Part shown: positions 1 through 64,000 of the stretch, in pieces
How the letters are laid out: the number at the start of each line of letters is the position of its first letter
Numbering within the stretch: the first letter of the stretch is position 1
NCBI GenBank assembly: GCA_963700665.1
Contig: CAVOYK010000009.1
Span: 52,324-116,323, forward strand
Direction: 5' to 3'
DNA: 64,000 nucleotides
From: an uncultured Actinomycetes bacterium
GTDB taxonomy: Bacteria > Actinomycetota > Coriobacteriia > Anaerosomatales > PHET01
Program-made: the position numbers and the translations under genes
The notes under the pieces: model-generated
What the model was told of the DNA's origin: nothing
What the model saw: only the letters and a program-made list of their open reading frames with translations
Database searches by the model: none

Positions 1-1827
1 CCCGCCGCCTGGAAGCCCCACAGCACGTTGTTGATCAGGGCGCGCTGCGCATGCTGATTGCCAGACGTGTTGCCTGCTGCAGCCAGCTGCGCCCCCGCGC
101 CGTCGTAGACCTGCAGGACGTCTTGGTTGTCGCCGCCTATCGCGACCGCTATCTCCGCCTTGCCGATACCATCAAGGTCACCCACCGAGGGTCCTCGAGG
201 GAGATGACCGTTGACGAGATACGAGCCGTCGAGCGCGAGGGAGCCGGAGCCTCCTGTGGCCACGACGATGCGGTTGTCGGCGTCAGCGGCGCCCGTGGTG
301 GTGGCCACGATATCGTCGGCGGTGGTCCCCACAACATCACCGGTGGTGATCCCGGTGATTGTGGACGTGGCCGAGACGGCAGCCACCGGGGCGAGCGCGA
401 CACCGTTCCACCGATACACCCTCAGAGTCGAGCCGTCAGCAGCTACGACCTCGTTGAGGTTTCCGATATCGCTGAGAACGTCGCCCACTGCGATGAAGGC
501 GGGCTCGGCCAGAAGCGTGAACGGTCCAGGCCTCGAGGTGACTCCCGCCAGAGCCGAGCGCCGAATGATCGACACGGTCGGCGACCCCGCACGAGTCACG
601 AGGACTTCCGCCTTGCCGTCGCCGTCGATGTCGCCGCTCGTCATCGGACCGATGTCAGCTTCCAGCGCAGGCCGAGGGCCGAGCAGGCTCGTCGACGCGG
701 CGGTCTGCCGCGTGTAGACCTGCGCCAACCCGTACTGCTTGAGGTTCGTCGCGGCCCCATAGGCCCCGACGACCTCGAGAACGGGCGCACCGGCCGTAGC
801 GTAGACGGAGGCCACGTCGGTCGCGATCGTCGAGCCGGTCCCGTGGCAGCCGTAGCACAGCCCGTCGCCGTCAGCCTTCGCGAGCTTGGCGATCGGAGCG
901 CCCGATCCGTCGTCGGCGCCCATCGCAACGTGGCACGTCTGGCATTCGCCGACGAGACGCTCGGCGTCCGGGTCGCCCACCGGCAGCCGTGTGGCCCACT
1001 CGGTGCCCACGGGGACCGTCTGCGATGTCAGCCCGTGAGAAGAGGCCTTGATGGACGAGCCCCCCGGCGTAGGTCGCCTGCGCATTCGCGTGACAGCCGT
1101 AGCACAACCACCGATCGTTTGCGGGCACGGCGGTCGTATCGGTCACCGACGGCGTGGGCGGAGCCAGTTGCGTGACGACGAGTGCCGTATTGCTGGAGCC
1201 GTGCGGCTCGTGGCATATCGAACATGTGATCTTCGTCCCATCCGTGCGAGCCAAGGCGCGCGCATGAGCGGTCTGGTCCCATACCGAGGTGCCCGGGAAC
1301 AGGTTTCCTGGTCGCACCCCGTGACACGCCGAGCAGTACGCGTCCCCTGAGCGGTAGTACGTTCCTGAGGGGTTTCGCGATTCCAGCAGCGCCGGATATG
1401 GGTCACCGTTCGTGTCGCGCTCGGACCCATGACTGTCGTGACACGAGTAGCAGCCCTTGGGTGAGGGTCCGTAGTCCGAGGTGTCCGGGGCGATCAGATG
1501 AGCGGAGTCCGACTGGAATTCCGTGTAGGTGTCGTAGTCAGAGCCGAGTCCGTCGTGACACGAGAAGCACAGCTGCGTGTCACCAGCCGCACCATCGTAC
1601 GTCCCGACGATCAGCGCGTTGACCTCCGCGCCGAGCGTCAACGTGGGATCGGCAGTGATCGTAGACGCAGAGGAGTGGCTTCGGTGGCAGATCGCGCACG
1701 TATCGGTGTCGCGAGTCAACGCAACGTGAGGGGTCACGGCCAGCGCCGGCCGTGCGGATAGAGCCGCTGTCGCGCACAACAGCGCCGCGGTCGAGACGAA
1801 GAGCGTTCTCCGAATCGTCCTCATCAT
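1..1827 (-). pseudogene. Secreted multihaem c-type cytochrome (8 CxxCH) fused to FG-GAP/VCBS-like repeats; 3' end runs off the window; 1 frame change
   Basis: ORF 871..1827 gives signal peptide MMRTIRRTLFVSTAALLCATAALSARPALA and motifs CAICH, CFSCH, CYSCH, CSACH, CSICH, CYGCH. My manual translation of the minus-strand frame from ~1060 to base 1 has no stop, so it is absent from the ORF track. It gives CQTCH and CYGCH, then repeats such as GDIDGDGKAEVLV and GDLDGIGKAEIAV. The frame change falls in the C6 run at 1061-1066. Confidence 0.8.
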
Positions 1828-1930
1828 GCGTCCCAGTTCCGCGCATCCTTCAGTGGCTCAACGGCTCGCGCCGACAAGCCTGCGGGTGGTACTCAAGCCT
1901 TCAGTGTAGCCCCTTGCACGCCGGTAGGCA

Positions 1931-4035
1931 TCACCGCACCGTCACATAACGCCAGCTGGAGTATGTCGGGAGGTGTCCGCCGTCGTCGTGATAGGCACGG
2001 ACACGCCACCTGCCCTTGTAGGGAATCGCGTAGCGTGCCTTGACCCGAGAATACGAGGAGTAGTTGTACGCGCTCGCATACCTGGTCGTGTAGTGACGCC
2101 ACTTGCCCTTGTAGTAGCGCTGGAAGTACATCTTCACGGGCTTGCCGGAGTGGCGTGGCTTCAGGTTGGCGTACCAGCTGTACGTCCGCTTGCGGTATAC
2201 CCTGCTCTTGTGCGGCCACGGCCTGCTCAGATACACCTTGGGATCGACGTAGCGGCTGACGGTCCACACGCCGTCGTAGCCCGTCGCGCCGGCGAAGAGC
2301 AGGCGGTAGTAGGTCTTGGTGTAGTTGTAGCCACTCGAGCTCGCGGGAACGGAGAACCGCACGTAGCCGTTCTCGTCCGTCTCCGCCGAGGTGACGTCGA
2401 TCCACGAGCCCGAGGTGCGCCCGGACAGTCTCTGGAGTATGACGGTCTGACCCTCCAACGGCGTGTCCCCACTCTTGAGAACACCGGAGAACGCAGCTGT
2501 GCGGCCGTAGGAAACCCGCTGGTAGCCGCTGAGGTACGAGAACCACGACGTCGCGTTCGCCACCGAGAAGTTGATCGTCTTCGTGGGTGACCAGTTCCCG
2601 TCTGCGTCCTTGACCTTGAAGGCGATGCTGTAGGGATCTTCGCGTGGTCCGAAGACTAGTTCTTTCGTCGCCGCGTTGACGGTCTGAGGTGCCCCGCCAT
2701 CCAGTCGATACTCGATGGCCGCGATGGGCTGACCGGGTCCACGTATCGGCGATGGTGAGCTGCTTCTCGGAGTGCTGGCCGTAGCCCGAACCCTGACCCA
2801 TCGGGTCCCACGCCTGGACTGCGTACGTGTAGGTGCCCGGCGCTGCGGCATCAGGCATCTCTCGGACGCTGGCTCGCTCCGACTCGCTCGTGAGCTCGGC
2901 CCATGCGCCGGTCCCGGACTTGCGCCACACGCGGTAGCTCATCGGGCGCGTATCGTCAGACGCATCCGTCGGCGAGTTGGGTGGGCGGCCCCACACGAGC
3001 TTCACCTGGCCCGAGTCCGTGCCCGAGAGGTTGACGGTGGCAGTTCCCTCGTAGTTCTCCTGGTAGTCCGCCATGGCAACCGGGATCCCGCTACCAGGAA
3101 CCAGCGACATCGAACCCGCGGGCACCGGGCCGTACTTGTAGCCAGATGACCTTCAGGTCGTCGATCGCAGGTCCTTGGCCGTTCTTGACGCCACCCGCGC
3201 CGGGGGTCATGTCGAAGAACTGGAACCACAGGGTACCCGCCTTGCGCGCGAGCTTGACGGTGTTGCCGTTGGACAGCTCGCGGGTCACGCCTTGCCACGA
3301 GCTCCCCGTGGGGAATCCGTAGACGCTCTCGTTGGTACCCGGGGCGCCCGATGCTTCCCAGTGAAGGCTGAAGATGTCGTTCGTGCCGAGGCTTGGCATC
3401 AGGTAGTAGTAGGAGAGCCACGACCGGTAGTACTCCGACAGCTGTGGCAGCTGGATGGTCGCACTGCCGCGCGTGCCAGAACTCGGCCACTTGTAGTTGA
3501 CGTAGACCGTGGCTCCGTTCGGAATCACCGTGTTCTTGCGAGCGATGGTCGTGTAGCCCTGGGCGTTCACGCGCGACCACGTAGTCCGTGTCCCTCTTGT
3601 ACTTGACGCCACCGACGGCCAGGCTCCAGACCTCTATGCTCGACACCTCGCCGCCGAAGGCCCTTGGAAGGTGAGGGCCGTGGGGTTGGTGCTGGTGAGC
3701 TTGATCGGCTCCCTCGTCTGCTGAACGTAGTCGTAGAAGGCAGGGTAGAGCGGGAAGAACGTCGAGGGGCCGAGCGTCGGGTACTGCTGCGTGCCGGCAC
3801 ACCACAGGCTGTATCCGGACGTGCCTCGACGTACGTTGGTGATCCTGCCCCAGTACGCGCGGGCAGGGCGCTCGCTGGGAATCTCGGCGAGGGCGAATCC
3901 GCCTGCATCCGAGTTGAAGTCCGCCGATACGATCGTCTGCTGCGCGGTGGGTGGATCACCTGCCCACGCGCTCGGAACGAGTGCGAGCAGAAGAGCAAGT
4001 GCGATAGCGACGATCCATGGACTTCTCGGAGGCAT
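1931..4035 (-). pseudogene. Secreted ~700-aa surface protein with FN3-like and Ig-like domains and a Tyr/Arg-rich C-terminus; at least 4 frame changes
   Basis: ATG at 4035 is preceded by AGGAGGG and followed by signal peptide MPPRSPWIVAIALALLLALVPSAWAG. Fragments 3634..4092, a short stretch of the 3002..3805 frame (FGGEVSSIEVWSLAVGGVKYKRDTDYVV), 3091..3612, 1893..3125 (VKLVWGRPPNSP...TYTYAVQAWDP) and 1931..2851 join into one protein. Confidence 0.6.
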
Positions 4036-4048
4036 TGCCGGATCCCTC

Positions 4049-4810
4049 CTACAGGGTGTCCGGGAAGGCCTTGGCAGCCTTCTCGGCTTCATTGCTCAGA
4101 CTCGACGGCTTTCCATCGAGCGTGGTCAGGACTACTTCGAACACGTAGCGTCCGCGCACGTAGACGACTGTCGCAAAGCGCGTGCCGTCAGTGCCGAAGT
4201 ACGCAGTAGAGCCGTCGACCTTGAGCGTCTTGGGGTTCTTGGCGTACAGGCTCTTGCTCACCTTGTTGACGAACGTGAGGGCGTCCTTGTTGCTCTTTCG
4301 GTAGTGAACCGCCCACAGCGCCCGAGATCCGATCAGGTCGGGTCCGTTTGGGGTCCCCGAGACCGTCGCATCGTCATCGACGACGACCTTCTGGCCCAAC
4401 GAGTAGCCTTCTGCTGACGGCGGCAGAAGCACGCCGAGATCGTCAGTTGGCTTGCTGAACGCCGGGTCGTCGGCCTTGGGGGCCGCAGGCTTCGGCTTCT
4501 GGCTGCTCGAGCTGCTTGCGCCGCCCGATGAGGAAGCCGCCGCGTTCGACTGAGTCGTCCGCGCGACCTGCAGAGTCTGCACCGCCTGTTGATTCGTCGG
4601 GTCCGCGGCGACAACCTGTTCGAGCAGGGCGATCGCTGCGGTCGTATCGCCCGACTGCAGTGCCAGCTGAGCACGTCCGTAGAGAAGATCAGCCTCGGTT
4701 GCGGCGTCGGTGGTGGCCGCGAGGTTGGTGTCGGGCGCCTGCGTGGCCTGTGGCTCAGAGAGGGCCGATCCGACAACGATCACACCGGCCAGGATCAGCA
4801 CACCGACCAC
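4049..4810 (-). CDS. Membrane-anchored protein with TPR-like segment, Ser/Ala/Pro linker and C-terminal globular domain
   Basis: 253-aa ORF with TM helix VGVLILAGVIVVGSAL and LYGRAQLALQSGDTTAAIALLEQVVAADP. The in-frame upstream stretch to 4903 encodes a basic tail but has no canonical start codon, so the true start is uncertain. Confidence 0.5.
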   Translation of the reverse strand: MVGVLILAGVIVVGSALSEPQATQAPDTNLAATTDAATEADLLYGRAQLALQSGDTTAAIALLEQVVAADPTNQQAVQTLQVARTTQSNAAASSSGGASSSSSQKPKPAAPKADDPAFSKPTDDLGVLLPPSAEGYSLGQKVVVDDDATVSGTPNGPDLIGSRALWAVHYRKSNKDALTFVNKVSKSLYAKNPKTLKVDGSTAYFGTDGTRFATVVYVRGRYVFEVVLTTLDGKPSSLSNEAEKAAKAFPDTL

Positions 4811-4906
4811 GCCCGCGAGAACGCCCCGCGCCTTCTTGGGAACCCTCTCGACCAGACGCGCGAGGCCTCTTCGAATCTCGGATACTTGTCTGAACTCTCC
4901 TGCTCA

Positions 4907-6264
4907 CTACGCTCCAGTTCCCTCTGTGGCAACGGCTCGTCCCGCCTCCAGGGCGTCGTCGTCCAATGAGGCGGCTCCTCGTGACGCAGCATCCTCGATC
5001 GCCGCGGCAGCCATCGTCACAAAGGAAGTCAGGCTTCCTTGGGCTTCCCTCGCAAGTTCTGCGAGCACGGGGTCTGCCATCGTCATGGGAGGTTGCGAGA
5101 TCGACGCAGCTTCAAGCCACAAGTCGATCATGTCGACTGCTATCTCATCTGGCGCGTCCTGGAAACGCTCCAACCCCGGGAAGTCCCACTTGAGCTGTGT
5201 GCCGGCCGCGAACTGCTCTTCGAGTTCCGGGACTCCGCCCTCGTCAAGCAGGAAGACGAAGACCGCGTCGATCCTGCAGCATCCAGCGCATCTCATTGAG
5301 CGTCACGACGATCGTCTGGCGCAGTTCCGGGGCGATCTGCATCCAGCTCTCGAAGCTGTCGTAGATGATCACCAGCTTGTCGAAGCGGGTGGTGGCCAGG
5401 TTCGCGACAGCCGAGAGGGTCTTTCGCGGAGCCTTGGTCACCTTCCACTCGGTCGACAGCGCAGCAAGCCCGCGATCGCGATAGACGCGCAGGCCGCGCG
5501 CAACCACCTTGGACAGGTGGGTGGAGGTGTACTCGATCAAGATAGTCGACGACCGCCTGCCGCTTGAGGTCTTCTTCCTCTTCGGCCGAGGGAATGGCGG
5601 CGGCCGTCCCCGGGGCGTCGCCGATCGTGACGTCCACCTCGGCAGAGTCCTCCGACTCGTCGGCGTCCTGATCCAAGCCCGCGACGCGGATGTCGGCCAA
5701 CTGCGCCAGCGCGGGCTGTCGCTCGATCTCAGGCGTCCCAAAGTACTCTCGAGTGACCGCGACCGGATCCGCCGCGAACAGGTCTGCGAACTCGGACAGT
5801 CCTTCTGCGCCCAAGACCTGGAAGGCAGCCAGCTGCTCGTCAGGCTCGGCGAGCATCGTCGCGATGTAGGAGGCAAGCGTCTCATCGAAGGAGCGGAAGG
5901 CGACACGCTCCCCAACGGCTCCCAGCGTGGAGCGCACGCGTCCCTTGCGCATCATGTAGAGCTGGATGTAGGCGTGAACCACGTTCAGCGAGTCGTCGCT
6001 GCCGATGGCGTGCTCGACGTTGCCGATAGCGCGCAGCGAGTACGAGGAGGGGACTTCGGCTCTTGGAGACGACGATCGGCTTGGCCTCGATCGGTCGCGG
6101 CGGCCGCGGCGATCGCAGCAAGCAGGCGATTCGAGGCGGCCGCGACTTCGAGAAGGGTTCCCAGTGCCCCAACCTTCCGTTGTAGGAGCTGCGAAGGGAT
6201 TCGCGACCAGCCCCAAAGAGCGGTACCGAGCAATGTCGTGGGAAGCTTCCGAGTCGTTCGTCAC
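4907..6264 (-). pseudogene. Hypothetical ~450-aa acidic cytoplasmic protein, possibly a degenerate P-loop NTPase-like fold; at least 5 frame changes
   Basis: GTG at 6264 follows GAGGAGAG. Stitching frames of ORFs 5293..6417, 5985..6233, 5882..6364, 5244..5915 and 4907..5296 gives MTNDSEASHDIARYRSLGLVANPF..., a Walker-B-like KLVIIYDSFESW and an acidic linker DQDADESEDSAEVD. No intact Walker A is visible. Confidence 0.3.
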
Positions 6265-6377
6265 GGTCTCTCCTCGAATCGTGGTCGAAGTACGTTTCAG
6301 CATAGCGTGATGTGATGGAGAAGCTGTGTACGCGGTGCGTGATGAACCTGTGCGCTCCGTGCACGACAGCCGACGAA

Positions 6378-6406
6378 GGGCCCCGGACCGTTTGGTCCAG
6401 GGCCCC
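6378..6406 (-). terminator. GC-rich hairpin about 50 nt downstream of the hydrogenase-operon cytochrome
   Basis: Plus strand reads GGGCCC-C-GGACC-GTTT-GGTCC-A-GGGCCC: 6+5 bp stem with one mismatch and a 4-nt loop. There is no clear U-tract. Confidence 0.45.
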
Positions 6407-6456
6407 ATCGTCCTCAACAGGTCTCGAAGAGCAGACCCGCAGCGCTCAGATGAACG

Positions 6457-7824
6457 CTACTTGTTGTGGCAACGCTCGCACACGCCGCGCTCGTTGGCAC
6501 GGAGCAGTGCGCTGGTACCGACGATAGCCGGATCGCCAGGGATGCCAGGTGCACCGGACTTGTCCGGGCTCACGCCAGGAACGCCGTCCTGGACAGGAAC
6601 GACCGTGCCGGCCGAGTTCGTGGTCAGGCTAGCTGCAGCCCATCCGCTCATCGACGTGGAGGCACCGTGTGCCCTGTGGCAGGTCAGGCAGCCGATGTAG
6701 TTCTGGTAGAAGAGCGAGGTGTCGCCAGGGGTGTTGCCCTCGTCAAGCTCGAGCGGCACCCAGTCGCCGTCTTCTCTGACCTGCTCCTGCAGAGCACGGC
6801 CAGGACCGAAGCCGGCGGCCAGCGTGACGTCAACCGGGTGACGGTGACGACGCTGAGCACCAACAACGCCGTCCTCCGAGTTCGGAGCACCGGCGCTGCC
6901 GTCGTAGTCATACGTGGCCAAGAGACCACCGTTGGCGGCGGTGTTGCCCGCAGACGTGGCGTAGTTCTCGTGGCACGCAGCACACCAGACCGACATCGAC
7001 TCGGCACCGGTAGCATCCTGGTGCAGGATCTTGGTACCGCCGGTGTAGTCCGGCTTGTAGGCCGCCATCTGAGCAGCGCCGTCCTCGTGCTTCAGCCAAC
7101 CCTTGTTGGCGCCCGCAGGATCCGGGTAGCCGGTCTCGTACGAGAACACGAACGCATCCGGGGTCTCGCCGTCGGCCTCGTAGCCACCGACGGTGTTGCC
7201 GTTGACCTCAGCCTTGAGCAGGCGGTAGTTCGACGTGCCGTGAGGATCGTGGCAGTCGGTGCAGGTCAGGTTCGCCCACGTCGGGCACGGAGGTGCCGGC
7301 GCCCCAGAGGGGACCAGCGGCTTCCATGCTGTGAGCCGACGTGGCAGCGGCGTAGCTGACAGTCGCGCGTGTCTCCCACACGTACGGGTCTGGCATCTGA
7401 GTGAAGCCACCACCGTTGAGCGGAGCGTCGAACGTCGACTCGGACTCGTACTGCGACGACAACGCCGCCGTTGTCCGCCGCCGACGAGCATCGCCGATCA
7501 GCACCCGTGGGGCCGCAGTCGAAGACGCCGGAAACGACGTTGGTCGAAGCGCCAGGAGCGAGGTCGCCGTGACACGCGTTGCAGAACTCGGTCATCGTCG
7601 TCGCGGAACCGACGAGCAACGCGCTCTCGTGCTCGGTGCCGAGCTGGTCGGTCCAGCCGACGAGTCGAGAACGACGTGTGTGCGCGGTGACAACCGGCAC
7701 ACGAATCAGTGTCGTCGACGTAGCCACCGTGAGGGCCGAAGTTCGCGTAGGCCGCCCCGGCGAAGACGAGCGACAGACCGATTGCCAGAACGAGAATGGT
7801 AGAGATTCGCTTCAAGATCTTCAC
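6457..7824 (-). pseudogene. Secreted multihaem c-type cytochrome (at least 6 CxxCH), third gene of the [NiFe]-hydrogenase operon; at least 3 frame changes
   Basis: Signal peptide MKILKRISTILVLAIGLSLVFAGAAYA, then GPHGGYVDDTDSCAGCHRAH. Further motifs are CNACH, CTDCH, CAACH, CLTCH and C-terminal CERCHNK. Fragments are 7498..7824, 7266..7727, 7208..7504 and 6457..7491. The SD AGGAGG lies between the hydrogenase large-subunit stop (7835) and the start. Confidence 0.75.
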
Positions 7825-7834
7825 CTCCTAGTGG

Positions 7835-9793
7835 CTAGTGGACCGCGCAAGCGATGCACGGGTCGAAGGACTGGGCAACACGCAGGGCCTCGACTCCACC
7901 CTGGCCGGAACCGGCGGTCCCGTCCTGCTTGGTGAAGCTGCCCGAGTTTCCGGCGTACGGAACACCGATCATGGCCTGCTCGATCGGGCCACGGTTGCCA
8001 AGGTAGTCCTTGGGCGAGACGTTCCACGTCGTCGGAACGATGCACTGGTACTTGGTGATCTTGCCGTTGACGATCGTGCACTGGTGCATGAGGGCACCAC
8101 GCGGAGCCTCGGTGCCGCCCCAGCCCTGCTTCGTGCCAGTCGGGATCGGCTTGTCTCTTCCACGTATCGCCAGTGGCGTACTTGAGACCACCGATCCAGC
8201 CAGCCGTGTCGTCCGCGCCGAACGCCAGCGTGGCGCCGGACTTGTCGACGGCACCGAGAATCGCCTGAACGAGGACGAGCGACTCGAGTGCGCGAGCGCG
8301 AAGGCGGTCGATGGTGGAGAGACCACCGTTGATGCCGACCACGTGACCGGCAATGGCGCCGCCGATGTAGGAGCCGGCCTCGCCGTAGAGTCCCGAGATC
8401 GTGGCAGCCGAGCCAGGACCGGTGGGACAGTTGGCCTGAGTGACCGGCACTCCGAGGCTCGAGCCCTCGAGCGTCGCCAGACCCGCGCGAATCAGCGCGA
8501 CGGCGATATCGGCAGCGACCATCTTGGGATCGAGACCCGCAAGCTTGGTGTAGTGCGCGTGTAGCCAGGAACCGTTGCCGGCAAGCGGCGTACCGTCGAT
8601 CGGATAGTAGCCGGCGACGACGAGGCGAGCGAACGGACCGACCTCGCGAGCGACGCCGCCCCAGCGCGGGGCCTTGATGTACGTGTAGCCGTTGGCACGA
8701 TTCGGCTCGGTGCGGGAAACGTCACCAGGATAGGCCTGGCAGGTTCGCCATCGTACTCACCGAGGCTGTCGCGCGTAGCGCGAGTTGGTGATGTCCTCTT
8801 GAGGTTCGTCGGGACGCTGTTGGCGCCAGCGACGAAGTTCGCGAGAACGCCGGCCTTGTCGGTGACGACAAAGTCGGTTCCGCCGGCCGGCTCCACCGGT
8901 CCACACGCCACCGGGAAGGGCGAGCGTGTCGTCGGCGGGGTTCGGGAACGCGCCCCACGCGAGGAAGTTGCCCACGCCGGCGCCGTAGCCCAGGCCGCCG
9001 GTGTTGTTGGTGTTGTCGAACGTCGGGTAGAGCACGCCGAGCGCCAGAACGATCGGCACGTACTCCTGGACGACGAAGCGTCCGACCTCTTCCATGATCG
9101 CACGGAACTTGTCGCAGCGTGTCGGCGAGGTCTTGCGGTCTTGTCGACGGTGACGCCGCCACCGATGTAGCACGAGGTCATCGGCATGCGTCCGGCGAAC
9201 AGCGCGCCGGCCTCGAAGGTGAGGCGACGGATGCGCAGCGCCATGACGTAGCTGCGGATGACGGTCGACCAGACGTCGGTCGAGCAGGCCATCGTCGTTG
9301 TCCGGAACGCGCACGGCCGTTGGACAGCAGCGCTGCGGTGTAGTCGGCGGTGGCGAAGTACGGGGTCCACGGCGGAATGGCCGGGCCCTGAACGTAGCTC
9401 GGTGCAGCCAGGTGATAGAAGTGCGTGATGCTCGACATCAGGAACTCGGAGCCCAGCACGAGGTTGCGGATGTAGACCGCCTTGGCCGGCACGCCGTAGG
9501 TCCCGTCGTCGGCGAACGTGATGTGGTTCTGGCTGTAGCCGAGAACCGCGTCAGCGGCGTACGTCGACGTCATGCCGTGAGGAACCGGGCAGACGCCGCA
9601 GATGCGCTGCGTGAACGTGATCGCGTCGTTGACCTCGCGGCCGAGCAGGAAGTTCTCGAAGCCACGCCACAGGTTGCCGTGGACGTCGGCTTCGGTGATG
9701 ATTCCGCCGGCCTCGGTGACCTTGACGCCCAGGTGACCCTCGATACGTGAGATCGGGTCGACTTCGATACGTTGCCTAGCTCGATCTAGCCAT
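7835..9793 (-). pseudogene. [NiFe]-hydrogenase large subunit; at least 7 frame changes
   Basis: ATG at 9793 follows GGAAGGAGGG. Manual translation gives RIEVDPISRIEGHLGV and RICGVCPVPHG (N-terminal Ni-binding motif). The C-terminus is SFDPCIACAVH followed by a stop. Fragments from ORFs 9178..9573, 8492..9370, 8757..9314, 7821..8522 and 7835..8353 lie in all three frames. Confidence 0.85.
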
Positions 9794-9814
9794 TATTCCC
9801 TCCTTCCCAGTTCT

Positions 9815-11159
9815 CTAGCGCGCCACGAACGGCACGAAGCTGTCAGGATAGCCCTTCTCGGTGCACGCCATGCAGGGGTGACCAGCCGCGTGCAGTGACC
9901 GCCGGTCTTCTGACCGTTGGGGGCTAGGTTCGTCGTCGGACCGCCGTAGTTCCAGGCGTCCGGGTTCTCCGGCTGCTGGTTGTTCCAGCCGTGCATGCCA
10001 CACAGCGAGTTCGTCGCGGGGCCCTTGCATCCGATCTTCTGCAGGCAGCCGGGGTCGCCGGGCTTGGCCGCGAAGTCGCCCTTGACGTAGTCGCGATAGC
10101 GCGGGCAGTACGGGCCGTGGATCGGCGTGCCGTAGACCATCTTGAGGCGACGATCGCCGTCGATGGCGTTGGCGTTGAACGACAGGTCCTGGTTGACGAT
10201 GCCCAGAGGACCGTCGGTCGCCGCGAGCGGGCCGTTGACGAGGTCGACGAGGAACAGCACGACCGTGAGGGTGAACCACCACGGGTTGGTCGGGCAACCA
10301 GGAACGTTGACGACCTTGTTGGCGGCGGCCGTGTGGCCGTGCGCAACGAGGTAGTCGTAGGTGCCCATGGCACCGGTCTGCGACTGCAGCGGATCGAAGC
10401 CCGCGGTTGCAGCGCTGATCGGGGGCTTGCAGCCCGGATAGCCGCCGAAGGTGGCGCACTGACCGATCGGGATGACCGCGACGCAGGTCGCCTTGGTCGG
10501 CGAGCGTCGACGACCGTCTCGGCCATGTCGTGCTCGATCGGTGCCGTCGGCAGACATGCCGATGGAGCACCACGGAACGCTCGTGTCGCCGTGTCGCCCC
10601 ACGCGCCGCCACCGGCAGCGTCCTGAAGCGCACCCTCGACGACGAGCACGAACGGCCGTCGCCGGGTTGGGCCGCTGATCCGGGCACGTAGTTCCTGAAG
10701 TCCTCGAGCCACTGGGCCGCGAGGTCGCCGCCCATGCCCATGACGGTCTCGTGGTACTGCAGGTCGATGACGTCGACGACGACGTCGGCGATGTTCATCG
10801 CCGAGCTGTCGCCCTCGACGTTGTAGCCCGGTCGCGTGAAGCGTGAAGTCGCGCGCCACCGAGCTGCGTCGGCAGGATGCCCGCGCAGGCCCGCGGCCGC
10901 ACCTGTCGTGATGTCGGTGCCCTCGACCGCGATGCCGCCGGTGTCCTCGAAGATGCCGAGAAGCGACGTCGAACAGCCAGTGCACTCCGCGCCGTGGATC
11001 CAAACGACCCGCGGCTTGCCGAGCGTGCCGCCGAGATCGGTGCTGCCGGTGCCGAAGGCGAACGCTCTCGACGAGCTTCGAGACTTCGGCCTGGCTCATC
11101 CCGACGGCGGCGGCGAGCGCACCCAGGCGGGTGACGAACTGTCGCCTGGTTATAGCCAT
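9815..11159 (-). pseudogene. [NiFe]-hydrogenase small subunit, Tat-exported, no C-terminal membrane anchor; at least 4 frame changes
   Basis: ATG at 11159 follows GAAGGAGGAG. Twin-arginine leader MAITRRQFVTRLGALAAAVGMSQA. Manual translation gives VVWIHGAECTGCSTSLL. Later fragments give GQCATFGGYPG, NVPGCPTNPWW and GCKGPATNSLC, ending HPCMACTEKGYPDSFVPFVAR. Confidence 0.85.
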
Positions 11160-11456
11160 ACTCTCTCCTCCTTCACATTACTCGTGAACAGTCCTCAAAT
11201 TGCATACGTGCCCGTGACTCCGAGCGTGACGAGTAAGAAAACGCCACCTCCTTTCGATCCACAGCTCAGAGGACCGGATGGAGATGGCGCGTCATCGACG
11301 CTATGAAGGCTGCTGGCGGACCCTTACCCTTGCGACGACTAGACTGCAGCGAGGTATGAGACGTCTCCGACCAGGCGGGTCTTCGTGCCGGCTCCAACCC
11401 GTTGGTCCTTCTCGGAATACCCCTCCTTCTCGGGTAACGGTGCACGTGCGAACGAC

Positions 11457-11508
11457 TTGTAACAGAAGTTACAACTGAGACTCTAAGCCCTGCGACGCCC
11501 TGCGTCAA
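11457..11508 (-). promoter_or_regulatory. Putative sigma70-type promoter (TTGACG-17nt-TAGAGT) followed after 5 nt by palindrome TTGTAAC-N4-GTTACAA
   Basis: Read on the minus strand: -35 at 11508..11503, -10 at 11485..11480, perfect 7-4-7 palindrome at 11474..11457. It lies about 300 nt upstream of the hydrogenase small-subunit ATG in a visibly lower-GC 455-bp gap. Confidence 0.45.
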
Positions 11509-11614
11509 CACCGAATCTCCATCACGAGTCCAACAGTTCTCCGAACGACTTCTCAGCTCCACTCGCGCAATGCGCCCCCGAGGGCTCATGCCGACCCCGG
11601 GGGCGCCGTGACGT

Positions 11615-13137
11615 CTACTCTTCGATCGGACCGTCAGTGGGCTGGTCCGCCTTCTTCGTGAAGCGCTCGATGAACTCGACGCGGTTGACGACGTCGACTT
11701 CGAGCGTCTTGGCCAGACGCCGCAGCTCGGCGTCCTCGGTGGCGAAGACGCGCGAGCGCTGCGCAAGCGACAGGACGATCGCCTGCTCCTCGGTGATCTC
11801 GAGCTTCTCCACGAGCGCCCGGACGTCGGACTCCGAGTACTCCATCTCGGTGAGCAGCTCGCCATGTCGACGTCGTCCTGCGTGATGTCCTTGAGCCGCT
11901 CGTAGTCCTCGGCGGTCACGAACCACTCTGCGGTTGCGAGCAGGCATGAGATGCGCCTCCTCGTTGTCCACCATGATCTGGACGAAGTCCGCGGTGGCGA
12001 AGAACTTCTTCTTGCGCAGCAGCAGCAGCAGCGGCAGGAGCAGCAGCGGCAGCAGGCACCAGCCACCAGTTCTGCGGCAGGCGGGGAATCGGCACCGGGG
12101 AGACCTGGTCCGGCCAGCCCCACACCTGCACGCGCCCGTTGGCCGTGTCGGTGATGAAGATCTTGTTGCGCCCGCCGACGCTGACGCCGTTGGGATAGCT
12201 GAACTCGCCGTCGAGCACGCCCTGCTCGCCGAAGTTCACGAGCTTGTCGCCGTCGGACGACCACATCGTCCCGTCGTGTGCGAGCGTGTCGACCACGACG
12301 AAGCGCGCGGTCTTGGTGGTCTCGTCCGACGGGAACGGCGCCAGGAACGAGATGCCTCTCGGCAGACCCTGGGTCACGATGATGCGATCGAACTCTCCGT
12401 TCTTGTCGAAGACCTGCACGCGACGGTTGTTGCTGTCCGTCACGTAGACCTCGTCCGCGGCTGAACGCGATCCCGTTGGGGAACTGGAAGAGCTCGGGCC
12501 CTGCTCGGCATCGTCGACGATGCCCGAGCGTGCCCACCGACTTCTGGAACTCGCCGTCGGGGTTGAAGATGAGCAGCCGGTGGCCGTTGAGGATCTCGGT
12601 CACGTACATCGTCCCGTCGTCGCCGAACGCGATCGCGACCGGCGCCCACTGGACTCCCGCCGGTCTCGAACGTCGGGCAGCTCGTCCTTGGGCAGCTTGG
12701 GGTCGAACTCGCCGCAGGTACTTGCCCGTCGGGCTGAAGATGTGGATGGTGCGCGCGCGCCGGTCGGACACGTAGAAGTTGCCGTCCTTGGGGTTCTTGG
12801 CGATGTAGAGCGGGACGACCGTCTCAGACGTGCCGAAGCTCCGCAGGTAGTCCCCGTCGGGATTGAAGACGCCGATCGTGTGGCGCGCCGAGTCGACCAC
12901 GTAGACGTTGGCGCCGTCGGCGAGCACGCCGACCGGACGCTGCATCCGCTGATCGGCCGCGCCGCCGTTGAACGAGTAGAGGAACTGCGGCGGCTCGATG
13001 ATGTCGCCGCTGACCGGGGCGATGTCGAACCCGAGCTTCTGCGTGCTCTGGTAGTACCTGTAGTAGAGCGCAAGGAGCAGCAGCAACAGCAGCATCGTCA
13101 CGACTATCACGATCTTGCGCTTCTGTGCCTTGGTCAA
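11615..13137 (-). pseudogene. Membrane protein: N-terminal TM, extracytoplasmic NHL-repeat beta-propeller, second TM, ~130-aa cytoplasmic C-terminal domain; at least 5 frame changes
   Basis: TTG at 13137 follows GGAGG. Sequence begins MTKAQKRKIVIVVTMLLLLLLLALYY. NHL-like blades include VYVVDSARHTIGVFNPDGDYL, FYVSDRRARTIHIFSPTGKYL, MYVTEILNGHRLLIFNPDGEF and IFITDTANGRVQVWGW. The second TM (LLPLLLLPLLLL) is encoded by a (CAG/CTG)n run at 12017-12055, where one frame change occurs. The tail comes from ORF 11615..11974. Confidence 0.65.
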
Positions 13138-13174
13138 CTGAGCCTCCGGTTCGATCAGTCGACGGGCCGACTGG

Positions 13175-14323
13175 CTACTTCGATGCCTTCTTCAGTCGAG
13201 CGACTGTCTTCTTGAGATCCTCGTTGGCGGGGTCTTCCTTGAGTGCCTTCTGGTAGACCGCGAGCGCGTCTCGTGGGTGCTCGGACTCGATCTGAGCGAT
13301 GGCTGCGAGGACGGCAGCGTCCTTCGCATCGATCGCGAGCCCCTTGCGGTAGACCTCGAGTGCGTCCCGGAAGTCCTTGCGCGCCAAGAGCACCTCGCCG
13401 TGGGCCTTGACCGCTTCGACGCTCTTGGGATCGAGATTCGTCGCGATGAGCGCCGCGTCGAGCGCCTCGTCGATCGAGCCGGCTTCGAGCTCGCTGCGCG
13501 ACCGTTCAACCCAGTCGGACGAGGGGCCGAACGCCGCCAGCGCCTCCTGCGGCAGCTCCTCATCGGGAGCGAGGTTCGCGGCCTGGAAGAAATGGTACGA
13601 GGCGTTGACCTTGTCGCCCTTCTGCTCGTAGACCTGCCCGAGCGTGTAGTGCGCCTCGGCGAAGCCCGGATCGAACGCGAGGGCGAACTCGAGATTGGAG
13701 ATCGCCGCGTCGTAGTCTTCCAGACCGCGAAGCGCGCGCGCGAGGTAGCAGGTAGGTGTCCGAGGCGTCCTTCCGGATGCGCAGCGCGCCCTTGAAGTAG
13801 CCGGCCGCCTCCTCGTACTCCTCTTGCTGCAGCGTGATCACGCCCAGGTTGTACAGCGCATTCTCCCGGCGCTCGTCGACCTGCGAGAACTGGGCCGCCT
13901 TCGGTGAGCTCCAGGACCTTCTTGAAGTAGAGCTTGGCCTTGTCGTCCTGATCGTCGAGCATCGCCACCATGCCCAGATCGAGATAGGCCCCGATGTGCT
14001 TGGGGTCGATCTTGAGTGCGGCGTTGAACTGCTCGATCGCCTCGGGGTACTTGCCGGCAGCACCGAGCGCCTCGCCGAGCCTCACGCGCAGGATCACGTC
14101 GTTCGGCGACTTGCGTACCTGCGCCTCGAGGGCCTTGATGACTCGAGTGGGTGCGTTGGTCAGCTCCTGGCGCTGCATGTTCTGCCACACGCGTGTAGCC
14201 GAACCACGCCGGCCAAGCGCAACGACGGCGACCACGAGCGCGACAACGGCCACGTTCAGGCCGGTATCGAGACTCCTGGCGGGGCTCAGCTGGCTGCGGC
14301 ATCTCCTCGTACGCTTCAGTCAT
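13175..14323 (-). pseudogene. Membrane-anchored TPR-repeat protein; at least 4 frame changes
   Basis: ATG at 14323 (MTEAYEEMPQPAEP), TM helix VAVVALVVAVVAL, then repeated TPR units from ORFs 13192..14253, 13560..14063 and 13175..13393 (e.g. AIEQFNAALKIDPKHIGAYLDLG and ALEVYRKGLAIDAKDAAVL). Confidence 0.65.
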
Positions 14324-14406
14324 GCTCTCTGCAACCTCGATTCGTCTCTGGCGCGGAACGACAGAAGCCTGGCCGTGCCAAGCACGAGCACAGAGGTAGA
14401 TGCAAA

Positions 14407-16001
14407 CTAGACTCCAACGTCCGTGTGACAGCGAATACAGAGCGACGCGCCCTTGTAGGGGGCTATCTGCCGGTTGAACGGGTCGAGCGCACCGTGGCAA
14501 TCGTAGCAGAGCCGCAAGTCGTGCCCTTGCTGTGCAGCCGCCTTCTGGGCCGCCTCGACTCTCACCAAAGCTCACGTGACACTCGTAGCACTTGTAGGGC
14601 TTGCCCTTCTCTTTGGCAACGTTGAAGTGAACGGCGTGCTCGGCGATCCCCTTGTGCTGGATCGACGTCGCCGGCTTCTGCTTCGCGATCGGGTGACACG
14701 GCGACGCAGTTCTTCTCGACCAGCTCGGCGTTCTTCACGTTGCCGTGGTGGCAGTCTTGCAGCTCTTGCGGTCACGATGGCAGATGAAGCAGTCGCTCGA
14801 CTCCGACGCCCGGAGGCGGCCTGTGGTCGGCGATGAAGGCCGGCGTGTGCGGGACCACGGTCTGGTGACACCTCTGGCACGACGGGCCCGTGTGGCAGAC
14901 CCCGCACGTCCAGGAGCCCTCAAGGAAGAGCTTGCCGTGCTGGCTCCGCCACTTCGCGTCCTTGTGGTCGGCCGGGAATCACCGGCTTGTCGGGGGCGTA
15001 GGGTCCGCTCCCCTTGCCGTTGTGACAGTCGATGCAGAACTTCTCCCCGTGACACATCGCGCAGTACGCGGGGTCTTTGAGCGCTCTGTTCTTGTGCTTG
15101 CCCTTGGCGAACTTCTTCGTGTGGTTGGCGGGCTTGAGTTCGAACGACTTGGGGTGGCACTTGTCGCAGTCCTCTGTTGCGATCTGGCCGCCTCTCGCGT
15201 GCTGGAGTCCGTGACAGCGGTAGCACGACAGCATGTCGGGCGTCTGCACGCCGTCGGGGTTGTGCGGGAACTCCTGGTGACACGCCTCGCACTGGTAGTT
15301 GCGAACGAGGTGGTCGGCGTGGGCGAAGATCACCGTCCCGGGAGTGATCGCGTCGAGGTCGGGGTGACAGTACACGCACTGCGACATCGAGACCGGGCCG
15401 TCGGGGTAGATCTTGACCGACGGCGTCCTTGGGTCGCGGCTGGAACACCGTGTGGTAGGCGTCGGGCATCTCGGGTACGTCCGGCGCCTCGTCCGCATGA
15501 CACTCGTTGCAGTCGGTCGATGCGTTGTGGCACATCATGCACGAGTTGACTCCCTGCGCGATCGCCGGCCTTGGCATGAGGCTTCTTGGCCCAGTCGTCG
15601 CCGTGGTCCTTGGGACGCAGATCGAATGACTTGGTGTGGCAGTCCTTGCACTCGCTCGTGGCCAGCTCGCCTTGGGGGCCGTGCTCGACTCCGTGGCAGG
15701 CGAAGCACACCTCCATGGGGATGCGCTCGGTCACGCCGTCTCTGTGCGGCAAGCGCGAGTGGCAGCCGTCGCAGCTGACCAGCAGGTGGTTGCCGTGACT
15801 GAACTTCAGCCCGGGCACGTTCACCGATCCAAGATCCAGGTGACACGGTGCGCACTGTGTCGGCTCGACCGGCGCCGCTGTGTCGATCACCGGGTCCTCG
15901 GCGGCGTCTCCCATGGGCGCGGACGCAAGCAGGAAGGCGGCCGCGATAGCAATCGCGACCACCCCCCAGAGCAGTAGCCTTCTGTTGGTCCGGCGCAGCA
16001 A
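14407..16001 (-). pseudogene. Secreted multihaem c-type cytochrome with about 20 CxxCH motifs; at least 6 frame changes
   Basis: TTG at 16001, sequence MLRRTNRRLLLWGVVAIAIAAAFLLASA. Motifs by manual stitching of ORFs 15330..16001, 14735..15577 and 14920..15498 plus other frames: CAPCH, CDGCH, CFACH, CKDCH, CMMCH, CNECH, CVYCH, CEACH, CYRCH, CDKCH, CAMCH, CIDCH, CGVCH, CQRCH, CFICH, CKDCH, CVACH, CYECH, CYDCH, CIRCH. Stop is TAG at 14407. Confidence 0.7.
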
Positions 16002-16032
16002 CCCTGCCGCCCGTCTCCTTATGTTGCGACCC

Positions 16033-17344
16033 CTAGCCGCCGCCGGTGATTCGCGAAATCAGCTGCAGCAGCGGATTGTCCTGGGTCTTCTGCGCTTTCG
16101 TATGGATGAGCTCAGCAGCAGCCGCGCCAAACTGCTCGTTGGAGCCCTGATGGCATCCTTCTTTGCCGCACGTCTCCCCGACGTTGGCGGGATTGACGCT
16201 CGATTCGGGGTCTTCTTTGGACAGCACTTTGTGTGAGTTGTGGCAGTCCCAGCACGCCGGCGCGTCGGATGCGCCGGACTTGTACGCCCTGCCGTGGTAG
16301 TAGTCGTCGTAGGTGTCGTACTCGTCGCCGTGCTGCTTGCAGCGCGCGCACACGCGATACGAGGACATGTGCATCCGCTGCTTGGCGAGCTCGGTGTCGA
16401 GGCGGTAGATGTAGTGGCCGCCATGGCACGACCCGCACGTCGCCGAGTCGTAGTTGCCATCCTCGAGCGCCGCCGCATGGGTCGACTTGTTGTACGCCGG
16501 CACCACGTCGCTCAGGTTCTTCTCCTTCTGCTCCTCGTGACAGGCGCCGCACGCATCACTGGCGTTGACGGTCCACAGCTGACTCGCCTGCGCCTGGTCG
16601 TCGTAGCGGTAGTCGGGGTGGCACTCCTGACACGTGACGTCGGTGTGCGCCGAGGCGTTCAGGCCAACGACCTCGAACGACCTCATCCCGGTGGCCGAGC
16701 GCTTGTTGAGCGCGTCTCCGTGGCACGCAAGGCACCCGTCACCGGCGTTGTAGTCCCAGCTCGCGGGCGCCCAGACGACACCCTCTTGGTCGTGACACTC
16801 GGTGCACGACTCGGGCTTGTGGCACATCGCGCACCTGGTGTTGAACTCCTTCTCGGCGGGAGCCACGTGCTCCTTGCCTGCCCAGCCGTACGTGTGGAAG
16901 GCGGGACGCAGTCGCTCCTTGGGGGTGACGTGGCAGTCCTCGCATGCGTCAGAGGCGATGATGCCCATCGGCCCGTGCCGTACGCCGTGACAGTCGAAGC
17001 AGCCCTTCATGTCCGGCCGCTCGATCGTCGCGTCCGCTCTGTGAGGGAAGCGCGGGTGACAGGCGCTGCACGACACGAGCTGGTGATAGCCGTGCTGGAA
17101 GATGATCGACGACGAGTAGTTCTTCGTCTGCGCGATGTTGCCATGGCACGTCAGAGTGCACGCGTCCTTGTAGACCGGCGTGTCCTGAAGCGTCTGGAAG
17201 AGCTGCTCGAACGATTGCGGGTCGGCATCGGTGGGTGCCTCGGCGGCCATCGCGACGCTCGCACCGAGAACCGCCGGCGAACGCCAAAGCTGCGAGAGCG
17301 ACCCCGAGCATCCTGCCGAGGCGATGTCGGAACCTGATCGCCAT
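16033..17344 (-). pseudogene. Secreted multihaem c-type cytochrome (10 CxxCH plus CX3CH, CxxCK and CX4CH variants); 1 frame change in the signal peptide
   Basis: ATG at 17344, MAIRFRHRLGRMLGVALAALAFAG. After a 1-nt shift near 17270 it joins AVLGASVAMA-AEAPTD of ORF 16033..17559. Motifs: CTLTCH, CSACH, CFDCH, CEDCH, CAMCH, CTECH, CLACH, CQECH, CGACH, CGSCH, CARCK, CWDCH, CGKEGCH. Confidence 0.75.
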
Positions 17345-17387
17345 GTCGTCGTACCCCTTCTTCCCTGCGGAGCGGACCCCGCAAACG

Positions 17388-18307
17388 CTACTGGAACAAC
17401 GCTGCTATGTTCTCCAGCGCCGCCGAAATACCTTGCTTCGCCGAGTCGTAGAGTGCCCACAACGGGTTCTGCTCGAGAGCGTCTTGCTTGCCGTGAATCA
17501 GCTCGGCGTACTCCACGAACTCCTCGTTCACGTCCTGGTGGCAGCCCTCTTGCCCGCACGTCTCAACGAGATTGTCCGGGTGGACGGGCGAGGCCTTGTC
17601 GCTGGCGGGCAGAACCAGATGGGCGCCGTGACAGTCCCAGCAGGCTGGGGCGTCCCACGGAGCGCCCTCCCGATAGGCCGCACCGTGGTAGTAGTCGCTG
17701 TAGGTCTCGGCGCCGTCCGTGTGGCAGTCGCCACAGATCTCGATGCCATCCTTCTGGAACGCCACCTGTGCGGCAGTGTCCTCCTTCGACGGCACTGCGT
17801 GACCTCCGTGGCACCCGCCGCACGTCGGGATCTCGGTAGGCTTCCCCTCGGCCTCTCGCACTGCGGCCTGCTGCTCGGCCGTGACGTTGGGCGGGAGAAC
17901 CGGCGAGTGCGCGACCGCCGTTGATCTCATCCTTCTGCCCGACGTGGTCCTTGCAGCTCTGGCACGACGCTGTTTGCCACCGCCTTCCACGCGTAGCTGT
18001 CCCCCGCGTTCTCGTGCGGAGTCTTGAGCGCGAAGTCGACGTGGCAGCCCGTACACAGAGCCTCAGGGTGAGCCGACGCGTCCAAGACCACCTGGTCAAC
18101 GTAGAGCGACGACGTCGTCTCCGCGCTGGTCTGCTGCAGGCCGGGATCCCCATGGCACACCATGCAGCCGGACTTGCCGGCCGTGGGCAGCGTCCAGTCC
18201 AGGTTGTAGGTCCGGCTCGACTCCTTCGACGAAGCCGCGTACGCCGCACACGGCAGCAAGAGCAAGAACGCCGCAACCAAGACCACTATGGCGTGCCGTG
18301 CTCTCAC
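17388..18307 (-). pseudogene. Secreted multihaem c-type cytochrome, shorter paralogue of 16033..17344; 2 frame changes
   Basis: Signal peptide MRARHAIVVLVAAFLLLLPCAAYA. Motifs CMVCH, CTGCH, CQSCK (in a short frameshift-flanked segment), CGGCH, CGDCH, CWDCH, CGQEGCH. The C-terminal half aligns by eye with the neighbouring paralogue (YYHG.AY..G...APACWDCH). Confidence 0.7.
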
Positions 18308-18324
18308 GTGCGCGCGAACCTCCC

Positions 18325-19149
18325 TTATGCGTGTTCTGCCGACGCGTACGAGGGAGCCGGCTCGTGACCGTCTCCGCCGTGCTCGTCTTCGTCAGTGTGT
18401 GCAACTTTCCGGCCGAGACCGCTCATACCGAAGAAATCAAGGAACGCCGGGAAGTCCTCGGTGACCGAGAGGTACACGTGGATCGTGGTCAGGATGATGA
18501 AGAGCCAGTTCACGATGTAGTGGCCGGTCCGAACCCAGAAGATGCCCTCGGCGCCGATGAGTCCGGCGGAAAGCTGGTACAGACTCGCGTTGATGATCGG
18601 CAGCGGCAGACGCCACAGCATCAGACCCGTGATCGCCTGCACTATCAGAAGCGGCACGAACAGCGTGTAGGTGCCCTTCTGCATGACGTTGTACTTGCCG
18701 AGGTGGGGCTTGGAGGGCTTGACGAAGATGTAGTAGAGGATGACTTGGGGCGCGGTCGTGATGTCGCGCTTGGTGATCGCGAACTCCTTGTAGTCACGCT
18801 GCCGAGAGGCGAACGCGTACCACAGGCGCCAGATGAGGTTCACGATCACGATCCACATGAAGATGTAGTGGGCCCAGCGCATCGGAGTCCGGTTGAACTG
18901 GGGGAACCGGATGAGCAGGCCCGTGACGGCGAGCATGATCATGCTGAAGACGTGCATGAAGTGAAGGAACTTGGGCAGGAAGGGAGGATGGCTGTCGTGG
19001 TGAGGCCATTCCCACTGCTTGCCAAAGCGGCGCTTCGCGCGCCCGCTCAGGATATTGCCGATGAAGTGACACGACAACGCGATCAAGATGACCACGTAGA
19101 GCGACGTGAACACCACATCGAGCCAGACATTCAGTTGCGTCAGTCCCAT
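18325..19149 (-). CDS. Integral-membrane b-type cytochrome (Ni/Fe-hydrogenase CybH / FdnI-like family)
   Basis: Intact ORF with ATG at 19149 (MGLTQLNVW...). It has multiple TM helices with His residues (HFIGN, HFMH, HYIFMW, HYIVNW, IHVYL). It is the first gene of the cytochrome operon. Confidence 0.6.
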   Translation of the reverse strand: MGLTQLNVWLDVVFTSLYVVILIALSCHFIGNILSGRAKRRFGKQWEWPHHDSHPPFLPKFLHFMHVFSMIMLAVTGLLIRFPQFNRTPMRWAHYIFMWIVIVNLIWRLWYAFASRQRDYKEFAITKRDITTAPQVILYYIFVKPSKPHLGKYNVMQKGTYTLFVPLLIVQAITGLMLWRLPLPIINASLYQLSAGLIGAEGIFWVRTGHYIVNWLFIILTTIHVYLSVTEDFPAFLDFFGMSGLGRKVAHTDEDEHGGDGHEPAPSYASAEHA

Positions 19150-19266
19150 CGACTGACACCCCCTACTCCCGTGTCGCGCCCGGCCTGGGCATGATGACCC
19201 CTCAGCTCCCGTGGCGTGACTCCACCTAGCGACGCTGTCCGGGCGCCGAGATACGGGGCTGAAGGC

Positions 19267-19315
19267 TTGTAACACCAGTTACGAGCAGAATAGGGGCGCT
19301 GAGCAGGAGTGTCAA
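19267..19315 (-). promoter_or_regulatory. Putative sigma70-type promoter (TTGACA-17nt-TATTCT) followed after 2 nt by palindrome TCGTAAC-N4-GTTACAA
   Basis: Read on the minus strand: -35 at 19315..19310, -10 at 19292..19287, palindrome at 19284..19267 (plus strand TTGTAACACCAGTTACGA). It lies about 130 nt upstream of the cytochrome b ATG. Confidence 0.45.
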
Positions 19316-19329
19316 CGAGAACGCAGTCT

Positions 19330-19581
19330 CTACACATCTTCGATAAGGGTCTTTCCTGCCACCATTATCGCTGCCCGCTCCAGGTACTCCTCGGCACGTT
19401 TTGCCTGCTCAGGCGGTATGCGCAGGGCGATTCCGCACAGAGCGCCGACGGCCGCTGGTGACGGAATCGGGACCACGTCGAGCCCCATGTCCTCGAGCAG
19501 CGCCTCCGCTCCCAGAGCGTCGTGCGTCGACGAGAAGCCGAGCACGACGAAGGTGCGCGGACGTCGACCGTCGTCAGCCAC
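19330..19581 (-). CDS. DUF3343-like small protein (family described as putative Se/S carrier-like)
   Basis: 83 aa: MADDGRRPRTFVVLGFSSTHDALGAEALLEDMGLDVVPIPSPAAVGALCGIALRIPPEQ. The start overlaps the LysR stop by 8 nt. Confidence 0.5.
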   Translation of the reverse strand: MADDGRRPRTFVVLGFSSTHDALGAEALLEDMGLDVVPIPSPAAVGALCGIALRIPPEQAKRAEEYLERAAIMVAGKTLIEDV

Positions 19582-20467
19582 GGGATGCGCTCAATAGGTA
19601 CTCACGAAACGCCTGGGCAGCCCGCGTCGGGGTTCCTTTGGGCAGTACGACGAGGAGCGGACGCGAAAGCGGGAGCCCGTCGGCATCGACCCGAGCGACC
19701 GAGCCAAGGCTGATCGCCTTCTCGGCGACATGCCGACTCACGATCGCTACTCCAAGCCCGCCCTCAACCGCGCTCACCACGGCCTCACCGGTACCCAGCT
19801 CGACCACGACCCTGAGCTCTTGAGGTTCGACGCCACTTTCGGCGAGCAGGGCCTCGGCCACTTGGCGCGTCCCTGAGCCCTGCTCTCGCTGGACCCACGG
19901 CTCGTCGGCGAGATCCGCGAGGGGCACCGACGTGCGCGACGCGAGCGGACTGCTCGGCGGGCAGATCAGCACCAGATCGTCGCTGCCGAACTGCTCGAAC
20001 TGCACCCTCGCTCCCTTGACGACAGCGCCCGTGATCCCCAACTGGGCACGGCCCGCTTCGATGTCCTCGACAACGTCATAGGAGTCGCGAACCTTGATGG
20101 TCACCGTGACCTCGGGGTGCTCGGCGAGGAAGCTTCCCAGGAGCCGAGGCACCACGTAGTCGCCCGGCGTTGTGCTGGCAACGATGTTCAGGTGTCCGGA
20201 GACGGTCCCGGACAGCGACGAGATCTCCTCGCGCGCCTCATCGAGCTGCTCCAGGACTCGCTTCGCGTGCGGAAGAAGGGTCCGCCCGGCCTCGGTGAGG
20301 TCGACCTTCCGATAGCGGCGGTCGAGCAGTGTCGTGCCCAACGCGGCCTCGAGCGCCTGCACCTGCATCGTGACCGCAGGCTGCGAGATATCGAGCTCAC
20401 GGGCCGCCTCGGAGAACGAACCGCGCTCGACGACGGCGACGAAGGTGCGAAGCTGCGTGATGTTCAT
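19574..20467 (-). CDS. LysR-family transcriptional regulator
   Basis: 297 aa, intact. N-terminal HTH MNITQLRTFVAVVERGSFSEAARELDISQPAVTMQVQALE followed by a substrate-binding domain. Confidence 0.85.
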   Translation of the reverse strand: MNITQLRTFVAVVERGSFSEAARELDISQPAVTMQVQALEAALGTTLLDRRYRKVDLTEAGRTLLPHAKRVLEQLDEAREEISSLSGTVSGHLNIVASTTPGDYVVPRLLGSFLAEHPEVTVTIKVRDSYDVVEDIEAGRAQLGITGAVVKGARVQFEQFGSDDLVLICPPSSPLASRTSVPLADLADEPWVQREQGSGTRQVAEALLAESGVEPQELRVVVELGTGEAVVSAVEGGLGVAIVSRHVAEKAISLGSVARVDADGLPLSRPLLVVLPKGTPTRAAQAFREYLLSASRG

Positions 20468-20498
20468 AAGCGCATGCCTTCCTCGGTGACTGAAACGA

Positions 20499-20513
20499 TA
20501 AGAACAGACTATG
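20499..20513. promoter_or_regulatory. Candidate LysR-type T-N11-A box ATAAGAACAGACTAT
   Basis: Dyad ends ATA...TAT with T-N11-A spacing, 32 nt upstream of the lysR start, in the lysR/fur divergent region. Confidence 0.25.
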
Positions 20514-20558
20514 GACCGATTCTACGCGCATCCGGACTCGAAGGGGCGAAACGTGGGG

Positions 20559-20586
20559 TATACTCACTTAGTGAGAATGATTCTCA
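20559..20586 (+). promoter_or_regulatory. Possible -10 (TATACT) followed by a perfect 7-1-7 Fur/Zur-type box TGAGAATGATTCTCA
   Basis: TATACT at 20559-20564. The palindrome at 20572-20586 lies 31 nt upstream of the Fur-family gene ATG. Confidence 0.55.
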
Positions 20587-20616
20587 TTTGGCTTGGGGCG
20601 CGCGAGGGGGCGAGAC

Positions 20617-21042
20617 ATGGGCGATGAGCTGCGATCCGCGTACGGGCGTGGACGACTCACCGCTCAAAGAGCCGCGATCGCCAGAGCGGTCACCGGCATC
20701 CCCTCCGCCTTCACGGTGGAAGAGCTCGCCGCAGTCGTCCGACGAGCCGACTCCGGCGCCGGCGCCACCGCCACGGTCTATCGGGCAGTAGCTGCGATGG
20801 AGTCATCCCGTTTCGTAGAGCGTGTCGGCTCTCGCAACGGCAGCGTTCTGTACGCACGCTGTGCGACCCCCTCTCACCACCACCATATCGTCTGCGACGG
20901 CTGTGGCCGTATCGCCCACGCCGAGTGTCCCGTCGTCGCGGGCGTGGAAGCGAGACGCGGCGACGGCTTCGTGATCACCAGGCACGAGGTCACGCTCTAC
21001 GGGCTGTGCCCCGAGTGCGCCGAGAAGAACGGCGGGGCGTAG
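20617..21042 (+). CDS. Fur-family metalloregulator (Zur/Nur-like)
   Basis: ATG at 20617 follows GAGGGGG. Sequence includes LTAQRAAIARAV...TVEELA...TVYRAVAAMESSRFVERV and HHHHIVCDGCG...GLCPEC. Confidence 0.75.
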   Translation: MGDELRSAYGRGRLTAQRAAIARAVTGIPSAFTVEELAAVVRRADSGAGATATVYRAVAAMESSRFVERVGSRNGSVLYARCATPSHHHHIVCDGCGRIAHAECPVVAGVEARRGDGFVITRHEVTLYGLCPECAEKNGGA

Positions 21043-21043
21043 C

Positions 21044-21842
21044 GTGTCTCACATCCACATCCCCGACGGCATCTTGCCACTCTGGCTGGTAGCGCTGGGC
21101 TGGCTTGCGACCGCTGCGCTGGTGACCGTCGCGGTTCGACGTGCCAGCGCACAGGACGTGCGCCGGCGCATCCCACTTGTGGGAGCCGTCGCCGCGCTGA
21201 TGCTCGTGGGCATGTCGAGCGAGATCATCCCGATCGCCTACCACATCAACCTCACGGTGCTCGCGGGAATCCTGCTCGGACCCTGGCTGTCCGTGATCAC
21301 GGCGCTCGTGGTCAACGTGATGCTGGGGCTGGTGGGCCATGGCGGCGTAACGGTGATCGGCCTGAACACCCTGGTGATCTCTGCGGAGATGATCGTGGGC
21401 TGGGCGCTGTTCCGCGGATTCGCCAGGGTCCTGGGGCGGCGCCGGGCCGGGCTCGCCGCTGGGGCGGCAACGATCCTTGCGCTGGCCGTGTCGACCTCAC
21501 TGCTCGTGGTCATCGTCGCGCTCGGGGGCAGCCCCTCGGCAAGCCGTGAATCGGGCGCCTTCGACCCGGGGACGCTGAGCTTCGAAAACCCGCTGCGCGG
21601 TGGAGTGTTCACCAACGTCATCGTCGCCGGCGAGCAGGAGGCCGAGGCCCCGCAGCAACTCTCGGTCGCACGCTTCGCCGTGACGGTGTTCGCGCTCGGA
21701 TCGATCGGCTGGATACTCGAGGGCCTGATCACCGGCATTGATCGTCGGATTCGTGGCCAGGGTACGGCCGGGGCTCGTGTTCGATGGCGCTCAGGCTGAG
21801 CCTACACGAGGGCCCGTTGGCGACGAGGGGGTGCACACGTAG
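21044..21842 (+). pseudogene. cbiM: CbiM/NikM-type ECF transporter substrate-capture subunit (Ni/Co); 1 frame change near 21745
   Basis: Sequence VSHIHIPDGILPLWL... with multiple TM helices. After a 1-nt shift the C-terminus reads LIVGFVARVRPGLVFDG, ending at TAG 21840-21842. Confidence 0.65.
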
Positions 21843-22651
21843 TGGACCTCTCCCGAGTCGATACGTCCGCCACTCTGGGTACCTCAGCCCTGCACCGCAC
21901 AGTCCCGAGAGCCAAGCTAGCCGCGTTCGCACTGGTGCTCGTGGCGGTCGTGGTGAGCTCGAACGTGCTCATCGTTGTGACCGTTGGCTGCTGTCTGATG
22001 GCAGCGGTTGTGGCACTTCGGCTGCCGCTGAGACCCATCGCGCTGCTGGCGGCATACCCGGGCATCTTCGCCGCGATCTTCGCCTTCGCGGCCGCGACCG
22101 ACCTGCTCTCCGCGTCACTGATCGTCGCAAAGGCGGTCACGGCGGCGCTCGCCGCCGTGATTCTCATGTTCACCACCCCGTACCCGCAGGTGTTCGCGCC
22201 CGTACAGCGCGTGGTACCGGAAGTGATCGCCGACGCGCTGCTCATGACGTACCGTTCGCTCTTTCTGCTTCTCGAGCGGTTCGGTCACACGCTGACAGCC
22301 GCACGGCTTCGGGCGGGCGTAGTCGGCCGCAACCCCCTGAGATCCGCGGGCACGATCACTCGCTCGCTGGGCGGCGTGCTGCTCTACTCGATCGACCTGT
22401 CGCAGCGCACCCACGACATCATGCACCTGCGCGGCTACGACGGCAGGCTGGTCGTCACCGCGCAACCATCGGTGTCACGGCGGCTCGATCTGGCCACCGT
22501 GGCGTTTGCCGCGTCACTGTGCGCCGTCGCGATTGCTTGGCGGCTGTGGTGGCCGGCCCTCAACCCCTATGCATGGGTGCCGCTCGCGGTCTCGCTGGCG
22601 GCGCTGCCTGTGGCCCTGCTCCTCGGCGTGCTTCGAAAGGACCACCCGTGA
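21842..22651 (+). CDS. cbiQ: CbiQ-type ECF transporter transmembrane (T) component
   Basis: 269 aa, intact and hydrophobic, with ARLRAGVVGRNPLR and SIDLSQRTHDIMHLRGY. Start and stop overlap the neighbouring genes. Confidence 0.65.
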   Translation: MDLSRVDTSATLGTSALHRTVPRAKLAAFALVLVAVVVSSNVLIVVTVGCCLMAAVVALRLPLRPIALLAAYPGIFAAIFAFAAATDLLSASLIVAKAVTAALAAVILMFTTPYPQVFAPVQRVVPEVIADALLMTYRSLFLLLERFGHTLTAARLRAGVVGRNPLRSAGTITRSLGGVLLYSIDLSQRTHDIMHLRGYDGRLVVTAQPSVSRRLDLATVAFAASLCAVAIAWRLWWPALNPYAWVPLAVSLAALPVALLLGVLRKDHP

Positions 22652-23536
22652 TGGACGCGCATACCCACGCCCACGCCCACGAGCTCTTGCACGCCACGCT
22701 CGACGAGGTGGCGCGTGTAAGCTGCGTGCGCCACCGCTACGAAGACGGCACCGAGGTCGCGCTGTGCGGTCTGGACGTCGTCGCGCACAAGGGCCAGCGC
22801 GTGGCCGTTCTGGGCCCGAACGGCTCGGGCAAGACGACGCTGCTCTACCACCTCCTGGGGCTGCTTCGCAGCGAGGAAGGCCTGGTGCGCGTCTTTGGTG
22901 TGGATCCCGCTCGCGAATGGAAGAGTATCCGCCAGCGGGTCGGTGTCGTGCTGCAGAACGTCGACGAGCAGATACTGGCCCCCAGCGTGCTCGACGACGT
23001 CGCCTTCTCCCCTCGGCAGTACGGTGTGCCGGAGGCACAGGTCCGCGAGATGGTCCAAGAGGCGCTCGCCCGCCTCGGCATCGAGCACTTGGCGGGGCGC
23101 GTCCCGCACAACCTCTCCGGCGGCGAGAAGCGCAAGGTCGCCCTGGCCGGCGCGCTGGTGATGCGCCCCGAGCTGCTCGTCCTCGACGAGCCGTTCGAGG
23201 GCCTCGACCCGGCGAGCCGCGACGAGCTGATCGCGATCGTGGGCGAGCAGGCCAAGGGCGGCGGCACCGTGATCATGTCGACACACGACATCGACACCGT
23301 GCCGGAGTTCGCCGACTACTGCTACGTGCTGCTCCAAGGGCGGTACCATCGTGCTCGAGGGCACCCCGGCCGACGTGTTCGCGCAGGCCACGATGCTCGC
23401 CGGCGACAACATCCGACCGCCCCTGATCGCCGAGATGTTCGCGCGTCTGGCCGAGCTCGATCCCAGCGCGCCACCTCCGGCGCTCACCGTCGAGGACGCT
23501 GCCGAGAAGCTCGCCGAGTGGAAGCGCGGAACCTAG
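22651..23536 (+). pseudogene. cbiO: CbiO-type ECF transporter ATPase; 1 frame change near 23340
   Basis: ATG at 22651 overlaps the cbiQ TGA. Walker A GPNGSGKTT, signature LSGGEKRKV, Walker B LLVLDEPFEGLD. The C-terminus comes from ORF 23351..23536. Confidence 0.8.
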
Positions 23537-23554
23537 CGCGACGTGCGGATGCGA

Positions 23555-24783
23555 CTACTCGTCGTCCGAAGCGGCCGGCATCCGACCCATCTCGAGCACG
23601 CGCTCGCCGAACGCCGCTCCCCACGCACGCGCGGCCTCGATGTCCGTCGGCGACGGCGCGTACTTGCAGGTGAGGTCGGGTTCGGGCATCTCGAAGCCCG
23701 ATCTCCTCGAGCCGCGCCGTCATCTGCTTGGTGGCTCCGCTCGACCAGCCGTAGCTGCCGAAAGCGCCCGCGATCTTGTCCTTGGGCTTGAGCCCGCACA
23801 GGTACTGCAGGTAGCCGGCCGGGCGGTACAGCATGCCGTGATGCAGCGTCGGCGAACCCACGAAGCAGAGCTCGCGCGTCGAAGACGTGGCGCGTGACGT
23901 GCGCGTAGGGTGTCGACGCGAGATCGAACAGGCGGACGTCGACGCCGGCTCGACGTAGCGCCATCCGCGATCTCGCGGGCCAGGACGTCGGTCGAGCCCC
24001 ACATGGTCCCGTAGGCGATGACGAGCTTGTCGAACGTGTCGCCCGAGATGCAACGGTCGTAGGCGTCGACAAGGGTGGGTACTTCTCGGCCACGCCAGAT
24101 GACACCGTGGCTCGGCGCGATCGTGTCGCACGTCCAGCCTGCCTCGATGACCTTCGCAACCGCCTTGCCCACCTGAGCGCTGATGCGGCATCAGGATGTT
24201 GGCGAAGTAGACGATGAGCTCCTCGACTGCTAGCTCCAGGCCGACCTCGTCGGCGAAACGTGAGCTCGAGGCAAGGTGCTGCCCGAAGGCGTCGTTGGGC
24301 ATGAGGGTGCAGCGCTCAGGGCAGTAGGTGAACATCGAGTCCGGCCAGTGCACCATAGGCATCGGCATGAACTTGAGGGTGAGGCCACCGAGGTCGAGCG
24401 AGTCGTCGGGACCGACGGCTGCCACCTCGATGTCGTCGCCGTGGTAGCTCGGCGATGCCACGAACGCCGCCGGCGCTCGCGACGAGCTTGGCGTTGGGCA
24501 TGCGCTCGGCGACCATGCGCATGCCGCCGTTGTGGTCGGGCTCGATGTGGTTGACGACGATGTAGTCGATCTGGTCGAGCGGAACCACGCTCGCGACGCG
24601 CTCGAGAAGCTCGGGCACGAACGGCACCTTCACGGTGTCGACGAGAGCGATCTTGTCGGCACCGACCACGAGGTAGGCGTTGTACGTCGAGCCGCGAGGC
24701 GTCTCGAAGCCGTGGAAGTCGCGCAGGTTCCAGTCGATCGCACCTACCCAGTGAATATCTGGCGCAATGGGGACAGCATGCAT
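23555..24783 (-). pseudogene. Flavodiiron protein (FprA-type O2/NO reductase: metallo-beta-lactamase-like plus flavodoxin-like domains); at least 3 frame changes
   Basis: ATG at 24783 follows GAGGAG. Sequence MHAVPIAPDIHWVGAIDWNLRDFHGFETPRGSTYNAYLV...VVNHIEPDHNGG. The flavodoxin-like part comes from ORFs 23720..24172 and 23484..24461. Manual translation of the end gives GFEMPEPDLTCKYAPSPTDIEAARAWGAAF, with TAG at 23555. Confidence 0.75.
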
Positions 24784-24866
24784 TGGTTGGCTCCTCGAAA
24801 GTGGTGTTCGTGATTCCTTGTACCCGTTCGAACCGCGATGATAGGCCCGCTCGGCCGCTTTCGTCG

Positions 24867-26021
24867 CTAGAACGCGCCCTCTAGAGTCCGGGCGATGATG
24901 TCTCGGCTGTCCTGGTTGACGCGTTTGAGGGACTCCAGCGTCGCGCGCAGGTTGTCGACGTTCTCGTCGACCGAAGCAGCCGCTACCACGTCGTCGACAG
25001 GCCCGCCAACGGACTCGTCCATACCCGCGAGGCGGAGCAGCGGTGTGTCGACGGCCTCGGCCAGGCCCGTGAACTTGAGCCGGTAGTACTCGCTCGTGAA
25101 CAGGGCGACGACCGGCGTGCCCACGTAGAGCGAGACCAATGCGACGTGGTAGCTCGTGGTGATGGTGGCCCGACACGCCGCGAGACGCTCGGCGAGTTCG
25201 GCGAAGCCCGTCGGCCGAGCGAGTGATCGAATCCTCGGCGAGCCGCTGGCCTCGATTCCCCGCTCGATCGCAACGCTCTCGTCGAAACGGGGGTTCTTGA
25301 CCATCCCGAAGGCGATGGCATCGAGACCGCCGGCTTCGAGGAATCGATCCACCGACCTGACCAGTGCCTGAGCGCCCTCGTCGTCGAGCCCGATGTAGGT
25401 GCCGGTCCTGAAGTTGAAGGCCACTGTCCGACTGTTGTCGCCGCGGTGCCGCGTCATCGACGGAGAGTACAGCGCGATGCTCTCGTCGAACGTGAAGTCC
25501 CCGCCGACCCCGTCGACCACGCTGCGGTCTCTGGTCCCGAAGACAAGTGACTCACGCGCGATGCCAGCGAGTTCCTCGGCTTGCGAGCCCTTGAACGGCC
25601 CGAGGCCAAGCCCGGTGAAGGCGACCCGGTTTCTCGGCAACCCCTGGGATATCAGGTGGCGGTAGAGTCCGATCTTGGCCTCGTACCAGTACTCGTTGAA
25701 GTAGCCGCCGCCGTAGTAGTGCAGAAGCGCGATCCGGGACGGATCGATCTCAAGCGCGTCGAACGCTCGGGAGTCTTCGCCGACGTAGATGAAGCCGTCG
25801 TCAGCCCGTTCGGGCGGGTTGATCATCGCGACTACGACGTTGAACCTGTCGAGATAGTCGCGGTAGAACCGCAGCGTGGATTCGAGCAAGAACTCGTCGC
25901 CCAGGTTGCCAAAGCCCCCCTCACTGCCCGTGACAACGATGTAGGGGCGAGACAACGTGCCGGTCGTGCGCCGTCTCCACCACTCCCGGTGCCAGGGTCT
26001 ATGCGAAGAGCGTGGACTCAC
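24867..26021 (-). CDS. Polysaccharide pyruvyl transferase family protein (CsaB-like)
   Basis: Intact 384-aa ORF with IVVTGSEGGFGNLGDEFLL...HYYGGGYFNEYW...TTSYHVALVSLYVGTPVVAL. The exact start is uncertain (GTG 26021 abuts the upstream stop). Confidence 0.6.
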   Translation of the reverse strand: MSPRSSHRPWHREWWRRRTTGTLSRPYIVVTGSEGGFGNLGDEFLLESTLRFYRDYLDRFNVVVAMINPPERADDGFIYVGEDSRAFDALEIDPSRIALLHYYGGGYFNEYWYEAKIGLYRHLISQGLPRNRVAFTGLGLGPFKGSQAEELAGIARESLVFGTRDRSVVDGVGGDFTFDESIALYSPSMTRHRGDNSRTVAFNFRTGTYIGLDDEGAQALVRSVDRFLEAGGLDAIAFGMVKNPRFDESVAIERGIEASGSPRIRSLARPTGFAELAERLAACRATITTSYHVALVSLYVGTPVVALFTSEYYRLKFTGLAEAVDTPLLRLAGMDESVGGPVDDVVAAASVDENVDNLRATLESLKRVNQDSRDIIARTLEGAF

Positions 26022-27035
26022 CTACGAGCTGCGCTTGACGAAGAAGTCGGCCATCGACAGCAGGAGTCCCTTGGCCTTGGTCTTGGGCAGCGCTGCGTCC
26101 AGCGCGTCCTTCGCCGAGACGACCAGGTCGCGCGCGTAGCCGTTTGCGAACTCGCACGGAGCCGGACTGCTGCATGATCTCGACAGCCTCGCGCCAGTAC
26201 CGCAGGATCCGTCTCGCGGGCCGAGAGGATCGCGAGCAGCCTGTCTCGATGTGGCGAGTTCTGCAAGGCGTGCACGGCGACGAGCGTGCGCTTGCCCTCG
26301 GTGATGTCGCTGCGGAAGTCCTTCTTGGTGGCCTCGCGCGTGCCCACGAGGTTGAGCACGTCGTCTTGGATCTGGAACGCAAGGCCCGCAGCCATGCCGA
26401 AGGAGCGCAGCGCGTCGACCTGCTCATCGGTCCCGCCGCCGACGATCGCGCCGATCGCCAGCGGCACGGCGCCGGAGTAGAACGCGGTCTTGTGGTTCGC
26501 CATGACGAGGTAGTCGTCGACTGACAGGTCGAAGCGGTCGTCGCGCGCCCAGCCGATGTCGAGCGCCTGCCCCTCGATGGTGCGGGTGGTCATCTCGACG
26601 AGCTCGTGGAGGACCTTGAGCTTGGTGGCGTCGTCGAGAGCCGGATCGTCGACGACGGTGCCGGTGACGAGCGAGAGCGCCAGGTCGCCCGCGTTGATCG
26701 CAAGTCCCTCGCCCTCGCTGACGTGCATGCACGGCTCTCCTCGGCGCGTGAGCGAGGAGTCCTCGATGTCGTCGTGGATGAGCGCTGCGGTGTGGAAGTG
26801 CTCGATCGCCGCGGCCGAAGTGCGCGCCTTCTCGGCGTCGCCACCGACCGCCTCGCAGGCGAGCAGGCAGATGAGCGGACGGTGGCGCTTGCCGGCGTTG
26901 TTGCTGTAGCGCAGCCAGCGGACCGTAGAGGTAGCGCTTCATGTCGGGATGCGTTCCGTCGATGAAGAAGGTCGCCAAGTAGTCGTCGAACTTCTTCGAG
27001 TTTCGCTTCAGGTAGAGCTCGAACCCGGTCAGCAC
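26022..27035 (-). pseudogene. Polyprenyl (geranylgeranyl-type) diphosphate synthase; at least 3 frame changes
   Basis: GTG at 27035 follows GGAGGGG. First Asp-rich motif IHDDIEDSS (manual translation), second motif FQIQDDVLN (ORF 26018..26728). The C-terminus was reconstructed through two more shifts, ending FFVKRSS with TAG at 26022. Confidence 0.75.
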
Positions 27036-27186
27036 TGACCCCTCCTCGGCGGTTTCGGGCGTAATCGTAGCAGACCGGGATGCCCGCAGTGCGCCACCGC
27101 GGCGAACGGACGAACCGACAAACAGGTAGGATATGGGGCAGGGATAGGGAGCCGCGCGCGGTGCGGCGACACAGGAGGGGGGACAG

Positions 27187-27763
27187 ATGGATCCGACTAC
27201 GTCGTACGACCCAGCTGCCGCAGCAGGACTGGCTGCCTTCTGGACCACGTACATGTTCGTGCTGCTCGGCTGTGGCGATCCTCATGATCGTCGCGTACTG
27301 GAAGGTCTTCACCAAAGCGGGTGAAGCGGGGTGGCAGTCGATCATCCCGATCTGGAACACGATCGTGTTGCTCAAGATCGCGGGACGACCCTGGTGGTGG
27401 CTCCTGCTGATGCTGATCCCCTTCGTGAACATCGTCATCTTGATCATCTGGTACAACGACGTCTCGAAGTCGTTCGGTCATGGCTTCGGATTCACACTCG
27501 GCCTCATCTTCCTCGGGCCGATCTTCTGGCTGATCTTGGGCTTTGGCGGATCGAGATACGTTGGCCCTGGTGGCATGGCGATGGCCCCGCCGGTCCCGGC
27601 GTACGCACCGCCCGTACCGGCTGCGACGCCAACTCCAGCTCCGGCTCCGCCCGCACCGGCGGCCCCGGTCATGGAGCCCGCTCCGCCGGCACCACCGCTT
27701 GAGAGCGCTCCACCGGCAGCGCCGACCGAGCCTCCGGCACCACCCGCGCCACCGGCCGAGTAG
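27187..27763 (+). pseudogene. DUF5684-like small membrane protein with Pro/Ala-rich tail; 1 frame change near 27270
   Basis: ATG at 27187 (MDPTTSYDPAAAAGLAAFWTTYMFVLLG) joins ILMIVAYWKVFTKAGEAGWQSIIPIWNTIVLLKIAGRPWWW of ORF 27080..27763. Confidence 0.55.
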
Positions 27764-27794
27764 CCGCTCGAAGCCGATCAGCGCTCAGAACCAC

Positions 27795-27832
27795 GCGCCG
27801 CCTCCGAGCCAACGGGGGCGGCGCTTCTCGTT
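27795..27832 (+). terminator. Rho-independent-like terminator hairpin with T-rich tail
   Basis: GCGCCGCC...GGCGGCGC stem (at least 8 bp) at 27795-27824, followed by TTCTCGTT. It lies between convergent genes. Confidence 0.5.
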
Positions 27833-27847
27833 GCATGCAGCCCGCGT

Positions 27848-28660
27848 CTATCGCGCGTCGGCGCGTCTGCCCTTCTCGAGAAAGACGCCATCGGAACTGA
27901 ACCGACGCTTGTAGGTCAGCAGAACCGCCACCACGCTCCCCAGCGCAGTTGCAGCCGCGACCATGAGCATCACGACGATCTGATAGCCGGTCGCGGTCAC
28001 CGGGTCGGCTCCGGCGAGAATCTGTCCCGCCATCATGCCGGGGATGAAGACGATGCCGACCGCAGCCATCGCGTTGATGGTCGGGATGAGACCGGCTCGC
28101 AGCGCATCGCGCACCGAGGTGTGCGCCGCCTCCCATGGAGTCGCACCGAGGGCTGTCAGTGCGAGCACTTCGTCTTGCCGCAAGTCGAGATCCGAGAAGA
28201 CGCGCTCGAGCGCGAGTGCGATGCCGGTCATCGAGTTGCCGAGCACCATACCCGCAAGCGGAATCACGTATCGCGGCTCGTACCATGGGTCGACCTGAAC
28301 GATAAGCCCGGTCACCGCGAAGGTGACGATGAAGCACGTGACAGCCATGGCGATCACCGATGAGGTGAAGATGCGCCCCGGAGCATCGGGGCTGCGTTTC
28401 ACGATGATCTGCGCGGCCATCAGAACCATGAGCACGAGGATGCCGAGCACGAGCCACGGCGAGTCGATACCGAAGACCCAGCGCAACACGAGCCCCAAAG
28501 CCAGCAGCTGAAGGTACGTGCGGACCGTCGCGATCGCGAGGTCCTTCTCGATACCCAGTGACAGTCTGATCGAGATCACGCCCACGAACAGCACGAACCC
28601 GGTGGCGAGCAGGAGCTGCGGCCAGCCGATGACGATGGCGCCCCCTGCCACCTCACTCAC
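27848..28660 (-). CDS. fetB: FetB-type (UPF0014) ABC iron-export permease
   Basis: 270 aa from GTG 28660, which overlaps the fetA TGA. Hydrophobic, with GNSMTGIALALER and ALGATPWEA. Confidence 0.65.
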   Translation of the reverse strand: MSEVAGGAIVIGWPQLLLATGFVLFVGVISIRLSLGIEKDLAIATVRTYLQLLALGLVLRWVFGIDSPWLVLGILVLMVLMAAQIIVKRSPDAPGRIFTSSVIAMAVTCFIVTFAVTGLIVQVDPWYEPRYVIPLAGMVLGNSMTGIALALERVFSDLDLRQDEVLALTALGATPWEAAHTSVRDALRAGLIPTINAMAAVGIVFIPGMMAGQILAGADPVTATGYQIVVMLMVAAATALGSVVAVLLTYKRRFSSDGVFLEKGRRADAR

Positions 28661-29352
28661 GACTCCACCTCCGCGAGTCGGCCTGCCTGCAGCCGCAGCC
28701 GTCGCGACGCAAGGCCGTCGCTGCTGCGGTGCCGCACGCGCACGACCCCGCCGCCCGCAGCCGCGAACTCGCGCGCGATGCACGCCACGGCGTCGGCGCT
28801 CGCTTCGTCGAGCGCCGCGTCCGGCTCGTCGAGCAGCAGCGCGCGAGGAGAGGTGAGCAGCACGCGGCACAGTGCCACGCGCGCCTGCTGCCCGACCGAG
28901 AGCCGGGCGGCATCGCGCTCGAGGGCGATCTCCCCGAGACCCACCGCGGCCAGCTGTTCGAGCAGGCGCTCGTCGCTGGGTGGCGTCTCGGCGGCCCGTA
29001 CCTTGAGCTTCCACGGGAGAGAGAGGTTTTCTCGGACAGAGCCCTTGGCGATCGCGGGCTTCTGCGGCAGCAGCGCCACGGCCGAACGCCACCTCTGCGG
29101 CGTCATCTTCTCGGCCGGCATCCCGTCGAGCTCGAGGTGCCCGCGAACGCCCGGGAGCAGCCACGCCAGCGCGAGGACGAGCGTGGTCTTGCCCGCGCCG
29201 CTGGGTCCGGTGACATCGACGATCTCGCCGGTCGCTACATCGAGCGAGATGCCATCGAGCACCCGTACGTCACCCGAGTCTCCCGCCACGATGGCGTTGA
29301 GGTCGCGTGCGCGAAGCAGAGGTGTAGCGTCCTGGGCAGGCATGCCTGCCAT
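28657..29352 (-). CDS. fetA: FetA-type ABC transporter ATP-binding protein
   Basis: 231 aa, intact. Walker A GPSGAGKTT, signature LSVGQQARV, Walker B LLLDEPDAALD. Confidence 0.7.
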   Translation of the reverse strand: MAGMPAQDATPLLRARDLNAIVAGDSGDVRVLDGISLDVATGEIVDVTGPSGAGKTTLVLALAWLLPGVRGHLELDGMPAEKMTPQRWRSAVALLPQKPAIAKGSVRENLSLPWKLKVRAAETPPSDERLLEQLAAVGLGEIALERDAARLSVGQQARVALCRVLLTSPRALLLDEPDAALDEASADAVACIAREFAAAGGGVVRVRHRSSDGLASRRLRLQAGRLAEVES

Positions 29353-29353
29353 G

Positions 29354-29869
29354 CTACTCGCTCCAGCGCTCCTGGCACACGTACGCGGGCTCGAAGCGCT
29401 CTGCGGGCGGCTTGGTCGCCGCGGGATGACCGATCGCGATCATCGCCATCGGTTCGATGCCCTCGGGGATCTCGCAGATTCGCCGGATGGTGCCGGCGCG
29501 GTCGGCGATAGGATGAACGCCGATCCATACCGCTCCCAAGCCCGTGGCGTGAATGGCCAGCAGCGCGTTCTCGATCGCCGCCGAGCAGTCCTGGACCCAG
29601 TAGCCGGGATGCTTCTCGTTGCGCGTGTCGCCGCAGACCACCAGTGCCACGGGCGCGCTCGCGATCATGCCCGAGTAGGGAGTCGCCTTGGCGAGCACCT
29701 CGCGCCTCTCGGCGCTGCGTACCACAACGAAACGCCAGGACTGATTGTTGCCGGCACTGGGGGCGGCCATCGCAGCGCGCAACACCACCTCGAGCTGTTC
29801 GTCGGTGACGGGCTCGTCGGTGTAGCTCCGAATGGAGCGGCGGGACATGATCGCGTCGAGGCAGTCCAT
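29354..29869 (-). CDS. Nitroreductase-family protein
   Basis: 171 aa, intact: IMSRRSIRSYTDEPVTDEQLEVVLRAAMAAPSAGNNQSWRFVVV. Confidence 0.8.
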   Translation of the reverse strand: MDCLDAIMSRRSIRSYTDEPVTDEQLEVVLRAAMAAPSAGNNQSWRFVVVRSAERREVLAKATPYSGMIASAPVALVVCGDTRNEKHPGYWVQDCSAAIENALLAIHATGLGAVWIGVHPIADRAGTIRRICEIPEGIEPMAMIAIGHPAATKPPAERFEPAYVCQERWSE

Positions 29870-29929
29870 AGCGGTTCCCCCTTGGTCACTGGCGGTCCGG
29901 GTCGGCAGTCCGCCGCTGGTTCAGCGCCC

Positions 29930-30391
29930 CTACTGGACGGCGGTCACCACGTAGTCGAGCTGGGTCGTCGATGTCTCGATCCGCGAGACTGTCACGAAGC
30001 CCTCGAGGGCATCACCCGTCACCGTCAGCACGACGCTTCCGGCATCCTCCCCGCCCGTTTGCTCCTGCGCGACCTTCCACCCGGCCTGCTCGAATCCGGC
30101 GGCGATACCGCTGAGCACGTCCTCATAGGGGTCTGAGGTCACCAGCGTCAGACCGTACGCATCTTCGGTACCCGCGGACTCGAGCACCTCAGCTCCGGGC
30201 CACAGGGGCAGACCCTCAGGGGTGTCGGCTGACAGCTCCCCCATCACCTCGGCACCAGCGACGGCTACCGTCGCTTCTTGAGTGACGACCTTGGGGGGAG
30301 GCGTGAATCGCTCCTCGAGGCTCTTGCAGCCAACCAGCGCGAACAACAGGACGGCTGCCAGTGCGGACAGTGTGATGGTTCGGCGGTTCAT
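29930..30391 (-). CDS. Lipoprotein of unknown function
   Basis: ATG at 30391, MNRRTITLSALAAVLLFALVGCKS lipobox. Acidic mature part. Confidence 0.5.
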   Translation of the reverse strand: MNRRTITLSALAAVLLFALVGCKSLEERFTPPPKVVTQEATVAVAGAEVMGELSADTPEGLPLWPGAEVLESAGTEDAYGLTLVTSDPYEDVLSGIAAGFEQAGWKVAQEQTGGEDAGSVVLTVTGDALEGFVTVSRIETSTTQLDYVVTAVQ

Positions 30392-30631
30392 GCGAAGTCT
30401 CCTCGGACGGTCACCGCAGCGCCGCGACGAGTCGGGCGCAGACCTGTATGTGGCGGAAGCGTCTGGAAATCGAATCCAGCCAGGAGGCTCTTCACCCCCC
30501 ACGACGGTTTTGAAGACCGCGGAGCCCACCAGGACCCATCCGCCTCCGTCGGACGATTGTGGAGAGGACGCCGGAGCGTGTCAAACACACCGCACAATTG
30601 GGCAGCTACTGCACGACGAGAGGGGTTCGAA

Positions 30632-31537
30632 GTGGCGAAGAGGCCGTTGGTGGTTGCGGTGACCGTATTCCTGGTGATCGCGGCACTCATCGCCGCGTTC
30701 GTGGGAACGGCGCTCGCGACCGACAGACCGCAGTTCTGTCCTACGTGTCACGAGATGAAGCCCTACTTCGATGCGTGGGCCGCTGGTCCCCACAACGAAA
30801 CGTGGTGCATCGACTGCCACGTCGAGCCCGGGATGACTGCGCGATTCGCCCACAAGTTCGTTGCGCTCCAGGAGGTCTACTCCCACGTCATCGGCAACAC
30901 GTCGTTTCCCCGCGCCGTTCCGCCCGTAGTCCCCGACGCCCGGTGCCTTTCGTGCCATCCAAGCGTACCCGCCTCGATCGACGGATTCCCGCACGCGGCG
31001 CACGCCGAGAAGGGCTACTGCGCGCAGTGCCACTACAACACCGGCCACGATGTCACCGACGAAGCGCTACAGGCTGCGGGTGTATTCGATCCGGCGGCCA
31101 CGCCGCAACGGCTCGGCGGCGAACTGGCCACCGTCGGCAGCGGCAAGGCGAACCTCGCCGGCCACAAGGCCGTGAGCTGCTCGAAGTGCCATGACATGCA
31201 GGCGACCCCCTGCGCTTCGTGCCATTCGCCGCGCGGCGACGAGCATCCCAAAGTCGGCAAGGTGGCCTGCACGGAGTGCCACCCGACAGACGGCGGGTCG
31301 TGGGCGTTCGCACACCCAAACGTCAAGGGCGATTGCGCTGAGTGCCACAAGGCCCCCGCGAAGCACCCGGCGGGCGCCTGTGAGGCATGCCACAAGAACT
31401 CCGGCCGCTCGTGGTCGTTCGCGCACCCGCGCGCCGGCGAGCACTCGTACCGCAGCTTCCCGTGCAAGAAGTGCCACCCAAGTACCTACGACAAGGTGTA
31501 CTGCACCTGCCACAAGGGCCGTCCTCCTCGCGACTAG
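30632..31537 (+). CDS. Membrane-anchored NrfH/NapC/NirT-type multihaem cytochrome (10 CxxCH plus terminal CTCH) with one di-haem SWAF module
   Basis: GTG at 30632. TM helix VVAVTVFLVIAALIAAFVGTALA, then FCPTCHEM (the CxxCHxM signature of NrfH), CIDCH, CLSCH, CAQCH. The extension carries CSKCH, CASCH, CTECH, CAECH, CEACH and CKKCH. The ORF is intact. Confidence 0.75.
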   Translation: MAKRPLVVAVTVFLVIAALIAAFVGTALATDRPQFCPTCHEMKPYFDAWAAGPHNETWCIDCHVEPGMTARFAHKFVALQEVYSHVIGNTSFPRAVPPVVPDARCLSCHPSVPASIDGFPHAAHAEKGYCAQCHYNTGHDVTDEALQAAGVFDPAATPQRLGGELATVGSGKANLAGHKAVSCSKCHDMQATPCASCHSPRGDEHPKVGKVACTECHPTDGGSWAFAHPNVKGDCAECHKAPAKHPAGACEACHKNSGRSWSFAHPRAGEHSYRSFPCKKCHPSTYDKVYCTCHKGRPPRD

Positions 31538-31640
31538 GAGGCGTTGGCGCTGCTAGCGGGCGTGAGAGGTTTCTCATCCTGGTCTCATGTGGCGTTCACC
31601 GTGCGAGCCGATGCTAGGTGTTGCACGCGCCTCGGCAACC

Positions 31641-33254
31641 ATGGAGAACCGCATGTCTCAGGTACGGAGTTGGGCGGCATCGCACAAAGGACTGGCGGCC
31701 ACGTTCGTTGTGGTGGCCGTTCTGCTGTCTCTCGCCGCCGCCATCGGGGTCGCCCAGGCAACCGACAAGCCCGCCTTCTGCGGCGCGGCTTGCCACGAGA
31801 TGGGTCCGTACCACTCGGCGTGGAGCCAGGGGCCCCACAGCGAGATCGAGTGTGTCGAGTGCCACGTAGAGCCGGGCACCGTTGCACGGCTCACACACAA
31901 GGCCGAAGCGATGCGCGAGCTATGGGTGCACCTGTCGGGCGACCCCAAGTTCCCGCTGCCGAGCACGTCCGTCGTGCCCAACGAGCGCTGTATTCGATGC
32001 CACGAAACGGTCAAGACCAGCGATCTCGACCACGCGAAGCACGCCAAGGACCGACTGTGCATCGACTGCCACTCCGATGCGGGACACAAGGTCGACACCG
32101 CAGCGCTCAGCCAGGCCGGCGTGTTGAGTACCGCGACCAGCCAGACCACGGTGGCCAGCGATACCGCGGTCGCGGTCGTGAACGGTGGATCCGCCAACGT
32201 CGCGGGACACGTCCCGGTTTCGTGCTCGCGCTGTCACGACATGGCCAAGACCGGGTGCGACGCGTGCCACGACTCCAAGCACGAGAAGACGGGACCCGCC
32301 GAGAAGAGCGCCGAGTGCACTACGTGCCACGCACCCGGCACGGAGTTCACCTTCGTGCATCCCGAGGGCAAGTTGGACTGCAGCTCGTGCCACGACCAGC
32401 CCACGACCGATCACGAGTTCACCGGTGAGTGCACTGACTGCCACGCTCAGCAGGGAGCGTCGTGGGCATTCGATCACAGCGGGCGCTCCCAGTGTCAGAA
32501 CTGTCACGAGGCTCCCGAGAAGCACCGCGCGGGAGCCTGCTCCAAGTGTCACAAGCCCGGCCCGAAGTGGACCTTCAAGCATCCGGGTTCGTCCTCACAG
32601 TGCACCGCGTGCCACACGAAGCCCGCGGGACACCGCGCCGGTGCCTGCGCGACGTGCCATCGCACCGGTAGCTCCTGGGCGTTTCGCCATCCCAGCAACA
32701 GGTCGTGCACGAGCTGTCACAACCGCCCGTCCGGGCACCGCTCCGGCTCCTGCACGTCGTGTCACCGCGCCGGTGGCTCGTGGGCGTTCCGTCACCCCAG
32801 CTCAGGCTCGTGCTCCAGCTGTCACAAGCGCCCCTCGGGGCACAAGTCCGGGTCGTGCTCCTCGTGCCACCGCTCGGGCCGCTCGTGGGCGTTCCGTCAC
32901 CCTGGCTCGGGCGCGAAGTGCACGAGTTGTCACAAGCGCCCCTCGGGGCACAAGTCCGGGTCGTGCTCCTCGTGTCACCGCACGGGTCGCTCGTGGGCGT
33001 TCCGTCACAGCAGCTCGAGCCGGTGCTCTTCATGCCACAAGGCACCCTCCAAGCACTACGGATCGTCGTGCTCGTCGTGCCACTCGCCCAGCAGGTCCTG
33101 GCGGAATGCCAAGTTCAGCCACCCACGGATCCGTGGCGGAGAGCATTCGTATCGCAGTTTCGCTTGCACGAAGTGCCACCCAAACGGGTATGGTTCGGCT
33201 ACGTGTCGAGCGTGTCACAGCACTTCGGGCGGTCCAAAGGATGACGACGATTAA
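31641..33254 (+). CDS. Membrane-anchored NrfH/NapC-type multihaem cytochrome paralogue with about 23 haem motifs, including a tandem array of 36-aa di-haem modules
   Basis: Start is ATG 31641 or 31653. TM helix LAATFVVVAVLLSLAAAIGVAQA, then FCGAACHEM (CX3CH), CVECH, CIRCH, CIDCH. Nineteen more CxxCH follow. The ORF is intact (the track lists it from 31587). Confidence 0.75.
   Translation: MENRMSQVRSWAASHKGLAATFVVVAVLLSLAAAIGVAQATDKPAFCGAACHEMGPYHSAWSQGPHSEIECVECHVEPGTVARLTHKAEAMRELWVHLSGDPKFPLPSTSVVPNERCIRCHETVKTSDLDHAKHAKDRLCIDCHSDAGHKVDTAALSQAGVLSTATSQTTVASDTAVAVVNGGSANVAGHVPVSCSRCHDMAKTGCDACHDSKHEKTGPAEKSAECTTCHAPGTEFTFVHPEGKLDCSSCHDQPTTDHEFTGECTDCHAQQGASWAFDHSGRSQCQNCHEAPEKHRAGACSKCHKPGPKWTFKHPGSSSQCTACHTKPAGHRAGACATCHRTGSSWAFRHPSNRSCTSCHNRPSGHRSGSCTSCHRAGGSWAFRHPSSGSCSSCHKRPSGHKSGSCSSCHRSGRSWAFRHPGSGAKCTSCHKRPSGHKSGSCSSCHRTGRSWAFRHSSSSRCSSCHKAPSKHYGSSCSSCHSPSRSWRNAKFSHPRIRGGEHSYRSFACTKCHPNGYGSATCRACHSTSGGPKDDDD
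32493..33101 (+). repeat. Coding tandem repeat: about 6 copies of a 105-108 bp (35-36 aa) unit, C..CH.(K/R)P.GH..G.C..CHR.G.SWAF.HP
   Basis: Units start at CQNCH, CTACH, CTSCH, CSSCH, CTSCH and CSSCH. The copies at ~32820 and ~32928 share a long near-identical DNA stretch (tgtcacaagcgcccctcggggcacaagtccgggtcgtgctcctcgtg). Confidence 0.85.
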
Positions 33255-33705
33255 GCGACGACCAGCACGTGAGGGAGCCCTGCAGGCGCCCGCAGCGCAG
33301 AGGACGGTGGTGATCGCAGGCGCCGTCCTACTGCTCGTTATGGGGAGCGGTCTGGCGGTCGCCGCCGGAGCGGGCAGCACCACACGCGCGTCGACTCCGA
33401 CGGTGATCAGGTCGGACCGCACCGTCGAGCCGGTCCCTGTCGCAGCAACGCCTGAGTCCCTCGCCACCGACGCACAGCAGGCGCCCAAGACCACCAAGCC
33501 GCGCGCGGACAAGCCGTCCGCCGCCGGCTCTGGCCCAGCAGCGAAGAAGAGTTCGCGTAAGTCATCGGCCAAGCGCGCCGAGAAGAAGGACGACGATAAT
33601 CGTGAAACCGTTCGTCCGCCCGTTCGCGACGAGGACGACGACGAGGAACACGAGACCGTTCGTCCGCCCGTTCGCGACGAGGACGACGAGCACGACTCCG
33701 ACTAG
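33241..33705 (+). CDS. Small single-pass membrane protein with disordered Lys/Asp-rich tail
   Basis: ATG at 33241 overlaps the cytochrome stop by 14 nt. Sequence MTTIKRRPAREG..., TM helix VVIAGAVLLLVMGSGLAVAAGAG, tail with ETVRPPVRDEDD twice. It was read from the distal part of ORF 32185..33705. Confidence 0.4.
   Translation: MTTIKRRPAREGALQAPAAQRTVVIAGAVLLLVMGSGLAVAAGAGSTTRASTPTVIRSDRTVEPVPVAATPESLATDAQQAPKTTKPRADKPSAAGSGPAAKKSSRKSSAKRAEKKDDDNRETVRPPVRDEDDDEEHETVRPPVRDEDDEHDSD
33607..33689 (+). repeat. Perfect 35-nt direct repeat, period 48 nt
   Basis: accgttcgtccgcccgttcgcgacgaggacgacga occurs at 33607-33641 and again at 33655-33689. Confidence 0.85.
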
Positions 33706-33780
33706 CTCGGTCAGAGCACGCTGAGGGGAATGTAGTGTCGAGGGCAAAGCTCGTGCGCCCAGCGCCGCAAGGGAGTCGCA

Positions 33781-34449
33781 TTGAACATCCTGCTCGTCGA
33801 AGACGAGGACAACATCGCCTCGTTCATGTCCAAAGGCCTCACAGCCGAGGGCCATCACGTCGAACGCGCGGCAACGGCCGGTGACGGCGCGGCGCTTGCC
33901 GTGACCTACGACTTCGATGTCGTGCTGCTCGATCTCATGCTGCCTGATGCCAGCGGACGAGACGCGCTCGAGCGCATACGGCAGGTCAAGCCGGATGTCC
34001 CCGTCATCGTTGTCTCGGCTCTGGGTGAGACCGAAGACAAGGTCGACCTGCTCGACCTTGGCGCCAACGACTACCTCGTCAAACCATTCGCTTTCGCCGA
34101 GCTTGCTGCGCGAGTGAGGGCGGCGGGCAGACAGGGCGCAGCGTCCGGCCGTCTGCTTGAGGTGACGGATCTGACCCTCGACACGAAGACCCGAGTCGCT
34201 TCGATGGGCGATGGCCGCAAGGTGGACCTGCCCACACGCGAGTTCACGCTACTGGAGTATCTGATGCGGCACCCCGGCCAGATCTTGAGCCGACAGCAGA
34301 TCCTCGACGCCGTATGGGGCATCGACTTCGACACGGACAGCAACGTCGTCGACGTCTACGTGAGCTACCTTCGCCGCAAGCTGGATCTCGGCGATGGGCC
34401 TTCGGTGATCGAGACCGTGCGCGGAGCCGGCTACCGTGTCAGGGCGTAG
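33781..34449 (+). CDS. OmpR-family response regulator
   Basis: 222 aa, intact. TTG start follows AAGGGAG. Receiver domain LLVEDE...VLLDLMLPD, winged-helix C-terminus TVRGAGYRV. Confidence 0.9.
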   Translation: MNILLVEDEDNIASFMSKGLTAEGHHVERAATAGDGAALAVTYDFDVVLLDLMLPDASGRDALERIRQVKPDVPVIVVSALGETEDKVDLLDLGANDYLVKPFAFAELAARVRAAGRQGAASGRLLEVTDLTLDTKTRVASMGDGRKVDLPTREFTLLEYLMRHPGQILSRQQILDAVWGIDFDTDSNVVDVYVSYLRRKLDLGDGPSVIETVRGAGYRVRA

Positions 34450-35845
34450 GCAGCACTTCTCGGCAAGTGCGCGCGTCCTGTTCGCGATGGCGGGCATGCT
34501 CGCGACCGCGATAGCGCTGCTCGTCTTGCTTGCCTATACGGTCACGTGGCAAACGCTCACGTCTTCGCTCGACGAGACGCTCTTCCGCGAATCCCAGGCC
34601 TACTCGGCGGCCATGAAGGGCGCTCCTGCGGGCGACGCGCTCTCGGATGCCACCCGTTCCTACCTGAGCGGGCGCACCGGTGGAGAGGCTGGCGGCGTGT
34701 CCCCCATCTTGCTCGTCAGGCTCAACAACGGGCGAGTGATATCGAACTCGAACCTCCGCATCGAGGACGCGGCGGGGTCACCAGCCACCGCCACTGCGGC
34801 CCCGGTCTATACGACAGTGACCCTCGGCGGCGACGTCTATCGCACGCTCGCGACACCGCTGTTCGCGCAAGGCGAGCAGGTGGGCCTCTTCGAGGCCGCT
34901 CTCGCCTTGGGTCCCATCCAGCAGACGGCGTCCAACGTGGCGACGACGCTGTCCGCGGCGGGTCTGATCGCACTCGCGATCATGTTGCCCCTCGCCTACT
35001 TCGCCACCCGAAGAGCGCTCTCCCCACTCAGGCGCATGGCCCAAGATGCCGCCGTGGTATCGCACGCTCAACCTGGTCGGCGCATCGACTACAACGGGCC
35101 GCGCGACGAACTCGGATCGCTGGCCGACTCGCTCAACAGCATGCTGATGCGACTTGAGAACTCCTTCGACGACCAGCGCCGTTTCGTCGCTGACGCGAGT
35201 CACGAGCTGCGCACGCCCGTAGCCGTTGTGCGCGGCAACGTCGAGCTTCTGCGCTCCGGGAGGTCCACTGGCGCGGAGGCCACCGAGAGCCTGGCGATGA
35301 TCGAGAACGAGGCCGTGCGCATGACTCGGCTGCTCGACGAGATGCTCGCGCTTGCCCGGCTCGAGGACCCGGATCGTCTTCAGTTCCAGCCGCTCGACGC
35401 CAAAACGCTCGTTGAAGAGGCCGCTGCCCGTGCGAAGACGCTCGGGACGCGGCAGATCGTACAGGCCGATGTGTGCGACATGTGGGTCGAAGGCGACCCG
35501 GACCTGCTAGACCGCGCACTGCTGAACCTCGTGAAGAACGCGGTCGCCCACACGCATGAAGGTGGCCGGATCGTACTGGGGTGCACGGCCGACACCAAAC
35601 ACGTGCGGATCTCGGTCACCGACGACGGTCCCGGCATCCCCGCGCCAGAGCTTGACCGGGTCTTCGACCGTTTCTATCGCGCTCACGGTGGGCGCCGAGA
35701 CGACGCGACCGGCGGGGCGGGGCTCGGCCTGGCCATCGTCCGCCGGCTTGTGGAACTGCACGGCGGCACGGTGCAGGCAGAAAACGTCGATCCCCACGGG
35801 GCTCGCTTCACCATCGAGCTTCCCCGGATCACCACGCCGACCTAG
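34436..35845 (+). CDS. Sensor histidine kinase (two TM segments, HAMP, HisKA, HATPase_c)
   Basis: 469 aa, intact. H-box ADASHELRTP, N-box LLNLVKNAVAH, G-boxes DDGPGIP and GGAGLGLAIV. Confidence 0.9.
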   Translation: MSGRRQHFSASARVLFAMAGMLATAIALLVLLAYTVTWQTLTSSLDETLFRESQAYSAAMKGAPAGDALSDATRSYLSGRTGGEAGGVSPILLVRLNNGRVISNSNLRIEDAAGSPATATAAPVYTTVTLGGDVYRTLATPLFAQGEQVGLFEAALALGPIQQTASNVATTLSAAGLIALAIMLPLAYFATRRALSPLRRMAQDAAVVSHAQPGRRIDYNGPRDELGSLADSLNSMLMRLENSFDDQRRFVADASHELRTPVAVVRGNVELLRSGRSTGAEATESLAMIENEAVRMTRLLDEMLALARLEDPDRLQFQPLDAKTLVEEAAARAKTLGTRQIVQADVCDMWVEGDPDLLDRALLNLVKNAVAHTHEGGRIVLGCTADTKHVRISVTDDGPGIPAPELDRVFDRFYRAHGGRRDDATGGAGLGLAIVRRLVELHGGTVQAENVDPHGARFTIELPRITTPT

Positions 35846-35871
35846 CCTACGTCGCCGTGCGTCTGGGGCTC

Positions 35872-37791
35872 CTACCCGGACCTCAGCACTCTGAGGTCGC
35901 CTTCTCGGCGAGTGACGCCCTGGGCGTCGAAGTACTCCAGCAACGGTATCGCGTACTTGCGGCTCACGCCGAGCACATCACGCAACTCAGCGGCGGTTGC
36001 ACCGGTGGGATGCTCCTCGAGGTAGCGAATCAGACCCGCCTTCGCGCCGTCCATCGCCGTGGCCGAGAAGTGGAGCTCGCTCGAGACCCGTACGACGGCG
36101 CCGTTGCTCACCAGTCGGCCCAAGACCTTGCGCGCGGTGCCCGCGTCGGCTCCCGCCTCGGCCGCCAACTCGGCCACACTAGCCGGAGCGAGGCCTTGGC
36201 TTTCGAGCAACGGTAGCAGTCGCGCCTCGGCCTGGGCCTCGGCCGCCAATGCACTCACTGCGGCCTTTGGATGGCGGACCCGGCCCTTCTCGGAGATCGC
36301 CACGCCGCGATCCTGGGCGACGCCGAGCACCGCGTCGAACGCCTTGGGTGAGAGACGCCGGTCGACTCGATCTCGAAGTGCCAGCGTTGCGATGCCCGTG
36401 GCCTTGGGGTCGGCCTCGTGGAACGAGACGAGCTCGGTGTCCACCTGACCGACGAGCCGGTCGAGCGCCTCGGGTGTGACGAACGCCGTCTCGCCTGCGA
36501 CCTTCACGCGCTCGAGCGTGGCCTTGTTGAGCTCGTCGGCAACCTGCGCCCTTGGCACCCCCAAAGCCGTGGCGACCTCGGCGCTGGTCATCGGCAGGCC
36601 GCGCGATGCCAGTAGCCCCACGCTTGCCGAGGACAGATCGTGTGCGAGCAGCGCATCGAGTAGTTCGCGTTCGTGCGCTCTCAAGACAGTGCGCCGAGGC
36701 GGCAGTGCGTCGAGCACGACTCCGCCACCGATGGTGTAGACCGGCGAGTAGCTCCGCACGATGAAGCGATCGTCGTACCTGGGCGCGAGCGGCTGCTCGA
36801 GCCGAACCTGGGCCAGCGCGCTAGCGCCGGGCACAAGCTTCGCGGCATCCATGAGCAGTACGCGGCCGAGCACCTCCCGCGTCCCGTGGTGGACGTGCAC
36901 GCGAGCGCCGGACTCGAACGGCCTGTCTTCGCCAGGCGTGCCGAGGTAGGTGAAGCGCGCATCGAAGCGGTCGGTGACGGTGAGCGTGCCCGGCGCGGCG
37001 ACGATGTCGCCACGGCGGATCTGGTCGCGCTCGATGCCCGTGACGTTCATGGCGACGCGCTGGCCCGCATGCGCGCGCTCCACCCCCTGCCCGTGAACCT
37101 GCACGCCTCGAACACGACCGCCCACGCGGCCCGGGTAGATCTCCACGGGATCGTCCTTGGCGGCGGACCCGGACCACATGGTGCCCGTGACCACGGTACC
37201 CGCACCGGCGATGGTGAAGACCCGGTCGACAGGCAGGCGCAGGGGGGAGTCCGCGTGTTTGCTCGGCGCATCCACGGCGACGGCGTCCAACGCCGCGAGC
37301 AGCTCGGGAAGACCGGCGCCGGTCTTGGACGACACGCCGACGATGGGCGCCCCCGCGATGGAGGTGCCCGCGAGTAGTTGCTCCACGTCCGAGCGAACGA
37401 GCGCGAGCCAGTCATCGTCGACGAGGTCGGCCTTGGTGAGCGCGACGACGCCCCGCTCGACGCCGAGCAGGTCGATGATGGCGAGATGCTCGCGCGTCTG
37501 CGGCATGACACCGTCGTCTGCCGCGATCACGAGCAGCACCACGTCGATGCCGGTCGCGCCGGCGACCATCTGACGCACGAACTTCTCGTGCCCTGGCACG
37601 TCGACCACGCCCATGGACCGGCCGCTGGGAAGCTCAAGGCGGGCGAAGCCCAGCTCGATCGTGATGCCGCGGTCCTGCTCCTCCTTCAAGCGATCCGGGT
37701 CGGTCCCGGTAAGCGCCTTGATCAAGGAGGACTTGCCGTGGTCGATGTGTCCTGCGGTACCGAGAACGAGCGAGGGCATGGGCGCACCCAA
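35872..37791 (-). CDS. selB: Selenocysteine-specific translation elongation factor SelB
   Basis: 639 aa, intact. GTPase motifs [21 protein letters not shown]. Long C-terminal winged-helix region ending [10 protein letters not shown]. Confidence 0.85.
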
Positions 37792-38001
37792 TCTGGTCGA
37801 CCTGCGGATTCGCGTAGCGTATCAGGAAAGACCGTTCGCCGAGGAACGCTGCCGCAGCGTCGAGGTTGGCCAGCACGCAAAGCCTTCTCGGATGTCGTAC
37901 CATTGACCGGCGTACCGCACGTGCAATGCGCGTTGGGGTCGAACGGGTCTCGGGGCCCGACTGTGGCCGCCGTCCACATACACCTGCTCAGGAGGTTGCC
38001 T

Positions 38002-38522
38002 GTGTCGAAACGAGTGATGCTGAGTCTTGCGATCGTGCTTGCCCTGCTTGGTCTCATCTTCGCGGCCGGCTGTAGCGCCACGCCCGCCGAAGAGACCCAG
38101 GAGCCACCCGCCGTACAGACAGAGCCGGAGCAACCGGCGGCCGAACCACCGGCGGCGAACCGGCGTTCCCTCAGTCACAGGCAGAGCTGGACCAGACCAC
38201 GGAACTCAAGATCGAGGACCTCGTGGAAGGGACCGGCGCCGAGGCCAAGACGGGCGACCTCGCAACCGTTCACTACACCGGCTGGCTGACGGACGGAACG
38301 AAGTTCGACTCCTCACTCGATTCGGGCCAGCCGTTCCAGTTCAAGATCGGCGAGGGCCGCGTGATACCGGGATGGGAAGAGGGCGTTGCCGGAATGAAGG
38401 TGGGCGGAACTCGCAGGCTCATCATCCCGCCCGATCTGGCCTACGGTGCCCAAGGTGCCGGCGGAGTCATCCCTCCCAACGCCGTCCTGGTCTTCGAGGT
38501 CGAACTGACAGGCGTCAACTAG
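38002..38522 (+). pseudogene. Lipoprotein FKBP-type peptidyl-prolyl cis-trans isomerase; 1 frame change near 38160
   Basis: GTG at 38002 follows AGGAGG. Sequence VSKRVMLSLAIVLALLGLIFAAGCS. The FKBP domain comes from ORF 38223..38522 (VHYTGWLTDGTKFDSS...GEGRVIPGWEEGVAGMKVGGTRRLIIPPDLAYG). Confidence 0.8.
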
Positions 38523-38618
38523 CGGTTCGATTCCGGTAAGCACCTCCCCGTACCGTCCCCCCATCGCCGGATCGCTGGCACGAGGCCAGTGACGGCGCGT
38601 CGCTTGGGGGGATGCGTC

Positions 38619-39417
38619 ATGAAGCGCTCGTTTGTTCGATTCACGCTTGCCACGCTGCTGTTGTTCTCGACTCTCACGGGCACGGCGAACGCCGCCAGCG
38701 CACGAAGCGGCGCCCTGCTCAACGAGCCCGGTCTCTCGGCCGAGAGCGAAGCTGGGATGCGTGAAGCGACCGCCCAGAAAGAAGCCGCGTACGGAATCGG
38801 GGGCGGCGGCGGGTTCCGCGCCCTGTCCTTGAACAAGTACGGGCTGCAGACCCGACCGGTCACGAACTACAAGCAGGAGAGAACGTACTGGTGCGGACCT
38901 GCATCCGTGCGTCAGAGCCTGAGCTTCCACCGGAAGGACAGCGGATCGGGTACGAGCCTTCCCTCGCAGACGACGCTTGCCAGCGAAGATCGGCACGACC
39001 AGTAGCGGAAGCTCGACCGCCGCGATGGCCTCCGCTCTCAACCGCTACAGCGGCATCTTCGGCACGGTCAGCTACATCGCCTCCGACATCACGAACACCT
39101 CGAACCCCTACGAGACGTTCGTGAACCGCGTCGGGACGATGCTGCGCTCGATCACCGTGAATGCCACAACGCCGATCATCCTTGCTCAGACCAAGTACAT
39201 CCCGCGCTACAAAGGCGTGTCTTCTCGGCACTACATGACGGTGTGCGGGATCAACGACAACGTGAGCCCCATGCAGATGCGCAGCGCGGACCCCCACTAC
39301 AGCAGCGCCTACTACGGCGTCCGGTGGGAGAACGTCGGGTCGACGAGCACCAACGGCCTGTGCAAAGCGTGCTACGAGGCGGATCGCGCAGGCACGAACA
39401 AGGCGATGGCATGGTAG
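38619..39417 (+). pseudogene. Secreted papain-like (C39-like) cysteine peptidase domain protein; 1 frame change near 38985
   Basis: Signal peptide MKRSFVRFTLATLLLFSTLTGTANA. Candidate catalytic Cys context ERTYWCGPASV. Continues in ORF 38977..39417 (SRHYMTVCGIND). Confidence 0.45.
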
Positions 39418-40457
39418 CCCGCCGCTGGCTTCGATGTTTGCTGGTCGCCTCGCTCGGCTTGATGGCGGCAGCGTCCGTCGGATGTGCGCAGCCCGGGGGC
39501 AGAACCGGCCACGCGAGGGCCGAGGACGCCGTCCCGTACACGGTCTCGACCGTGGAGCTGCCCTATCGCGCCTGCACCAAGCCGCAGAAGGTCGGCTCGA
39601 GCATCTACACGGCGGTGAGCCGTGGCCAGGACGAGGGAAGCTCCATCGTTCGCTACGACCTGGACTCGAAGCGCATCGAGACACTGGTCGAGACGCTGGA
39701 CCCTGATTCAATCGGCTGGTTCGTTGTCAACGAACGGTGGCTGGTGTGGAGCGTGGGGCGCCAGCTGTTCGCGCGCTCGCTCAGCACCGGCGACGACCAG
39801 CTGCTCTCCGAATCGCGTGACCTCTACGCCCCTGCGCTCTACGGCGACCTCGTCGCATGGGACGATCTGACCGAGCAGCGCACTCACCAGATCGTCGTTC
39901 GCGACCTGGCGAGCGGGGACTCCACGGTTGTAGCGCCTGTCGCACTCGCCGACCTGTACAACAACTTCCCGGCGTGGGACGAGGGTCGACTCGTGTGGAC
40001 CGACGTGGTCGACGGGATCGGCGTCTACCGTTCCTACGATTCGAGTAGCGGCATGATAGATGATCACGCCCTGACGGAGGGGGACTTTCGCTACCCTGGC
40101 TACGCGCAGGCCGCGGGAGAACGCATCTACTCGATCAACTTCGACCGGATAGGCGTATGGGACTGGGGGGTACAGCGCGTAGGCTACTTCTCGGTGCCTG
40201 AGCAGCGCTTCGTCCCGATCGTCCCCGAAGGCTTCGTAGCGAACTCGCTCGACGTTGCCGGCGGGCTTGTGGCGATCGTCGACAGCGAGCAGGAACTCAC
40301 CCTGCGGTCGATTGACGAGCCCCAAGGCACCATCTATCGCCCGGTTGGCGGGAGAGTCGACTTCGTCCAAGTCTCTTGGGACGGCACGCTCATCGCGTGG
40401 CGAGAAGCGGCCACCGACTCCGGGCGCTGCCGGTTGTTCCTTATCGAGAAGTCCTGA
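39411..40457 (+). CDS. Lipoprotein, probable beta-propeller-like repeat protein
   Basis: ATG at 39411, MVARRWLRCLLVASLGLMAAASVGC lipobox. Recurring WLVWS / LVAWDD / RLVWTD / LIAWRE strands. Confidence 0.4.
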   Translation: MVARRWLRCLLVASLGLMAAASVGCAQPGGRTGHARAEDAVPYTVSTVELPYRACTKPQKVGSSIYTAVSRGQDEGSSIVRYDLDSKRIETLVETLDPDSIGWFVVNERWLVWSVGRQLFARSLSTGDDQLLSESRDLYAPALYGDLVAWDDLTEQRTHQIVVRDLASGDSTVVAPVALADLYNNFPAWDEGRLVWTDVVDGIGVYRSYDSSSGMIDDHALTEGDFRYPGYAQAAGERIYSINFDRIGVWDWGVQRVGYFSVPEQRFVPIVPEGFVANSLDVAGGLVAIVDSEQELTLRSIDEPQGTIYRPVGGRVDFVQVSWDGTLIAWREAATDSGRCRLFLIEKS

Positions 40458-40460
40458 CAA

Positions 40461-40488
40461 GGCCGTGGCGTCCCGGCGCGCCACGGCC
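40461..40488 (+). terminator. Perfect 10-bp GC hairpin immediately after the lipoprotein stop
   Basis: GGCCGTGGCG-tcccggcg-CGCCACGGCC. No U-tract. Confidence 0.45.
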
Positions 40489-40567
40489 TCATCCCTCGGC
40501 CGACGCAGCACGGTGGTGACACAATGGTCGGTGCGTCACGGAGTCTGACCACGACCACATCGGAGAG

Positions 40568-41146
40568 ATGGTGGAGACCGAGCGGCAGCGTGTCGAGAGA
40601 GTGACACGAGAGCGCATCGCGATCGCAGAGTACGACGAGAGCTGGCCCGCGCTCTTCGAGCGGGAGCGGCGCCACCTGCTGACATGCCTTCCTGACGACG
40701 TCATCGTCCGGATCGAGCACTTCGGCAGCACGGCGGTCCCCGGACTCGCGGCGAAGCCGATCGTCGACATGCTTGTCGAGGTGCGCGACCTTCAGGCCGT
40801 CAAGGACAGAGTCGTCCCGATTCTCGAAGCGCAGGGCTACGAGTACTTCTGGCGCCCGAGCTTCGGAGATGACGGCGAGCCGTTCTACGCGTGGTTCATC
40901 AAGCGCGACCAGCGCACGGGTGAGCGCACGCACCACATCCACATGGTCGAGGGGAGCTTCACGGAACACTGGGACCGACTGCTGTTTCGCGACTACCTGA
41001 TCGAGAACCCCGAGACGGCCGCCCGCTACGAGCGACTCAAGAGAGAGGCGGCTGCAGCCTCGCCCGACGACCGGGTCAGGTACACGCAGGACAAGACGCA
41101 GTTCATCACCGAAGTGACCGAGCAGGCGAAGCGGCGTCGGCCCTAG
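40568..41146 (+). CDS. GrpB-family protein (UPF0157)
   Basis: 192 aa, intact: IEHFGSTAVPGLAAKPIVDMLVEV and HHIHMVEGSFTEHWDRLLFRDYL. Confidence 0.7.
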   Translation: MVETERQRVERVTRERIAIAEYDESWPALFERERRHLLTCLPDDVIVRIEHFGSTAVPGLAAKPIVDMLVEVRDLQAVKDRVVPILEAQGYEYFWRPSFGDDGEPFYAWFIKRDQRTGERTHHIHMVEGSFTEHWDRLLFRDYLIENPETAARYERLKREAAAASPDDRVRYTQDKTQFITEVTEQAKRRRP

Positions 41147-41349
41147 TCACGCCGGGGCCGCTGCGGGCCACCTGCCGCTCGCGCGAGTACGAGCGCGAGA
41201 GGACCCAGCACGCGGAGATGGCCTGAGACGCCCGCTGGGTACCCGCGCGAGTGGGGTACTCTTGGGAAAGAACACGAATCGTCGAGAGCACGACCGCCAC
41301 GAATACGACGCCGCTGGACGCTCTCGGCCATCAAGAAGGGCAGCAAGGA

Positions 41350-41886
41350 ATGCGGACCAACATCGTGCTCACCCTGACCGGCCCCGATCGCGTAGGAATC
41401 GTCGAGGAGGTCACAAAGATCCTCTTGGCCGCCGATGCGAACGTAGAGACGAGCCGCATGGCGCACCTGGGCGGCGAGTTCGCGATTCTCATGCTGGTCG
41501 CTCTCCCCGCAGAGCAAAGCGCGGGAATCGACGAAGCCTTCGGCGGTCTTGTAGCCCAGGGCTACGTCGTCAGCACTCGCCCGACTCAGCAGTCCTACGC
41601 GCAGGCACACCCTGGCTGGGTCCCGTATCGCATCGAAGTGCGGGGGGCCGACCACGAGGGCATCATCCACGAGATCGCTCACGGCCTGTCCCAAAGCGGC
41701 ATCAACATCGAGTCGATGGAAACCGGCACGAGCCCGGCATCTGTCAGCGGCGCGCTGCTGTTCACGATGAGGGCGGTTGTTGCCGTTCCGACGCGTCTGG
41801 CCGACGGTAGCTGGATCTCCGATCTTGAGGAGGCGTGCCGGCAGGCGAACGTGGATGTGGTGATCGCGCCGGCCGACAGTGACTGA
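41350..41886 (+). CDS. Tandem ACT-domain protein (GcvR-like)
   Basis: ATG at 41350 follows AAGGA. Sequence MRTNIVLTLTGPDRVGIVEEVTKILL; second ACT domain YRIEVRGADHEGIIHEIAHGLSQSGINI. Confidence 0.6.
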   Translation: MRTNIVLTLTGPDRVGIVEEVTKILLAADANVETSRMAHLGGEFAILMLVALPAEQSAGIDEAFGGLVAQGYVVSTRPTQQSYAQAHPGWVPYRIEVRGADHEGIIHEIAHGLSQSGINIESMETGTSPASVSGALLFTMRAVVAVPTRLADGSWISDLEEACRQANVDVVIAPADSD

Positions 41887-41946
41887 GACGGACCTCGCTC
41901 TTCTCGCCGAGCACGCCTCTTTGTCCACGACCCCTTCGCCTGCGGG

Positions 41947-43344
41947 CTAGGGAGCGATCGCCCTGGAGAGTGCCGCAGCGACGAGCTCGTCCTCGCCTGT
42001 GACAAGCGTGCGCGGATCGAGCAGCAGACGACCGTCCTTGACTCGGGCCACGATCGCGGGCTCAGCGGCGAGTCGCAGACGCTCCTCGAGTTCGACCACG
42101 CTGACCGTGCGGGGAGCAACCGCTGCAACCGCCGTGGGAATGTCGGTGATCGGGAGAGCGCCGCCGCCGGCGCGTGCGATGTCATCGAGCACGACGACGT
42201 CTGCAGCATCGCCCACCGCCGAGCGGACCTTGTCGGCAAGGTGCTGTGCGAGCACGCGGCACTCTTCCAGCGGCATCGCCAGCATCCGCAGGGTCGGTAT
42301 CTCTCTGACGGCCTGCTCCTCGTCGAGATAGGCGCGCAGGGTGGCCTCAAGCGCCGCAAGCGTCATCTTGTCCAGCCGTAGCGCGCGGGCCATGGGGTGC
42401 TTCTTGAGGCGCTGGATCACGTCGAAGCGCCCCACCAGAATGCCCGCTTGCGGGCCCCCCAGGAGCTTGTCCCCGCTGCAGGTCACGACTGCAGCGCCCT
42501 GCGAGACGCTCTCGGCGACGGTGGGCTCGTACGGAAGTCCGTAGTGTCTGAGGTCGACAAGCACGCCAGAACCCTGGTCCTCCATCACCGGCACGCCGTG
42601 CGTAGCACCGAGCTCGGCCAGATCGCGCACTTCGACCTCGGCGGTGAAGCCGACGACTCGAAAGTTGCTCGAATGGACCTTGAGGAAGAGTCCCGTGCGC
42701 TCGGTCAGGGCCGACTCGTAGTCCGATAGGTGCGTCTTGTTCGTGGTCCCGACCTCGACCATCGTTGCTCCGGACTCGCGCATGATGTCGGGGATGCGGA
42801 ACGACCCGCCGATCTCGACGAGCTGTCCGCGACTCACTATCGCCTCTTTGTCGCGGGCGAGCGCGGCAAGCCCGATCATCACCGCTGCGGCGTTGTTGTT
42901 GACGGCCATGGCCGCCTCGGCACCGGTGAGCCGGCACAGCAGCTGTTCGCAGTGCACATGCCGGCTGCCGCGCTCGCCGCTTTCCACGTCGTACTCGAGA
43001 GTCGAGTAGTGCGTGGCAACCTCGTTGACCGCGCGCGAGGCAGCCTCGGAAAGTACGCTGCGGCCGAGATTGGTGTGCACGATGATGCCGGTGGCGTTGA
43101 CCACTCGCCTGAGAGACGGCCGCGACGCGAGGGCGGCCCTGCCAGCTGCATCTCGCGCAGCGTCTTGGGCTGAGTACTCGATCTGCTCGCCGCCGAGGAT
43201 GCGGGCCCGGGCGTCTTCGATCGCAGACCGCACGGCGTCGACCACCAAAGCGCGAGGCATACCCTCAAGCGAATCGGAGAGTTCCGGACGTGCGAGAACC
43301 TCGTCGGTCTTGGGGAGCGCCCTGAGCAGCGAGTTGGTGTCCAT
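41947..43344 (-). CDS. selA: L-seryl-tRNA(Sec) selenium transferase SelA
   Basis: 465 aa, intact: VVNATGIIVHTNLGRS...NNNAAAVM...SGDKLLGGPQAGI (PLP-Lys context). Confidence 0.85.
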   Translation of the reverse strand: MDTNSLLRALPKTDEVLARPELSDSLEGMPRALVVDAVRSAIEDARARILGGEQIEYSAQDAARDAAGRAALASRPSLRRVVNATGIIVHTNLGRSVLSEAASRAVNEVATHYSTLEYDVESGERGSRHVHCEQLLCRLTGAEAAMAVNNNAAAVMIGLAALARDKEAIVSRGQLVEIGGSFRIPDIMRESGATMVEVGTTNKTHLSDYESALTERTGLFLKVHSSNFRVVGFTAEVEVRDLAELGATHGVPVMEDQGSGVLVDLRHYGLPYEPTVAESVSQGAAVVTCSGDKLLGGPQAGILVGRFDVIQRLKKHPMARALRLDKMTLAALEATLRAYLDEEQAVREIPTLRMLAMPLEECRVLAQHLADKVRSAVGDAADVVVLDDIARAGGGALPITDIPTAVAAVAPRTVSVVELEERLRLAAEPAIVARVKDGRLLLDPRTLVTGEDELVAAALSRAIAP

Positions 43345-43415
43345 GCGCTCGATTCTACCCGAGCCGCAGCAGGAGCGGCTCGCCTTCAGGTACCCTCACC
43401 GTCGGAGGTGATTGT

Positions 43416-44027
43416 GTGGGACCCGTCATCATCGAGACGCAACGACTGAACCTGCGCGGATGGACCGCCGAGGACGTGCCGGCCTTCGTCGAGCTGTTCA
43501 GCCACTCGGACGTCAACCGCTTCATCAGTCGCGGAAGACCCGTCACCCCCAGCGAGGCGGCGACGTTCGTCGAGCGCTCCCAGCGCTTGCAGCACGAGCG
43601 CGGATGGTGCCGGTGGGCTATCGAGCCCAAGGAGGCCCCAGGAGAGATCGCCGGATTCTGCGGCGTCGGGTGCACCTTCGCCCCCGACGCGGAGCTCGGC
43701 TGGACCCTGAGGCGCGACCGGTGGGGACACGGGTTCGCCACCGAAGCCGCACGCGGCGCCCTTGCGTACGCGTTCGGAGTCATCGGTTTCACCGCGATGA
43801 TCTCGGCGATCGACCCTACGAACGCACGCTCACGAGCGGTCGCGGAACGCCTCGGCATGCGCGTTGTCGGCGAGATCGACTTCGAGGGCTCCGCGCTTCT
43901 GCGCTACGCCATCGACAACCCGCTGCCTGTGGGGGAATGCGATCCACGCTATCGGCGCGACTGCGAGGGAGAGACGCCGGGGAGCTCGCTCGCCCCGCCG
44001 GAAGCGCGGGGGGACACATCCGCCTAG
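43416..44027 (+). CDS. GNAT-family N-acetyltransferase (RimJ/RimL-like)
   Basis: 203 aa, intact: IETQRLNLRGWTAEDVPAF...RRDRWGHGFATEAARGALAYAF. Confidence 0.75.
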   Translation: MGPVIIETQRLNLRGWTAEDVPAFVELFSHSDVNRFISRGRPVTPSEAATFVERSQRLQHERGWCRWAIEPKEAPGEIAGFCGVGCTFAPDAELGWTLRRDRWGHGFATEAARGALAYAFGVIGFTAMISAIDPTNARSRAVAERLGMRVVGEIDFEGSALLRYAIDNPLPVGECDPRYRRDCEGETPGSSLAPPEARGDTSA

Positions 44028-44362
44028 CAGATCGTGACCACGTCGTCTGCGCTCAGAAGCCCGGCGACGCTGTCGGGCATCGTCCCTACCTCCCCGACAG
44101 CGATGCTGTCTTTGAGGTGCAGGAAGTCCAGACACGTGCCGCATGCTGTAACGACCACACCCTTCTCGGCGAGTAGTCGCAGATCGTCAAGCGAGTCGGA
44201 CCCCTCGCAAGCCAGGCGCACGCCCTCGTTCATCAGGACGATAGCCTTGGGAGTCGCGTCATTTCGCGCCAACGAGTACAGGAAGCTCTTCATCAGGATC
44301 CGCCCGAGTTCGGCGTCACCGCTGCCCAGGCGATCCGACAGGACAAGCATTCGTTTCGACAT
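44024..44362 (-). CDS. DsrE-like domain protein resembling the C-terminal domain of selenium-metabolism protein YedF
   Basis: ATG at 44362 follows GGAG. Sequence MSKRMLVLSDRLGSGDAELGRILMKSFLYSL...IVLMNEGVRLA...VTACGTCLD. It lies directly downstream of selD. Confidence 0.5.
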   Translation of the reverse strand: MSKRMLVLSDRLGSGDAELGRILMKSFLYSLARNDATPKAIVLMNEGVRLACEGSDSLDDLRLLAEKGVVVTACGTCLDFLHLKDSIAVGEVGTMPDSVAGLLSADDVVTIC

Positions 44363-44456
44363 ATGTGGCTCCATAGGTACTCGTGCCTGAACAGTATCCA
44401 TTCGGGTTGTAGTAGTCCTCACGACCACACGGCACCAAGCGCGTGCCATCCACCGG

Positions 44457-45500
44457 TCAGGACACGGTGATCGTGCCGGCAGGACCCGCGACCGCGCGCC
44501 CCACTCGGGCCGCCAGTACCCCACGGACCTCGAGGGCCACGCGCAGCTGATCGACCGCGTCTTCGCTCACGGCCATCAGGAGTCCGCCGCTCGTCTGGGG
44601 ATCGCACAGCACCCGCATCCACAGGTCGCGCTCCGCGGGATGCCGCCACTCGACGAAGTCGTCAGCCCACGCGACGACCTCGGCCGTCCGCCCGGGAACA
44701 ACGTCGCTCTGCGCCCATTCGAGCGCCCGCTCGAAGAGCGGGACCGACCCGAGCGCCATGTGCGCCGAGCAGCCACTTGCCGTCACCATCTCGTGAAGGT
44801 GGCCGAGAAGGCCGAAACCCGTGACGTCAGTCGCCGCATGAACGCCGATCTCGACCATCGCCTCGCACGCCGCCTTGTTGAGCGCAGCCATCGACTCGAT
44901 GACCTCGCGGGCGTCGTCCTCGTCGACGAGCCCGCGCTTGAGTGCGGTGCCCCATAGCCCGGTGCCGATGGGCTTCGTGAGCACGAACGCGTCCCCGGGT
45001 AGCACTCCCGTGTTGCGAACCACCTTGTCAGGGTGAACGACGCCAAAGACCGAGAGACCGAACTTGGGCTCCTTGTCGTCGATCGTGTGCCCGCCCACCG
45101 TGACCGCACCGGCTTCCGTGACCTTCTCGGCGCCTCCCCGAACGACCTCACCGACGATGTCAGGGCCCATCGAACAGGGGAACGCAAGCATGTTGAGGGC
45201 GGTCAGCGGCGTGCCCCCCATCGCGTAGATGTCGGACAGCGCGTTGGCGGCGGTGATGCGGCCGAAGTCGTAGGGGTCGTCCACGATCGGCGTGAAGAAG
45301 TCGACGGTGAGCAGCGCCGCAGTGTCGTCGCTCAACCGGTACACGGCGGCGTCGTCGCTGGTCTCGAAGCCGAGAATGAGCGCGTCCGAGTTGCCGGGCG
45401 CGATTCGGTCGAGCACTGCCTGCAGGTCCTCCGGACCCCACTTGGCTGCTCAACCGGCCTTGCTCGACATCTGTGTGAGCTTCACGCGCTCCGCGTCCAC
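44457..45500 (-). CDS. selD: Selenide, water dikinase SelD with in-frame UGA (selenocysteine) at 45452..45450
   Basis: The track ORF 44457..45416 starts at an internal GTG. Manual upstream translation in the same frame gives (GTG 45500) VDAERVKLTQMSSKAG-U-AAKWGPEDLQAVLDRIAPG. This is the G(C/U)xxK active-site loop of SelD. SD GGGGGAGG lies 6 nt before GTG 45500. Confidence 0.8.
45425..45452 (-). promoter_or_regulatory. UGA codon plus downstream hairpin (candidate bacterial SECIS)
   Basis: Twelve nt after the UGA lies GGUCC-GGA-GGACC (45437..45425). The flanking GCA...UGC could extend the stem. Confidence 0.4.
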
Positions 45501-45534
45501 GTCGCCTCCCCCCGTGACCTGGCAAGCCTCTCCA

Positions 45535-47550
45535 TCAGTAGCCGAGCTTCAGGGCAACCGCAGCGTTGGGACCGATCGGCACACCGAAGACCTTGCCGTT
45601 CACAGCCACGGGTGTGCCTCCTCGTACGTCTGCAACGGACTTGACGCGCCGATCGGTGGACAGGGCGACGTCGAGTTTGGCCGTGGAGTGGTTGAGCAGC
45701 ACGAGCACGTCGTCTTTCTCGCCTTGGAACAAGGCGACCTCCACGGCCGGCTCGCTGCAGGCCACAGGAGCACCGCACCCCGCGCCCCGGGCGACCGCGC
45801 CGTACACCTCGCGAATCATCCTGCGAACCGGTGCGGGCGTCGCCCACGGATCTCCCTGTGCGATCGCGCGCTCGATGGGTACGGCGACATAGACAGCTCG
45901 CCCTTGACCCACCTGATCGACGGTGAGCAAGCGGGTTGCCCTCGGCGTCGGTCGCGACCACGGTCGCGGAGTGGCTCGACAGCAGTGCGTAGTTCGGGAC
46001 GTCGAGCGACACGTCGAAGCTCCCCAGATCCCCGAGAACGTCAGGCTGCGCGACGCGGCACGACAGCGTTGGCCGAGGACCCCCGTCGCCGAGGAACTCC
46101 AGGCCGAACAGATCGCGGATCGCCGGGTGGGCATCGCCTCCGCCGTAGCTGAGTAGCACCGTTCCGCCACTCTGGACGAAGGAGGCCAGCCTCTCCCACG
46201 TGTCATCAGACAGCTCGAATACGCTCGGCACGATCAGAACGAGGTAGTCAGAGAAGTCATCGGACTCGCGGATGACCGTGACCGGCACCTGCGCGCGCTT
46301 CGCGGCGACGTAGGCCGCAAGACAGGCGCGGGGATCGTAGAGCCCCGCAAGGCTCGGCAACGGACGGTAGCGCTCGTCGGGCATCACGACTGCGGATCGC
46401 TCGGCGATGAGCGAATGCGTGCTCAAGTCGATTCTCGCCGTGACCTTGATGAACGACCCGATCTCCGAGAAGGACGGCTTCACGTTGCCGCCCGAGTCCG
46501 CGAGGCCCACGAGCGACTCGAACGGGTCCGAGAAGTACGGCTCGCGTCGCTCGGTGTCCATGTCGCGCATCCGCCGGCCCATCGCGCCCGCGGCGCGATT
46601 CATGAAACCGCCCCACAGCCCCATCCGCATGGCAGTCGCCTCTTCGGCGGCCGAGTGGTCCAAGCCAAGCGTCCCGACGTCGTCGAGGAGGACGGGGCGA
46701 CCCCTGTGCGCCACCCGCAGCAGGAACGAGTCGAGGTAGGTCGACGGGCCGCTGGTCAGCGGGCCCTCGGCGGCATACGCGCGATACGCCGCAGTCTGAT
46801 GTGAGACCACGAAGTCGGACGCGTCCACGGTCTCGCGCGCATCGACGCCGGTCAGCGCGAAGAGTGCCTCCGCATCCAATCCGACGCCTATCGGTCTGAC
46901 GTCATCGACTTCGCGGATCGCATCGCGCAGAGACCTCGCTCCACTGCGCCAAGTCCTCGGCCGAGCCGAACCTCGACAGAAACGCTTCGTTGCCCAGTTG
47001 CCACGCGAAGACGCCCTTCTCTCCCGCGAGATGCGACACGACCTTGGTCACCAAGGCGGTCTCGCGCTGGATGAGGTATGAGTCCGTCCGTCGGGTCGCG
47101 CTTCGTGCCCCACGAGACATCGGTGAGCTCTGAGTGACGGTCGTCGGCGAAGAAGACCACGATCGCCTGCATCTTGCGCTCGCTGATCTGAGCGACCATC
47201 TCGGCAAGCCGATCGAGCACTTCAACGGAGTACTGCGCGACCTGTGGCTCAAGAATGCGCCAGCTGACGAAGATTCGAACGAGCGAGCAACGGGCCGACG
47301 CCAAGGCGTCCAGATCGTCGGTGAGGTCGCGCGCGTACCAGTCCTCTGGGCTCTGCGTCTCCGAGTCGAGCGGGTAGAGCGACACGCCGACCGGGAAGAG
47401 GCGGTTGCGCGAGACCCGGGGCGCCTTGGCGGGCTTCGGCGCTGACTCGGCTGGGGCCGGCTCGGAGGGCTGCTGCTCGGCGACCGGCTCGGGGGTCGGC
47501 TCCGGACGGCTCGGTCTGGATGGCCTCGGTCCGCCTTTGCGGGTGGGCAT
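45535..47550 (-). pseudogene. Glycoside hydrolase, GH42-like (TIM barrel plus trimerisation-like domain); at least 3 frame changes
   Basis: ATG at 47550 follows GGGGAGG. Sequence VGVSLYPLDSE...VRIFVSWRILEP, WQLGNEAF (candidate acid/base Glu), DYLVLIVPSVFELSDDTWERLASFVQSGGTVLLSYG. Fragments are 46888..47967, 46902..47252, 45482..46879 and 45535..46206. Confidence 0.5.
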
Positions 47551-47552
47551 CG

Positions 47553-49385
47553 CTACTGCCTCCCCTCGGCGTATGCGTCGTAGAGCCGCCAGAACAGCCC
47601 TTGGCGTCGGGTGTCGTGGTACGCGGCTCGACGGATCTCGTGGACGCGCGGGTGCGTACTCACCTTGCGTGAGCAGCGCCGCCGCGAGCCCGAAGCGCGC
47701 CCGCACCAGCGTCGGATCGAGTTCGACCGCCGCGTGGTACTCATGTCGCGCCTGGCCGTAGCGCTGCAAGCCGAGCAACGACTCAGCGAGCAGCACGTGC
47801 GGCATCGGATGCTCGGGGACCGCCCTGGCGAGCGCGCCGAAGACCCTCGCAGCGTTGCGGTTGAGTCCCGGACGCTTGGCGAAGGCAGCGCCGAGCACGT
47901 AGACCGCGGTCGGCGTCTTGGTGGACACGGAGAGAGCCCTCAGGCCCACCGCCATCGCCTCGTTCACCGAGTCCTGCTTGAGATACAGGTAGCCCGCGAG
48001 CGCGAGCGCCTCGGCGTCAGTCGGGGTTCTCGTCCAAGATCAGGCGAATCAGGTCGACAGCGCTGAAGTAGTCCTCCTCGTAGGCGAGCGAGAAGGCTGC
48101 ATCGAGGCGGCTGTTGCGGTCGGCGCGACACGTCGGCGGGATGAGGCGCCGGTACGCCGTCGTCGTAGACGCCCGCGAGCGCGAAGAAGAAGTCGTCTTG
48201 GCTCGGGTCGAGTTCGCCGGCGCGCCGGAATCCCGGCAGAGCCGTGGCCATCCCCTCCCGCTTGAAGGGCCGCGACCGCGAGGTTGTACATCGCGCGAGC
48301 CTCGTGGGGGTCGATCTCGAGCGCGCGCTTCCACGCCTCGATCGCCTCCTCGTCGAAGGCCGCGGCAGCGAATGCCTCCCCCAGCTGAACGTGAGCGGTC
48401 ACGAGGTCGGGAACGACCTCGGCCAGCTCGTGCCACACCAGTATCGACTGGTCCCACATGCCGCCGCGGCGGTCGTAGGCAAGACCGAGCGACAGGTAGG
48501 CAGGAGCGCACTCCGGATCGAGTTCGATCGCCCTGCTCGCTGCCGATATCGCCTGCTCGAAGAAGTCGCCCTCCAAGAACAGGTCGGAGAGCAACGCGTG
48601 CACGAGGGGGTCGGACTCCTCGTCGCCGAGCGCCTCGTAGCACGCCGACGACCGCCGGCGCGACCTGGCCCTGACGTGCAAGGTCCTCGGCAAGGATGAC
48701 GGCGGCGCTGCGGGCGATCACCGCGCCGCCTCCCGTGTGCTTGGCGGGGAGCCCGACGCGCGCCACCAGCTTGAGTGCGCTCTCGGCACCTCGGATGACT
48801 CCGTTGGCACCCACGCTCTTGGCCAGACCGACATCGGCCGAGAACGGCGCTCCGGCGACGAACAAGGCGAGGTCCTCTCGGCCGCTCGCGCGAAACATCT
48901 CCCGTACCCGCGACGACATCGCGCGCCGTGCCGATCGTCTGCGCGAACACGATGACGATCCGAGCACCCGTCTCCTCGGCGCGCTCGAGAAACTCGGACG
49001 GCCGCACGTCGACTCCCAGGTCGATCACCCGATGCCCGGCCTCTTTGAGCGCTCCGGCCGTGATGTCCTTGTCGATGGCGTGGAGGTCGTGGTGCATCGT
49101 GCCGACAAGAACCGTGACGCCCGAGTCTTGAGCGGTCGACGGTGCGATCACGAAGCTCGTGACCTGCTCGGCCACGACCGCCGCCTGCGTGAAGGTGTAC
49201 TCGTCTATCTCGCCGCTCGCCCACGCGCCACCGAGGATCGACATGGCAGGCGCGAAGAGCTGGTCGAACAGTCGCCGCTGCGCTACCCCGGCGGCACGCT
49301 GGCGACTCGATGACGGAGATGGCACCGTGCGGGGTCCTGACTGACGAAGGCCTGGTACAGACGCGCACGCAGCGTCATCTGCCAT
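47553..49385 (-). pseudogene. Cobalamin (B12)-binding domain protein fused to a long TPR-repeat region; at least 5 frame changes
   Basis: B12-binding_2-like LFDQLFAPAMSILGGAWASGEIDEYTFTQAAVVAEQV. Rossmann-like TVLVGTMHHDLHAIDKDITAGALKEAGHRVIDLGVDVRPSEFLERAEETGARIVIV...LFVAGAPFS. TPR units then follow, from ORFs 48049..48693, 47964..48251, 48017..48967, 46888..47967 (its N-terminal part) and 47553..47744. The start is ATG 49385 or 49378. Confidence 0.55.
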
Positions 49386-49520
49386 TTCGACCAGACCTCC
49401 CTTCGCTCGCTGTCCCCATCAGCCGCCCAGATTCCCCGTTCAGCGGAGCTGCGTGTCTCAGTATCGCACTCACGCCTCGCGCGCCTCCACGACTCCGGAC
49501 AAATGCACGCGATCCCACGC

Positions 49521-49608
49521 TGGTGGCGGCGGTGGGATTCGAACCCACAAGCCCCTGGGGGCCAGCGGATTTTAAGTCCGCCTCCTGTGCCCGTTCGGAT
49601 ACGCCGCC
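49521..49608 (-). tRNA. tRNA-Leu (anticodon UAA), class II with long variable arm, CCA encoded
   Basis: Folded by hand: acceptor GGCGGCG/CGCCGCC, anticodon stem GCGGA/UCCGC with loop CUUAAAA, T-arm GUGGG-UUCGAAU-CCCAC, 16-nt variable arm. Confidence 0.9.
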
Positions 49609-49663
49609 CGTGACGCGTGGTGACCTCCGTCGCCGCGCATGCCGGCGACTTCGTCGTCTGACT

Positions 49664-50620
49664 TCATTCCTGCAGGTCGCGGTAGGTGTCCAGTAGTATC
49701 CCATACAGAATGTCGTGCTCGCTGACGGTCATCCGGTCCAGACCCGAGAGCGCGAGCACGGTCTCGAAGATGAGCGCACCCGCAACGATCACGCCTGCCC
49801 TCTCGGGATGCAGGCCAACCACGTTCCGGCGCCGTGCGAGCGGCAGAGCTGCGAGCATCTCCACGCAGTTCCGCAAGGTCGGAGCCGCTCAACTCGTAGC
49901 CGTGGACCTTCTCGGCATCGTAGTCGGCCAGCTCGAGCTGGATCGCCGCCAGCGAGGTCGCCGTGCCCGCGAGCCCGATCATCCGACGCGGTCGCTCGAT
50001 CGAGCCGGTCGAAGAACGTGCGCAGCTCGCCGGTGGCCCATTCTCGCGCCGCGTCGAGTTCGGCTCGCGTCGGCGGGTCAGTGTGCAGGAACATCTCGGT
50101 CATGCGTCGGCTGCCCACGTCGACCGATCGCGCCGAGTCCACGGTGCGCACGCGTGTGTGGCCGTCGCGAACCGCACTTCCGACGATCAGCTCGGTCGAG
50201 CCGCCGCCGCAGTCCACCACCAGCAGTCCCTCGCCATCGCACCGGGCGGTCGCGCCGATGAACGCGAGTTCGGCCTCGCGTGCACCGTCGATCACGGTGG
50301 TGGCAACGTCGCGCTCTGCGAGCATCGCCACGAACTCCCGGCCATTGTCGGCGTCTCGACTCGCGCTTGTCGCAAGCGCCGTGATAGCGATCGACGTCGA
50401 GAGCGCGCATCACTTCAGCGTACGATTCGATCACCAGCGCGACTCGCCGCATCGCATCGGTACCGAGACGACCGGTGGCGGCAAGTCCCTCGCCAAGGTG
50501 CGTGATGTCGGTCGACCTCGCGACCTCCTCCTCGACGCCATCGGGCCCCACGTCGGCGACGAGCAGCCTCGTCGTCACCGTTCCGATGTCGATGGCCGCG
50601 ATGCGCCGAACGTCACTCAT
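49664..50620 (-). pseudogene. Ppx/GppA-family phosphatase; at least 3 frame changes
   Basis: ATG at 50620 follows GGGGGAGGA. Sequence MSDVRRIAAIDIGTVTTRLLVADV, then VVDCGGGSTELIVG, and a C-terminus from ORFs 49572..49982 and 49664..49876. Confidence 0.75.
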
Positions 50621-51183
50621 CCATCCTCCCCCTCGCTCGCCCGGGCTGCGAGCGCCGCGCACCTCTCATCGGGACACGTGCAACCTATCTTCCCGAGCAC
50701 GCTCTCGCCGATCGGGTCGGCGACTCCAGCGAGCGCGAGTGCCGCGTGCGCGTGCAGGCACTTCACGCCCAGGGGGTCGCGCTGTCCGGCGATGCCCACC
50801 TCAGCGCACGCGTCGGTGCCGCCGCTTTCGACCGCACGTCTCGACCGCACCTCCGCCTCTGTCGCTCGCAGCGCGGCAGCCAGAGACGGGTCCTGCGCGG
50901 CCCGGCGAGACCACGCAGACGTCTCGCCCGCGGACTCCAGTTCGCCGAGGCGATCGGTCAGCCAGGGACACGTGAGCCAGGCCAGGGTCGGGAATCGAGA
51001 GCCATCGTCTAGGACGGCCGGCGATACGATCGCGCTCGGGTAGCCGAAGGGACAGCGCGCCGCCACGCGCCACGGATCACGCGGCACGCGACCCAGCTGG
51101 GCTGCGACAAGCGATAGCTCGCAGAACCGACCTGCCGAGCGGTTCACTGCACGCCAAACACGATATCGAGAAAGGCGGTCCAC
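50617..51183 (-). CDS. DUF501 domain protein
   Basis: Sequence CPFGYPSAIVSP...FPTLAWLTCPWL...GVKCLHAHAALALAG. Its position between ftsB and ppx matches the actinobacterial gene order. The exact start is uncertain. Confidence 0.65.
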   Translation of the reverse strand: MDRLSRYRVWRAVNRSAGRFCELSLVAAQLGRVPRDPWRVAARCPFGYPSAIVSPAVLDDGSRFPTLAWLTCPWLTDRLGELESAGETSAWSRRAAQDPSLAAALRATEAEVRSRRAVESGGTDACAEVGIAGQRDPLGVKCLHAHAALALAGVADPIGESVLGKIGCTCPDERCAALAARASEGEDG

Positions 51184-51755
51184 GGTCCGACCGGCCCCTC
51201 TACCGCCTCGTCGCCGTCGATCTGGGGGACCGCAAGAGCGGCCGACGCTTTGGCGGCCTCGTTGCCATCGACGACCATGGCCACGCTCTCACCACGCTTG
51301 ACCAGGCCGAGCTGGCTACGAGCGTAGTCCTCGACCCCTTCGGGAGTCCTGAGCCGAGCAACCTCGGCACGCAGTCTCGAGTTGCGGGCCTGCAACGCGG
51401 ACAGCTCGGCCTCGAGTCGCGCCTTCTCCCGTGTCTCGCGGTACTGGACGCGAGCAACGGGGTAGTAGGACCACGCGAACGCAGCGAGCAGGACCACCAC
51501 AGCAACCGGCAGCGCCCACCATCTGCGTGCCTCAGCCTGCGATACTCCGCGCGCTTTGGGGTCCGCGCCACGCGTACCGGTCTGCTTGGGACGTTTTGCG
51601 GCCGAAGAGCGTGACGCCGATGACTGCCTCTTGGCGCCACCACGGCTGGCCGATGAGTCTCTCGAACGCGACGAGGACGACGAGCGCGAACTACCCTTGG
51701 CGGGCGTGCGCTTCGTCGCCGTCGTAGCCCCGGTGCGCGTGTTCCTCGGTGCCAT
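51144..51755 (-). CDS. ftsB: Septum formation initiator FtsB/DivIC-family protein
   Basis: ATG at 51755. Basic Ser-rich N-terminus, TM helix WWALPVAVVVLLAAFAW, coiled coil REKARLEAELSALQARNSRLRAEVARL, then EDYARSQLGLVKRGE. Confidence 0.7.
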   Translation of the reverse strand: MAPRNTRTGATTATKRTPAKGSSRSSSSSRSRDSSASRGGAKRQSSASRSSAAKRPKQTGTRGADPKARGVSQAEARRWWALPVAVVVLLAAFAWSYYPVARVQYRETREKARLEAELSALQARNSRLRAEVARLRTPEGVEDYARSQLGLVKRGESVAMVVDGNEAAKASAALAVPQIDGDEAVEGPVGPWTAFLDIVFGVQ

Positions 51756-51935
51756 GAGCCCCTGAGAAGTCGTGTGAGAAGGCCAGCGATGACGATCCGA
51801 CCACGGCGGCCGGAACTGACAGAATCGTAGCACGTGCAGGAACCGATGTCGCCTAGACGTCTACTTGAGGCTTAACCATACGAACACCTGTTCGTGAGCT
51901 GTCCTCCGAGGGTGCCTGGTGACCAGAGGTTCCTA

Positions 51936-53331
51936 CTAGACGGTCCGAACGTGGATGAAGTCGGTGCCCCCGCGAGTGCGTGTGGACAGACCGGCGGTGA
52001 TCGCCACCAGCTCGCCGCGCTCGACGAAGCCTGCCGCGGCGAGTGCCGAGGCCCCCTGGTCCAGGAGCACGGACGTCTCGTCCGAGAAGGGAAAGACCAC
52101 CGCTTGCACCCCCCACGCCAGGGCGAGCCTTCGCACCGTCTCCACGAACGGGGTCGCCGCCACTATCTGCACGTCGGGGCGATAGCGAGCGACCGACATC
52201 GCCGTCGCGCCGGACTGAGTCAACGGCACGATCGCAGCGAGTTCGAGGTCGGCAGCCAGATCGCTGACCGCGGCGCTCACCGCCGCTTGGACGTCGCTGC
52301 CGTGCGCACTGCGAATCGGCCGAGGCGGAGGCGACGCCTCCTCGGCTGCGACGATGATTCTCGCCATCGTCTCGACGGATTCGGTGGGGTAGCGGCCCAC
52401 CGCGGTCTCGCCGGACAGCATCACGGCGTCGGCTCGGCCGAAGATCGCCGTGGCCACGTCGCTGGCCTCGGCTCGGGTCGGGCGAGGGTGTTCCCGCATC
52501 GAATCCAGCATCTCGGTCGCGATCACGACCGGCTTGCCGGCAGCCCGTGCGCTCGCGACGATCTCGCGCTGCAGCACGGGCACTCGCTCGGGCGAGGTCT
52601 CGACGGCCAGATCGCCTCGCGCAACCATCACCGCGTCGGCCGCCGCGACTATGCGCTCGATGTCCCCAGCAGCCTCGTGCTTCTCGATCTTCGCGAGAAT
52701 CGGGATCTCGCGTGTGGTCATGTACTCGCGCATCTGGTCGACATCGTCAGCGGATCTGACGAACGACTGGCCGATCCAGTCGATCTCGTTGACCATCGCC
52801 CATGCCAAGACCGTCTTGTCGTAGCCGGTGATCACATCAACCGACAGGGTCACTCCCGGTACGTTGACACCCTTGTGGCTGCTCAACGGACCGCCGTTGA
52901 CGATCTCGGTTCTCACCTCGCCCATCGCCGTTCCCAGCACGCACAGTTCTATCAACCCGTCGTCGAGCAAGATCCTGTCGCCGGATCGCACATCGTTGGC
53001 CAGCTCGCGGTGAGAGATGCACGCGTGGGCCGAGTCTCCAACGCACTCCTCGGCAAGCAGACGAAACGGGGTGCCGGCCTGCAAGCACCGTGCCGGGCTC
53101 GACGTCGCCTACGCGGATCTTGGGTCCGGGGAGATCGAGCAGCACGCCGATCTCGCGCCCCACGCGCCGCGCGGCCTCACGCGCCGACCGAAGACGCGTC
53201 GCGAGCTCGCCGGGACCGGCATGCGCTGCGTTGAGGCGTACGACGTCGGCGCCGGCCGAGATGATGGCGTCCAGGACTTCGGTGCCGTCCGTGGCGGGCC
53301 CTAGAGTCGCAACGATCTTGGTGCGGCGCAT
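51936..53331 (-). pseudogene. pyk: Pyruvate kinase; 1 frame change near 53085
   Basis: MRRTKIVATLGPAT...LDLPGPKIRVG (ORF 52837..53331) joins LQAGTPFRL...KGVNVPG...MVARGDLAVE (ORF 51936..53084). Confidence 0.85.
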
Positions 53332-53392
53332 GAACGCTCCTCGCTAGGGGCTGGTGGCCGACGAGCAGTACCTACCCTCTAGCGCGCCGGCA

Positions 53393-54283
53393 CTACTCGA
53401 CCGCGCGGGGAAGTCTGACCAACTGGATGCCTTCATCGGCTCTTCTGACGGTCACTTCGTCCCGAGCCAGCCTATGCGCGGCAGTACGCAGGTTGCCGTA
53501 GAGTCGCTCGGCTCCCTTCGCGTCGGTCTTTACCAGAATCGCTCGATCGCCGCCGGTCAGGAAGTAGCGGACCAGGCGGGTCGCCGAACCCCTGGGCGCA
53601 GGGTACGGCACCTCAACCACGCGGGCACCGAGCTCCCACACGTCGTCGGGCAGACACTCCTTGCACCACGACGAGACCCCCGCTTCGAGGAGTATCGCCC
53701 GCTTCTGATCCTGCTCCCCGCACACGCCGTTGGTGACGATTCTGAGCCTGACATCGAATCCTTGCATCGCTGCAGAACGGGCAAGATACGCCCAGTCCAT
53801 CGATCCGTCGTCGTCGAGCAGCATGATGATCCGGTCGGCCACATGCTCCGCAAGGACTGTGAGTAGCGTCAGAAGCCCGACGCCTCTTCGGGGCGTGAAC
53901 GTCACCACCGCGGCGTCGAAGAAGGCTGCCTCGGTGAGGTCCTCTACCATGCCGAGCATAGTCCCAAGTCGAGGATCGTTTCTGACGTCCGAGGAGAGCA
54001 GACGTCGCAGCATCCCCTCGGAAGGTTCGAGCGCGGTCAGCGACTTGGAGACCTGCAGCAAAGGCCGCGTCAGCAACCCAGCCGCGGCGCCTACCTCAAG
54101 GATGTGGCTGTCTCGCGGAACGGCTTCGAGCAACGCCTCGACGAGTTCAGGGAAGACCCGCTCTTGACCGAACGTGTAGTCGTAGCGATCGGCCAGGCGC
54201 TCTCGGCGGGCCAGAACCGACTCTATGGGCACACCGAACTGGTTGTTCGATGCCTCGTTGGGTCTCCTGGTCCTGTCCTTCAC
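53393..54283 (-). CDS. Class I SAM-dependent methyltransferase
   Basis: 296 aa, intact. Motif I ILEVGAAAGLLTRPL. Confidence 0.6.
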   Translation of the reverse strand: MKDRTRRPNEASNNQFGVPIESVLARRERLADRYDYTFGQERVFPELVEALLEAVPRDSHILEVGAAAGLLTRPLLQVSKSLTALEPSEGMLRRLLSSDVRNDPRLGTMLGMVEDLTEAAFFDAAVVTFTPRRGVGLLTLLTVLAEHVADRIIMLLDDDGSMDWAYLARSAAMQGFDVRLRIVTNGVCGEQDQKRAILLEAGVSSWCKECLPDDVWELGARVVEVPYPAPRGSATRLVRYFLTGGDRAILVKTDAKGAERLYGNLRTAAHRLARDEVTVRRADEGIQLVRLPRAVE

Positions 54284-54314
54284 TCAGCCGCCTCCACCGC
54301 AGAGCCGATCGGGG

Positions 54315-56390
<2,076 letters not shown>

Positions 56391-56406
56391 GACCGCCGCG
56401 CGCCGG

Positions 56407-57384
56407 TTACGGGGTCGCTGTGGTCGTGTTCGACGCGGCCGGAAGCTTGAGCTCCTCGACGAGAATCTCGATCTTGGCGTTCTTGCGCAGATCGTCCAGG
56501 TACTTCTGATAGGCGTCGGCCCGGGTCTGCTGGACGAGGATCTGCTGGATCTGATCCTTGACGTCGGCCAGCTTCTGCTGCGAGCCCTTGCGCTCGTCGG
56601 TCACCCTGATGATGTGCCATCCGTAGGGTGTCTGCACCAGAGCGGAGGTCTCGCCCTTGTCGAGCTTGGCGAGCGCGGTCTCGAACTCGGGAACGTAGGG
56701 CGTTGTCGGCCAGCCCAGATCGCCGCCCTTGCTCGCCGTGGCGGTGTCGACCGAGTTCGCCTTTGCCAGCGCCGCGAAGTCCCCGCCATCCTCGACCTGC
56801 TTCAAGACGGACTCTGCCTTCTTCTTGTCCTCCGGCTTGAACAGGATGTGTGAGGCGCGCTTGGCTTCCTTCTGGAAGAACTGGGTCTTGTTCGCGTCGT
56901 AGTACGCCTTGATCTCGGCGTCAGAGGCCGTGCTGTCCTTGGCAAGCGACTCCACGATCTTCTGGGTGAGCAGCTGCTCTCTGACCTGCGCCTTGAGGGA
57001 CTCCTCGGTCATGCCGGCGCTCTGTAGCGCCGAAGTGAACTGAGCGTCGTCCTTGAAGCCGGCCTTGAGCTGATCGATCTGGGTCTGCACGGCAGCGTCG
57101 TCGATCTCGATGCCCTTGTCCTTGGCCGCCTGTTCCAGCAGCTTCTGGTTGATCAGGTTGTCCAGGATGCGCTGCTTGAAGTCGAGCAGTCGACCCTCAG
57201 CGTCGGCTCCCTCGAACATCTGCGGGTACTGCTTCTTCAGCTGATCGACCTGCACCTGCAGCTCTTCGACGGTGATGACCTCGTCGTTGACCTTCGCAGC
57301 GATGTTCTTCTGGCTGCAGCCGACGACACTGACTGCGAGGAGGGCCGCAAGGGCGGCGGCCAGGGCGAGACGAAGCGGCTTCAT
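56407..57384 (-). CDS. Lipoprotein parvulin-type peptidyl-prolyl isomerase (SurA/PrsA-like)
   Basis: ATG at 57384, MKPLRLALAAALAALLAVSVVGCS. PpiC domain ASHILFK...GGDLGW...GWHIIRV. Confidence 0.8.
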   Translation of the reverse strand: MKPLRLALAAALAALLAVSVVGCSQKNIAAKVNDEVITVEELQVQVDQLKKQYPQMFEGADAEGRLLDFKQRILDNLINQKLLEQAAKDKGIEIDDAAVQTQIDQLKAGFKDDAQFTSALQSAGMTEESLKAQVREQLLTQKIVESLAKDSTASDAEIKAYYDANKTQFFQKEAKRASHILFKPEDKKKAESVLKQVEDGGDFAALAKANSVDTATASKGGDLGWPTTPYVPEFETALAKLDKGETSALVQTPYGWHIIRVTDERKGSQQKLADVKDQIQQILVQQTRADAYQKYLDDLRKNAKIEILVEELKLPAASNTTTATP

Positions 57385-57388
57385 CGGG

Positions 57389-60300
57389 TCATTCCTTCCA
57401 AGGAGTGCGATTGGGCTCAGCAGAGTATATAGCACCAAGGATACCGAGAACGGCTCCGGACACGGAGTCTCCATAACCTATCGACGAGGACAACTCCTTC
57501 TTGCGCTCGACGTAGACGGCGCCCAGCGCACCCATGCGGCCCATCTGTTCGTCGTCGAGATCGACCTTGGACACCGTGATTCGGTGCCGGACGACCGCCA
57601 CGTTCGTGATTCCAAGGTCTGCGGCCAGCGCCTTGATTCGAGCTATGTCCACGAGGTTGCGCGCCGGTTCGGGGAGCGCGCCGTAGCTCTCCCTGAGCTC
57701 GGCTGAGACCGCGTCGACCGACTCGATGGTGGGCGACCCGGCCAGGCGCCGGTAGTAGCGGACCCGCTCGTCGACCTCGGCCAGGTACTCCTCGGGGATG
57801 AAGGCGGAGATCGGCAGATCGACTCGGACGTCTGGGTGAGCGACCAGGGGTTCGCCTCGCGCTTCGGTGACCGCCTCCATCAGCATCTGGGCGAACAGGT
57901 CGAAGCCGACCGCGGACAGGTTGCCGCTTTGCTCGGCGCCGATGAGCGAACCGGCCCCCCGGATCTCGAGGTCTCGCATCGCGATCTTGATGCCGCTGCC
58001 CAGGTCGTCGTGGTCCCGGATCGCAGTCAGGCGTTCGACAGCCTGCTCGGTGAGCGATGCGGTGCGCGGGAACAGGAAGTACGCGTACGCCTTGACATGG
58101 CTGCGACCCACCCTGCCCTTGAGCTGGTAGAGCTGTGCCAGGCCCAAACGCTGCGAGTCCTCGATGATGAGCGTGTTGCTGTGCGGATTGTCGATGCCGC
58201 TCTCGATGATCGTCGTGGCCACGAGCACATCGGCCTCGTTCGCGGCGAACTGCTCCATCACGGCCTCGAGTTGCTTCTCGGACATCTGCCCGTGCGCTAC
58301 CGCGATGCGCGCCTCCGGTGCCGCGTCGCGCACGCGCGCCACGGCGTCGTCGATGGTCCTGACGCGGTTGCTGACGTAGTAGACCTGGCCACCACGCTCG
58401 AGCTCGCGACGGATCGATCCGGACACGACGTCCTCGTCCCACTCGCCTACATGCACCTGCACGGGAAAGCGGTTGGGCGGCGGCGTGTCGATGACCGACA
58501 TGTCCCGGACTCCAGAGAGCGACATCTGCAGGGTGCGAGGTATCGGCGTCGCCGAGAGGGTCAGAATATCAACCTGCTCGCGCAGGTTCTTGAGTTGCTC
58601 CTTGTGCTCCACACCGAAACGCTGCTCCTCGTCGATGACGACGAGGCCGAGGTCTTTGGGGGTCACGTCGCGAGACAGCAGCCTGTGCGTACCCACGAGT
58701 ACCGCGACCTCGCCGACGGCGAAGCCCTCAAGCGCGGCTTTCTGCTCGGTGTCGGTCCGAAAGCGGCTCATGACCTCCACTCGCACGCCGAACGGCTCGA
58801 ACCTCTCCGAGAAGTTCGTGTAGTGCTGTTGCGCAAGAATCGTGGTGGGACACAACACCATGACCTGCTTTCCGTCTTGCGCCGCCTTGAATGCGGCACG
58901 GATCGCAACCTCGGTCTTGCCGTATCCAACGTCGCCACAGACCAGACGGTCCATCGGCTTGTCTGACTCCATGTCCACCTTCACGTCCGCGATGGCCGCA
59001 AGCTGGTCCGGCGTCTCCTCGTAGGGGAACATCGCCTCCATCTCAAGCTGCCACGGCGTGTCTTGTCCGTATGCGTGGCCGGTCACGGTCGAGCGTCGCG
59101 CGTACAGGTCGACCAGGTCGAACGCGAGCGCACGAGCGGCCTTGCGAGCTTTGCCGGTAGCGCGACTCCAGTCCGCGGTGTTGAGCCGAGTGATCCGCGG
59201 AGCGCCGCCATCGGGGCCGACGAACTTGGTCACACGGTCGATCTGCTCGGCCGGCACGAAGAGGCGATCGCCCTTCGCGTACTCGAGAAGCAGGTAGTCG
59301 CGCTCGGCGCCCAGCACCTCTTGGCGCACCACGTCTCGGAAGAGCGCGATGCCGTGGACGGCATGCACGACGTAGTCGCCGGGCACGAATGCGAACGTCA
59401 CCCGGGTCGGATCGATCTCTCGGCGGCGCCGGCGCTGCGTCGAGCGCGGGTAGACGTCGTCGATCGACACGACAGCGAGCCTCGCGTCGGGCACGACGAA
59501 GCCCGCCGGCACGTCGACGTCGGTCAAGTCGACAGTGCCCGGCTCGAGCCGACCGAGAACGGGCAGATCATCACCGGAGGTTCGGTCGCGTTCCTCTGCG
59601 ACGGAGAGGCCAGCCTCGGCAAGGGCGTCGCCGACCTTGCGCCGAGTACGACGATCGGGCACGGCCAATGCGACTCCGTAGCCTGCCGAAAGCAGCGACC
59701 TCACGCCACCGACGAACTTTTCCTCGCCTCCCGATACCTCGGGCCTGCGAGCGACGAGTTCCCCGTCCACGCCCGCGCCGGCGCGGAGCAACGAAAGCAG
59801 GGTGAGACGCTGGCGGTCGCCAAAGTCGATCTGCGCCGGCGAGAGGTAGAGCCCTTCCAGGGCCGGCTTGGCAGGTGCTACCGAATGGTATCCCGCGGCT
59901 TTCGCCGCGGTCTCGAGCTCTTCTCTGCGCCGGACGGTGTCGTCGAACAGCGAGCGCGGCTCGGCCACCACTACGAGGACCTCCGAGCCCAGGTACTCCG
60001 TGGGCGCCGCCGTCCTCTTGTAGAGCAGAGGCAGGAAGCGTTCGACACCGTTGAACGGGATACCTTGGCCGAGCATCTCGAGCTGGCGTGCCAGTTCGGG
60101 GTCCTTGAGGGCTCGATCGCCGAGGGCTCGCTCGGCTGCTTCAGCGCCGCGTTGGGAGAGAGTCAGCTCGCGGCACGGGTAGGCCTCGACCGGCTCGCTG
60201 TCGCCGATCGTCTGGCCGGTGCCCGGCACGTAGCGCTTGAGCGTCTCGATCTCGTCGCCGAACAGCTCGGCTCGTACCGGATGCTGGCTGCCGGCGCTGT

Positions 60301-60850
60301 AGACGTCGAGGATGCCGCCTCGGATCGCGAAGGTCCCCGGCTCGTCTGCGGCCTCGGCTCGGCTGTAGCCCATGCTCACCAGCCGCACGGCGGCAGCCTC
60401 GAGGTCTACGGTCCCGCCCACCGCGAGAGTGAGGGGATCGAACACGCGGCTGCCCTGGGGCGGGACCGCGCGCAGAAGCGCGCGCGCGGCGGCCACCACG
60501 ACCACGGGGCGATTCTTGTCCAGCGCGTACAGGGCGCGAGCGCGAGCGCCGACCTCGCCCAGGTCGGGGGCGCTTGACGACCACGGAGTGTCCGACCGAT
60601 CGGTCAGCAGCAGCACTCGCTCCCGGCCGAGGAAGGCAGCTGTCTGGCGCCAGAAGCGCTCGGCTACCTCGGTCCCCGCTACCACGACGAACATCGGACG
60701 AGGGCTGAGGCGGTAGAGCGCTGCAACAAGCGCCGGGCGCACGAGTCCGGGCGCCGAGAGCGTCGCGTCCGAGCCGTGCGAGAGTAGTTCGGCTATGGCA
60801 CCGAACGAGGGCGCCTGGCGTAGAGAGGCTGCGAGTCTGTCGATGAGCAT
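57389..60850 (-). CDS. mfd: Transcription-repair coupling factor Mfd
   Basis: Intact 3.46 kb from ATG 60850 (the track ORF extends to 61117). Sequence includes GDYVVHAVHGIA, DRLVCGDVGYGKTEVA, VIDEEQRFG and QLYQLKGRVGRS. Confidence 0.9.
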   Translation of the reverse strand: MLIDRLAASLRQAPSFGAIAELLSHGSDATLSAPGLVRPALVAALYRLSPRPMFVVVAGTEVAERFWRQTAAFLGRERVLLLTDRSDTPWSSSAPDLGEVGARARALYALDKNRPVVVVAAARALLRAVPPQGSRVFDPLTLAVGGTVDLEAAAVRLVSMGYSRAEAADEPGTFAIRGGILDVYSAGSQHPVRAELFGDEIETLKRYVPGTGQTIGDSEPVEAYPCRELTLSQRGAEAAERALGDRALKDPELARQLEMLGQGIPFNGVERFLPLLYKRTAAPTEYLGSEVLVVVAEPRSLFDDTVRRREELETAAKAAGYHSVAPAKPALEGLYLSPAQIDFGDRQRLTLLSLLRAGAGVDGELVARRPEVSGGEEKFVGGVRSLLSAGYGVALAVPDRRTRRKVGDALAEAGLSVAEERDRTSGDDLPVLGRLEPGTVDLTDVDVPAGFVVPDARLAVVSIDDVYPRSTQRRRRREIDPTRVTFAFVPGDYVVHAVHGIALFRDVVRQEVLGAERDYLLLEYAKGDRLFVPAEQIDRVTKFVGPDGGAPRITRLNTADWSRATGKARKAARALAFDLVDLYARRSTVTGHAYGQDTPWQLEMEAMFPYEETPDQLAAIADVKVDMESDKPMDRLVCGDVGYGKTEVAIRAAFKAAQDGKQVMVLCPTTILAQQHYTNFSERFEPFGVRVEVMSRFRTDTEQKAALEGFAVGEVAVLVGTHRLLSRDVTPKDLGLVVIDEEQRFGVEHKEQLKNLREQVDILTLSATPIPRTLQMSLSGVRDMSVIDTPPPNRFPVQVHVGEWDEDVVSGSIRRELERGGQVYYVSNRVRTIDDAVARVRDAAPEARIAVAHGQMSEKQLEAVMEQFAANEADVLVATTIIESGIDNPHSNTLIIEDSQRLGLAQLYQLKGRVGRSHVKAYAYFLFPRTASLTEQAVERLTAIRDHDDLGSGIKIAMRDLEIRGAGSLIGAEQSGNLSAVGFDLFAQMLMEAVTEARGEPLVAHPDVRVDLPISAFIPEEYLAEVDERVRYYRRLAGSPTIESVDAVSAELRESYGALPEPARNLVDIARIKALAADLGITNVAVVRHRITVSKVDLDDEQMGRMGALGAVYVERKKELSSSIGYGDSVSGAVLGILGAIYSAEPNRTPWKE

Positions 60851-61023
60851 CTGGCGATGGCTCCTCATTCGGGTCAAGAACAGCACGAAAGCCCGCGAAC
60901 GGGCGCTCGTGCGCTTCCGTTCGCGGGGACGGTTGAGACTATCCCCGCTCTCGGCGCGGGTCAAGCGACGCACGCTCGACACAGATTCGCGCCGCCCGGC
61001 CGGAGAGACTAGACTTCCTCGCC

Positions 61024-62429
61024 ATGGACACAGAACAGGAGCAGCGGGCGAGCAAATCCGAGACGGGCGACAGTCCGGCGCTCGAAACCCGCGAAGCCGA
61101 CGTCGAGGCTCCGCCACAACCCATCGTTCGAAGAGCCGGCACGTTCGAGTCCTTCAAGCACCGCGACTTCGTCTGGTTCTGGTTCGGCGCGCTGGTGAGC
61201 AACGTGGGCACGTGGATGCAGAACTACGCACTGGGCATCGTCGTGTTCGCATTCCGAAAATCCGAGTTCGACCTGGGTCTCATCAACTTCATCTCGGGAA
61301 TCCCGGTGCTGTTCCTCGCCATCGCAGGCGGTGCACTCGCGGACCGCGTGAACCGGCGCAAGCTCCTGATCTGGGTACAGGTGGTGCTCATCGCACAGGC
61401 CACCGCGCTCGGCTGGCTCTACACATCCGGCCGGCTCTCTGGATCGGACCCCGTCGTTTCGCTTCTGTGGGTGGCTCTGCTCGGCGCCATCGCCGGCGTG
61501 TTCGCCGCATTGCAGTTCCCCGCGTGGCAGGCGATGCTTCCCGACCTCGTTCCGCGTGCAGTCGCTCTTGAACGGCATCGCGCTCAACTCAGCCCAGTTC
61601 CAATCATCACGCCTCATCGGCCCGCTTGTCGCGGGAGCACTGGTCGTGGCCGGGGCCGGCATGGGCGAGATCTTCTACGTGAATGCGGCGTCGTTCCTGT
61701 TCGTGATCGCGTCGCTGTGGGTCATCAGGCCGAATCAGGACCGTAGCCACGCGCCGCGACGAGGCAAGACCATCGAGACGCTCCTGGGCGGTCTGAGCTA
61801 CGCGCGCAAAGAAGACACGGTCAGTCGGCGTGCTGCTTCTGAGCACCGCGATCATGACGATCTTCGGCTTCCCGTACATGACGCTGCTACCCGCCATCGC
61901 CGACAAGTCCCTGGGCTTCGCCTCGGGCACCGACAGTTACAACCGCGCGGTCGCGGTGATCATGGCCGCGAACGGCTTGGGGGCCATGGTCGGCGCGCTC
62001 TCCGTCGCGAGCCTGCCGTCCACCGTTCGGCGCAACCGGATCATCCCGCTGTCACTGCTGAGCTTCGGCGTGCTGCTCTTCGGCTTCTCTCTCTCACGCA
62101 CACTGTGGGTGAGCGTGGTGATCTCCGCGTTCGCGGGAGCGGCGCTCATGACTACGAACTCGCTCGCGAACACGTCTATCCAAGCGTCGGTGCCTGCGCA
62201 GCTTCGCGGCAGGGTCATGGGGCTGTTTGTCATGTCCTTCATGGGCATCATGCCAATCTCAGGACTGGCCTTTGGAGCTGTCGGCGAATTCATCGGTCCA
62301 TCCAATGCAGTGCTCGTGGGTTCGATCGCGCTCATCGCATGGGCGGCTCTCCTGGTCGCTAAGCCCAAGTGGCTGCAGTCGAGCAGTGATGAACCGACGT
62401 CCCGGACGGGTATGGGTTCCACGAACTGA
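61024..62429 (+). pseudogene. MFS transporter (EntS/DUF894-like); 2 frame changes (~61555, ~61825)
   Basis: Fragments 61024..61746, 61556..62362 and 61830..62429 join into a protein with about 12 TM helices (FVWFWFGALVSNVGTWMQ..., ALADRVNRRK). Confidence 0.7.
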
Positions 62430-62451
62430 CCGACGAGCCACGGGAGTCCCC

Positions 62452-63156
62452 ATGTCCGCTGCGCGAGCCGCCGAAGAACCCATCCCCGACCTGCCGCAAG
62501 AGGAGCGAGAGCGACTCGCACCGATCTACGCCGAGCGGCTCGCCGACGCGTACGGCGACCCGCATGCAGCGCTGCACTTCGAGAACGCGTACCAGCTGCT
62601 GATAGCCGTGATCCTGTCCGCGCAGACCACCGACGTCGGGGTCAACAAGGCGACACCTGCGCTGTTTGAGCGCTACCCCACGCCCGCGGACCTTGCGGGC
62701 GCACAGCAGGAAGAGGTGGAGGGGTACGTCAAGACACTCGGCTTCTACCACCAGAAGGCCAAGCACATCATCGCGACAGCGCAGTGCATCGTCGCCGAAT
62801 TCGGAGGCCACGTGCCCGACACGATGGAGGGACTGACGTCGCTGTCAGGGGTGGCTCGCAAGACAGCGAACATCGTGCTCGGTGAGGCGTTCGGCAAGGT
62901 CGAAGGCATCGCAGTCGACACTCACGTGTTCCGACTGGCACACCGCTTTGGCCTCTCCACGCACAACGATCCCAACAAGGTCGAGCGAGACCTGATGTCG
63001 CTCTTCCCACAGGACCACTGGCACAGGGTCAACTACGATCTCATCACGCACGGGCGTCAGGTGTGCACCGCCAAGCGACCGGCGTGCGGAGCGTGCTTCC
63101 TCTCCGACGAATGCCCCAGCGCGTTCAAGCCCGCCAAGTGGCGGCAGGAGGTCTGA
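62452..63156 (+). CDS. nth: Endonuclease III
   Basis: ATG at 62452. Sequence LLIAVILSAQTTD, HhH GVARKTANIV, catalytic DTHV, and FeS cluster C-x6-C-x2-C-x5-C (CTAKRPACGACFLSDEC). Confidence 0.9.
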   Translation: MSAARAAEEPIPDLPQEERERLAPIYAERLADAYGDPHAALHFENAYQLLIAVILSAQTTDVGVNKATPALFERYPTPADLAGAQQEEVEGYVKTLGFYHQKAKHIIATAQCIVAEFGGHVPDTMEGLTSLSGVARKTANIVLGEAFGKVEGIAVDTHVFRLAHRFGLSTHNDPNKVERDLMSLFPQDHWHRVNYDLITHGRQVCTAKRPACGACFLSDECPSAFKPAKWRQEV

Positions 63157-63201
63157 GCGCCAAACGCCCGAAGCGCGATCGACACCAGCCCGGCGCGAAC
63201 G

Positions 63202-63936
63202 CTACTCCGCGACTTTTCGCTCCTCACGTACCTGTGCGCCCGCAACACGTTCGAGGGTCTCGGTGTACTCGACAAGCTCGATCTCGCATCCCTCGCCGAG
63301 CGTGACGCGTGCTCCACGCACGACCTTCGCTGTCGTGCTGATCAGGTAGACGTCGTCGGCCTCGATCGAGTCCGCCACCAGGCGCCGGTCGGAGAACATC
63401 GAGAATATCGACGTGAAGCCCTCGGGTACGCGCAGGGTGATGCGCTCGCCACCGATCTCACGAGCCGAGCTACGGCCGTGGAGCTTCAGGTCGATCACGT
63501 CGGCGTTGAGCAGGCCGTTGACCACAAAGCGGCCCTCGCCGGTGAACGACTCGCTGGTCAGGTCGCCCCCGACACGAAGCTCACCGCGAACGTCGACCTC
63601 GTGGGCGGCCAGCCCGCCGTCGAGTCCACAGGTGCCTCGAACCAGCAGACGGCCCACGCCCACTCCGGCGTGTATGTCGGTCGAGCCGTTGACCTGCATC
63701 TCGCCGGCCTGCACGGTTCCATCGAAGGTGCCGGCGCCGTTCACAGAGATCGAGTCGGCCTTGACCGAGCCCTTGCACTTTGCCGCGCCGTTCATCTTGA
63801 GCTCGCGACACTGTACGTCGCCGGTCACTGTCCCCGCACCGTTTATGGTTATTGCGCCGTAGACGCCGCCAGAGATGGTGCCGTCGCCAGCGACTCGCGC
63901 ATCGTTCAGAGTCTCAGCCATCACAGATCCTTTCAC
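63202..63936 (-). CDS. Bactofilin-like polymer-forming cytoskeletal protein
   Basis: 244 aa with repetitive beta-helix pattern (ITINGAGTVTGDV, ISVNGAGTFDGTV, MQVNGSTDIHAGV). Confidence 0.6.
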   Translation of the reverse strand: MKGSVMAETLNDARVAGDGTISGGVYGAITINGAGTVTGDVQCRELKMNGAAKCKGSVKADSISVNGAGTFDGTVQAGEMQVNGSTDIHAGVGVGRLLVRGTCGLDGGLAAHEVDVRGELRVGGDLTSESFTGEGRFVVNGLLNADVIDLKLHGRSSAREIGGERITLRVPEGFTSIFSMFSDRRLVADSIEADDVYLISTTAKVVRGARVTLGEGCEIELVEYTETLERVAGAQVREERKVAE

Positions 63937-64000
63937 TACTTCAAGCGGGCGCCGAGCGCCTCTGTCGCTTCCTGCAGGTTGATGCGCGCGAGCAGCTTGG
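63936..64000 (-). CDS. 3' end of an unidentified gene running off the right edge
   Basis: Manual translation gives ...KLLARINLQEATEALGARLK followed by TAG (63938..63936), which overlaps the next GTG. Confidence 0.3.
   Translation of the reverse strand, partial: KLLARINLQEATEALGARLK

Follow-up and report, generated by a model that had tools for sequence, protein, structure and literature searches.

The periplasmic [NiFeSe] and [NiFe] hydrogenases of Desulfovibrio and Desulfomicrobium carry a Tat signal, have no C-terminal anchor, and are served by cytochrome c3 and by the very haem-rich relay proteins of the Hmc, Qrc and Tmc complexes. In HyaABC, Wolinella HydABC and FdnGHI, extracytoplasmic catalytic subunits are associated with a PF01292 cytochrome b that has a di-haem histidine pattern. 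Isolates of the Anaerosomatales are reported to possess a group 1i 'Coriobacteria-type' [NiFe]-hydrogenase, encoded in a compact operon for the large subunit, small subunit, cytochrome b and protease, and cultured members use H2 or formate for growth, in one case with Fe(III) (PMC9686372). Geobacter CbcL pairs a HydC/FdnI-type cytochrome b with a multihaem cytochrome c at the membrane, and in the monoderm conduits of Thermincola potens (OcwA), Carboxydothermus ferrireducens and Dethiobacter alkaliphilus, secreted multihaem cytochromes form chains within the Gram-positive envelope. In Dethiobacter, NHL and TPR genes accompany the multihaem clusters (PMC10376724). Our literature search found no description of a hydrogenase embedded in a monoderm multihaem cluster.

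The locus described here combines features of all these systems. Within the window (the whole 64,000-nucleotide stretch of DNA analysed), tblastn with proteins from the intact homologous clusters L001 and L002, together with frameshift-aware alignment, mapped 14 collinear genes from position 19566 to position 1, all on the minus strand (Table 1). Their order is Se/S carrier, cytochrome b, MHC_A, MHC_B, MHC_C, TPR, NHL, HydS, HydL, MHC_D, unk450, unk270, secreted surface protein and MHC_E. This agrees with the gene content, order and strand given in an initial annotation made from the sequence, as do the N-terminal signals found on five of five cytochromes and the absence of any porin-like gene within the cluster. 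Its estimates of about 7, 13 and 20 haem motifs were likewise accurate, in that intact homologues of MHC_A, MHC_B and MHC_C carry exactly these numbers, of which 6, 12 and 19 are readable in this copy. MHC_C has one haem per ~26 residues. Eight motifs of MHC_E lie within the window, and its full-length homologues (1000-1170 aa) have 13-14 haems. Besides MHC_D, the cluster encodes ~50 haems.

Table 1. Positions of the cluster genes and associated sites in the window, with predicted protein locations.
Feature	Position	Strand	Remarks
Se/S-carrier-like small protein (PF11823)	19333..19566	-	
Operator-like palindrome, one-mismatch copy TGTAACACCAGTTACG	19268..19283	.	Upstream of cytochrome b
Cytochrome b (HyaC/FdnI family, PF01292)	18325..19149	-	Intact; extra N-terminal helix
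MHC_A, secreted cytochrome c, ~7 haems	17388..18307	-	c7/c3-type domains; 2 frameshifts
MHC_B, secreted cytochrome c, ~13 haems	16033..17344	-	1 frameshift, in signal-peptide region
MHC_C, secreted cytochrome c, ~20 haems	14407..15950	-	7 frameshifts
TPR protein	13265..14323	-	N-terminal helix as membrane anchor; 3 frameshifts
NHL beta-propeller protein	11615..13137	-	7 frameshifts
Conserved hydS leader	11160..11508	-	
[NiFe]-hydrogenase small subunit HydS	9815..11159	-	Tat signal MAITRRQFV; 9 frameshifts
[NiFe]-hydrogenase large subunit HydL	7835..9792	-	At least 7 frameshifts
MHC_D, OmcS-family hexahaem cytochrome	6457..7815	-	~20 bp after HydL; 3 frameshifts
unk450, cytoplasmic	4913..6264	-	5 frameshifts
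unk270	4052..4860	-	N-terminal TM anchor, extracytoplasmic domain
Secreted surface protein	1931..4011	-	Conserved N-terminal domain, Ig-like modules; several frameshifts
MHC_E, large secreted cytochrome with FG-GAP repeats	1..1797	-	Runs off window start

The suspected ORF damage in this region is real and heavy. Frameshift-aware alignment located ~55 frameshifts between ~1047 and 17968, a patch of ~17 kb with roughly 3 per kb, while the remainder of the window is mostly intact, including mfd (1254 aa), selA, selB, enolase and two multihaem genes. Given that the damage is concentrated in this patch between intact flanking genes, the cluster might be a decaying relic composed of true pseudogenes in this genome, whatever its role elsewhere. 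True decay should bring many substitutions, nonsense codons and a deletion bias, whereas in this cluster 45 of 55 are of the 'one extra base' (+1) type, counting frameshifts, and the well-aligned genes have a single in-frame stop, which falls where HydL aligns badly. Moreover, the repaired proteins are 70-90% identical to intact homologues and retain all haem motifs and metal ligands, the housekeeping gene for pyruvate kinase, in another part of the window, has a frameshift too, and the cluster copy in another long-read MAG (L005) is damaged in like manner. We therefore judge a relic, and with it the refutation by decayed pseudogenes that the initial annotation had named, improbable. Because the frameshifts are mostly +1 and in-frame stops are almost absent, they are probably assembly or sequencing indel errors.

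The synteny that the initial annotation had recommended checking is extensive, and the whole gene set keeps its order in many relatives. The same order is intact in at least eight other genomes, with collinear intact clusters (L001/L003, L002, L006, L008, L010 and L011) whose identity falls to ~45-50%, and partial copies are present in L004, L005 and many metagenome contigs. Conservation is weaker in the 'outer' part than in the core, since the FG-GAP cytochrome is missing from L010 and L011 and the C-terminal domains of the surface-protein homologues vary.

The motifs RICGVCPVPH and DPCIACAVH are present in HydL, whose last residue is the final histidine of the latter, with no protease-cleaved C-terminal extension. 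The C-terminus of HydS (...CMACTEKGYPDSFVPFVAR) has no transmembrane helix, and hence no membrane anchor there. Neither a cytochrome b gene nor a protease gene adjoins hydSL. Among solved structures, those closest to both subunits are the periplasmic NiFeSe hydrogenases 1cc1, 4kl8 and 2wpn, which reduce cytochrome c3. We classify the hydrogenase, by these sequence characteristics, as an anchorless enzyme of the cytochrome-c-reducing type. It shares with the Desulfovibrio and Desulfomicrobium enzymes the Tat signal, the missing anchor, a presumed c-type acceptor and the company of very haem-rich relay proteins. However, its active site has Cys rather than the Sec of the NiFeSe enzymes, its subunits are much longer (~445 and 640-930 aa), the C-terminal extension and protease gene are missing, the host is monoderm, and the partner is an OmcS-type hexahaem cytochrome rather than tetrahaem c3. 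Unlike in HyaABC, Wolinella HydABC and FdnGHI, the cytochrome b gene has five genes between it and hydSL and belongs to a separate transcription unit, and HydS lacks an anchor helix for docking onto cytochrome b. The group 1i enzyme of the Anaerosomatales is similar in broad lineage and in its expected H2-uptake role, but its operon differs from the present one, which has a cytochrome c partner in place of the protease and adjacent cytochrome b (PMC9686372).

The initial annotation missed that the hexahaem cytochrome beside the hydrogenase belongs to the OmcS family, as judged by profile and motif comparisons. An MHC_D profile matched OmcS (PDB 6ef8; also solved as 6nef), the hexahaem nanowire cytochrome of Geobacter sulfurreducens, over nearly the full length with E 1.5e-13, and returned one weak second match among other PDB cytochromes at E <= 1. 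Real OmcS scored 53.7 bits, compared with at most 19.7 bits in 300 shuffles in which the haem motifs were held in place. In PDB sequence searches with MHC_B, MHC_C, MHC_D and MHC_E, OmcS was the only solved multihaem cytochrome matched. MHC_D and OmcS are alike in length, and global alignment places all six collinear CxxCH motifs in register at ~30% identity, whereas the HMMER alignment displaces the first haem motif by one. The two proteins also share flanks, for example CHDPHG, WCAxCH, CLxCHRAH and a C-terminal CxxCHxK, and the CxxCHxxH histidine matching OmcS His16 is invariant. AlphaFold gave no usable model of MHC_D (pLDDT 44), so any OmcS-like folding or polymerization would be judged from sequence likeness, and the OmcS paralogues of Geobacter are not known as filament formers. 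The osc cluster, as described by Shen et al. in 2025, reportedly includes a beta-propeller-like protein, OscD, and a propeller gene (NHL, compared as a propeller only) is likewise found near MHC_D. In contrast to Geobacter, the host here is a monoderm actinobacterium. It lacks both an outer membrane and the porin- or channel-like OscEFG genes, and the OmcS-like gene directly follows a hydrogenase or an FdnGH-like enzyme.

This last association defines a second point overlooked previously, namely that TPR, NHL and the OmcS-like cytochrome form a conserved core that takes either enzyme. Upstream DNA was present for 63 of 77 metagenome loci with an OmcS-like gene, and the gene directly before it encodes HydL in 43 of these, an FdnH-like FeS protein in 13 and NHL in five. 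The module also stands alone (L084). In type II loci, cytochrome b and MHC_A to MHC_C are replaced by an FdnG/FdnH(HmcB)-like pair and a polytopic membrane protein, the HmcB-like FeS subunit being a further likeness to Desulfovibrio and Desulfomicrobium. NHL and TPR genes are co-clustered with multihaem genes both here and in Dethiobacter alkaliphilus (PMC10376724).

The NHL protein has an N-terminal TM helix, a predicted extracytoplasmic propeller, a second TM helix and a ~130-aa cytoplasmic tail. No Pfam family was found for unk450, which has the invariant N-terminal motif LGLxxNPF and a confident structure model with a weak AAA+/ORC-like fold. The protein unk270 had been called a TPR-like membrane protein; its N-terminal TM helix is evident, but Pfam TPR matches are sub-threshold and give no family assignment. 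Similarly, Pfam does not support FN3 domains in the surface protein, for which the window copy yields only a weak Ig-like (Big_1) match. Its homologues have CWB2 cell-wall-binding, PKD and Ig-like domains, with three terminal CWB2 repeats that this copy lacks.

The hydS leader contains a promoter-like site, TTGACG-17-TAGAGT (11508-11480), an exact palindrome, TGTAAC-N4-GTTACA (11473-11458), and hairpins formed by the invariant GGGTTGGAGCCGGCACGAAGACCC and by GCCAYCTCC...GGAGGTGGC, the latter followed by a T-run. All of the first 11 related loci, and 12 of 15 metagenome loci, have a single exact palindrome, placed upstream of hydS. Six type I loci (the present one, L001, L002, L005, L006 and L008) have a one-mismatch copy ahead of cytochrome b, and hydS and cytochrome b share this site as a candidate operator.

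Cytochrome b has invariant histidines at 63/66, 94, 210 and 224, and its four membrane histidines, two of them spaced 14 residues apart, follow the FdnI/HyaC pattern and fit a di-haem b that could operate in either direction. The Se/S carrier gene is always directly upstream in type I loci, and is a possible member of the system. A CbcL-like entry module, as suggested by the initial annotation, is apparent at the level of domains, but not of architecture, since cytochrome b and the 7-haem cytochrome are adjacent separate genes with no fusion. An ImcH/CymA-like module is absent from the cluster; two NapC/NirT-type multihaem genes are located 11 kb away in the window.

A rival reading is a system from which no electrons leave the cell, an Hmc/Qrc/Tmc-like H2 (or formate):menaquinone oxidoreductase. 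The OmcS-like protein would then be a monomeric, c3-like acceptor, and the 7-, 13- and 20-haem relay would lead inward to cytochrome b and quinones for ordinary anaerobic respiration or CO2 fixation. The anchorless periplasmic type of the hydrogenase, a histidine pattern suited to electrogenic quinone reduction, the gene replacement in type II loci and the missing FG-GAP cytochrome of L010 and L011 are consistent with this possibility. Such a path would conserve energy, unlike a direct flow in which both H2 and acceptor are outside, and because that flow conserves none, a split of electrons between menaquinone and surface is speculative. However, ~50 haems, an OmcS-family protein, an FG-GAP cytochrome of more than 1000 aa and a protein with wall-binding repeats, all syntenic with the core, far exceed what a periplasm-like relay needs, and the NapC/NirT-type proteins could oxidize quinol as the other half of an outward path. 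We regard a solely inward system as a serious candidate, albeit an unlikely one.

Most likely, the cluster would serve extracytoplasmic H2 oxidation into an OmcS-like/multihaem relay linked to menaquinone and the cell surface, and we lean, cautiously, towards a functional, lineage-wide respiratory cluster of this kind that was read here with indel errors. The envelope conduit proposed in the initial annotation is in part supported by the conserved gene set, the shared operator-like site, the hydrogenase type and the wall-binding repeats of the surface-protein homologues. We infer that the Tat-exported hydrogenase would oxidize H2 at the outer face of the cytoplasmic membrane and pass electrons to MHC_D, its operon partner, rather than to a cytochrome b subunit. 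From there, electrons may enter the relay of secreted 7-, 13- and 20-haem cytochromes, whose membrane side would link, by way of di-haem cytochrome b, to the menaquinone pool, as an energy-conserving redox-loop half comparable to FdnGHI or HyaABC. The TPR and NHL proteins would be partners dedicated to the OmcS-like cytochrome, with roles in assembly, anchoring or spacing, and unk450 (AAA+-like) and unk270 are probably partners as well.

Gene content fixes no direction, and in principle both a [NiFe]-hydrogenase and a multihaem chain can run either way. With a cathode-like source, Fe(0), reduced minerals or a syntrophic partner as donor, the surface and OmcS-like cytochromes might take up electrons and release them as H2 or to quinones; a report on methanogens provides a precedent, with extracellular hydrogenases producing H2 from Fe(0) (PMC7848899). 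We consider reverse operation very improbable. Group 1 Tat-exported hydrogenases are typically uptake enzymes, and OmcS has a midpoint potential well above that of the H+/H2 couple, so H2 evolution would be uphill unless the H2 pressure is very low or the donors are very reducing. A reported OmcS potential is higher than earlier values (PMC10954620), and cultured relatives are H2 consumers (PMC9686372). With H2 oxidation as the preferred direction, the presence of this cluster in uncultured Coriobacteriia-like Actinobacteria points to an H2-driven electrical link across the Gram-positive wall.

Across window positions 1-19600, CxxCH motifs and coding signal jump between all three minus-strand frames in a six-frame read, and gene calling based on GC3 alone did not resolve the genes of the cluster. 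Pfam scans of the raw frames revealed PF01292 (cytochrome b561/HyaC), PF01058 and PF14720, TPR, NHL and FG-GAP repeats and several multihaem families, with pieces of the hydrogenase large-subunit family PF00374 spread over three frames. The contigs of two relatives of the large subunit HydL (L001 and L002) carry intact clusters whose gene order is identical to that of the window. These encode a Se/S carrier, cytochrome b, secreted cytochromes of 7, 13 and 20 haems (MHC_A, MHC_B and MHC_C), a TPR protein and an NHL protein, followed by the hydrogenase small subunit HydS, HydL, a 6-haem cytochrome (MHC_D), two proteins without family assignment of 450 and 270 aa (unk450 and unk270) and a large secreted CWB2-repeat protein. 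L002 additionally ends with an FG-GAP-repeat cytochrome of more than 1093 aa. Given that tblastn assigned every protein of both intact clusters a collinear place on the window, the gene inventory and haem counts of the initial annotation are essentially right, and the synteny check that it proposed in related genomes finds the order recurring in intact form. Its 'FN3' label is unsupported, since we obtained only a weak Ig-like match.

Frameshift-aware protein-to-DNA alignment places about 55 frameshifts between window positions ~1047 and 17968, 45 of which are of the 'one extra base' type. In the well-aligned genes there is one in-frame stop, within a poorly aligned stretch of HydL, and the repaired proteins share 50-90% identity with intact homologues and retain their haem motifs and metal ligands. 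The cytochrome b, Se/S-carrier and LysR genes are undamaged, and the remaining 44 kb of the window is mostly so, including mfd (1254 aa), selA, selB, enolase and two multihaem genes. Indel density is ~3 per kb in the 17-kb patch (1047-17968) and far lower elsewhere in the window, an unevenness that suggests a locally unpolished stretch in a long-read or hybrid assembly. Another long-read MAG, MFD03804.bin (L005), has a similarly damaged copy of the cluster. The frameshift contexts hold no long homopolymers, and homopolymer context fails to account for them. Genuine decay is expected to give many substitutions, nonsense codons and a deletion bias, and for this reason we read the patch as unpolished sequence, which may derive from a low-coverage long-read bridge; despite the number of frameshifts, we regard it as very improbable that the cluster in the window consists of true pseudogenes. 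The housekeeping gene for pyruvate kinase is also frameshifted, and a TPR/GH42-like gene appears to be frameshifted too.

The locus is lineage-wide. A contig scan with the NHL alignment, which used two narrow peptide patterns, returned 3 loci. Type I loci (the window, L001/L003, L002, L006, L008, L010 and L011, with partial copies in L004 and L005) have an upstream module of cytochrome b and MHC_A-C. This module is swapped in type II loci (L007 and L009) for four other genes, encoding a formate dehydrogenase-N alpha-like subunit, an FdnH/HmcB-like FeS subunit with four clusters and a C-terminal anchor, a 6-haem cytochrome paralogue and a polytopic membrane protein. Type II loci retain the genes for TPR, NHL, HydSL, the 6-haem cytochrome, unk450, the FG-GAP cytochrome, unk270 and the surface protein. 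A metagenome scan with a profile of the 6-haem cytochrome, which is OmcS-like as described below, yielded 77 loci, 63 of them with upstream DNA; the gene directly before the cytochrome is HydL in 43 of the 63, FdnH-like in 13 and NHL in 5. In one metagenome locus, L084, whose contig has 67-69% GC, a TPR-NHL-cytochrome-cytochrome module stands alone at positions 7806-12879, surrounded by unrelated genes. Its OmcS-like cytochromes are ~30% identical to MHC_D, and their tandem arrangement is reminiscent of omcS-omcT. Across these loci, TPR, NHL and the OmcS-like cytochrome therefore form the most constant association, with a donor-oxidising enzyme inserted between them. This arrangement suggests a modular design, wherein a donor enzyme (hydrogenase or FdnGH-like) is plugged into a cytochrome module.

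The FDH-N alpha-like subunit, the FdnH/HmcB-like subunit and the second OmcS-like cytochrome constitute a unit parallel to HydS-HydL-OmcS-like (L007 1-5632 and L009 1-5617), which is also present in L062, L065-L072, L074, L077 and L079. After the FDH-N-like unit of these sister loci there is often a polytopic membrane protein without family assignment.

The stitched HydL of the window has more than 1400 relatives, the best at 72% identity, and the few that are named come from MAGs of Coriobacteriia or 'Actinobacteria bacterium'. It carries RICGVCPVPH and DPCIACAVH, fitting the N-terminal motif RxCGxCxxxH and the C-terminal Ni-Fe ligand motif DPCxxCxxH, and HydL homologues match PF00374 at E 2.7e-296. 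HydS has the Tat-type N-terminus MAITRRQFV and matches to PF01058 and PF14720, and its L001 orthologue matches TIGR01409. With these hallmarks in both subunits, HydSL is classified by sequence as a group 1 (Tat-exported, uptake-type) [NiFe]-hydrogenase. HydL homologues P0001-P0120 differ in length, from 629 to 934 aa, owing to a variable insertion inside the protein. HydL terminates at the His of the DPCxxCxxH motif in the window and in the intact orthologues of L001, L002, L007 and L009, and therefore maturation without the usual C-terminal cleavage is implied; a protease gene is absent from the cluster in the window, L001 and L002. HydS of the same five loci stops right after its last cluster motif, without an anchor helix. 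The enzyme thus departs from the HyaABC-like subtype in lacking a C-terminal transmembrane helix on HydS and in having its cytochrome b gene five genes upstream rather than adjacent.

The closest solved structures for both subunits are periplasmic NiFeSe enzymes (group 1a, E 1e-63); enzymes of groups 1b-1e rank behind them. Periplasmic NiFeSe enzymes reduce c-type cytochromes; unlike them, the present enzyme has Cys at its active site. The gaps between hydS, hydL and the OmcS-like gene are ~20 bp each, a spacing that three-subunit units typically show. A different arrangement is described for Anaerosomatales, a compact group 1i operon that includes cytochrome b and protease (PMC9686372).

A single-sequence phmmer search of the PDB with MHC_D did not find OmcS, the hexahaem nanowire cytochrome of Geobacter. 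A profile of 36 MHC_D homologues matched OmcS (6ef8_A, 6nef) at E 1.5e-13 and 53.7 bits, over residues 9-406 of 407. The sole other cytochrome at E <=1 was 9yuq_N (E 0.0045), a 218-aa 'putative multiheme cytochrome c' in 16 chains that may be another filament-forming cytochrome, and the profile matched none of the many further multihaem cytochromes in the PDB. When the OmcS sequence was rebuilt from the printed alignment and shuffled 300 times with its CxxCH motifs fixed, the best shuffle reached 19.7 bits against 53.7 for real OmcS, and thus the similarity exceeds that given by haem motifs alone. In a global alignment, for which the first eight OmcS residues were added to the rebuilt sequence, the MHC_D consensus motifs at 15/54/161/252/337/403 pair with those of OmcS at 9/47/140/239/328/400, all six in register, and three gap settings gave 106-131 identities over 350-378 aligned columns. 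The HMMER local alignment instead puts motif 2 of MHC_D on motif 1 of OmcS, such that the N-terminal register can be drawn two ways. Conserved motif flanks include CxDCHDPHG, WCAxCH, CLxCHRAH and a C-terminal RxxCxxCHxK. The segment C39-x-x-C42-H43-x-x-H46 is invariant in the 36 sequences and lies opposite OmcS C9...H16 in the global alignment. In structural work on OmcS, His16 (in CxxCHxxH) reportedly ligates a haem of the adjoining subunit, cross-linking subunits within the filament. The AlphaFold2 monomer model of MHC_D is poor (pLDDT 44). On the strength of the profile and alignment comparisons, we assign MHC_D to the OmcS family of hexahaem cytochromes.

The osc companion cluster reportedly places beside omcS the genes of a beta-propeller protein (OscD), of a prolyl-isomerase (OscH) and of the channel-like OscEFG, and this machinery is reportedly 'widespread and ancient' (Shen et al. 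2025). Here an NHL propeller, which may be comparable to OscD, is tightly linked to the OmcS-like gene. No porin or channel gene was seen at the cluster, and a SurA-like PPIase is encoded far from it. A polysulfide-reducing multihaem selenoenzyme (PMC13510729) was considered and set aside as unrelated, having 5 haems and another architecture. OmcS homologues are listed from Geobacter, Geoalkalibacter and Anaeromyxobacter (PMC10954620), and the literature we found does not mention any in Actinobacteria or linked to hydrogenase; Shen et al. 2025 might already cover part of this.

Invariant His residues occupy positions 63/66, 94, 210 and 224 of cytochrome b. The last two have the 14-residue separation known from FdnI, and the protein therefore probably acts as a transmembrane di-haem wire leading to a quinone site. 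A single-sequence search of the PDB found no sequence relative of this protein. Whereas CbcL fuses a di-haem HydC/FdnI-type cytochrome b to a multihaem c domain, the two are separate here in all loci: cytochrome b (274 aa) has zero CxxCH motifs, and MHC_A is encoded by its own gene. MHC_A-C are made of c7/c3-type units, with ~26 residues per haem in MHC_C. Searches with four of the five secreted cytochromes, MHC_B, C, D and E (the last with at least 8 haems), by phmmer against all PDB chains found no cytochrome at E <=0.1 except a marginal match to the small cytochrome c 6hr0 (E 0.027). In contrast to a Thermincola-type conduit, these searches found no homology of MHC_B-E to OcwA or other solved terminal reductases.

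The NHL protein is unusual in its layout, consisting of a transmembrane helix, the propeller, a second transmembrane helix and a conserved cytoplasmic tail of ~130 aa. The cytoplasmic protein unk450 lacks a signal peptide, belongs to no Pfam family, carries a nearly invariant LGLxxNPF at its N-terminus and has 95 relatives, every named one from Coriobacteriia. Its structure model is confident (pLDDT 91) and gave weak Foldseek matches to AAA+/ORC/TnsC proteins (best E 0.029, TM <=0.25), and a profile search of the PDB found no relative. The modelled fold faintly resembles an AAA+/ORC ATPase, and we call it only 'AAA+-like' because the Walker A/P-loop appears degenerate. The NHL protein and unk450 might interact across the membrane.

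The spacer before hydS (300-480 nt) is conserved between loci whose proteins are only ~50% identical. It includes a promoter-like site (TTGACG-17-TAGAGT), an invariant small hairpin (GGGTT[GGAGCCGGCACGAA]GACCC) and a 9-bp hairpin followed by a T-run ~80 nt before the hydS start codon. An exact 16-bp palindrome, TGTAAC-N4-GTTACA, has a single copy in this leader in each of the first 11 related loci, and 12 of 15 metagenome loci also contain it. Its binding factor could be the LysR-type protein encoded next to the cluster or a Rex/CRP-like regulator. Given that copies with one mismatch precede cytochrome b in six type I loci, and that copies with two mismatches precede the TPR gene in several loci, we argue that the sub-operons are co-regulated. 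The leader may represent a putative operator plus attenuator. We claim no riboswitch here, because the leader matched no Rfam family even at E <=1, its folding energy did not stand out from shuffled sequences (z 0.45) and covariation was minimal.

Several neighbouring genes merit attention. The two NapC/NirT-type genes have 10 and 22 CxxCH motifs, the latter arranged as repeated di-haem units; located 11 kb from the cluster, their products could be quinol dehydrogenases for an outward route. The CbiM/CbiQ-type transporter might serve the hydrogenase by importing nickel or cobalt. The selenocysteine toolkit is complete in this one window, yet the hydrogenase has Cys rather than Sec.

Coordinates of features in the window
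Feature	Position	Strand	Remark
unk450	4913-6264
HydL	7835-9792
hydS leader	11160-11508	minus	equivalent position in L001-L011
NHL protein	11615-13137
Palindrome copy before cytochrome b	19268-19283		one mismatch
Se/S-carrier-like gene	19333-19566		directly before cytochrome b
LysR-type regulator	19577-20521	-	adjoins cluster; likewise in L011
CbiM/CbiQ-type ECF transporter genes	20975-22648	+	diverge from LysR-type gene
tRNA-Sec	30451-30547		selenocysteine toolkit
NapC/NirT-type multihaem genes	30560-31534; 31710-33241	+	intact; N-terminal TM helix then CxxCH
Response regulator and histidine kinase	33736-35842		after NapC/NirT-type genes
selB	35875-37821		selenocysteine toolkit
selA	41950-43395		selenocysteine toolkit
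selD-like AIR-synthase-family gene	44460-45449		selenocysteine toolkit
TPR/GH42-like gene	~46900
Pyruvate kinase	~53110
SurA-like PPIase	56410-57477

The building blocks of the cluster are all of known kinds. In the best-supported reading, H2 would be oxidised outside the membrane by the hydrogenase, and electrons would pass to the OmcS-like cytochrome and on to the 7/13/20-haem relay. From there they could flow inward through cytochrome b to menaquinone, in an electrogenic, energy-conserving branch. Alternatively, the FG-GAP cytochrome and wall-associated proteins would carry them outward to insoluble acceptors, and the two NapC/NirT-type proteins could supply quinol oxidation to this outward branch. 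The main rival is an Hmc/Qrc-like H2:quinone oxidoreductase in which all electrons stay inside the envelope. Energetics speak for this alternative, as does the fact that the outer components are not always present, but it leaves the OmcS relationship, the FG-GAP cytochrome and the wall-binding protein unexplained. Reverse operation of the system is a minor rival. Cultured relatives grow on H2, one of them with Fe(III) (PMC9686372).

A bolder extension of the preferred H2-to-relay reading, which we consider rather unlikely, is that an OmcS-like polymer crosses or leaves the thick monoderm wall and is charged by the docked hydrogenase, or in sister loci by the formate-dehydrogenase-like enzyme. 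TPR, NHL, unk270 and the cytoplasmic AAA+-like unk450 would then serve as a new assembly and anchoring machine that is independent of an outer membrane. If true, Actinomycetota would gain their first cytochrome nanowire, which would also be the first one wired to an enzyme.

Relative to the literature we found, three features are new, with the caveat that Shen et al. 2025 might cover part of them: the hard linkage of an OmcS-family gene to a hydrogenase or FdnGH-like enzyme, the occurrence of such a gene in monoderm Actinomycetota, which extends the range of the family, and the constant TPR, NHL, unk450 and unk270 companions of the OmcS-like gene. This small, always-linked accessory set could be knocked out or expressed heterologously. 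We consider the interest of the locus to be high because the charging of nanowire-type cytochromes and the crossing of a Gram-positive wall become directly testable. For Coriobacteriia of the subsurface and of sediments, the locus provides a genetic marker of metal or humic reduction driven by H2. It is also a candidate for how cytochrome nanowires get charged, through an exported hydrogenase with a dedicated OmcS-family partner, and a concrete, widely conserved candidate for respiratory electron passage through the thick Gram-positive/actinobacterial wall.

Follow-up and report, generated by a model that had tools for sequence, protein, structure and literature searches.

The frame breaks that riddle the stretch of DNA analyzed here (64,000 nucleotides, the window) are very probably errors in the deposited consensus rather than mutations of the organism, and would represent patches of single-base insertions in a draft MAG. 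That there are breaks, that they are clustered, that nearly every one is a +1 insertion of an arbitrary base, and that indispensable single-copy genes are among those struck is shown here; it is because the same breaks riddle indispensable genes genome-wide that we read them as assembly errors.

A frameshift-aware protein-to-DNA alignment of the window with the intact ORFs of four relatives (G014, G009, G001, and G003; the genome under study is G000) reveals 54 frame breaks with 2-4 independent references behind each: 33 in 1-19.1 kb, 10 in 21.7-27.1 kb, and 11 in 45.9-53.1 kb. Window breaks were counted when at least two references agreed, unless marked below as single-reference; by this count, with the four relatives aligned, there are zero breaks in 27.8-37.8 kb and in 53.4-60.9 kb. 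The dirty stretches of the window carry 1.55 breaks/kb, a rate at which 27 breaks would be expected in the 17.4 kb of clean stretches, where 0 are observed (P ~2e-12), so that the original observation of clustered rather than uniform indels is borne out; the clustering is not due to chance. The window has 1.44 breaks/kb, versus a method background of 0.11/kb on the clean relative G009, and the fragmentation is also visible without any reference, in plain ORF lists and in the third-codon-position GC track. The stretches of the window are as follows.

1-19,149, minus strand: dirty patch 1, with multihaem cytochromes, [NiFe]-hydrogenase small and large subunits, an NHL propeller, a TPR protein, and cytochrome b (identities are Pfam matches on the intact G014 orthologues); 33 breaks with at least two references and ~17 more single-reference.
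21,734-27,054, no strand given: dirty patch 2, 10 breaks, each with 2-4 references (Pfam identities), in cbiM (21,734), cbiO (23,332), the flavodiiron protein (five: 23,693, 23,862, 23,947, 24,185, 24,447), and polyprenyl synthase (three: 26,154, 26,192, 26,912).
27,848-37,791, no strand given: clean stretch, with fetBA, nitroreductase, two NrfH-type cytochromes, a response regulator and histidine kinase, and selB.
37,700-43,400, plus strand: sparsely testable stretch in which G003 is the sole genome with orthologues, G003 being also the one relative that covers 37.8-45.5 kb; single-reference +1 breaks at ~38,615, 38,982, and 43,385 from aligned ORFs of G003, which is itself error-prone.
45,535-53,331, minus strand: dirty patch 3, 11 breaks with at least two references, all +1 insertions; breaks lie in the GH42-like protein (45,931, 46,933, 47,091), a TPR protein (47,643 and others), a B12-binding protein (48,911, 49,305, 49,324), ppx (49,865, 49,998, 50,380), and pyruvate kinase, pyk (53,085).
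53,393-60,850, minus strand: clean stretch, with methyltransferase, enolase, mazG, PPIase, and mfd, all intact.
61,045-62,360, plus strand: a gene with two +1 breaks (61,558, 61,805; G003 sole reference, 80% identity), absent from the earlier list.

Most breaks of dirty patch 1 are +1 insertions, and multi-genome DNA alignments place one-base insertions at 13,749, 13,897, and 14,193; in dirty patch 2, one additional base is present at each of 26,155, 26,192, and 26,912 in G000 and in none of four relatives. Two genes inside dirty patch 1, a 458-aa cytochrome (16,042-17,430) and cytochrome b (18,328-19,200), are nearly unbroken. We also considered selenocysteine for an in-frame TGA in the hydrogenase large subunit (window ~8,758) and rejected it, since G014 has Asp there. 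In 27,848-37,791 no break is seen with a good reference; the only events here depend on one reference, G001 or G003, and almost without exception belong to the opposite type (F2), consistent with insertions in those references themselves. In this stretch selB is covered by a single-frame alignment of 77-86% identity, and in the other clean stretch residues 5-1156 of mfd align in one frame at 83% identity, with 430 aa of enolase aligned without stops.

These data confirm the earlier observation of shifts. At least 40 had been claimed for 1-19,149 (33 with at least two references plus ~17 single-reference) and at least 12 for 45,535-53,331 (11 with at least two references and up to 8 single-reference); those claimed for cbiM, cbiO, the flavodiiron gene, and polyprenyl synthase correspond to the 10 breaks found in 19,150-27,100, and one at ~38,985 to the +1 break at 38,982, for which G003 is the sole reference. 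The two stretches said to be free of shifts, 27,848-37,791 and 53,393-60,850, have none supported by at least two references, and the sequence does contain the C6 run (near 1060-1065), an imperfect (CAG)n run (12,017-12,055), and a non-homopolymer site at 53,085.

The same pattern extends over the genome. With a codon-usage-selected set of 1989 G014 genes as queries, 412 of 1292 conserved genes (32%) are broken, with 1104 well-flanked frame breaks over 1.41 Mb. Breaks are strongly overdispersed among genes (chi-square 3322 on 1291 df, p 1e-178), which bears out the clustering claim genome-wide, and the counts of adjacent genes correlate (rho 0.35; maximum 0.08 in 500 shuffles). Essential single-copy genes are hit repeatedly (tuf 4, leuS 18, metG 11, gyrA 8, gyrB 5, valS 5, lepA 11, clpB 10, purL 8, carB at least 9, and dnaE at least 3 breaks). 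No intact second copy of the broken essential genes was found in the genome, where their other matches are paralogues of at most 45% identity.

A two-state model separates a clean state with 0.18 breaks/kb (about 0.1-0.2/kb), which covers 74% of the tested DNA in domains of up to 173 kb, from a dirty state with 2.4 breaks/kb in patches of median 5 kb, most often 5-10 kb long with a maximum of 53 kb. Placement of the dirty patches is independent of gene function. Intragenomic repeats or paralogy show no association with them (odds ratio 1.16, p 0.71), and neither strand nor distance to contig ends has a clear relation to the breaks; the GC of dirty genes is slightly higher. The intact mfd/eno and fetBA-selB stretches are nothing more than two of the many clean patches in the genome, and under the consensus-error explanation it is by happenstance that the window comprises three dirty patches and two clean stretches.

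The breaks are also one-sided in type. Genome-wide, 933 are +1 and 171 of the other type, and among junctions placed within 6 nt the ratio is 227 to 17, so that +1 single-base insertions make up 85-93% of breaks, with the caveat that alignment noise or reference faults may account for part of the less common F2 type and for some single-reference calls; DNA alignments again show one extra base in G000 alone relative to four relatives. Homopolymer content at the junctions equals that of the control, and 193 of 233 uniquely placeable insertions (83%) differ from both neighbor bases, i.e. they are not homopolymer extensions; together these results rule out slippage, and the earlier remark placing most shifts outside long homopolymers is right, for the whole genome too. 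Errors are not concentrated in homopolymers as in the typical Nanopore profile, and the artefact is not of the classic homopolymer kind. A search for motifs at the insertion sites, methylation-type or other, found nothing enriched more than 1.7-fold; an enrichment of CG/CGA/TCG flanks was not relied on, being confounded by codon phase (135 of 193 sites in one phase). Against the ~1100 frame breaks stand roughly 1-3 credible in-frame stops, counted after context inspection with shadow ORFs excluded, as well as stops in the part of a stop-to-stop ORF that extends upstream of the gene. Coding density and protein identity are normal, and identity to orthologues is 67% for unbroken genes and 72-76% for genes with at least two breaks. 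The indels come without matching substitution damage, whether nonsense codons or raised divergence, as expected of an artefact.

Sister genomes provide a further comparison. The same genes are broken at different positions in G000, G001, and G003, or broken in one and intact in another, and no ancestral frameshifts shared between G000 and the sister genomes were found; only two positions shift frame in at least three genomes at once, and these are attributable to the reference G014. Three sister genomes have the same break spectrum at different sites, an indication of common method rather than common biology. The cytochrome/hydrogenase cluster carries many breaks in G001 too, at different positions; taken alone, these could hint at lineage-wide decay.

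Genuine pseudogenisation, with relaxed selection on accessory respiratory genes (cytochromes, hydrogenase, the GH42-like gene, and others) and housekeeping genes intact, is very unlikely. It would fit the densest cluster of the window, which covers the cytochrome/hydrogenase supercluster while mfd, eno, and selB are intact, as well as the G001 breaks in that cluster, but the lesions are not confined to dispensable genes: pyk and polyprenyl synthase are broken within the window, and elsewhere tuf, gyrA, gyrB, leuS, metG, and valS are just as badly broken, with dnaE and carB also affected, contrary to the supposition that housekeeping genes are maintained. Natural indel spectra favor deletions and repeats, whereas here a mixed lesion spectrum is absent, 85-93% of breaks being +1 insertions outside repeats; there is no excess divergence, there are almost no nonsense codons, and break positions are not common to the sister genomes. 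Of the two opposite explanations originally offered, with no preference stated, local assembly or polishing failure is supported, given essential genes broken genome-wide, and relaxed selection with housekeeping genes maintained is not. Real genome-wide decay or hypermutation in a dying or host-restricted lineage, producing insertion tracts, would embrace the third of conserved genes affected in patches, and comparable broken-gene fractions are known from recently host-restricted bacteria; we nonetheless consider it extremely improbable, since 4-18 frameshifts each in tuf, leuS, gyrA, gyrB, and metG without intact copies are incompatible with life, neither coding density nor protein identity is abnormal, the genome lacks nonsense mutations and deletions, and the occurrence of one spectrum at different sites in three sister genomes points to a shared method.

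The breaks might instead belong to the comparison (reference errors, divergence, misalignment) and not to the window. The two query positions that shift in at least three genomes do belong to G014, and single-reference and F2 calls are less certain; yet each of the 54 window events recurs with 2-4 independent references, the pipeline that gives 0.11/kb on G009 also gives ~0.1-0.2/kb in the clean domains of G000, the reference-free ORF lists and GC track show the same fragmentation, and the extra base is directly visible in DNA alignments, leaving this reading scarcely any probability. Hardly more credence can be given to the insertions being real, with the assembly reflecting true molecules and a biological process peppering 5-10 kb tracts with untemplated single-base insertions; error-prone synthesis in recombination or repair, or DNA from dead, decaying cells of the population, would be examples, together just as improbable.

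Judged from sequence, the best reading is consensus error in an assembly from long reads, or a hybrid one, whose coverage or polishing was patchy. About a quarter of the sequence would lie in patches with ~2.4 spurious single-base insertions/kb, the remainder being essentially error-free. We infer that in the patches the consensus may rest on few long reads, or that short-read correction may not have reached them, as in long-read-filled gaps of a hybrid assembly or at low short-read depth in GC-richer DNA; the patches are about as long as one long read and dirty genes have slightly higher GC, both compatible with this and neither proof of it. The assembly (13 contigs, 2.45 Mb, marker completeness 77.2%, contamination 1.2%) combines high contiguity with lowered marker completeness, as expected of an indel-affected long-read or hybrid MAG; such a completeness deficit is known from indels in long-read MAGs and is worst at low coverage (PMC9262707, PMC8103633).

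The importance of these findings lies in quality control, not biology. Broken frames in the window and across the genome are not to be taken as gene loss, and the genes of the cytochrome/hydrogenase cluster, cbiMO, the flavodiiron protein, the GH42-like gene, ppx, and pyk can be treated as intact in functional models. Truncation or splitting affects about a third of the assembly's protein predictions and, less severely, those of the genus-mates G001 and G003, which will distort pangenome, pseudogene, and completeness statistics for this little-studied group of uncultured Coriobacteriia. The insertion-only, non-homopolymer, patchy signature is of practical use as a fingerprint by which such assemblies can be recognized when reads are lacking.

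Two kinds of known system invite comparison. In pseudogene-rich genomes of recently host-restricted bacteria such as Mycobacterium leprae, essential genes are intact, nonsense mutations occur alongside deletions and insertions, divergence is faster in pseudogenes, and relatives have inherited the same inactivating mutations. G000 resembles these genomes in the large fraction of genes with disrupted frames, but differs in that none of the intact essentials, mixed lesions, faster divergence, and shared mutations holds for it. Long-read (Nanopore, PacBio CLR) and hybrid metagenome assemblies, in turn, contain indel consensus errors that fragment genes, lower marker completeness, and depend on local data support, i.e. 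coverage or polishing (PMC9262707; PMC8103633; proovframe preprint 10.1101/2021.08.23.457338; Kastor, PMC12007338). Unlike that literature, which stresses homopolymer indels, we observe 85-93% insertions, 83% of the placeable ones non-homopolymer-extending, with no methylation-like motif enriched, and errors in sharply bounded patches of ~5-10 kb rather than evenly spread. Like those errors, the breaks in G000 are gene-fragmenting single-base indels in an otherwise contiguous MAG, depressing completeness despite few contigs while sparing substitutions and nonsense codons; the kind of artefact is already known and is unusual here only in its insertion-only, non-homopolymer signature.

The list of open reading frames (ORFs) in the window (C9:52,324-116,323 of the source genome, G000) is highly fragmented, and third-position G+C peaks in a different frame every few hundred bases over 1-19 kb but in a constant frame across mfd, eno and selB. 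Syntenic regions were located in four relatives, two of the same genus (G001 and G003) and two of the same family (G009 and G014, the latter a single 2.52-Mb contig), and the relatives' ORFs were compared with the window by tblastn. Single ORFs that are intact in G014 align to the window in pieces lying in two to four frames, examples being the ORFs of the following products:

6,460-7,685, multihaem cytochrome, 483 aa
[NiFe]-hydrogenase large subunit, 674 aa
GH42-like protein, 805 aa
pyruvate kinase

In the same search mfd (1156 aa), enolase and selB are matched in one frame. To call breaks in reading frame we wrote a frameshift-aware protein-to-DNA alignment and used it with all references; it recovers the three breaks of the polyprenyl synthase gene, which are also visible in plain DNA alignments. 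The window holds 54 breaks with at least two references in support.

Reading-frame breaks by region of the window (at least two references)
1-19.1 kb: 33 breaks; about 17 extra single-reference calls
21.7-27.1 kb: 10 breaks
27.8-37.8 kb: 0 breaks
45.9-53.1 kb: 11 breaks; up to 8 extra single-reference calls
53.4-60.9 kb: 0 breaks

At 37.8-45.5 kb, where G003 is the sole reference, single-base insertion (+1) breaks fall at 38,615, 38,982 and 43,385, and further +1 breaks are seen against G003 at 61,558 and 61,805. The two break-free stretches (17.4 kb) would be expected to contain 27 breaks at the density of the broken regions, 1.55/kb, and contain none (P about 2e-12). Multi-genome DNA alignments reveal an extra base in the source genome, G000, alone, with the four relatives agreeing, at 26,912, 26,192, 26,155, 53,084, 47,092, 46,933 and 45,928, among others. 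The break counts and coordinates of the original prediction are essentially right by these calls, including those against G003 for 37.8-45.5 kb; the C6 and (CAG)n runs and the sites outside homopolymers that it named are all found in the sequence, and Pfam matches of the unbroken orthologues in G014 and G009 agree with the identities that it gave the broken genes (cytochromes, hydrogenase, cbiM, flavodiiron protein, polyprenyl synthase, GH42-like protein, B12-binding protein, TPR, ppx and pyk).

Two features of the window's cytochrome and hydrogenase genes deserve mention. Within the longer NrfH-type cytochrome, the DNA at 32,621-33,083 resembles itself at an offset of 104 nt, with 79% identity across 366 nt; it encodes tandem repeats of about 35 residues that match the repeated di-haem modules predicted for this protein. 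At about 8,758 (G000:C9:61,081, in contig coordinates) an in-frame TGA aligns within the [NiFe]-hydrogenase large subunit; the residue is Asp in G014 and the stretch is very rich in breaks, and the TGA most likely stems from misalignment or error rather than encoding selenocysteine.

The clustering extends to the whole genome. G014 was taken in tiles, 1989 of its genes were picked by codon usage, and these were compared with all of G000 (2.45 Mb, 65% G+C, 13 contigs; marker completeness 77%, contamination 1.2%); 412 of 1292 orthologue pairs (32%) are broken, with 1104 well-flanked breaks over 1.41 Mb aligned. Counts per gene show strong over-dispersion (chi-square 3322, 1291 df) and adjacent genes are alike (rho 0.35, against a maximum of 0.08 over 500 shuffles); a two-state hidden Markov model divides the genome into domains.

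Domains called by the two-state model
Clean state: 0.18 breaks/kb (near method background); 74% of tested DNA; median domain 13 kb, largest 173 kb
Dirty state: 2.4 breaks/kb; 26% of tested DNA; median domain 5 kb, largest 53 kb

The three clusters in the window are three dirty patches, and the two stretches free of breaks are clean domains of the ordinary kind. Breaks in dirty genes lie a median of 163 nt apart. The dirty state bears no relation to intragenomic repeats in G000; at the gene level across G000, dirty genes have a slightly higher G+C, 66.4% versus 65.0% for clean genes (p 4e-18), a difference that a GC-dependent loss of support from short reads could produce.

The breaks are overwhelmingly of one type, 933 being +1 and 171 belonging to the other type, which also arises from two +1 events close together; among HSP junctions placed to within 6 nt the counts are 227 and 17. 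Homopolymers are no commoner at junctions than in control intervals, 193 of 233 uniquely placeable insertions are unlike both neighbors, with all four bases seen, and no 4-mer, palindromic or other, is enriched more than 1.7-fold at insertion sites.

The original prediction had offered two explanations, a local failure of assembly or polishing, and relaxed selection on accessory respiratory genes while housekeeping genes were maintained. Every testable defining feature of a pseudogene cluster formed by relaxed selection failed. Essential genes were identified by NCBIfam on the intact orthologues, and a search of G000 for second copies of broken indispensable single-copy genes found none:

leuS, 18 breaks
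metG, 11 breaks
lepA, 11 breaks
clpB, 10 breaks
carB, at least 9 breaks
gyrA, 8 breaks
purL, 8 breaks
gyrB, 5 breaks, frames cycling 1-2-3-1-2-3
valS, 5 breaks
EF-Tu (tuf), 4 breaks
dnaE, at least 3 breaks

Across the whole genome, about one to three in-frame stops in conserved context are credible. The sole clearly genuine one, outside the window at G000:C1:684,497, is a TAG in place of a Tyr in G014, with 22 of 24 surrounding residues identical. The gene, of 1056 aa, also carries 9 frame breaks, and the TAG probably reflects a rare substitution error. Divergence from G014 is no greater in broken genes than in intact ones (identity of 72-76% with two or more breaks, 67% with none). With indispensable single-copy genes broken, few stops and no excess divergence, the relaxed-selection option does not hold; the assembly option is borne out in that comparison and statistics, on which all results on breaks are based, point to patchy, insertion-only consensus errors.

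The comparison with orthologous loci in sister genomes, proposed with the original prediction, covered G001 C7:106-198 kb and G003 C6:183-257 kb (loci L009-L013 and L018-L021). G000, G001 and G003 break at differing positions in the same genes, and a gene broken in one is intact in another: selB has breaks in G001 alone, the polyprenyl synthase gene in G000 alone and the histidine kinase gene in G003 alone. In one pipeline the densities are 0.11 breaks/kb in G009, 0.58 in G001, 0.97 in G003 and 1.44 in the window, with +1 dominant in all. Two further members of the family, G010 and G027, are in few contigs, are 51-59% complete and have their enolase in fragments; G003 has 60% completeness and an intact main enolase copy. 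Several of the group's species representatives thus look error-ridden, possibly from one common pipeline. The references have irregularities as well: near residue 137 of the GH42-like ORF of G014 (536,555-538,969; L016:13555-15969), corresponding to window positions of about 47,560-47,650, G000, G001, G003 and G009 all shift frame, making G014 the odd one out, either because it has a frameshift of its own or because a single stop-to-stop ORF there spans two genes; G014 519,030-521,342 is similar near residue 300.

Since the patches are about the size of one long read and adjoin long, essentially perfect stretches, we suggest either that the gaps of a hybrid assembly were closed with few long reads, or that short reads failed to correct a long-read assembly where their depth was low; dropout at high G+C would agree with the slight excess of G+C in dirty genes. 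The interest as biology is low, and the use of the result is as a warning on this assembly and its genus-mates. Judged from sequence, the pattern is almost certainly a known artefact with an unusual signature, the gene-fragmenting indels of long-read or hybrid metagenome-assembled genomes (MAGs), and no pseudogene cluster. Consensus indels in long-read MAGs split genes and lower completeness, a problem that grows when coverage drops under about 40-fold and when no polishing with short reads is applied (PMC9262707, PMC8103633); however, the artefact is usually described as homopolymer indels, and those of G000 are not of that kind.

Follow-up and report, generated by a model that had tools for sequence, protein, structure and literature searches.

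In a monoderm actinobacterium related to Coriobacteriia, three adjacent genes on the minus strand of the window (the whole stretch of DNA analyzed, 64,000 nucleotides) rather probably form an operon for an extracytoplasmic, H2-oxidizing [NiFe] hydrogenase. They encode a small subunit (HydS), a large subunit (HydL), and a multihaem cytochrome (MHC4). Judged by profile and alignment, MHC4 is homologous over its full length to OmcS from Geobacter and has kept the six haem motifs and an equivalent of His16. This arrangement suggests that electrons from H2 may enter an extracellular haem network directly. The HydS, HydL, and MHC4 proteins described below were stitched across frameshifts.

Table 1. 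Features of the hydrogenase operon and the surrounding cluster, by position in the window
Feature	Position	Strand	Remarks
MHC5	3..1746	minus	at least 8 haems; OmcS-like N-terminal unit; FG-GAP repeats
Large surface protein	1970..4038	minus	homologues carry CW_binding_2 (cell-wall-binding) domains
Conserved protein, ~270 aa	4052..4867	minus	N-terminal helix; weak TPR match
unk450	4913..6264	minus	conserved, ~450 aa, without family match; follows the hairpin directly in every locus
GC-rich hairpin 3' of MHC4	6372..6412	minus	13-bp GC stem; probable terminator without U-tract
MHC4	6457..7815	minus	OmcS-family hexahaem c-type cytochrome; Sec signal peptide; six CxxCH; 3 frameshifts
HydL	7835..9793	minus	[NiFe] large subunit, ~643 aa; PF00374, E = 1e-72; 11 frameshifts and an in-frame TAG at codon 6
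HydS	9815..11159	minus	[NiFe]-hydrogenase small subunit; PF01058 and PF14720; 9 frameshifts, stitched
Promoter-like TTGACG-17-TAGAGT	11480..11508	minus	consensus match only; in the 458-nt gap upstream of HydS
NHL-repeat protein	11615..13137	minus	beta-propeller; PF01436, E = 1e-22; stitched
TPR protein	13259..14322	minus	N-terminal membrane helix
MHC3	14407..15950	minus	20-haem cytochrome
MHC2	16039..17344	minus	10-12 haems; c7-like units
MHC1	17394..18307	minus	~6 haems (5 CxxCH and 1 CxxxxCH); signal peptide
CytB	18325..19149	minus	hydrogenase-type b cytochrome; PF01292; frame intact; 72% identity to the L002 homologue

Operon Structure and Conservation

The ATG of HydL (9793) lies 21 nt beyond the TAG of HydS. 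MHC4 could start at a GTG (7824) 10 nt past the HydL stop, but the likelier start is a TTG (7815) 19 nt past this stop, with AGGAGG 8 nt upstream and homologues that begin MKRFS. The hairpin region downstream of MHC4 (101 nt) has a folding energy of -61.5 kcal/mol (z = -5.95). A strict terminator scan missed this element because it has no T-run. Hairpins of different sequence occupy the equivalent position in four relatives (L001, L002, L003, and L008).

An MHC4-type gene directly follows the large-subunit gene in 12 of 12 related loci (L001-L012) and in a thirteenth (L086). The gap between HydL and the cytochrome gene measures 11-24 nt in every locus, with no terminator between them. The order TPR-NHL-HydS-HydL-OmcS-like-unk450 is kept in L001-L011, and L012 (33% large-subunit identity) and L086 agree with this order over the part that each locus covers. 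In metagenome hit lists, the hydrogenase and OmcS-like cytochrome genes occur together on at least 35 contigs.

The Hydrogenase Subunits

HydS begins with MAITRRQFVTRLGALAAAVG, which includes the twin-arginine motif TRRQFV (TIGR01409: 16.6 bits, cut-off 16.7), and ends with ...HPCMACTEKGYPDSFVPFVAR, approximately 10 residues past the last cluster Cys. Hydropathy analysis of the last 80 residues of the corrected protein revealed no hydrophobic tail or membrane helix: the top 19-residue value is 0.29, compared to 2.0-2.3 in the anchored HyaA and HybO from E. coli. In an alignment with HyaA and HybO, the Cys and His residues that bind their three Fe-S clusters have counterparts in HydS. At the medial cluster, a fourth Cys stands in place of Pro (GGHCT opposite FPIQ in HyaA and WPVA in HybO). 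HydS is predicted to contain three [4Fe-4S] clusters with all-Cys/His ligation, including the one at the medial position.

HydL is 73% identical to the homologue P0001. The Ni-Fe ligand motifs, searched with the patterns RxCGxCxxxH near the N-terminus and DPCxxCxxH near the C-terminus, read RICGVCPVPH and DPCIACAVH and are invariant in the homologue alignment. Selenocysteine (DPUxxCxxH) is absent from HydL, where the corresponding codon specifies Cys (DPCIAC). HydL stops right after the Ni-binding His (DPCIACAVH-stop), as does every homologue in the clade, and a cleavable C-terminal extension is absent from all of them. Since HydL ends at the Ni-site His, the protein should need no C-terminal protease, which would explain why an endopeptidase gene is missing nearby. 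A tblastn search of the whole 64-kb window with E. coli HypA-F, HycI, HyaD/E/F, and HybD-G gave 0 matches with E < 0.1, and no protease or hyp genes were found within 10 kb of the hydrogenase in L001-L009.

A first-pass annotation of this DNA had described a Tat leader without a hydrophobic tail on the small subunit, a large-subunit gene close behind, a six-haem cytochrome with a signal peptide about 10 nt past the large-subunit stop, a hairpin after the cytochrome gene, and a window devoid of hyp and maturation genes. These descriptions hold up, with the qualification that the cytochrome more likely starts at the TTG. The missing extension of HydL had escaped this annotation.

Relation to Known Hydrogenases

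By sequence comparison, the hydrogenase is a separate lineage nearest to the [NiFeSe]/group 1a enzymes, and is seen only in metagenome-assembled genomes (MAGs), from which every clade member derives. A neighbour-joining tree of the large subunit, computed without bootstrap, places the clade within the 1a-like radiation, far from HyaB and HybC and apart from the 1i-like enzymes. The best family matches of the hydrogenase are NF033181, NF045518, and NF045520, yet the scores of 320, 291, and 131 bits remain below the respective cut-offs of 600, 780, and 470 bits. For HydS alone, the best NCBIfam match is the NiFeSe small subunit (131 bits, under its cut-off), and the top PDB matches of HydL are [NiFeSe] enzymes (231 bits). 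The closest genomic relatives outside the clade are Sec-containing enzymes from Desulfobacter and Desulfotignum, the reading of which stops at DP-TGA.

Periplasmic [NiFeSe]/group 1a enzymes with cytochrome c3 as acceptor (Desulfomicrobium baculatum 1CC1, Desulfovibrio vulgaris Hys) give the top PDB and NCBIfam scores for both subunits. They share with the present enzyme the Tat leader, the fourth Cys at the medial cluster, and a soluble c-type cytochrome as acceptor, the last as proposed here. In contrast to these enzymes, to which it is only about 30-36% identical, the present hydrogenase has Cys instead of Sec at the Ni site, a large subunit that is about 150 aa longer and has no C-terminal extension, no adjacent protease, an OmcS-type hexahaem acceptor encoded in the operon, and a monoderm host.

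A group 1i 'Coriobacteria-type' hydrogenase has been described from the OPB41 isolates Anaerosoma and Parvivirga (PMC9686372). Like the present enzyme, it is an actinobacterial respiratory group 1 hydrogenase. However, the group 1i operon consists of genes for small subunit, large subunit, cytochrome b, and protease, a different order from that found here, and the group 1i large subunit carries a 20-aa extension that HydL does not have. We rejected assignment to group 1i: the gene order differs, and the Coriobacteriales loci L072 and L080 show only 27-28% identity and form a separate branch.

The Cytochrome MHC4

When a profile of the MHC4 family was compared to the PDB with HMMER, OmcS (6ef8) emerged as the sole cytochrome match (E = 1.5e-12), spanning OmcS residues 9-406 of 407. 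An hhalign comparison returned a probability of 98.9%. In a MAFFT alignment of MHC4 and OmcS (28% identity over approximately 350 columns), 6/6 haem motifs fall into the same columns with similar spacing. OmcS was not retrieved by single-sequence phmmer with MHC4, and the AlphaFold model of MHC4 (moderate pLDDT of 65.5, without haems) had no PDB match in Foldseek. Histidines outside the haem motifs align as well: H46 occupies the column of OmcS His16, at +3 of the first haem motif, and H29, H161, H191, and H382 pair with OmcS His2, 110, 147, and 335. These residues are invariant in the MHC4 family. We take His16 to be the residue that ligates haem 5 of the next subunit in the published OmcS structures.

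OmcS from G. sulfurreducens (PDB 6EF8/6NEF) is a hexahaem cytochrome that polymerizes into nanowires. In addition to the six collinear CxxCH motifs and the conserved non-motif histidines, including the His16 equivalent, MHC4 resembles OmcS in the placement of the first haem motif, which comes no more than about 15 residues after the start of the mature protein. Both have an NHL-repeat gene in the vicinity; in Geobacter, the NHL protein GSU2505 adjoins omcS (PMC9070056). Unlike omcS, the gene for MHC4 takes third place in a hydrogenase operon, and its host is an actinobacterium without outer membrane. OmcS-like paralogues also occur away from hydrogenases (for example in L087).

The Surrounding Cluster

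The trio is embedded in a conserved cluster of approximately 20 kb on the same strand. CytB heads this cluster as a separate unit, 7 kb upstream of the hydrogenase. The protein matches PF01292 with 69.5 bits (gathering score 30.1), and among NCBIfam profiles it fits best to TIGR02125, 'Ni/Fe-hydrogenase b-type cytochrome subunit', with 77.9 bits, which is under the equivalog cut-off of 121.5. CytB is kept at this position in 7 of the 12 loci. None was detected within 10 kb upstream in L005, L006, and L011, so a link to quinones is not universal. In the NHL protein, two helices are hydrophobic, and about 115 aa form a C-terminal tail. A Ni/Co transporter gene neighbours the cluster.

The cytochrome-b-anchored hydrogenases HyaABC from E. 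coli and HydABC from Wolinella include a PF01292/TIGR02125-type cytochrome b of the kind found in the present cluster, and they oxidize H2 outside the membrane, as we propose for HydSL. In contrast to these enzymes, the b cytochrome of the present cluster belongs to another transcription unit and is followed by three multihaem cytochromes, and HydS has no C-terminal helix with which to dock on a b subunit. A study on extracellular electron transfer (EET) in Gram-positive bacteria (PMC10376724) describes clusters from Dethiobacter, Thermincola, and Carboxydothermus that combine multihaem cytochromes with NHL and TPR proteins, as seen here, and presumably span the cell wall. A hydrogenase is part of the present cluster, whereas the description of those clusters mentions none.

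Two statements of the first-pass annotation need revision in this light. Its description of a multihaem partner "rather than" a b-type cytochrome overlooked CytB, and its analogy to the Desulfovibrio c3 system is too loose for a partner that belongs to the OmcS family. Overall, the interpretation given in the annotation is supported in part; the proposal that H2 electrons may pass directly to an extracytoplasmic haem chain agrees with the anchor-less enzyme, the conserved adjacent cytochrome, and the conserved hairpin.

Proposed Mechanism and Alternatives

How may this system work? An extracytoplasmic haem acceptor is the most economical reading, because HydS has no anchor, the adjacency of the cytochrome is conserved, and the hairpin closes a three-gene unit. 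We surmise that the HydSL dimer is exported in the folded state and that the distal cluster of HydS reduces the OmcS-like MHC4, which would take the place of the cytochrome b docking of anchored enzymes. Electrons could then flow inward from the haem network via CytB to menaquinone, a route that would conserve energy. Electrons may also be relayed outward by the 12- and 20-haem proteins, which would carry them past the wall to acceptors outside the cell. A role of the NHL and TPR proteins in scaffolding or assembly of the cytochrome is probable, similar to what has been proposed for GSU2505 and OmcS. A bolder and rather doubtful version is that MHC4 polymerizes like OmcS with help from the NHL and TPR proteins, and that the resulting filament serves as a dock for the hydrogenase, which charges it directly with electrons from H2. 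The result would be an H2-charged nanowire in a Gram-positive actinobacterium, built around a hydrogenase whose lineage has given up proteolytic processing of the large subunit.

The same genes could be read as a soluble Desulfovibrio-style hydrogenase with a c-type cytochrome as sole partner and no role for the b-type cytochrome. The anchor-less HydS, the conserved neighbouring cytochrome gene, and the three loci without detected CytB within 10 kb upstream are in line with such an enzyme. We nevertheless consider it unlikely, given the hydrogenase-type CytB at the head of the cluster in the window and in most related loci, and the OmcS-like rather than c3-like partner. Furthermore, passing H2 electrons to an external acceptor without a membrane step leaves no charge separation. 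Alternatively, electrons may flow in reverse: the haem network would take up electrons from outside (from a mineral, Fe(0), a cathode, or a partner cell), or receive menaquinol electrons via CytB, and H2 would be released outside the membrane. [NiFeSe] enzymes, the nearest relatives, are good H2 producers, and the large haem wires and surface proteins of the cluster suit uptake of electrons equally well. On the other hand, group 1 hydrogenases are typically uptake enzymes. Either direction is compatible with the Ni/Co transporter and with the respiratory layout, and sequence cannot fix the direction of flow; on balance we regard H2 release as improbable.

That MHC4 belongs to the surrounding EET cluster, into which the hydrogenase was inserted without functional link, appears very unlikely. 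Such an insertion would agree with the OmcS-like paralogues found away from hydrogenases and with Firmicutes clusters of NHL, TPR, and multihaem proteins, whose description in PMC10376724 mentions no hydrogenase. It is at odds with the short gap to HydL in every locus, the uninterrupted passage from HydL to the cytochrome gene, the conserved hairpin after MHC4, and a gene order that persists down to the 33% large-subunit identity of L012. Finally, none of the three genes has an intact open reading frame as assembled, and comparison to intact homologues reveals 23 frameshifts (9, 11, and 3 in HydS, HydL, and MHC4). Since these shifts lie outside homopolymers and HydL contains the in-frame TAG, the operon could be decaying into pseudogenes. 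We find this scarcely credible: the stretches between the shifts are 73-88% identical to intact homologues, this TAG is the sole internal stop, and most neighbouring genes are frameshifted likewise. Two other loci from long-read MAGs (L010 and L011) are equally fragmented, while those from short-read MAGs are intact. The frameshifts are therefore most likely long-read indel errors.

Implications

If true, an H2-oxidizing HydSL enzyme with MHC4 as acceptor would link uptake hydrogenases genetically to OmcS-type cytochrome wires, two well-studied systems that are not known to have been connected in this way before. H2 electrons would gain a direct path to the quinone pool or to acceptors outside the cell, with no need for the usual membrane anchor, and the range of OmcS-type proteins would come to include monoderm Actinobacteria. 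Such an enzyme would also define a lineage of group 1 hydrogenases with a large subunit that requires no endopeptidase. As a compact module, the three genes could be expressed to test electron transfer from enzyme to wire. For the widespread, uncultured Coriobacteriia-like bacteria of subsurface and sediment, it would offer a concrete hypothesis as to how they use H2.

Reading Frames and Gene Models

The genes of the hydrogenase small subunit (HydS), the large subunit (HydL) and a hexahaem cytochrome (MHC4) lie on the minus strand of the window (65% G+C) between positions 11159 and 6457. None of the three has an intact open reading frame; three-frame translation revealed that the coding signal changes frame every 150–300 nt. 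The genes were stitched against intact homologues by a purpose-written frameshift-aware protein-to-DNA aligner. Most of the shifts are single inserted bases, and a search for homopolymer context at these sites found none. The sole internal stop in the stitched proteins is a TAG at codon 6 of HydL. We treat the frameshifts as assembly errors and not as decay, because the stitched proteins are 73–88% identical to intact relatives between shifts, because the related loci L010 and L011 from long-read metagenome-assembled genomes (MAGs) are broken likewise, and because the loci from short-read MAGs are intact.

Indel errors extend across the whole window (1–64000): a codon-usage Viterbi path requires about 70 frame jumps, many of them at 4000–16000 and few at 36000–45000. 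The contig listed for the window's own MHC4 fragment (protein P0137) measures 251,064 bp, a length in keeping with long-read assembly. The 5′ end of the HydL gene (9776–9793, minus strand; ATG GCT AGA TCG AGC TAG GCA ACG TAT) contains about 15 nt more than that of the related locus L001 (ATGGCTACATACGAA). These extra nucleotides may reflect a local misassembly with repeated GCTAG.

Features of the window: the hydrogenase cluster and its surroundings
Feature	Coordinates	Strand	Haems or CxxCH motifs	Frameshifts	Remarks
Se/S-carrier-like	19566-19333	minus			
CytB	19149-18325	minus			hydrogenase-type b cytochrome
MHC1	18307-17394	minus	~6 haems		
MHC2	17344-16039	minus	10-12 haems		
MHC3	15950-14407	minus	20 haems	7	
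TPR	~14322-13259	minus		4	
NHL	13137-11615	minus		7	
HydS	11159-9815	minus		9	
HydL	9793-7835	minus		11	
MHC4	7815-6457	minus	6 haems	3	
Hairpin	~6412-6372				
unk450	6264-4913	minus		5	unknown, ~450 aa
Unknown	4867-4052	minus			~270 aa
Large surface protein	4038-1970	minus			CW_binding_2 domains in homologues
MHC5	1746-3	minus	at least 8 haems		FG-GAP repeats
Fur-family regulator, CbiM, CbiQ, ABC ATPase	20614-23699	plus			in this order
tRNA-Sec, SelB, SelA, SelD	30451-30547, 35893-37773, 42259-43392, 44574-45446	minus			selenocysteine machinery
NapC/NirT-type membrane cytochrome	30668-31519	plus	10 motifs		
NapC/NirT-type membrane cytochrome	31680-33702	plus	22 motifs		
Two-component system	33745-35842				

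The Hydrogenase and Its Cytochrome Form a Probable Operon

The stitched HydS (PF01058 and PF14720) begins with MAITRRQFVTRLGALAAAVG and ends with ...HPCMACTEKGYPDSFVPFVAR, 10 residues past the last cluster ligand, whereas HyaA and HybO from E. coli run on for 50–60 further residues, among them the anchor helix. Within the last 80 residues, the highest 19-residue hydropathy is 0.29 for HydS, compared to 2.0–2.3 for HyaA and HybO, and the HydS homologues end alike. These data confirm the proposal of the first-pass annotation that the small subunit lacks a membrane anchor. HydS terminates with TAG (9817–9815), and a gap of 21 nt separates it from the ATG of HydL (9793; PF00374, E = 1e-72), which in turn terminates with TAG (7837–7835). 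The cytochrome had been thought to start about 10 nt further on. A GTG at this distance does exist (7824), but TTG 7815 is the more likely start, leaving a gap of 19 nt, because it is preceded by AGGAGG 8 nt upstream and agrees with the MKRFS start of homologues. As annotated, the protein encoded after the large subunit carries a signal peptide (ending in AYA) and six CxxCH motifs; Pfam assigns it to cytochrome families.

Folding also recovered the hairpin terminator that had been placed after this gene: a 13-bp GC hairpin sits in a 101-nt region that folds at −61.5 kcal/mol (z = −5.95). The built-in terminator scan, which demands a T-run, returned no minus-strand site. Perfect GC hairpins of 13–17 bp occur 45–55 nt past the MHC4 stop in the window and in the related loci L001, L002, L003 and L008, with a different sequence in each. 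Judged by sequence, HydS, HydL and MHC4 behave as one conserved operon. A tblastn search with HypA-F, HycI, HyaD/E/F and HybD-G from E. coli found no match in the window, as expected from the earlier statement that hyp and maturation genes are missing from it. Endopeptidase or hyp genes are likewise absent within 10 kb in L001–L009.

The Surrounding Cluster Includes a b-Type Cytochrome

For relatives with intact genes we fetched L001 and L002, the latter from a 2.5-Mb genome. Their 13-gene order is identical and could be mapped onto the minus strand of the window by tblastn. This map runs counter to the idea that the partner of the hydrogenase is a multihaem cytochrome rather than a b-type cytochrome. 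The CytB protein passes the Pfam gathering score of PF01292 (69.5 versus 30.1 bits), and among NCBIfam models it scores highest with TIGR02125, "Ni/Fe-hydrogenase b-type cytochrome subunit" (77.9 bits). This score falls short of the equivalog cut-off (121.5) and is well above the 34.6 of formate dehydrogenase gamma. E. coli HyaC as a tblastn query missed this gene, which Pfam and NCBIfam did detect. On the basis of these profile matches, a hydrogenase-type b cytochrome is part of the cluster. CytB and HydSL-MHC4 appear to be different transcription units; promoter-like sites are found upstream of CytB and of HydS, and a weaker hairpin follows NHL.

The Se/S-carrier-like gene directly upstream of CytB keeps this position in L001 and L002. 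At the other end of the cluster, MHC5 starts with a segment (PH..DTDTCAICHRSH) similar to the N-terminal unit of OmcS-like cytochromes and is fused to FG-GAP repeats; it is probably a cell-surface protein, and its counterpart in L001 measures 1173 aa. The conserved unk450 always follows the operon hairpin and has no Pfam or NCBIfam match. By eye only, its sequence resembles a degenerate P-loop NTPase that has a Walker-B-like motif (VIIYDSFE) and no Walker A. Right beside the hydrogenase cluster, CbiM, CbiQ and the ABC ATPase constitute an ECF-type Ni/Co uptake system, which could supply nickel. The larger NapC/NirT-type cytochrome contains a long series of nearly identical SWAFRHPS..C.SCH.RPSGH units, and a two-component system follows these cytochromes.

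Classification of the Hydrogenase

The best PDB relatives of HydL are [NiFeSe] enzymes (1CC1, 4KL8 and 2WPN, about 231 bits), followed by group 1e (164), groups 1b/1d (142–162), Hyd-2 (about 130), Huc (99) and group 1h (79). The best NCBIfam models are also those of NiFeSe large and small subunits, with all scores far below the cut-offs, and, as in [NiFeSe] enzymes, the medial cluster carries a fourth Cys at the position of a Pro in HyaA and HybO. The full set of selenocysteine machinery in the window (tRNA-Sec, SelB, SelA and SelD) would suggest a [NiFeSe] enzyme too, but this assignment is ruled out by the Ni-site codon, which specifies Cys and not Sec. Despite this machinery the hydrogenase uses Cys, and we identified no gene for a selenoprotein in the window. 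In our survey of 82 hydrogenase loci, the nearest outgroups (30–36% identity) include true Sec enzymes from Desulfobacter, Desulfotignum and Halodesulfovibrio, with ORFs that stop at DP-TGA and an adjacent protease gene.

For cultured relatives from OPB41, only group 1i and group 3b hydrogenases are reported (PMC9686372). The surveyed type from Coriobacteriales and Oscillibacter agrees with the published description of group 1i from OPB41 isolates (PMC9686372): its gene order is HydS-HydL-CytB, its large subunit carries a 20-aa extension, and identity is only 27–28%. Gene order, C-terminal extension, identity and tree rule out that the window encodes this group 1i enzyme of OPB41/Anaerosomatales. 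In a neighbour-joining tree without bootstrap, the window and L001–L009 form one clade with L012 as sister; this clade sits within the 1a-like radiation, with HyaB, HybC and the 1i-like branch placed elsewhere.

Every large subunit of the main clade ends with DPCxACAxH-stop. Because L012, the most distant member (10001–11926; 33% identity), retains a 22-aa C-terminal extension, the sequences point to a loss of the extension inside the main clade. Sensor and group 4 enzymes are known to have extension-less large subunits, which we also found in a few other surveyed lineages (L016, L033, L036, L039, L055 and L082).

MHC4 Is Related to OmcS

The link between MHC4 and OmcS, the nanowire cytochrome of Geobacter sulfurreducens, was obtained from the family profile only. 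Single-sequence phmmer with MHC4 against the PDB returned just a spurious weak match. A profile of 78 family members (alignment A2) identified OmcS (6EF8/6NEF) as the sole cytochrome match, covering OmcS residues 9–406 of 407 (E = 1.5e-12), and hhalign gave 98.9% probability (E = 1.3e-17). The six CxxCH motifs of the two proteins are column-aligned by MAFFT in global and local modes, at 28% identity. OmcS residues His2, His16, His110, His147 and His335 correspond to the family-invariant H29, H46, H161, H191 and H382 of MHC4; from the published filament structures we take His16 to be a ligand of haem 5 in the next subunit. The OmcS sequence used was taken from the profile-search alignment from residue nine on, and its first eight residues are presumed. 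AlphaFold modelled MHC4 with moderate confidence (pLDDT 65.5, pTM 0.69), lowest in the N-terminal haem-1 region. Foldseek found no PDB match for this model, so the OmcS fold of MHC4 is putative.

Because some OmcS-like paralogues have no hydrogenase genes nearby, the family reads as a general component of which one branch is tied to hydrogenase. One such paralogue, P0232, comes from a cell-division/PASTA-kinase region on an actinobacterial contig (L087, 4245–11269), where its neighbour is a cytochrome of 1902 aa that contains BNR and fn3 domains.

Conservation and Comparison with Known Arrangements

When one genome from each GTDB species was scanned, the clade was present in only nine species representatives (L003–L011; large-subunit identity 46–61%), all of them MAGs labelled Coriobacteriia or Actinomycetota. 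The order TPR-NHL-HydS-HydL-MHC4-unk450 is common to L001–L011; L012, an actinomycete MAG, and L086 share the order CytB-MHC-MHC-TPR-NHL-HydS-HydL-MHC4. CytB and MHC1–3 are found upstream in 7 of 12 loci, and another OmcS-like paralogue takes their place in L005, L006 and L011. On 35 contigs from two metagenome hit lists, a large subunit of the clade occurs together with a homologue of MHC4. In L001 (10001–12754), the large subunit P0002 measures 917 aa, including some 280 inserted residues (~525–811), a segment that is absent from the window and other clade members. NHL and TPR genes precede the hydrogenase operon in every locus. In Geobacter, the gene of the NHL-repeat protein GSU2505 adjoins omcS, and OmcS assembly or expression has been proposed to depend on this protein (PMC9070056).

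Hydrogenase genes beside multihaem cytochrome genes are not unique to this cluster. Loci from Phycisphaerae, Planctomycetota and Desulfobacterales (L037, L047, L060, L061, L032 and L046) have an 8–9-haem cytochrome gene immediately before that of the small subunit and a protease downstream, a separate arrangement unrelated to that of the window. The Desulfovibrio hydrogenase–c3 pair is classical. What is new is the combination of an operon-encoded OmcS homologue as partner, a distinct MAG-only lineage and an extension-less large subunit, with the operon set in an NHL/TPR/multihaem cluster of a monoderm. Within the literature searched we found no description of a hydrogenase-OmcS operon.

Proposed Electron Route

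As read from the gene sequences, the trio encodes export signals, HydS has no anchor, HydL has no protease-dependent extension, and an OmcS-type cytochrome is predicted to be co-transcribed with the hydrogenase. The cluster contains at least 42 haem motifs across four cytochromes, in addition to the b cytochrome. We propose that HydSL would be exported by Tat and would oxidize H2 outside the membrane, with the distal cluster of HydS handing electrons to MHC4. An inward exit could lead through MHC1–3 and CytB to menaquinone, and this would be the sole route that separates charge across the membrane. An outward exit could reach external acceptors by way of the proteins with 12 and 20 haems, MHC5 and the wall-binding protein. 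Less probably, the flow would run in reverse, and the same system would take up electrons and release H2.

Follow-up and report, generated by a model that had tools for sequence, protein, structure and literature searches.

What acts at a palindrome that lies just past the -10 hexamers of two promoters, one (P1) ahead of an operon for a cytochrome b and multihaem cytochromes and the other (P2) ahead of the genes for a [NiFe] hydrogenase, and how far does the set of genes that it marks extend? In the window, by which we mean the whole 64-kb stretch of DNA that was analysed, the palindrome has two copies, O1 and O2 (Table 1). The exact dyad GTAAC-N4-GTTAC occurs twice there and had a mean of 0.00 in 100 dinucleotide-preserving shuffles, and the two sites seen in the preliminary description at the cytochrome b/multihaem and hydrogenase promoters are thus real. 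Its further statement that the full dyad is found at only two places was borne out by a search with the 18-mer, which at three or fewer mismatches returned only O1 and O2, and both do stand directly past a -10 element, by 2 nt for O1 and by 5 nt for O2. The pentamers GTAAC and GTTAC together have only nine occurrences in the 64 kb, four of which are inside the two dyads, and a search for the dyad that allowed one mismatch gave at least two matches in 7 of 100 shuffles of the window. In addition, a consensus promoter scan of 10900-20600 produced just two sigma-70-like promoters, P1 and P2, each of them ahead of a dyad. The two sites are identical at 13 of 14 arm positions and at 15 of 18 bases overall, figures that replace an earlier miscount of 17 of 18 shared positions, and while the register of the TGTAA-N6-TTACA core does fit the TGTGA-N6-TCACA class (CRP/Rex) with which it had been compared, the left arm of O1 reads CGTAA and not TGTAA. 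There is also an extra single GTTAC at 11434-11438 (minus strand), 18 nt downstream of O2, which could serve as an auxiliary half-site, although relatives do not obviously keep it.

Table 1. Promoter elements, predicted operators and genes at the two promoters of the window.
Feature	Position	Strand	Basis and remarks
Promoter P1, -35 hexamer TTGACA	19310..19315	minus	Sequence reading and promoter scan; TTGACA/TTGACT kept with the same spacing in orthologous loci
Promoter P1, -10 hexamer TATTCT	19287..19292	minus	17-nt spacer from the -35; orthologues have TATCCT, TATTCT or TAGTAT
Operator O1 (predicted), TCGTAAC-TGGT-GTTACAA = TCGTAACTGGTGTTACAA	19267..19284	minus	'gc' after the -10; spans the predicted transcription start
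Promoter P2, -35 hexamer TTGACG	11503..11508	minus	Sequence reading and promoter scan
Promoter P2, -10 hexamer TAGAGT	11480..11485	minus	17-nt spacer from the -35; sequence reading and promoter scan
Operator O2 (predicted), TTGTAAC-TTCT-GTTACAA = TTGTAACTTCTGTTACAA	11457..11474	minus	Perfect palindrome, 5 nt (ctcag) past the P2 -10
Cytochrome b (Ni_hydr_CYTB / b561 family), first gene of the P1 operon	18328..19149	minus	Pfam PF01292, E=5.9e-19; 75% identity to the L006 orthologue, one frame
Remaining P1 operon: multihaem-like hypothetical protein, two multihaem cytochromes c, TPR protein, NHL-repeat protein	11648..18214	minus	Pfam; tblastn
[NiFe] hydrogenase small subunit (hydS), Tat signal MAITRRQFV	9818..11159	minus	PF14720, PF01058; frameshifted into four frames
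[NiFe] hydrogenase large subunit, C-terminus DPCIACAVH	about 7835..9765	minus	PF00374; frameshifted
Se/S-carrier-like gene	19330..19581	minus	PF11823; ends just upstream of P1
LysR-family regulator	19574..20467	minus	PF00126, PF03466; co-oriented with the P1 operon, divergent from the CbiM-type transporter
CbiM-type transporter gene	21044-21799		Divergent from the LysR gene

The genes behind the two promoters have to be read through a number of broken frames. Each of the P1-operon genes after that of the cytochrome b is split over two to four frames, in which tblastn with the intact orthologues from L006, one of the related loci, finds collinear pieces, and over the whole of 7835-18214 (minus strand) there are about 15 frame changes in 10 kb relative to intact orthologues, so that nearly all genes except the cytochrome b gene are split. 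The nearest relatives being Microflora Danica (MFD) metagenome-assembled genomes, these breaks look like uncorrected long-read indel error and not like pseudogenes; the LysR gene of another locus (L001) has the same frameshift defect. The dyads are non-coding, and the finding that concerns them is unaffected. The start codon of the hydrogenase is about 300 nt past O2, which implies a long leader. From operator to start codon, the leader measures about 120-140 nt at cytochrome b, about 300 nt at hydS and, in relatives, about 400-450 nt at formate dehydrogenase; these lengths are conserved, and no Rfam family matches the leaders. The Se/S-carrier-like gene upstream of P1 has an orthologue in 47 related loci, mostly directly upstream of the cytochrome b promoter.

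Whether the dyad has a wider meaning was judged from 71 related loci (about 1.13 Mb), retrieved by the cytochrome b protein and nearly all from uncultured Coriobacteriia. In 40 of the 71, a site that agrees with the dyad in at least 12 of its 14 arm positions precedes cytochrome b, 119-216 nt before the start codon, and the exact form GTAAC-N4-GTTAC occurs 73 times in the related loci, where pentamer counts lead one to expect 0.06. Over the wider Coriobacteriia set, i.e., the window plus the related loci (about 1.3 Mb, a small part of each genome), there are 30 sites at zero mismatches, 70 at one or fewer and 95 at two or fewer, as against 0-1 for two control palindromes of the same composition. 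Position counts for the 73 exact sites give tTGTAAC[T/A]nnTGTTACAA. The dyad has two conserved places in the related loci, one at the cytochrome b promoter and one at a second promoter that is downstream of it by 7.5-8.3 kb, the latter being the position of O2, where it is found in 38 related loci ahead of either hydS or a molybdopterin enzyme with a Tat signal (formate dehydrogenase). This enzyme is a selenocysteine formate dehydrogenase, with a Tat signal, a Molybdop_Fe4S4 domain and an in-frame TGA, its open reading frame running ...EHQARI-TGA and then HSSTVAGLAAAFGRG (HSSTVAGL after the TGA).

All of the sites in the related loci precede genes for cytochrome b, hydS, the formate dehydrogenase alpha subunit, a TPR protein or molybdenum-cofactor synthesis. 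Extra sites were drawn from a promoter-plus-dyad scan of all genomes and from a formate dehydrogenase query, and these added further [NiFe] hydrogenase paralogues and formate dehydrogenase operons, some of them on other contigs of the sampled genomes (L214, L225, L238, L316). The dyad was seen ahead of the TPR gene once (L214) and ahead of the molybdenum-cofactor genes mobA/fdhD-moeA once (L026), and one more site at zero mismatches was beside an SDR gene in an Actinomycetes metagenome-assembled genome of uncertain affiliation (L097). The formate dehydrogenase query gave 22 loci, a count that excludes the cultured Anaerosoma and Parvivirga isolates, and in 17 of these the gene is preceded, at about 400-450 nt, by the dyad; an Anaerosomatales genome (L311) has it at both cytochrome b and formate dehydrogenase.

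Since the dyad is conserved at several respiratory gene sets in relatives, the regulon is clade-wide and has more than two members, and the "two-member regulon" of the preliminary description was too narrow, as the relatives' operator is also found at further [NiFe] hydrogenases, selenocysteine formate dehydrogenases and TPR and molybdenum-cofactor genes. The pair in the window is a local view of this clade-wide regulon, which has three to five operons. Two outcomes would have spoken against any such regulon, orthologous promoters that lack the dyad or a motif that is common and free of promoters; what the related loci hold is an abundance of exact dyads tied to promoters. A regulon that joins H2 and formate oxidation with multihaem cytochrome conduits in uncultured Coriobacteriia appears to be new, and so does an HcpR2-like core in a Rex-like position.

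Several observations touch on the limits of this set of genes. In some genomes (L014, L015, L018), the dyad is kept at the hydrogenase promoter and gone from that of cytochrome b, and most cytochrome b paralogues of no more than 50% identity are without it, from which it follows that regulon membership turns over within the clade. Other multihaem cytochrome genes of the window, at 871-1827, 6457-7491 and 30278-33254 (MtrC/MtrF-like, paired-CXXCH and NapC/NirT-type), have no dyad, and thus only some cytochrome clusters are in the regulon; the NapC/NirT cluster is followed by an OmpR-type response regulator and a kinase (33781-35845). The window also has a selenium toolkit consisting of SelB (35872-37791), SelA (41947-43344), a SelD-like AIRS protein (44457-45416) and the Se/S-carrier-like gene (19330-19581), which is consistent with the selenocysteine (in-frame TGA) formate dehydrogenases that bear the same operator in relatives.

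The position of the dyad relative to the promoter is informative as to how it might work. At 76 promoters, the dyad was always downstream of the -10 element, at a distance of 2-19 nt, the transcription starts being predicted ones. The -10 ends 4 nt before GTAAC at the cytochrome b promoters of 24 of 32 loci, which puts the predicted start inside the left arm. Promoters of hydS have 6-15 nt in this interval, and those of formate dehydrogenase mostly 14-17 nt. Orthologous loci keep both the -35 and the -10 hexamer, and no conserved -10 element was found in them downstream of the dyad. That the dyad is always past the -10, at a variable distance, is the geometry of a repressor and not of a class I/II activator; it argues against an activator of the CRP type, and an activating role was rejected. 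The palindrome is probably the DNA operator of a homodimeric helix-turn-helix repressor that would be encoded elsewhere in the genome. Dozens of species keep the dyad at both promoters, and it is therefore very probable that the two operons answer to one trans-acting regulator, in keeping with what had been proposed for the pair. The sites, their conservation, the strong -35/-10 promoters that always accompany them and the genes that make up the regulon are observations, while repression, read from consensus promoters, and the identity of the protein are inferred.

Based on this geometry, the predicted start would be covered by the dyad at the cytochrome b/multihaem promoter, and at the hydrogenase promoter, as at the formate dehydrogenase promoters of relatives, it would be within the first roughly 10-35 transcribed bases. 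A bound dimer would then be expected to block either open-complex formation by RNA polymerase or promoter escape, and a single signal could switch the whole module, from H2 and formate oxidation through quinone to the multihaem cytochromes. This is an ordinary repressor-operator arrangement that involves no new regulatory principle.

Other explanations for the palindrome, and other proteins that might bind it, have to be weighed against this reading. As the whole dyad would be transcribed at the hydrogenase and formate dehydrogenase promoters and could fold into a stem of 7 bp closed by a 4-nt loop, it might be thought an RNA hairpin of the 5' leader with a role in stability, processing or protein binding. 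At cytochrome b, however, the predicted start is inside the left arm, and the arms are conserved in sequence beyond mere complementarity; among 85 distinct sites and seven pairs, 3 pair cells were compensated and 88 broken. With arm changes that are uncompensated and no Rfam family that matches the dyad, it is the sequence itself that is conserved, and a hairpin is therefore very improbable. For the two dyads to be a functionless chance resemblance has next to nothing in its favour, even though there are only two sites in the window and the one-mismatch search was matched by 7 of 100 shuffles: with no exact dyads in the shuffles and the great excess of them at the same promoters in relatives, chance is already refuted.

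The LysR-family protein encoded next to P1 (19574-20467) was a more natural suspect to consider, and in 26 related loci an orthologue (54-81% identity) stands upstream of the cytochrome b operon at a distance of no more than 10 kb, either adjoining the operon or beyond molybdenum-cofactor genes. The preliminary description had named it as an alternative with a misfit in spacing; the misfit stands, since the dyad gives T-N10-A and not the LysR-typical T-N11-A, but the synteny in 26 loci was left out of account there, and because of it LysR stays a weak rival. Much else is against it: a lone site past the -10 is not the usual LysR layout, the LysR gene is co-oriented with the operon, the divergent CbiM-type transporter is a more typical LysR target, the upstream region of the LysR gene has no dyad, and other contigs have dyads at hydrogenase and formate dehydrogenase loci that are remote from any LysR gene. 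All in all, we consider LysR an improbable regulator of the two operons. Over 19574-23673 the window has this gene and, divergent from it, a CbiM / ABC-ATPase transporter cluster of the cobalt/nickel ECF type; elsewhere, the orthologue of this LysR gene stands ahead of a set of genes for molybdenum-cofactor biosynthesis. Two other regulators have half-sites that look alike. The operator of HypR (Rrf2 family) in S. aureus, TAATTGTAACTA-N3-CAGTTACAATTA, overlaps the -10 (PMC6067689) and shares with the dyad both the TTGTAAC / GTTACAA half-sites and a repressor role; its arms, however, are 7 bp apart as opposed to 4 here, so that the dimer geometry differs, and HypR/Rrf2 was rejected on arm spacing. 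The NikR sites of delta-proteobacteria, GTGTTAC-N13/14-GTAACAC, have one predicted target that is a hydrogenase (PMC545781) and similar GTTAC/GTAAC half-sites, but their spacing is 13-14 bp and their usual arm orientation the opposite, and NikR was rejected on both counts; the formate dehydrogenase and cytochromes found here share no nickel logic.

Searches for the gene of the regulator itself covered the window and the Coriobacteriia loci. Using tblastn, Rex, CRP, FNR and IscR had no match in the window or in those loci, which are a small part of each genome; the CRP/FNR queries recovered known positives, and the Rex queries (B. subtilis, T. aquaticus, S. coelicolor) were approximate sequences with no positive control. 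A signature search for Rex likewise gave no hit in the window or the Coriobacteriia loci. A Crp/Fnr profile made from nine sequences recovered all known positives in other loci and found nothing in the window or the Coriobacteriia loci, and Pfam searches of about 40 open reading frames of the window identified the LysR protein and the OmpR-type response regulator with its kinase, with nothing of the Crp/Fnr or Rex type. The earlier statement that the window has no Crp/Fnr or Rex gene therefore agrees with all three kinds of search, although the frameshifts make the negative less than absolute. Weak tblastn matches in two loci (L065 and L056) were discarded as regulators after they proved to be a TPR protein and a MarR protein. 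About 24 matches of the promoter-plus-dyad scan were in Coriobacteriia and no regulator gene was among them, so that there is no sign of autoregulation to point to the protein. A global scan with TTGTAAC-N4-GTTACAA was of little use for the clade, AT-rich genomes dominating among the matches listed. An HcpR2-like profile was also run against the protein database, and its best 120 hits, only some of which are named, were of Firmicutes type where named and none identifiably Coriobacteriia.

Nor can the motif stand in for the gene. In other phyla, TetR genes and chrB/chrA genes have the same dyad after a -10 element, and the motif alone thus does not name the protein; furthermore, Rex and CRP boxes share one register, which the dyad fits in both cases, and the motif therefore cannot separate Rex from Crp/Fnr. 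Our leading candidate, held tentatively, is a Rex-type NADH/NAD+ sensor that would have the half-site TTGTAAC in place of TTGTGAA; a member of some other repressor family, or an HcpR2-like Crp/Fnr protein, comes close to it in probability, none of the three reaching an even chance. Rex is an NADH/NAD+-sensing repressor whose operator (ROP) is TTGTGAA-N4-TTCACAA, with a TTGTTAA arm in clostridia, and we know of no description of a Rex with the TTGTAAC half-site. The dyad has in common with the Rex operator an 18-bp 7-4-7 inverted repeat with TTGT...ACAA ends, a site that overlaps or follows the core promoter (the starts here being predicted) and targets among respiratory and hydrogenase genes. 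The two differ at arm positions 5 and 7, which are A and C here and G and A in Rex, so that the arm is neither TTGTGAA nor TTGTTAA. They differ too in that the targets here are extracytoplasmic H2 and formate oxidation and multihaem cytochromes and not NADH-linked fermentation enzymes, and in that the searches of the window and of the Coriobacteriia loci gave no rex gene.

In T. maritima Rex, Arg48 and Lys49 contact two operator bases, a G and an A (PMC8836258); they correspond to positions G3 and A6 of the 18-mer, which TTGTAAC retains. A probe of S. mutans adhE that was used as a Rex-binding site, TTGTGAAAAGGGTTACAA, has GTTACAA as one of its arms (PMC3441419), and a Rex-type repressor gene is reported inside a multihaem cytochrome cluster of Parvivirga hydrogeniphila, which belongs to the order Anaerosomatales (PMC9686372). 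Anaerosoma tenue M08DHB reportedly has no such gene. Canonical Rex boxes at two or fewer mismatches were sought in the approximately 1.3 Mb of Coriobacteriia DNA, and there were none. It is the 7-4-7 layout, the retention of G3 and A6, the S. mutans arm, the repressor positions, the lack of canonical Rex boxes and the Parvivirga Rex-type gene, taken with the dyads of the Anaerosomatales genome L311, that support the candidacy of Rex.

Classical CRP/FNR sites (TGTGA-N6-TCACA, TTGAT-N4-ATCAA) are at -41.5 or -61.5 and activating, and the dyad, which has the same spacing register and is one base per half-site off CRP, differs from them in being at or after the predicted start. A member of this family with the specificity of HcpR2 (recognition helix R-P-S-L-S-R), acting purely as a repressor of the respiratory module, has to be considered all the same, since the core of the dyad is the exact HcpR2 motif, GTAAC-N4-GTTAC, with an identical 14-bp core and register. 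That motif was predicted by Rodionov et al. in 2005 and tied to a change of Glu181 to Pro in the recognition helix of this Crp/Fnr protein; HcpR2 sites are between hcpR2 and hcp, and the local regulons that they make up, with one or two operons each, were predicted for Firmicutes, Bacteroidetes, Thermotogales and spirochaetes (PMC1274295). The extended HcpR2 consensus, TGTAACAnnTGTTACA, also fits the dyad, and the Coriobacteriia regulon resembles FNR-type anaerobic regulons. Moreover, in nine loci from Bacteroidales, Clostridia and Bacilli, Crp/Fnr genes (cNMP_binding and HTH_Crp_2 domains) directly adjoin TGTAAC-N4-GTTACA; two of them are divergent from hcp (L207, L255), and the recognition helix is R-P-S in five of seven such sequences, the other two (L204, L292) having S-R-M-T-L-Y-R. 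On the other hand, the approximately 95 Coriobacteriia sites are all past the -10 at variable distances and none is at the activator position (about -41.5), which is unusual for Crp/Fnr. The gene hcp was found only in Bacteroidales and Clostridia loci and is absent among the Coriobacteriia targets seen, neither the window nor any Coriobacteriia locus gave a Crp/Fnr gene in the profile search, and the best 120 HcpR2-like database hits were, as noted, none of them identifiably from the class. In place of a local regulon with hcp as a target and the regulator adjacent, there are three to five dispersed respiratory operons with all of the sites at repressor positions, and we regard a Crp/Fnr protein as rather unlikely, though only a little less probable than Rex.

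As an observation in its own right, hcpR2-hcp loci were found at L207 5489-8000, L255 5298-6934, L122 208-1835 and L171 4004-5674, each with a Crp/Fnr gene (helix R-P-S-L-S/A-R) divergent from a gene for a ferredoxin and/or the hybrid-cluster protein and with TGTAAC-N4-GTTACA between them. At the level of sequence, these loci in new Bacteroidales and Clostridia genomes confirm the 2005 prediction.

To return to the Coriobacteriia, an undescribed global regulator, which would be either a re-tuned Rex or a repressor-only Crp/Fnr protein, may govern the entire module for lithotrophic electron input and extracellular electron transfer in uncultured members of the class from soil and the subsurface, OPB41/Anaerosomatales included, a proposal to which we would give slightly less than an even chance. 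The module would consist of the [NiFe] hydrogenases, the selenocysteine formate dehydrogenase, the cytochrome b/multihaem conduits and molybdenum-cofactor synthesis. Coriobacteriia of this kind, few of which are in culture, occur widely in soils, in sediments and in the deep subsurface; for growth, the relatives that have been cultured use H2 or formate together with Fe(III) or sulfur compounds (PMC9686372). One easily recognised operator that marks the promoters of hydrogenases, formate dehydrogenases and multihaem cytochrome clusters would be a simple means of defining a functional respiratory module in metagenome-assembled genomes, and of predicting which of their many multihaem clusters work with H2 and formate oxidation. 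It could also be used as bait for the sensor protein, and hence for the signal that turns on extracellular electron transfer.

Beyond the class, the same dyad turned up in several settings. TGTAAC-N4-GTTACA comes straight after the -10 ahead of chrB/chrA chromate-resistance genes in Chloroflexota, Bacillota, Symbiobacterium, Planctomycetia and others (L194, L199, L201, L218, L229, L235, L289, L297, L300, L304; ChrB_N and ChrB_C by Pfam), where it may be an undescribed operator of the ChrB type. An MFS transporter gene of Anaerolineae is preceded by tandem dyads in two loci (L210, L242) and by a single dyad in three (L236, L245, L261). Finally, in Lachnospiraceae and related bacteria there is a gene beginning MKTAILVDGGFYRRR, whose product has no Pfam hit in its first 70 residues, and ahead of it a TATAAT-plus-dyad promoter is conserved in nine loci (L215, L227, L241, L253, L256, L287, L295, L299, L302).
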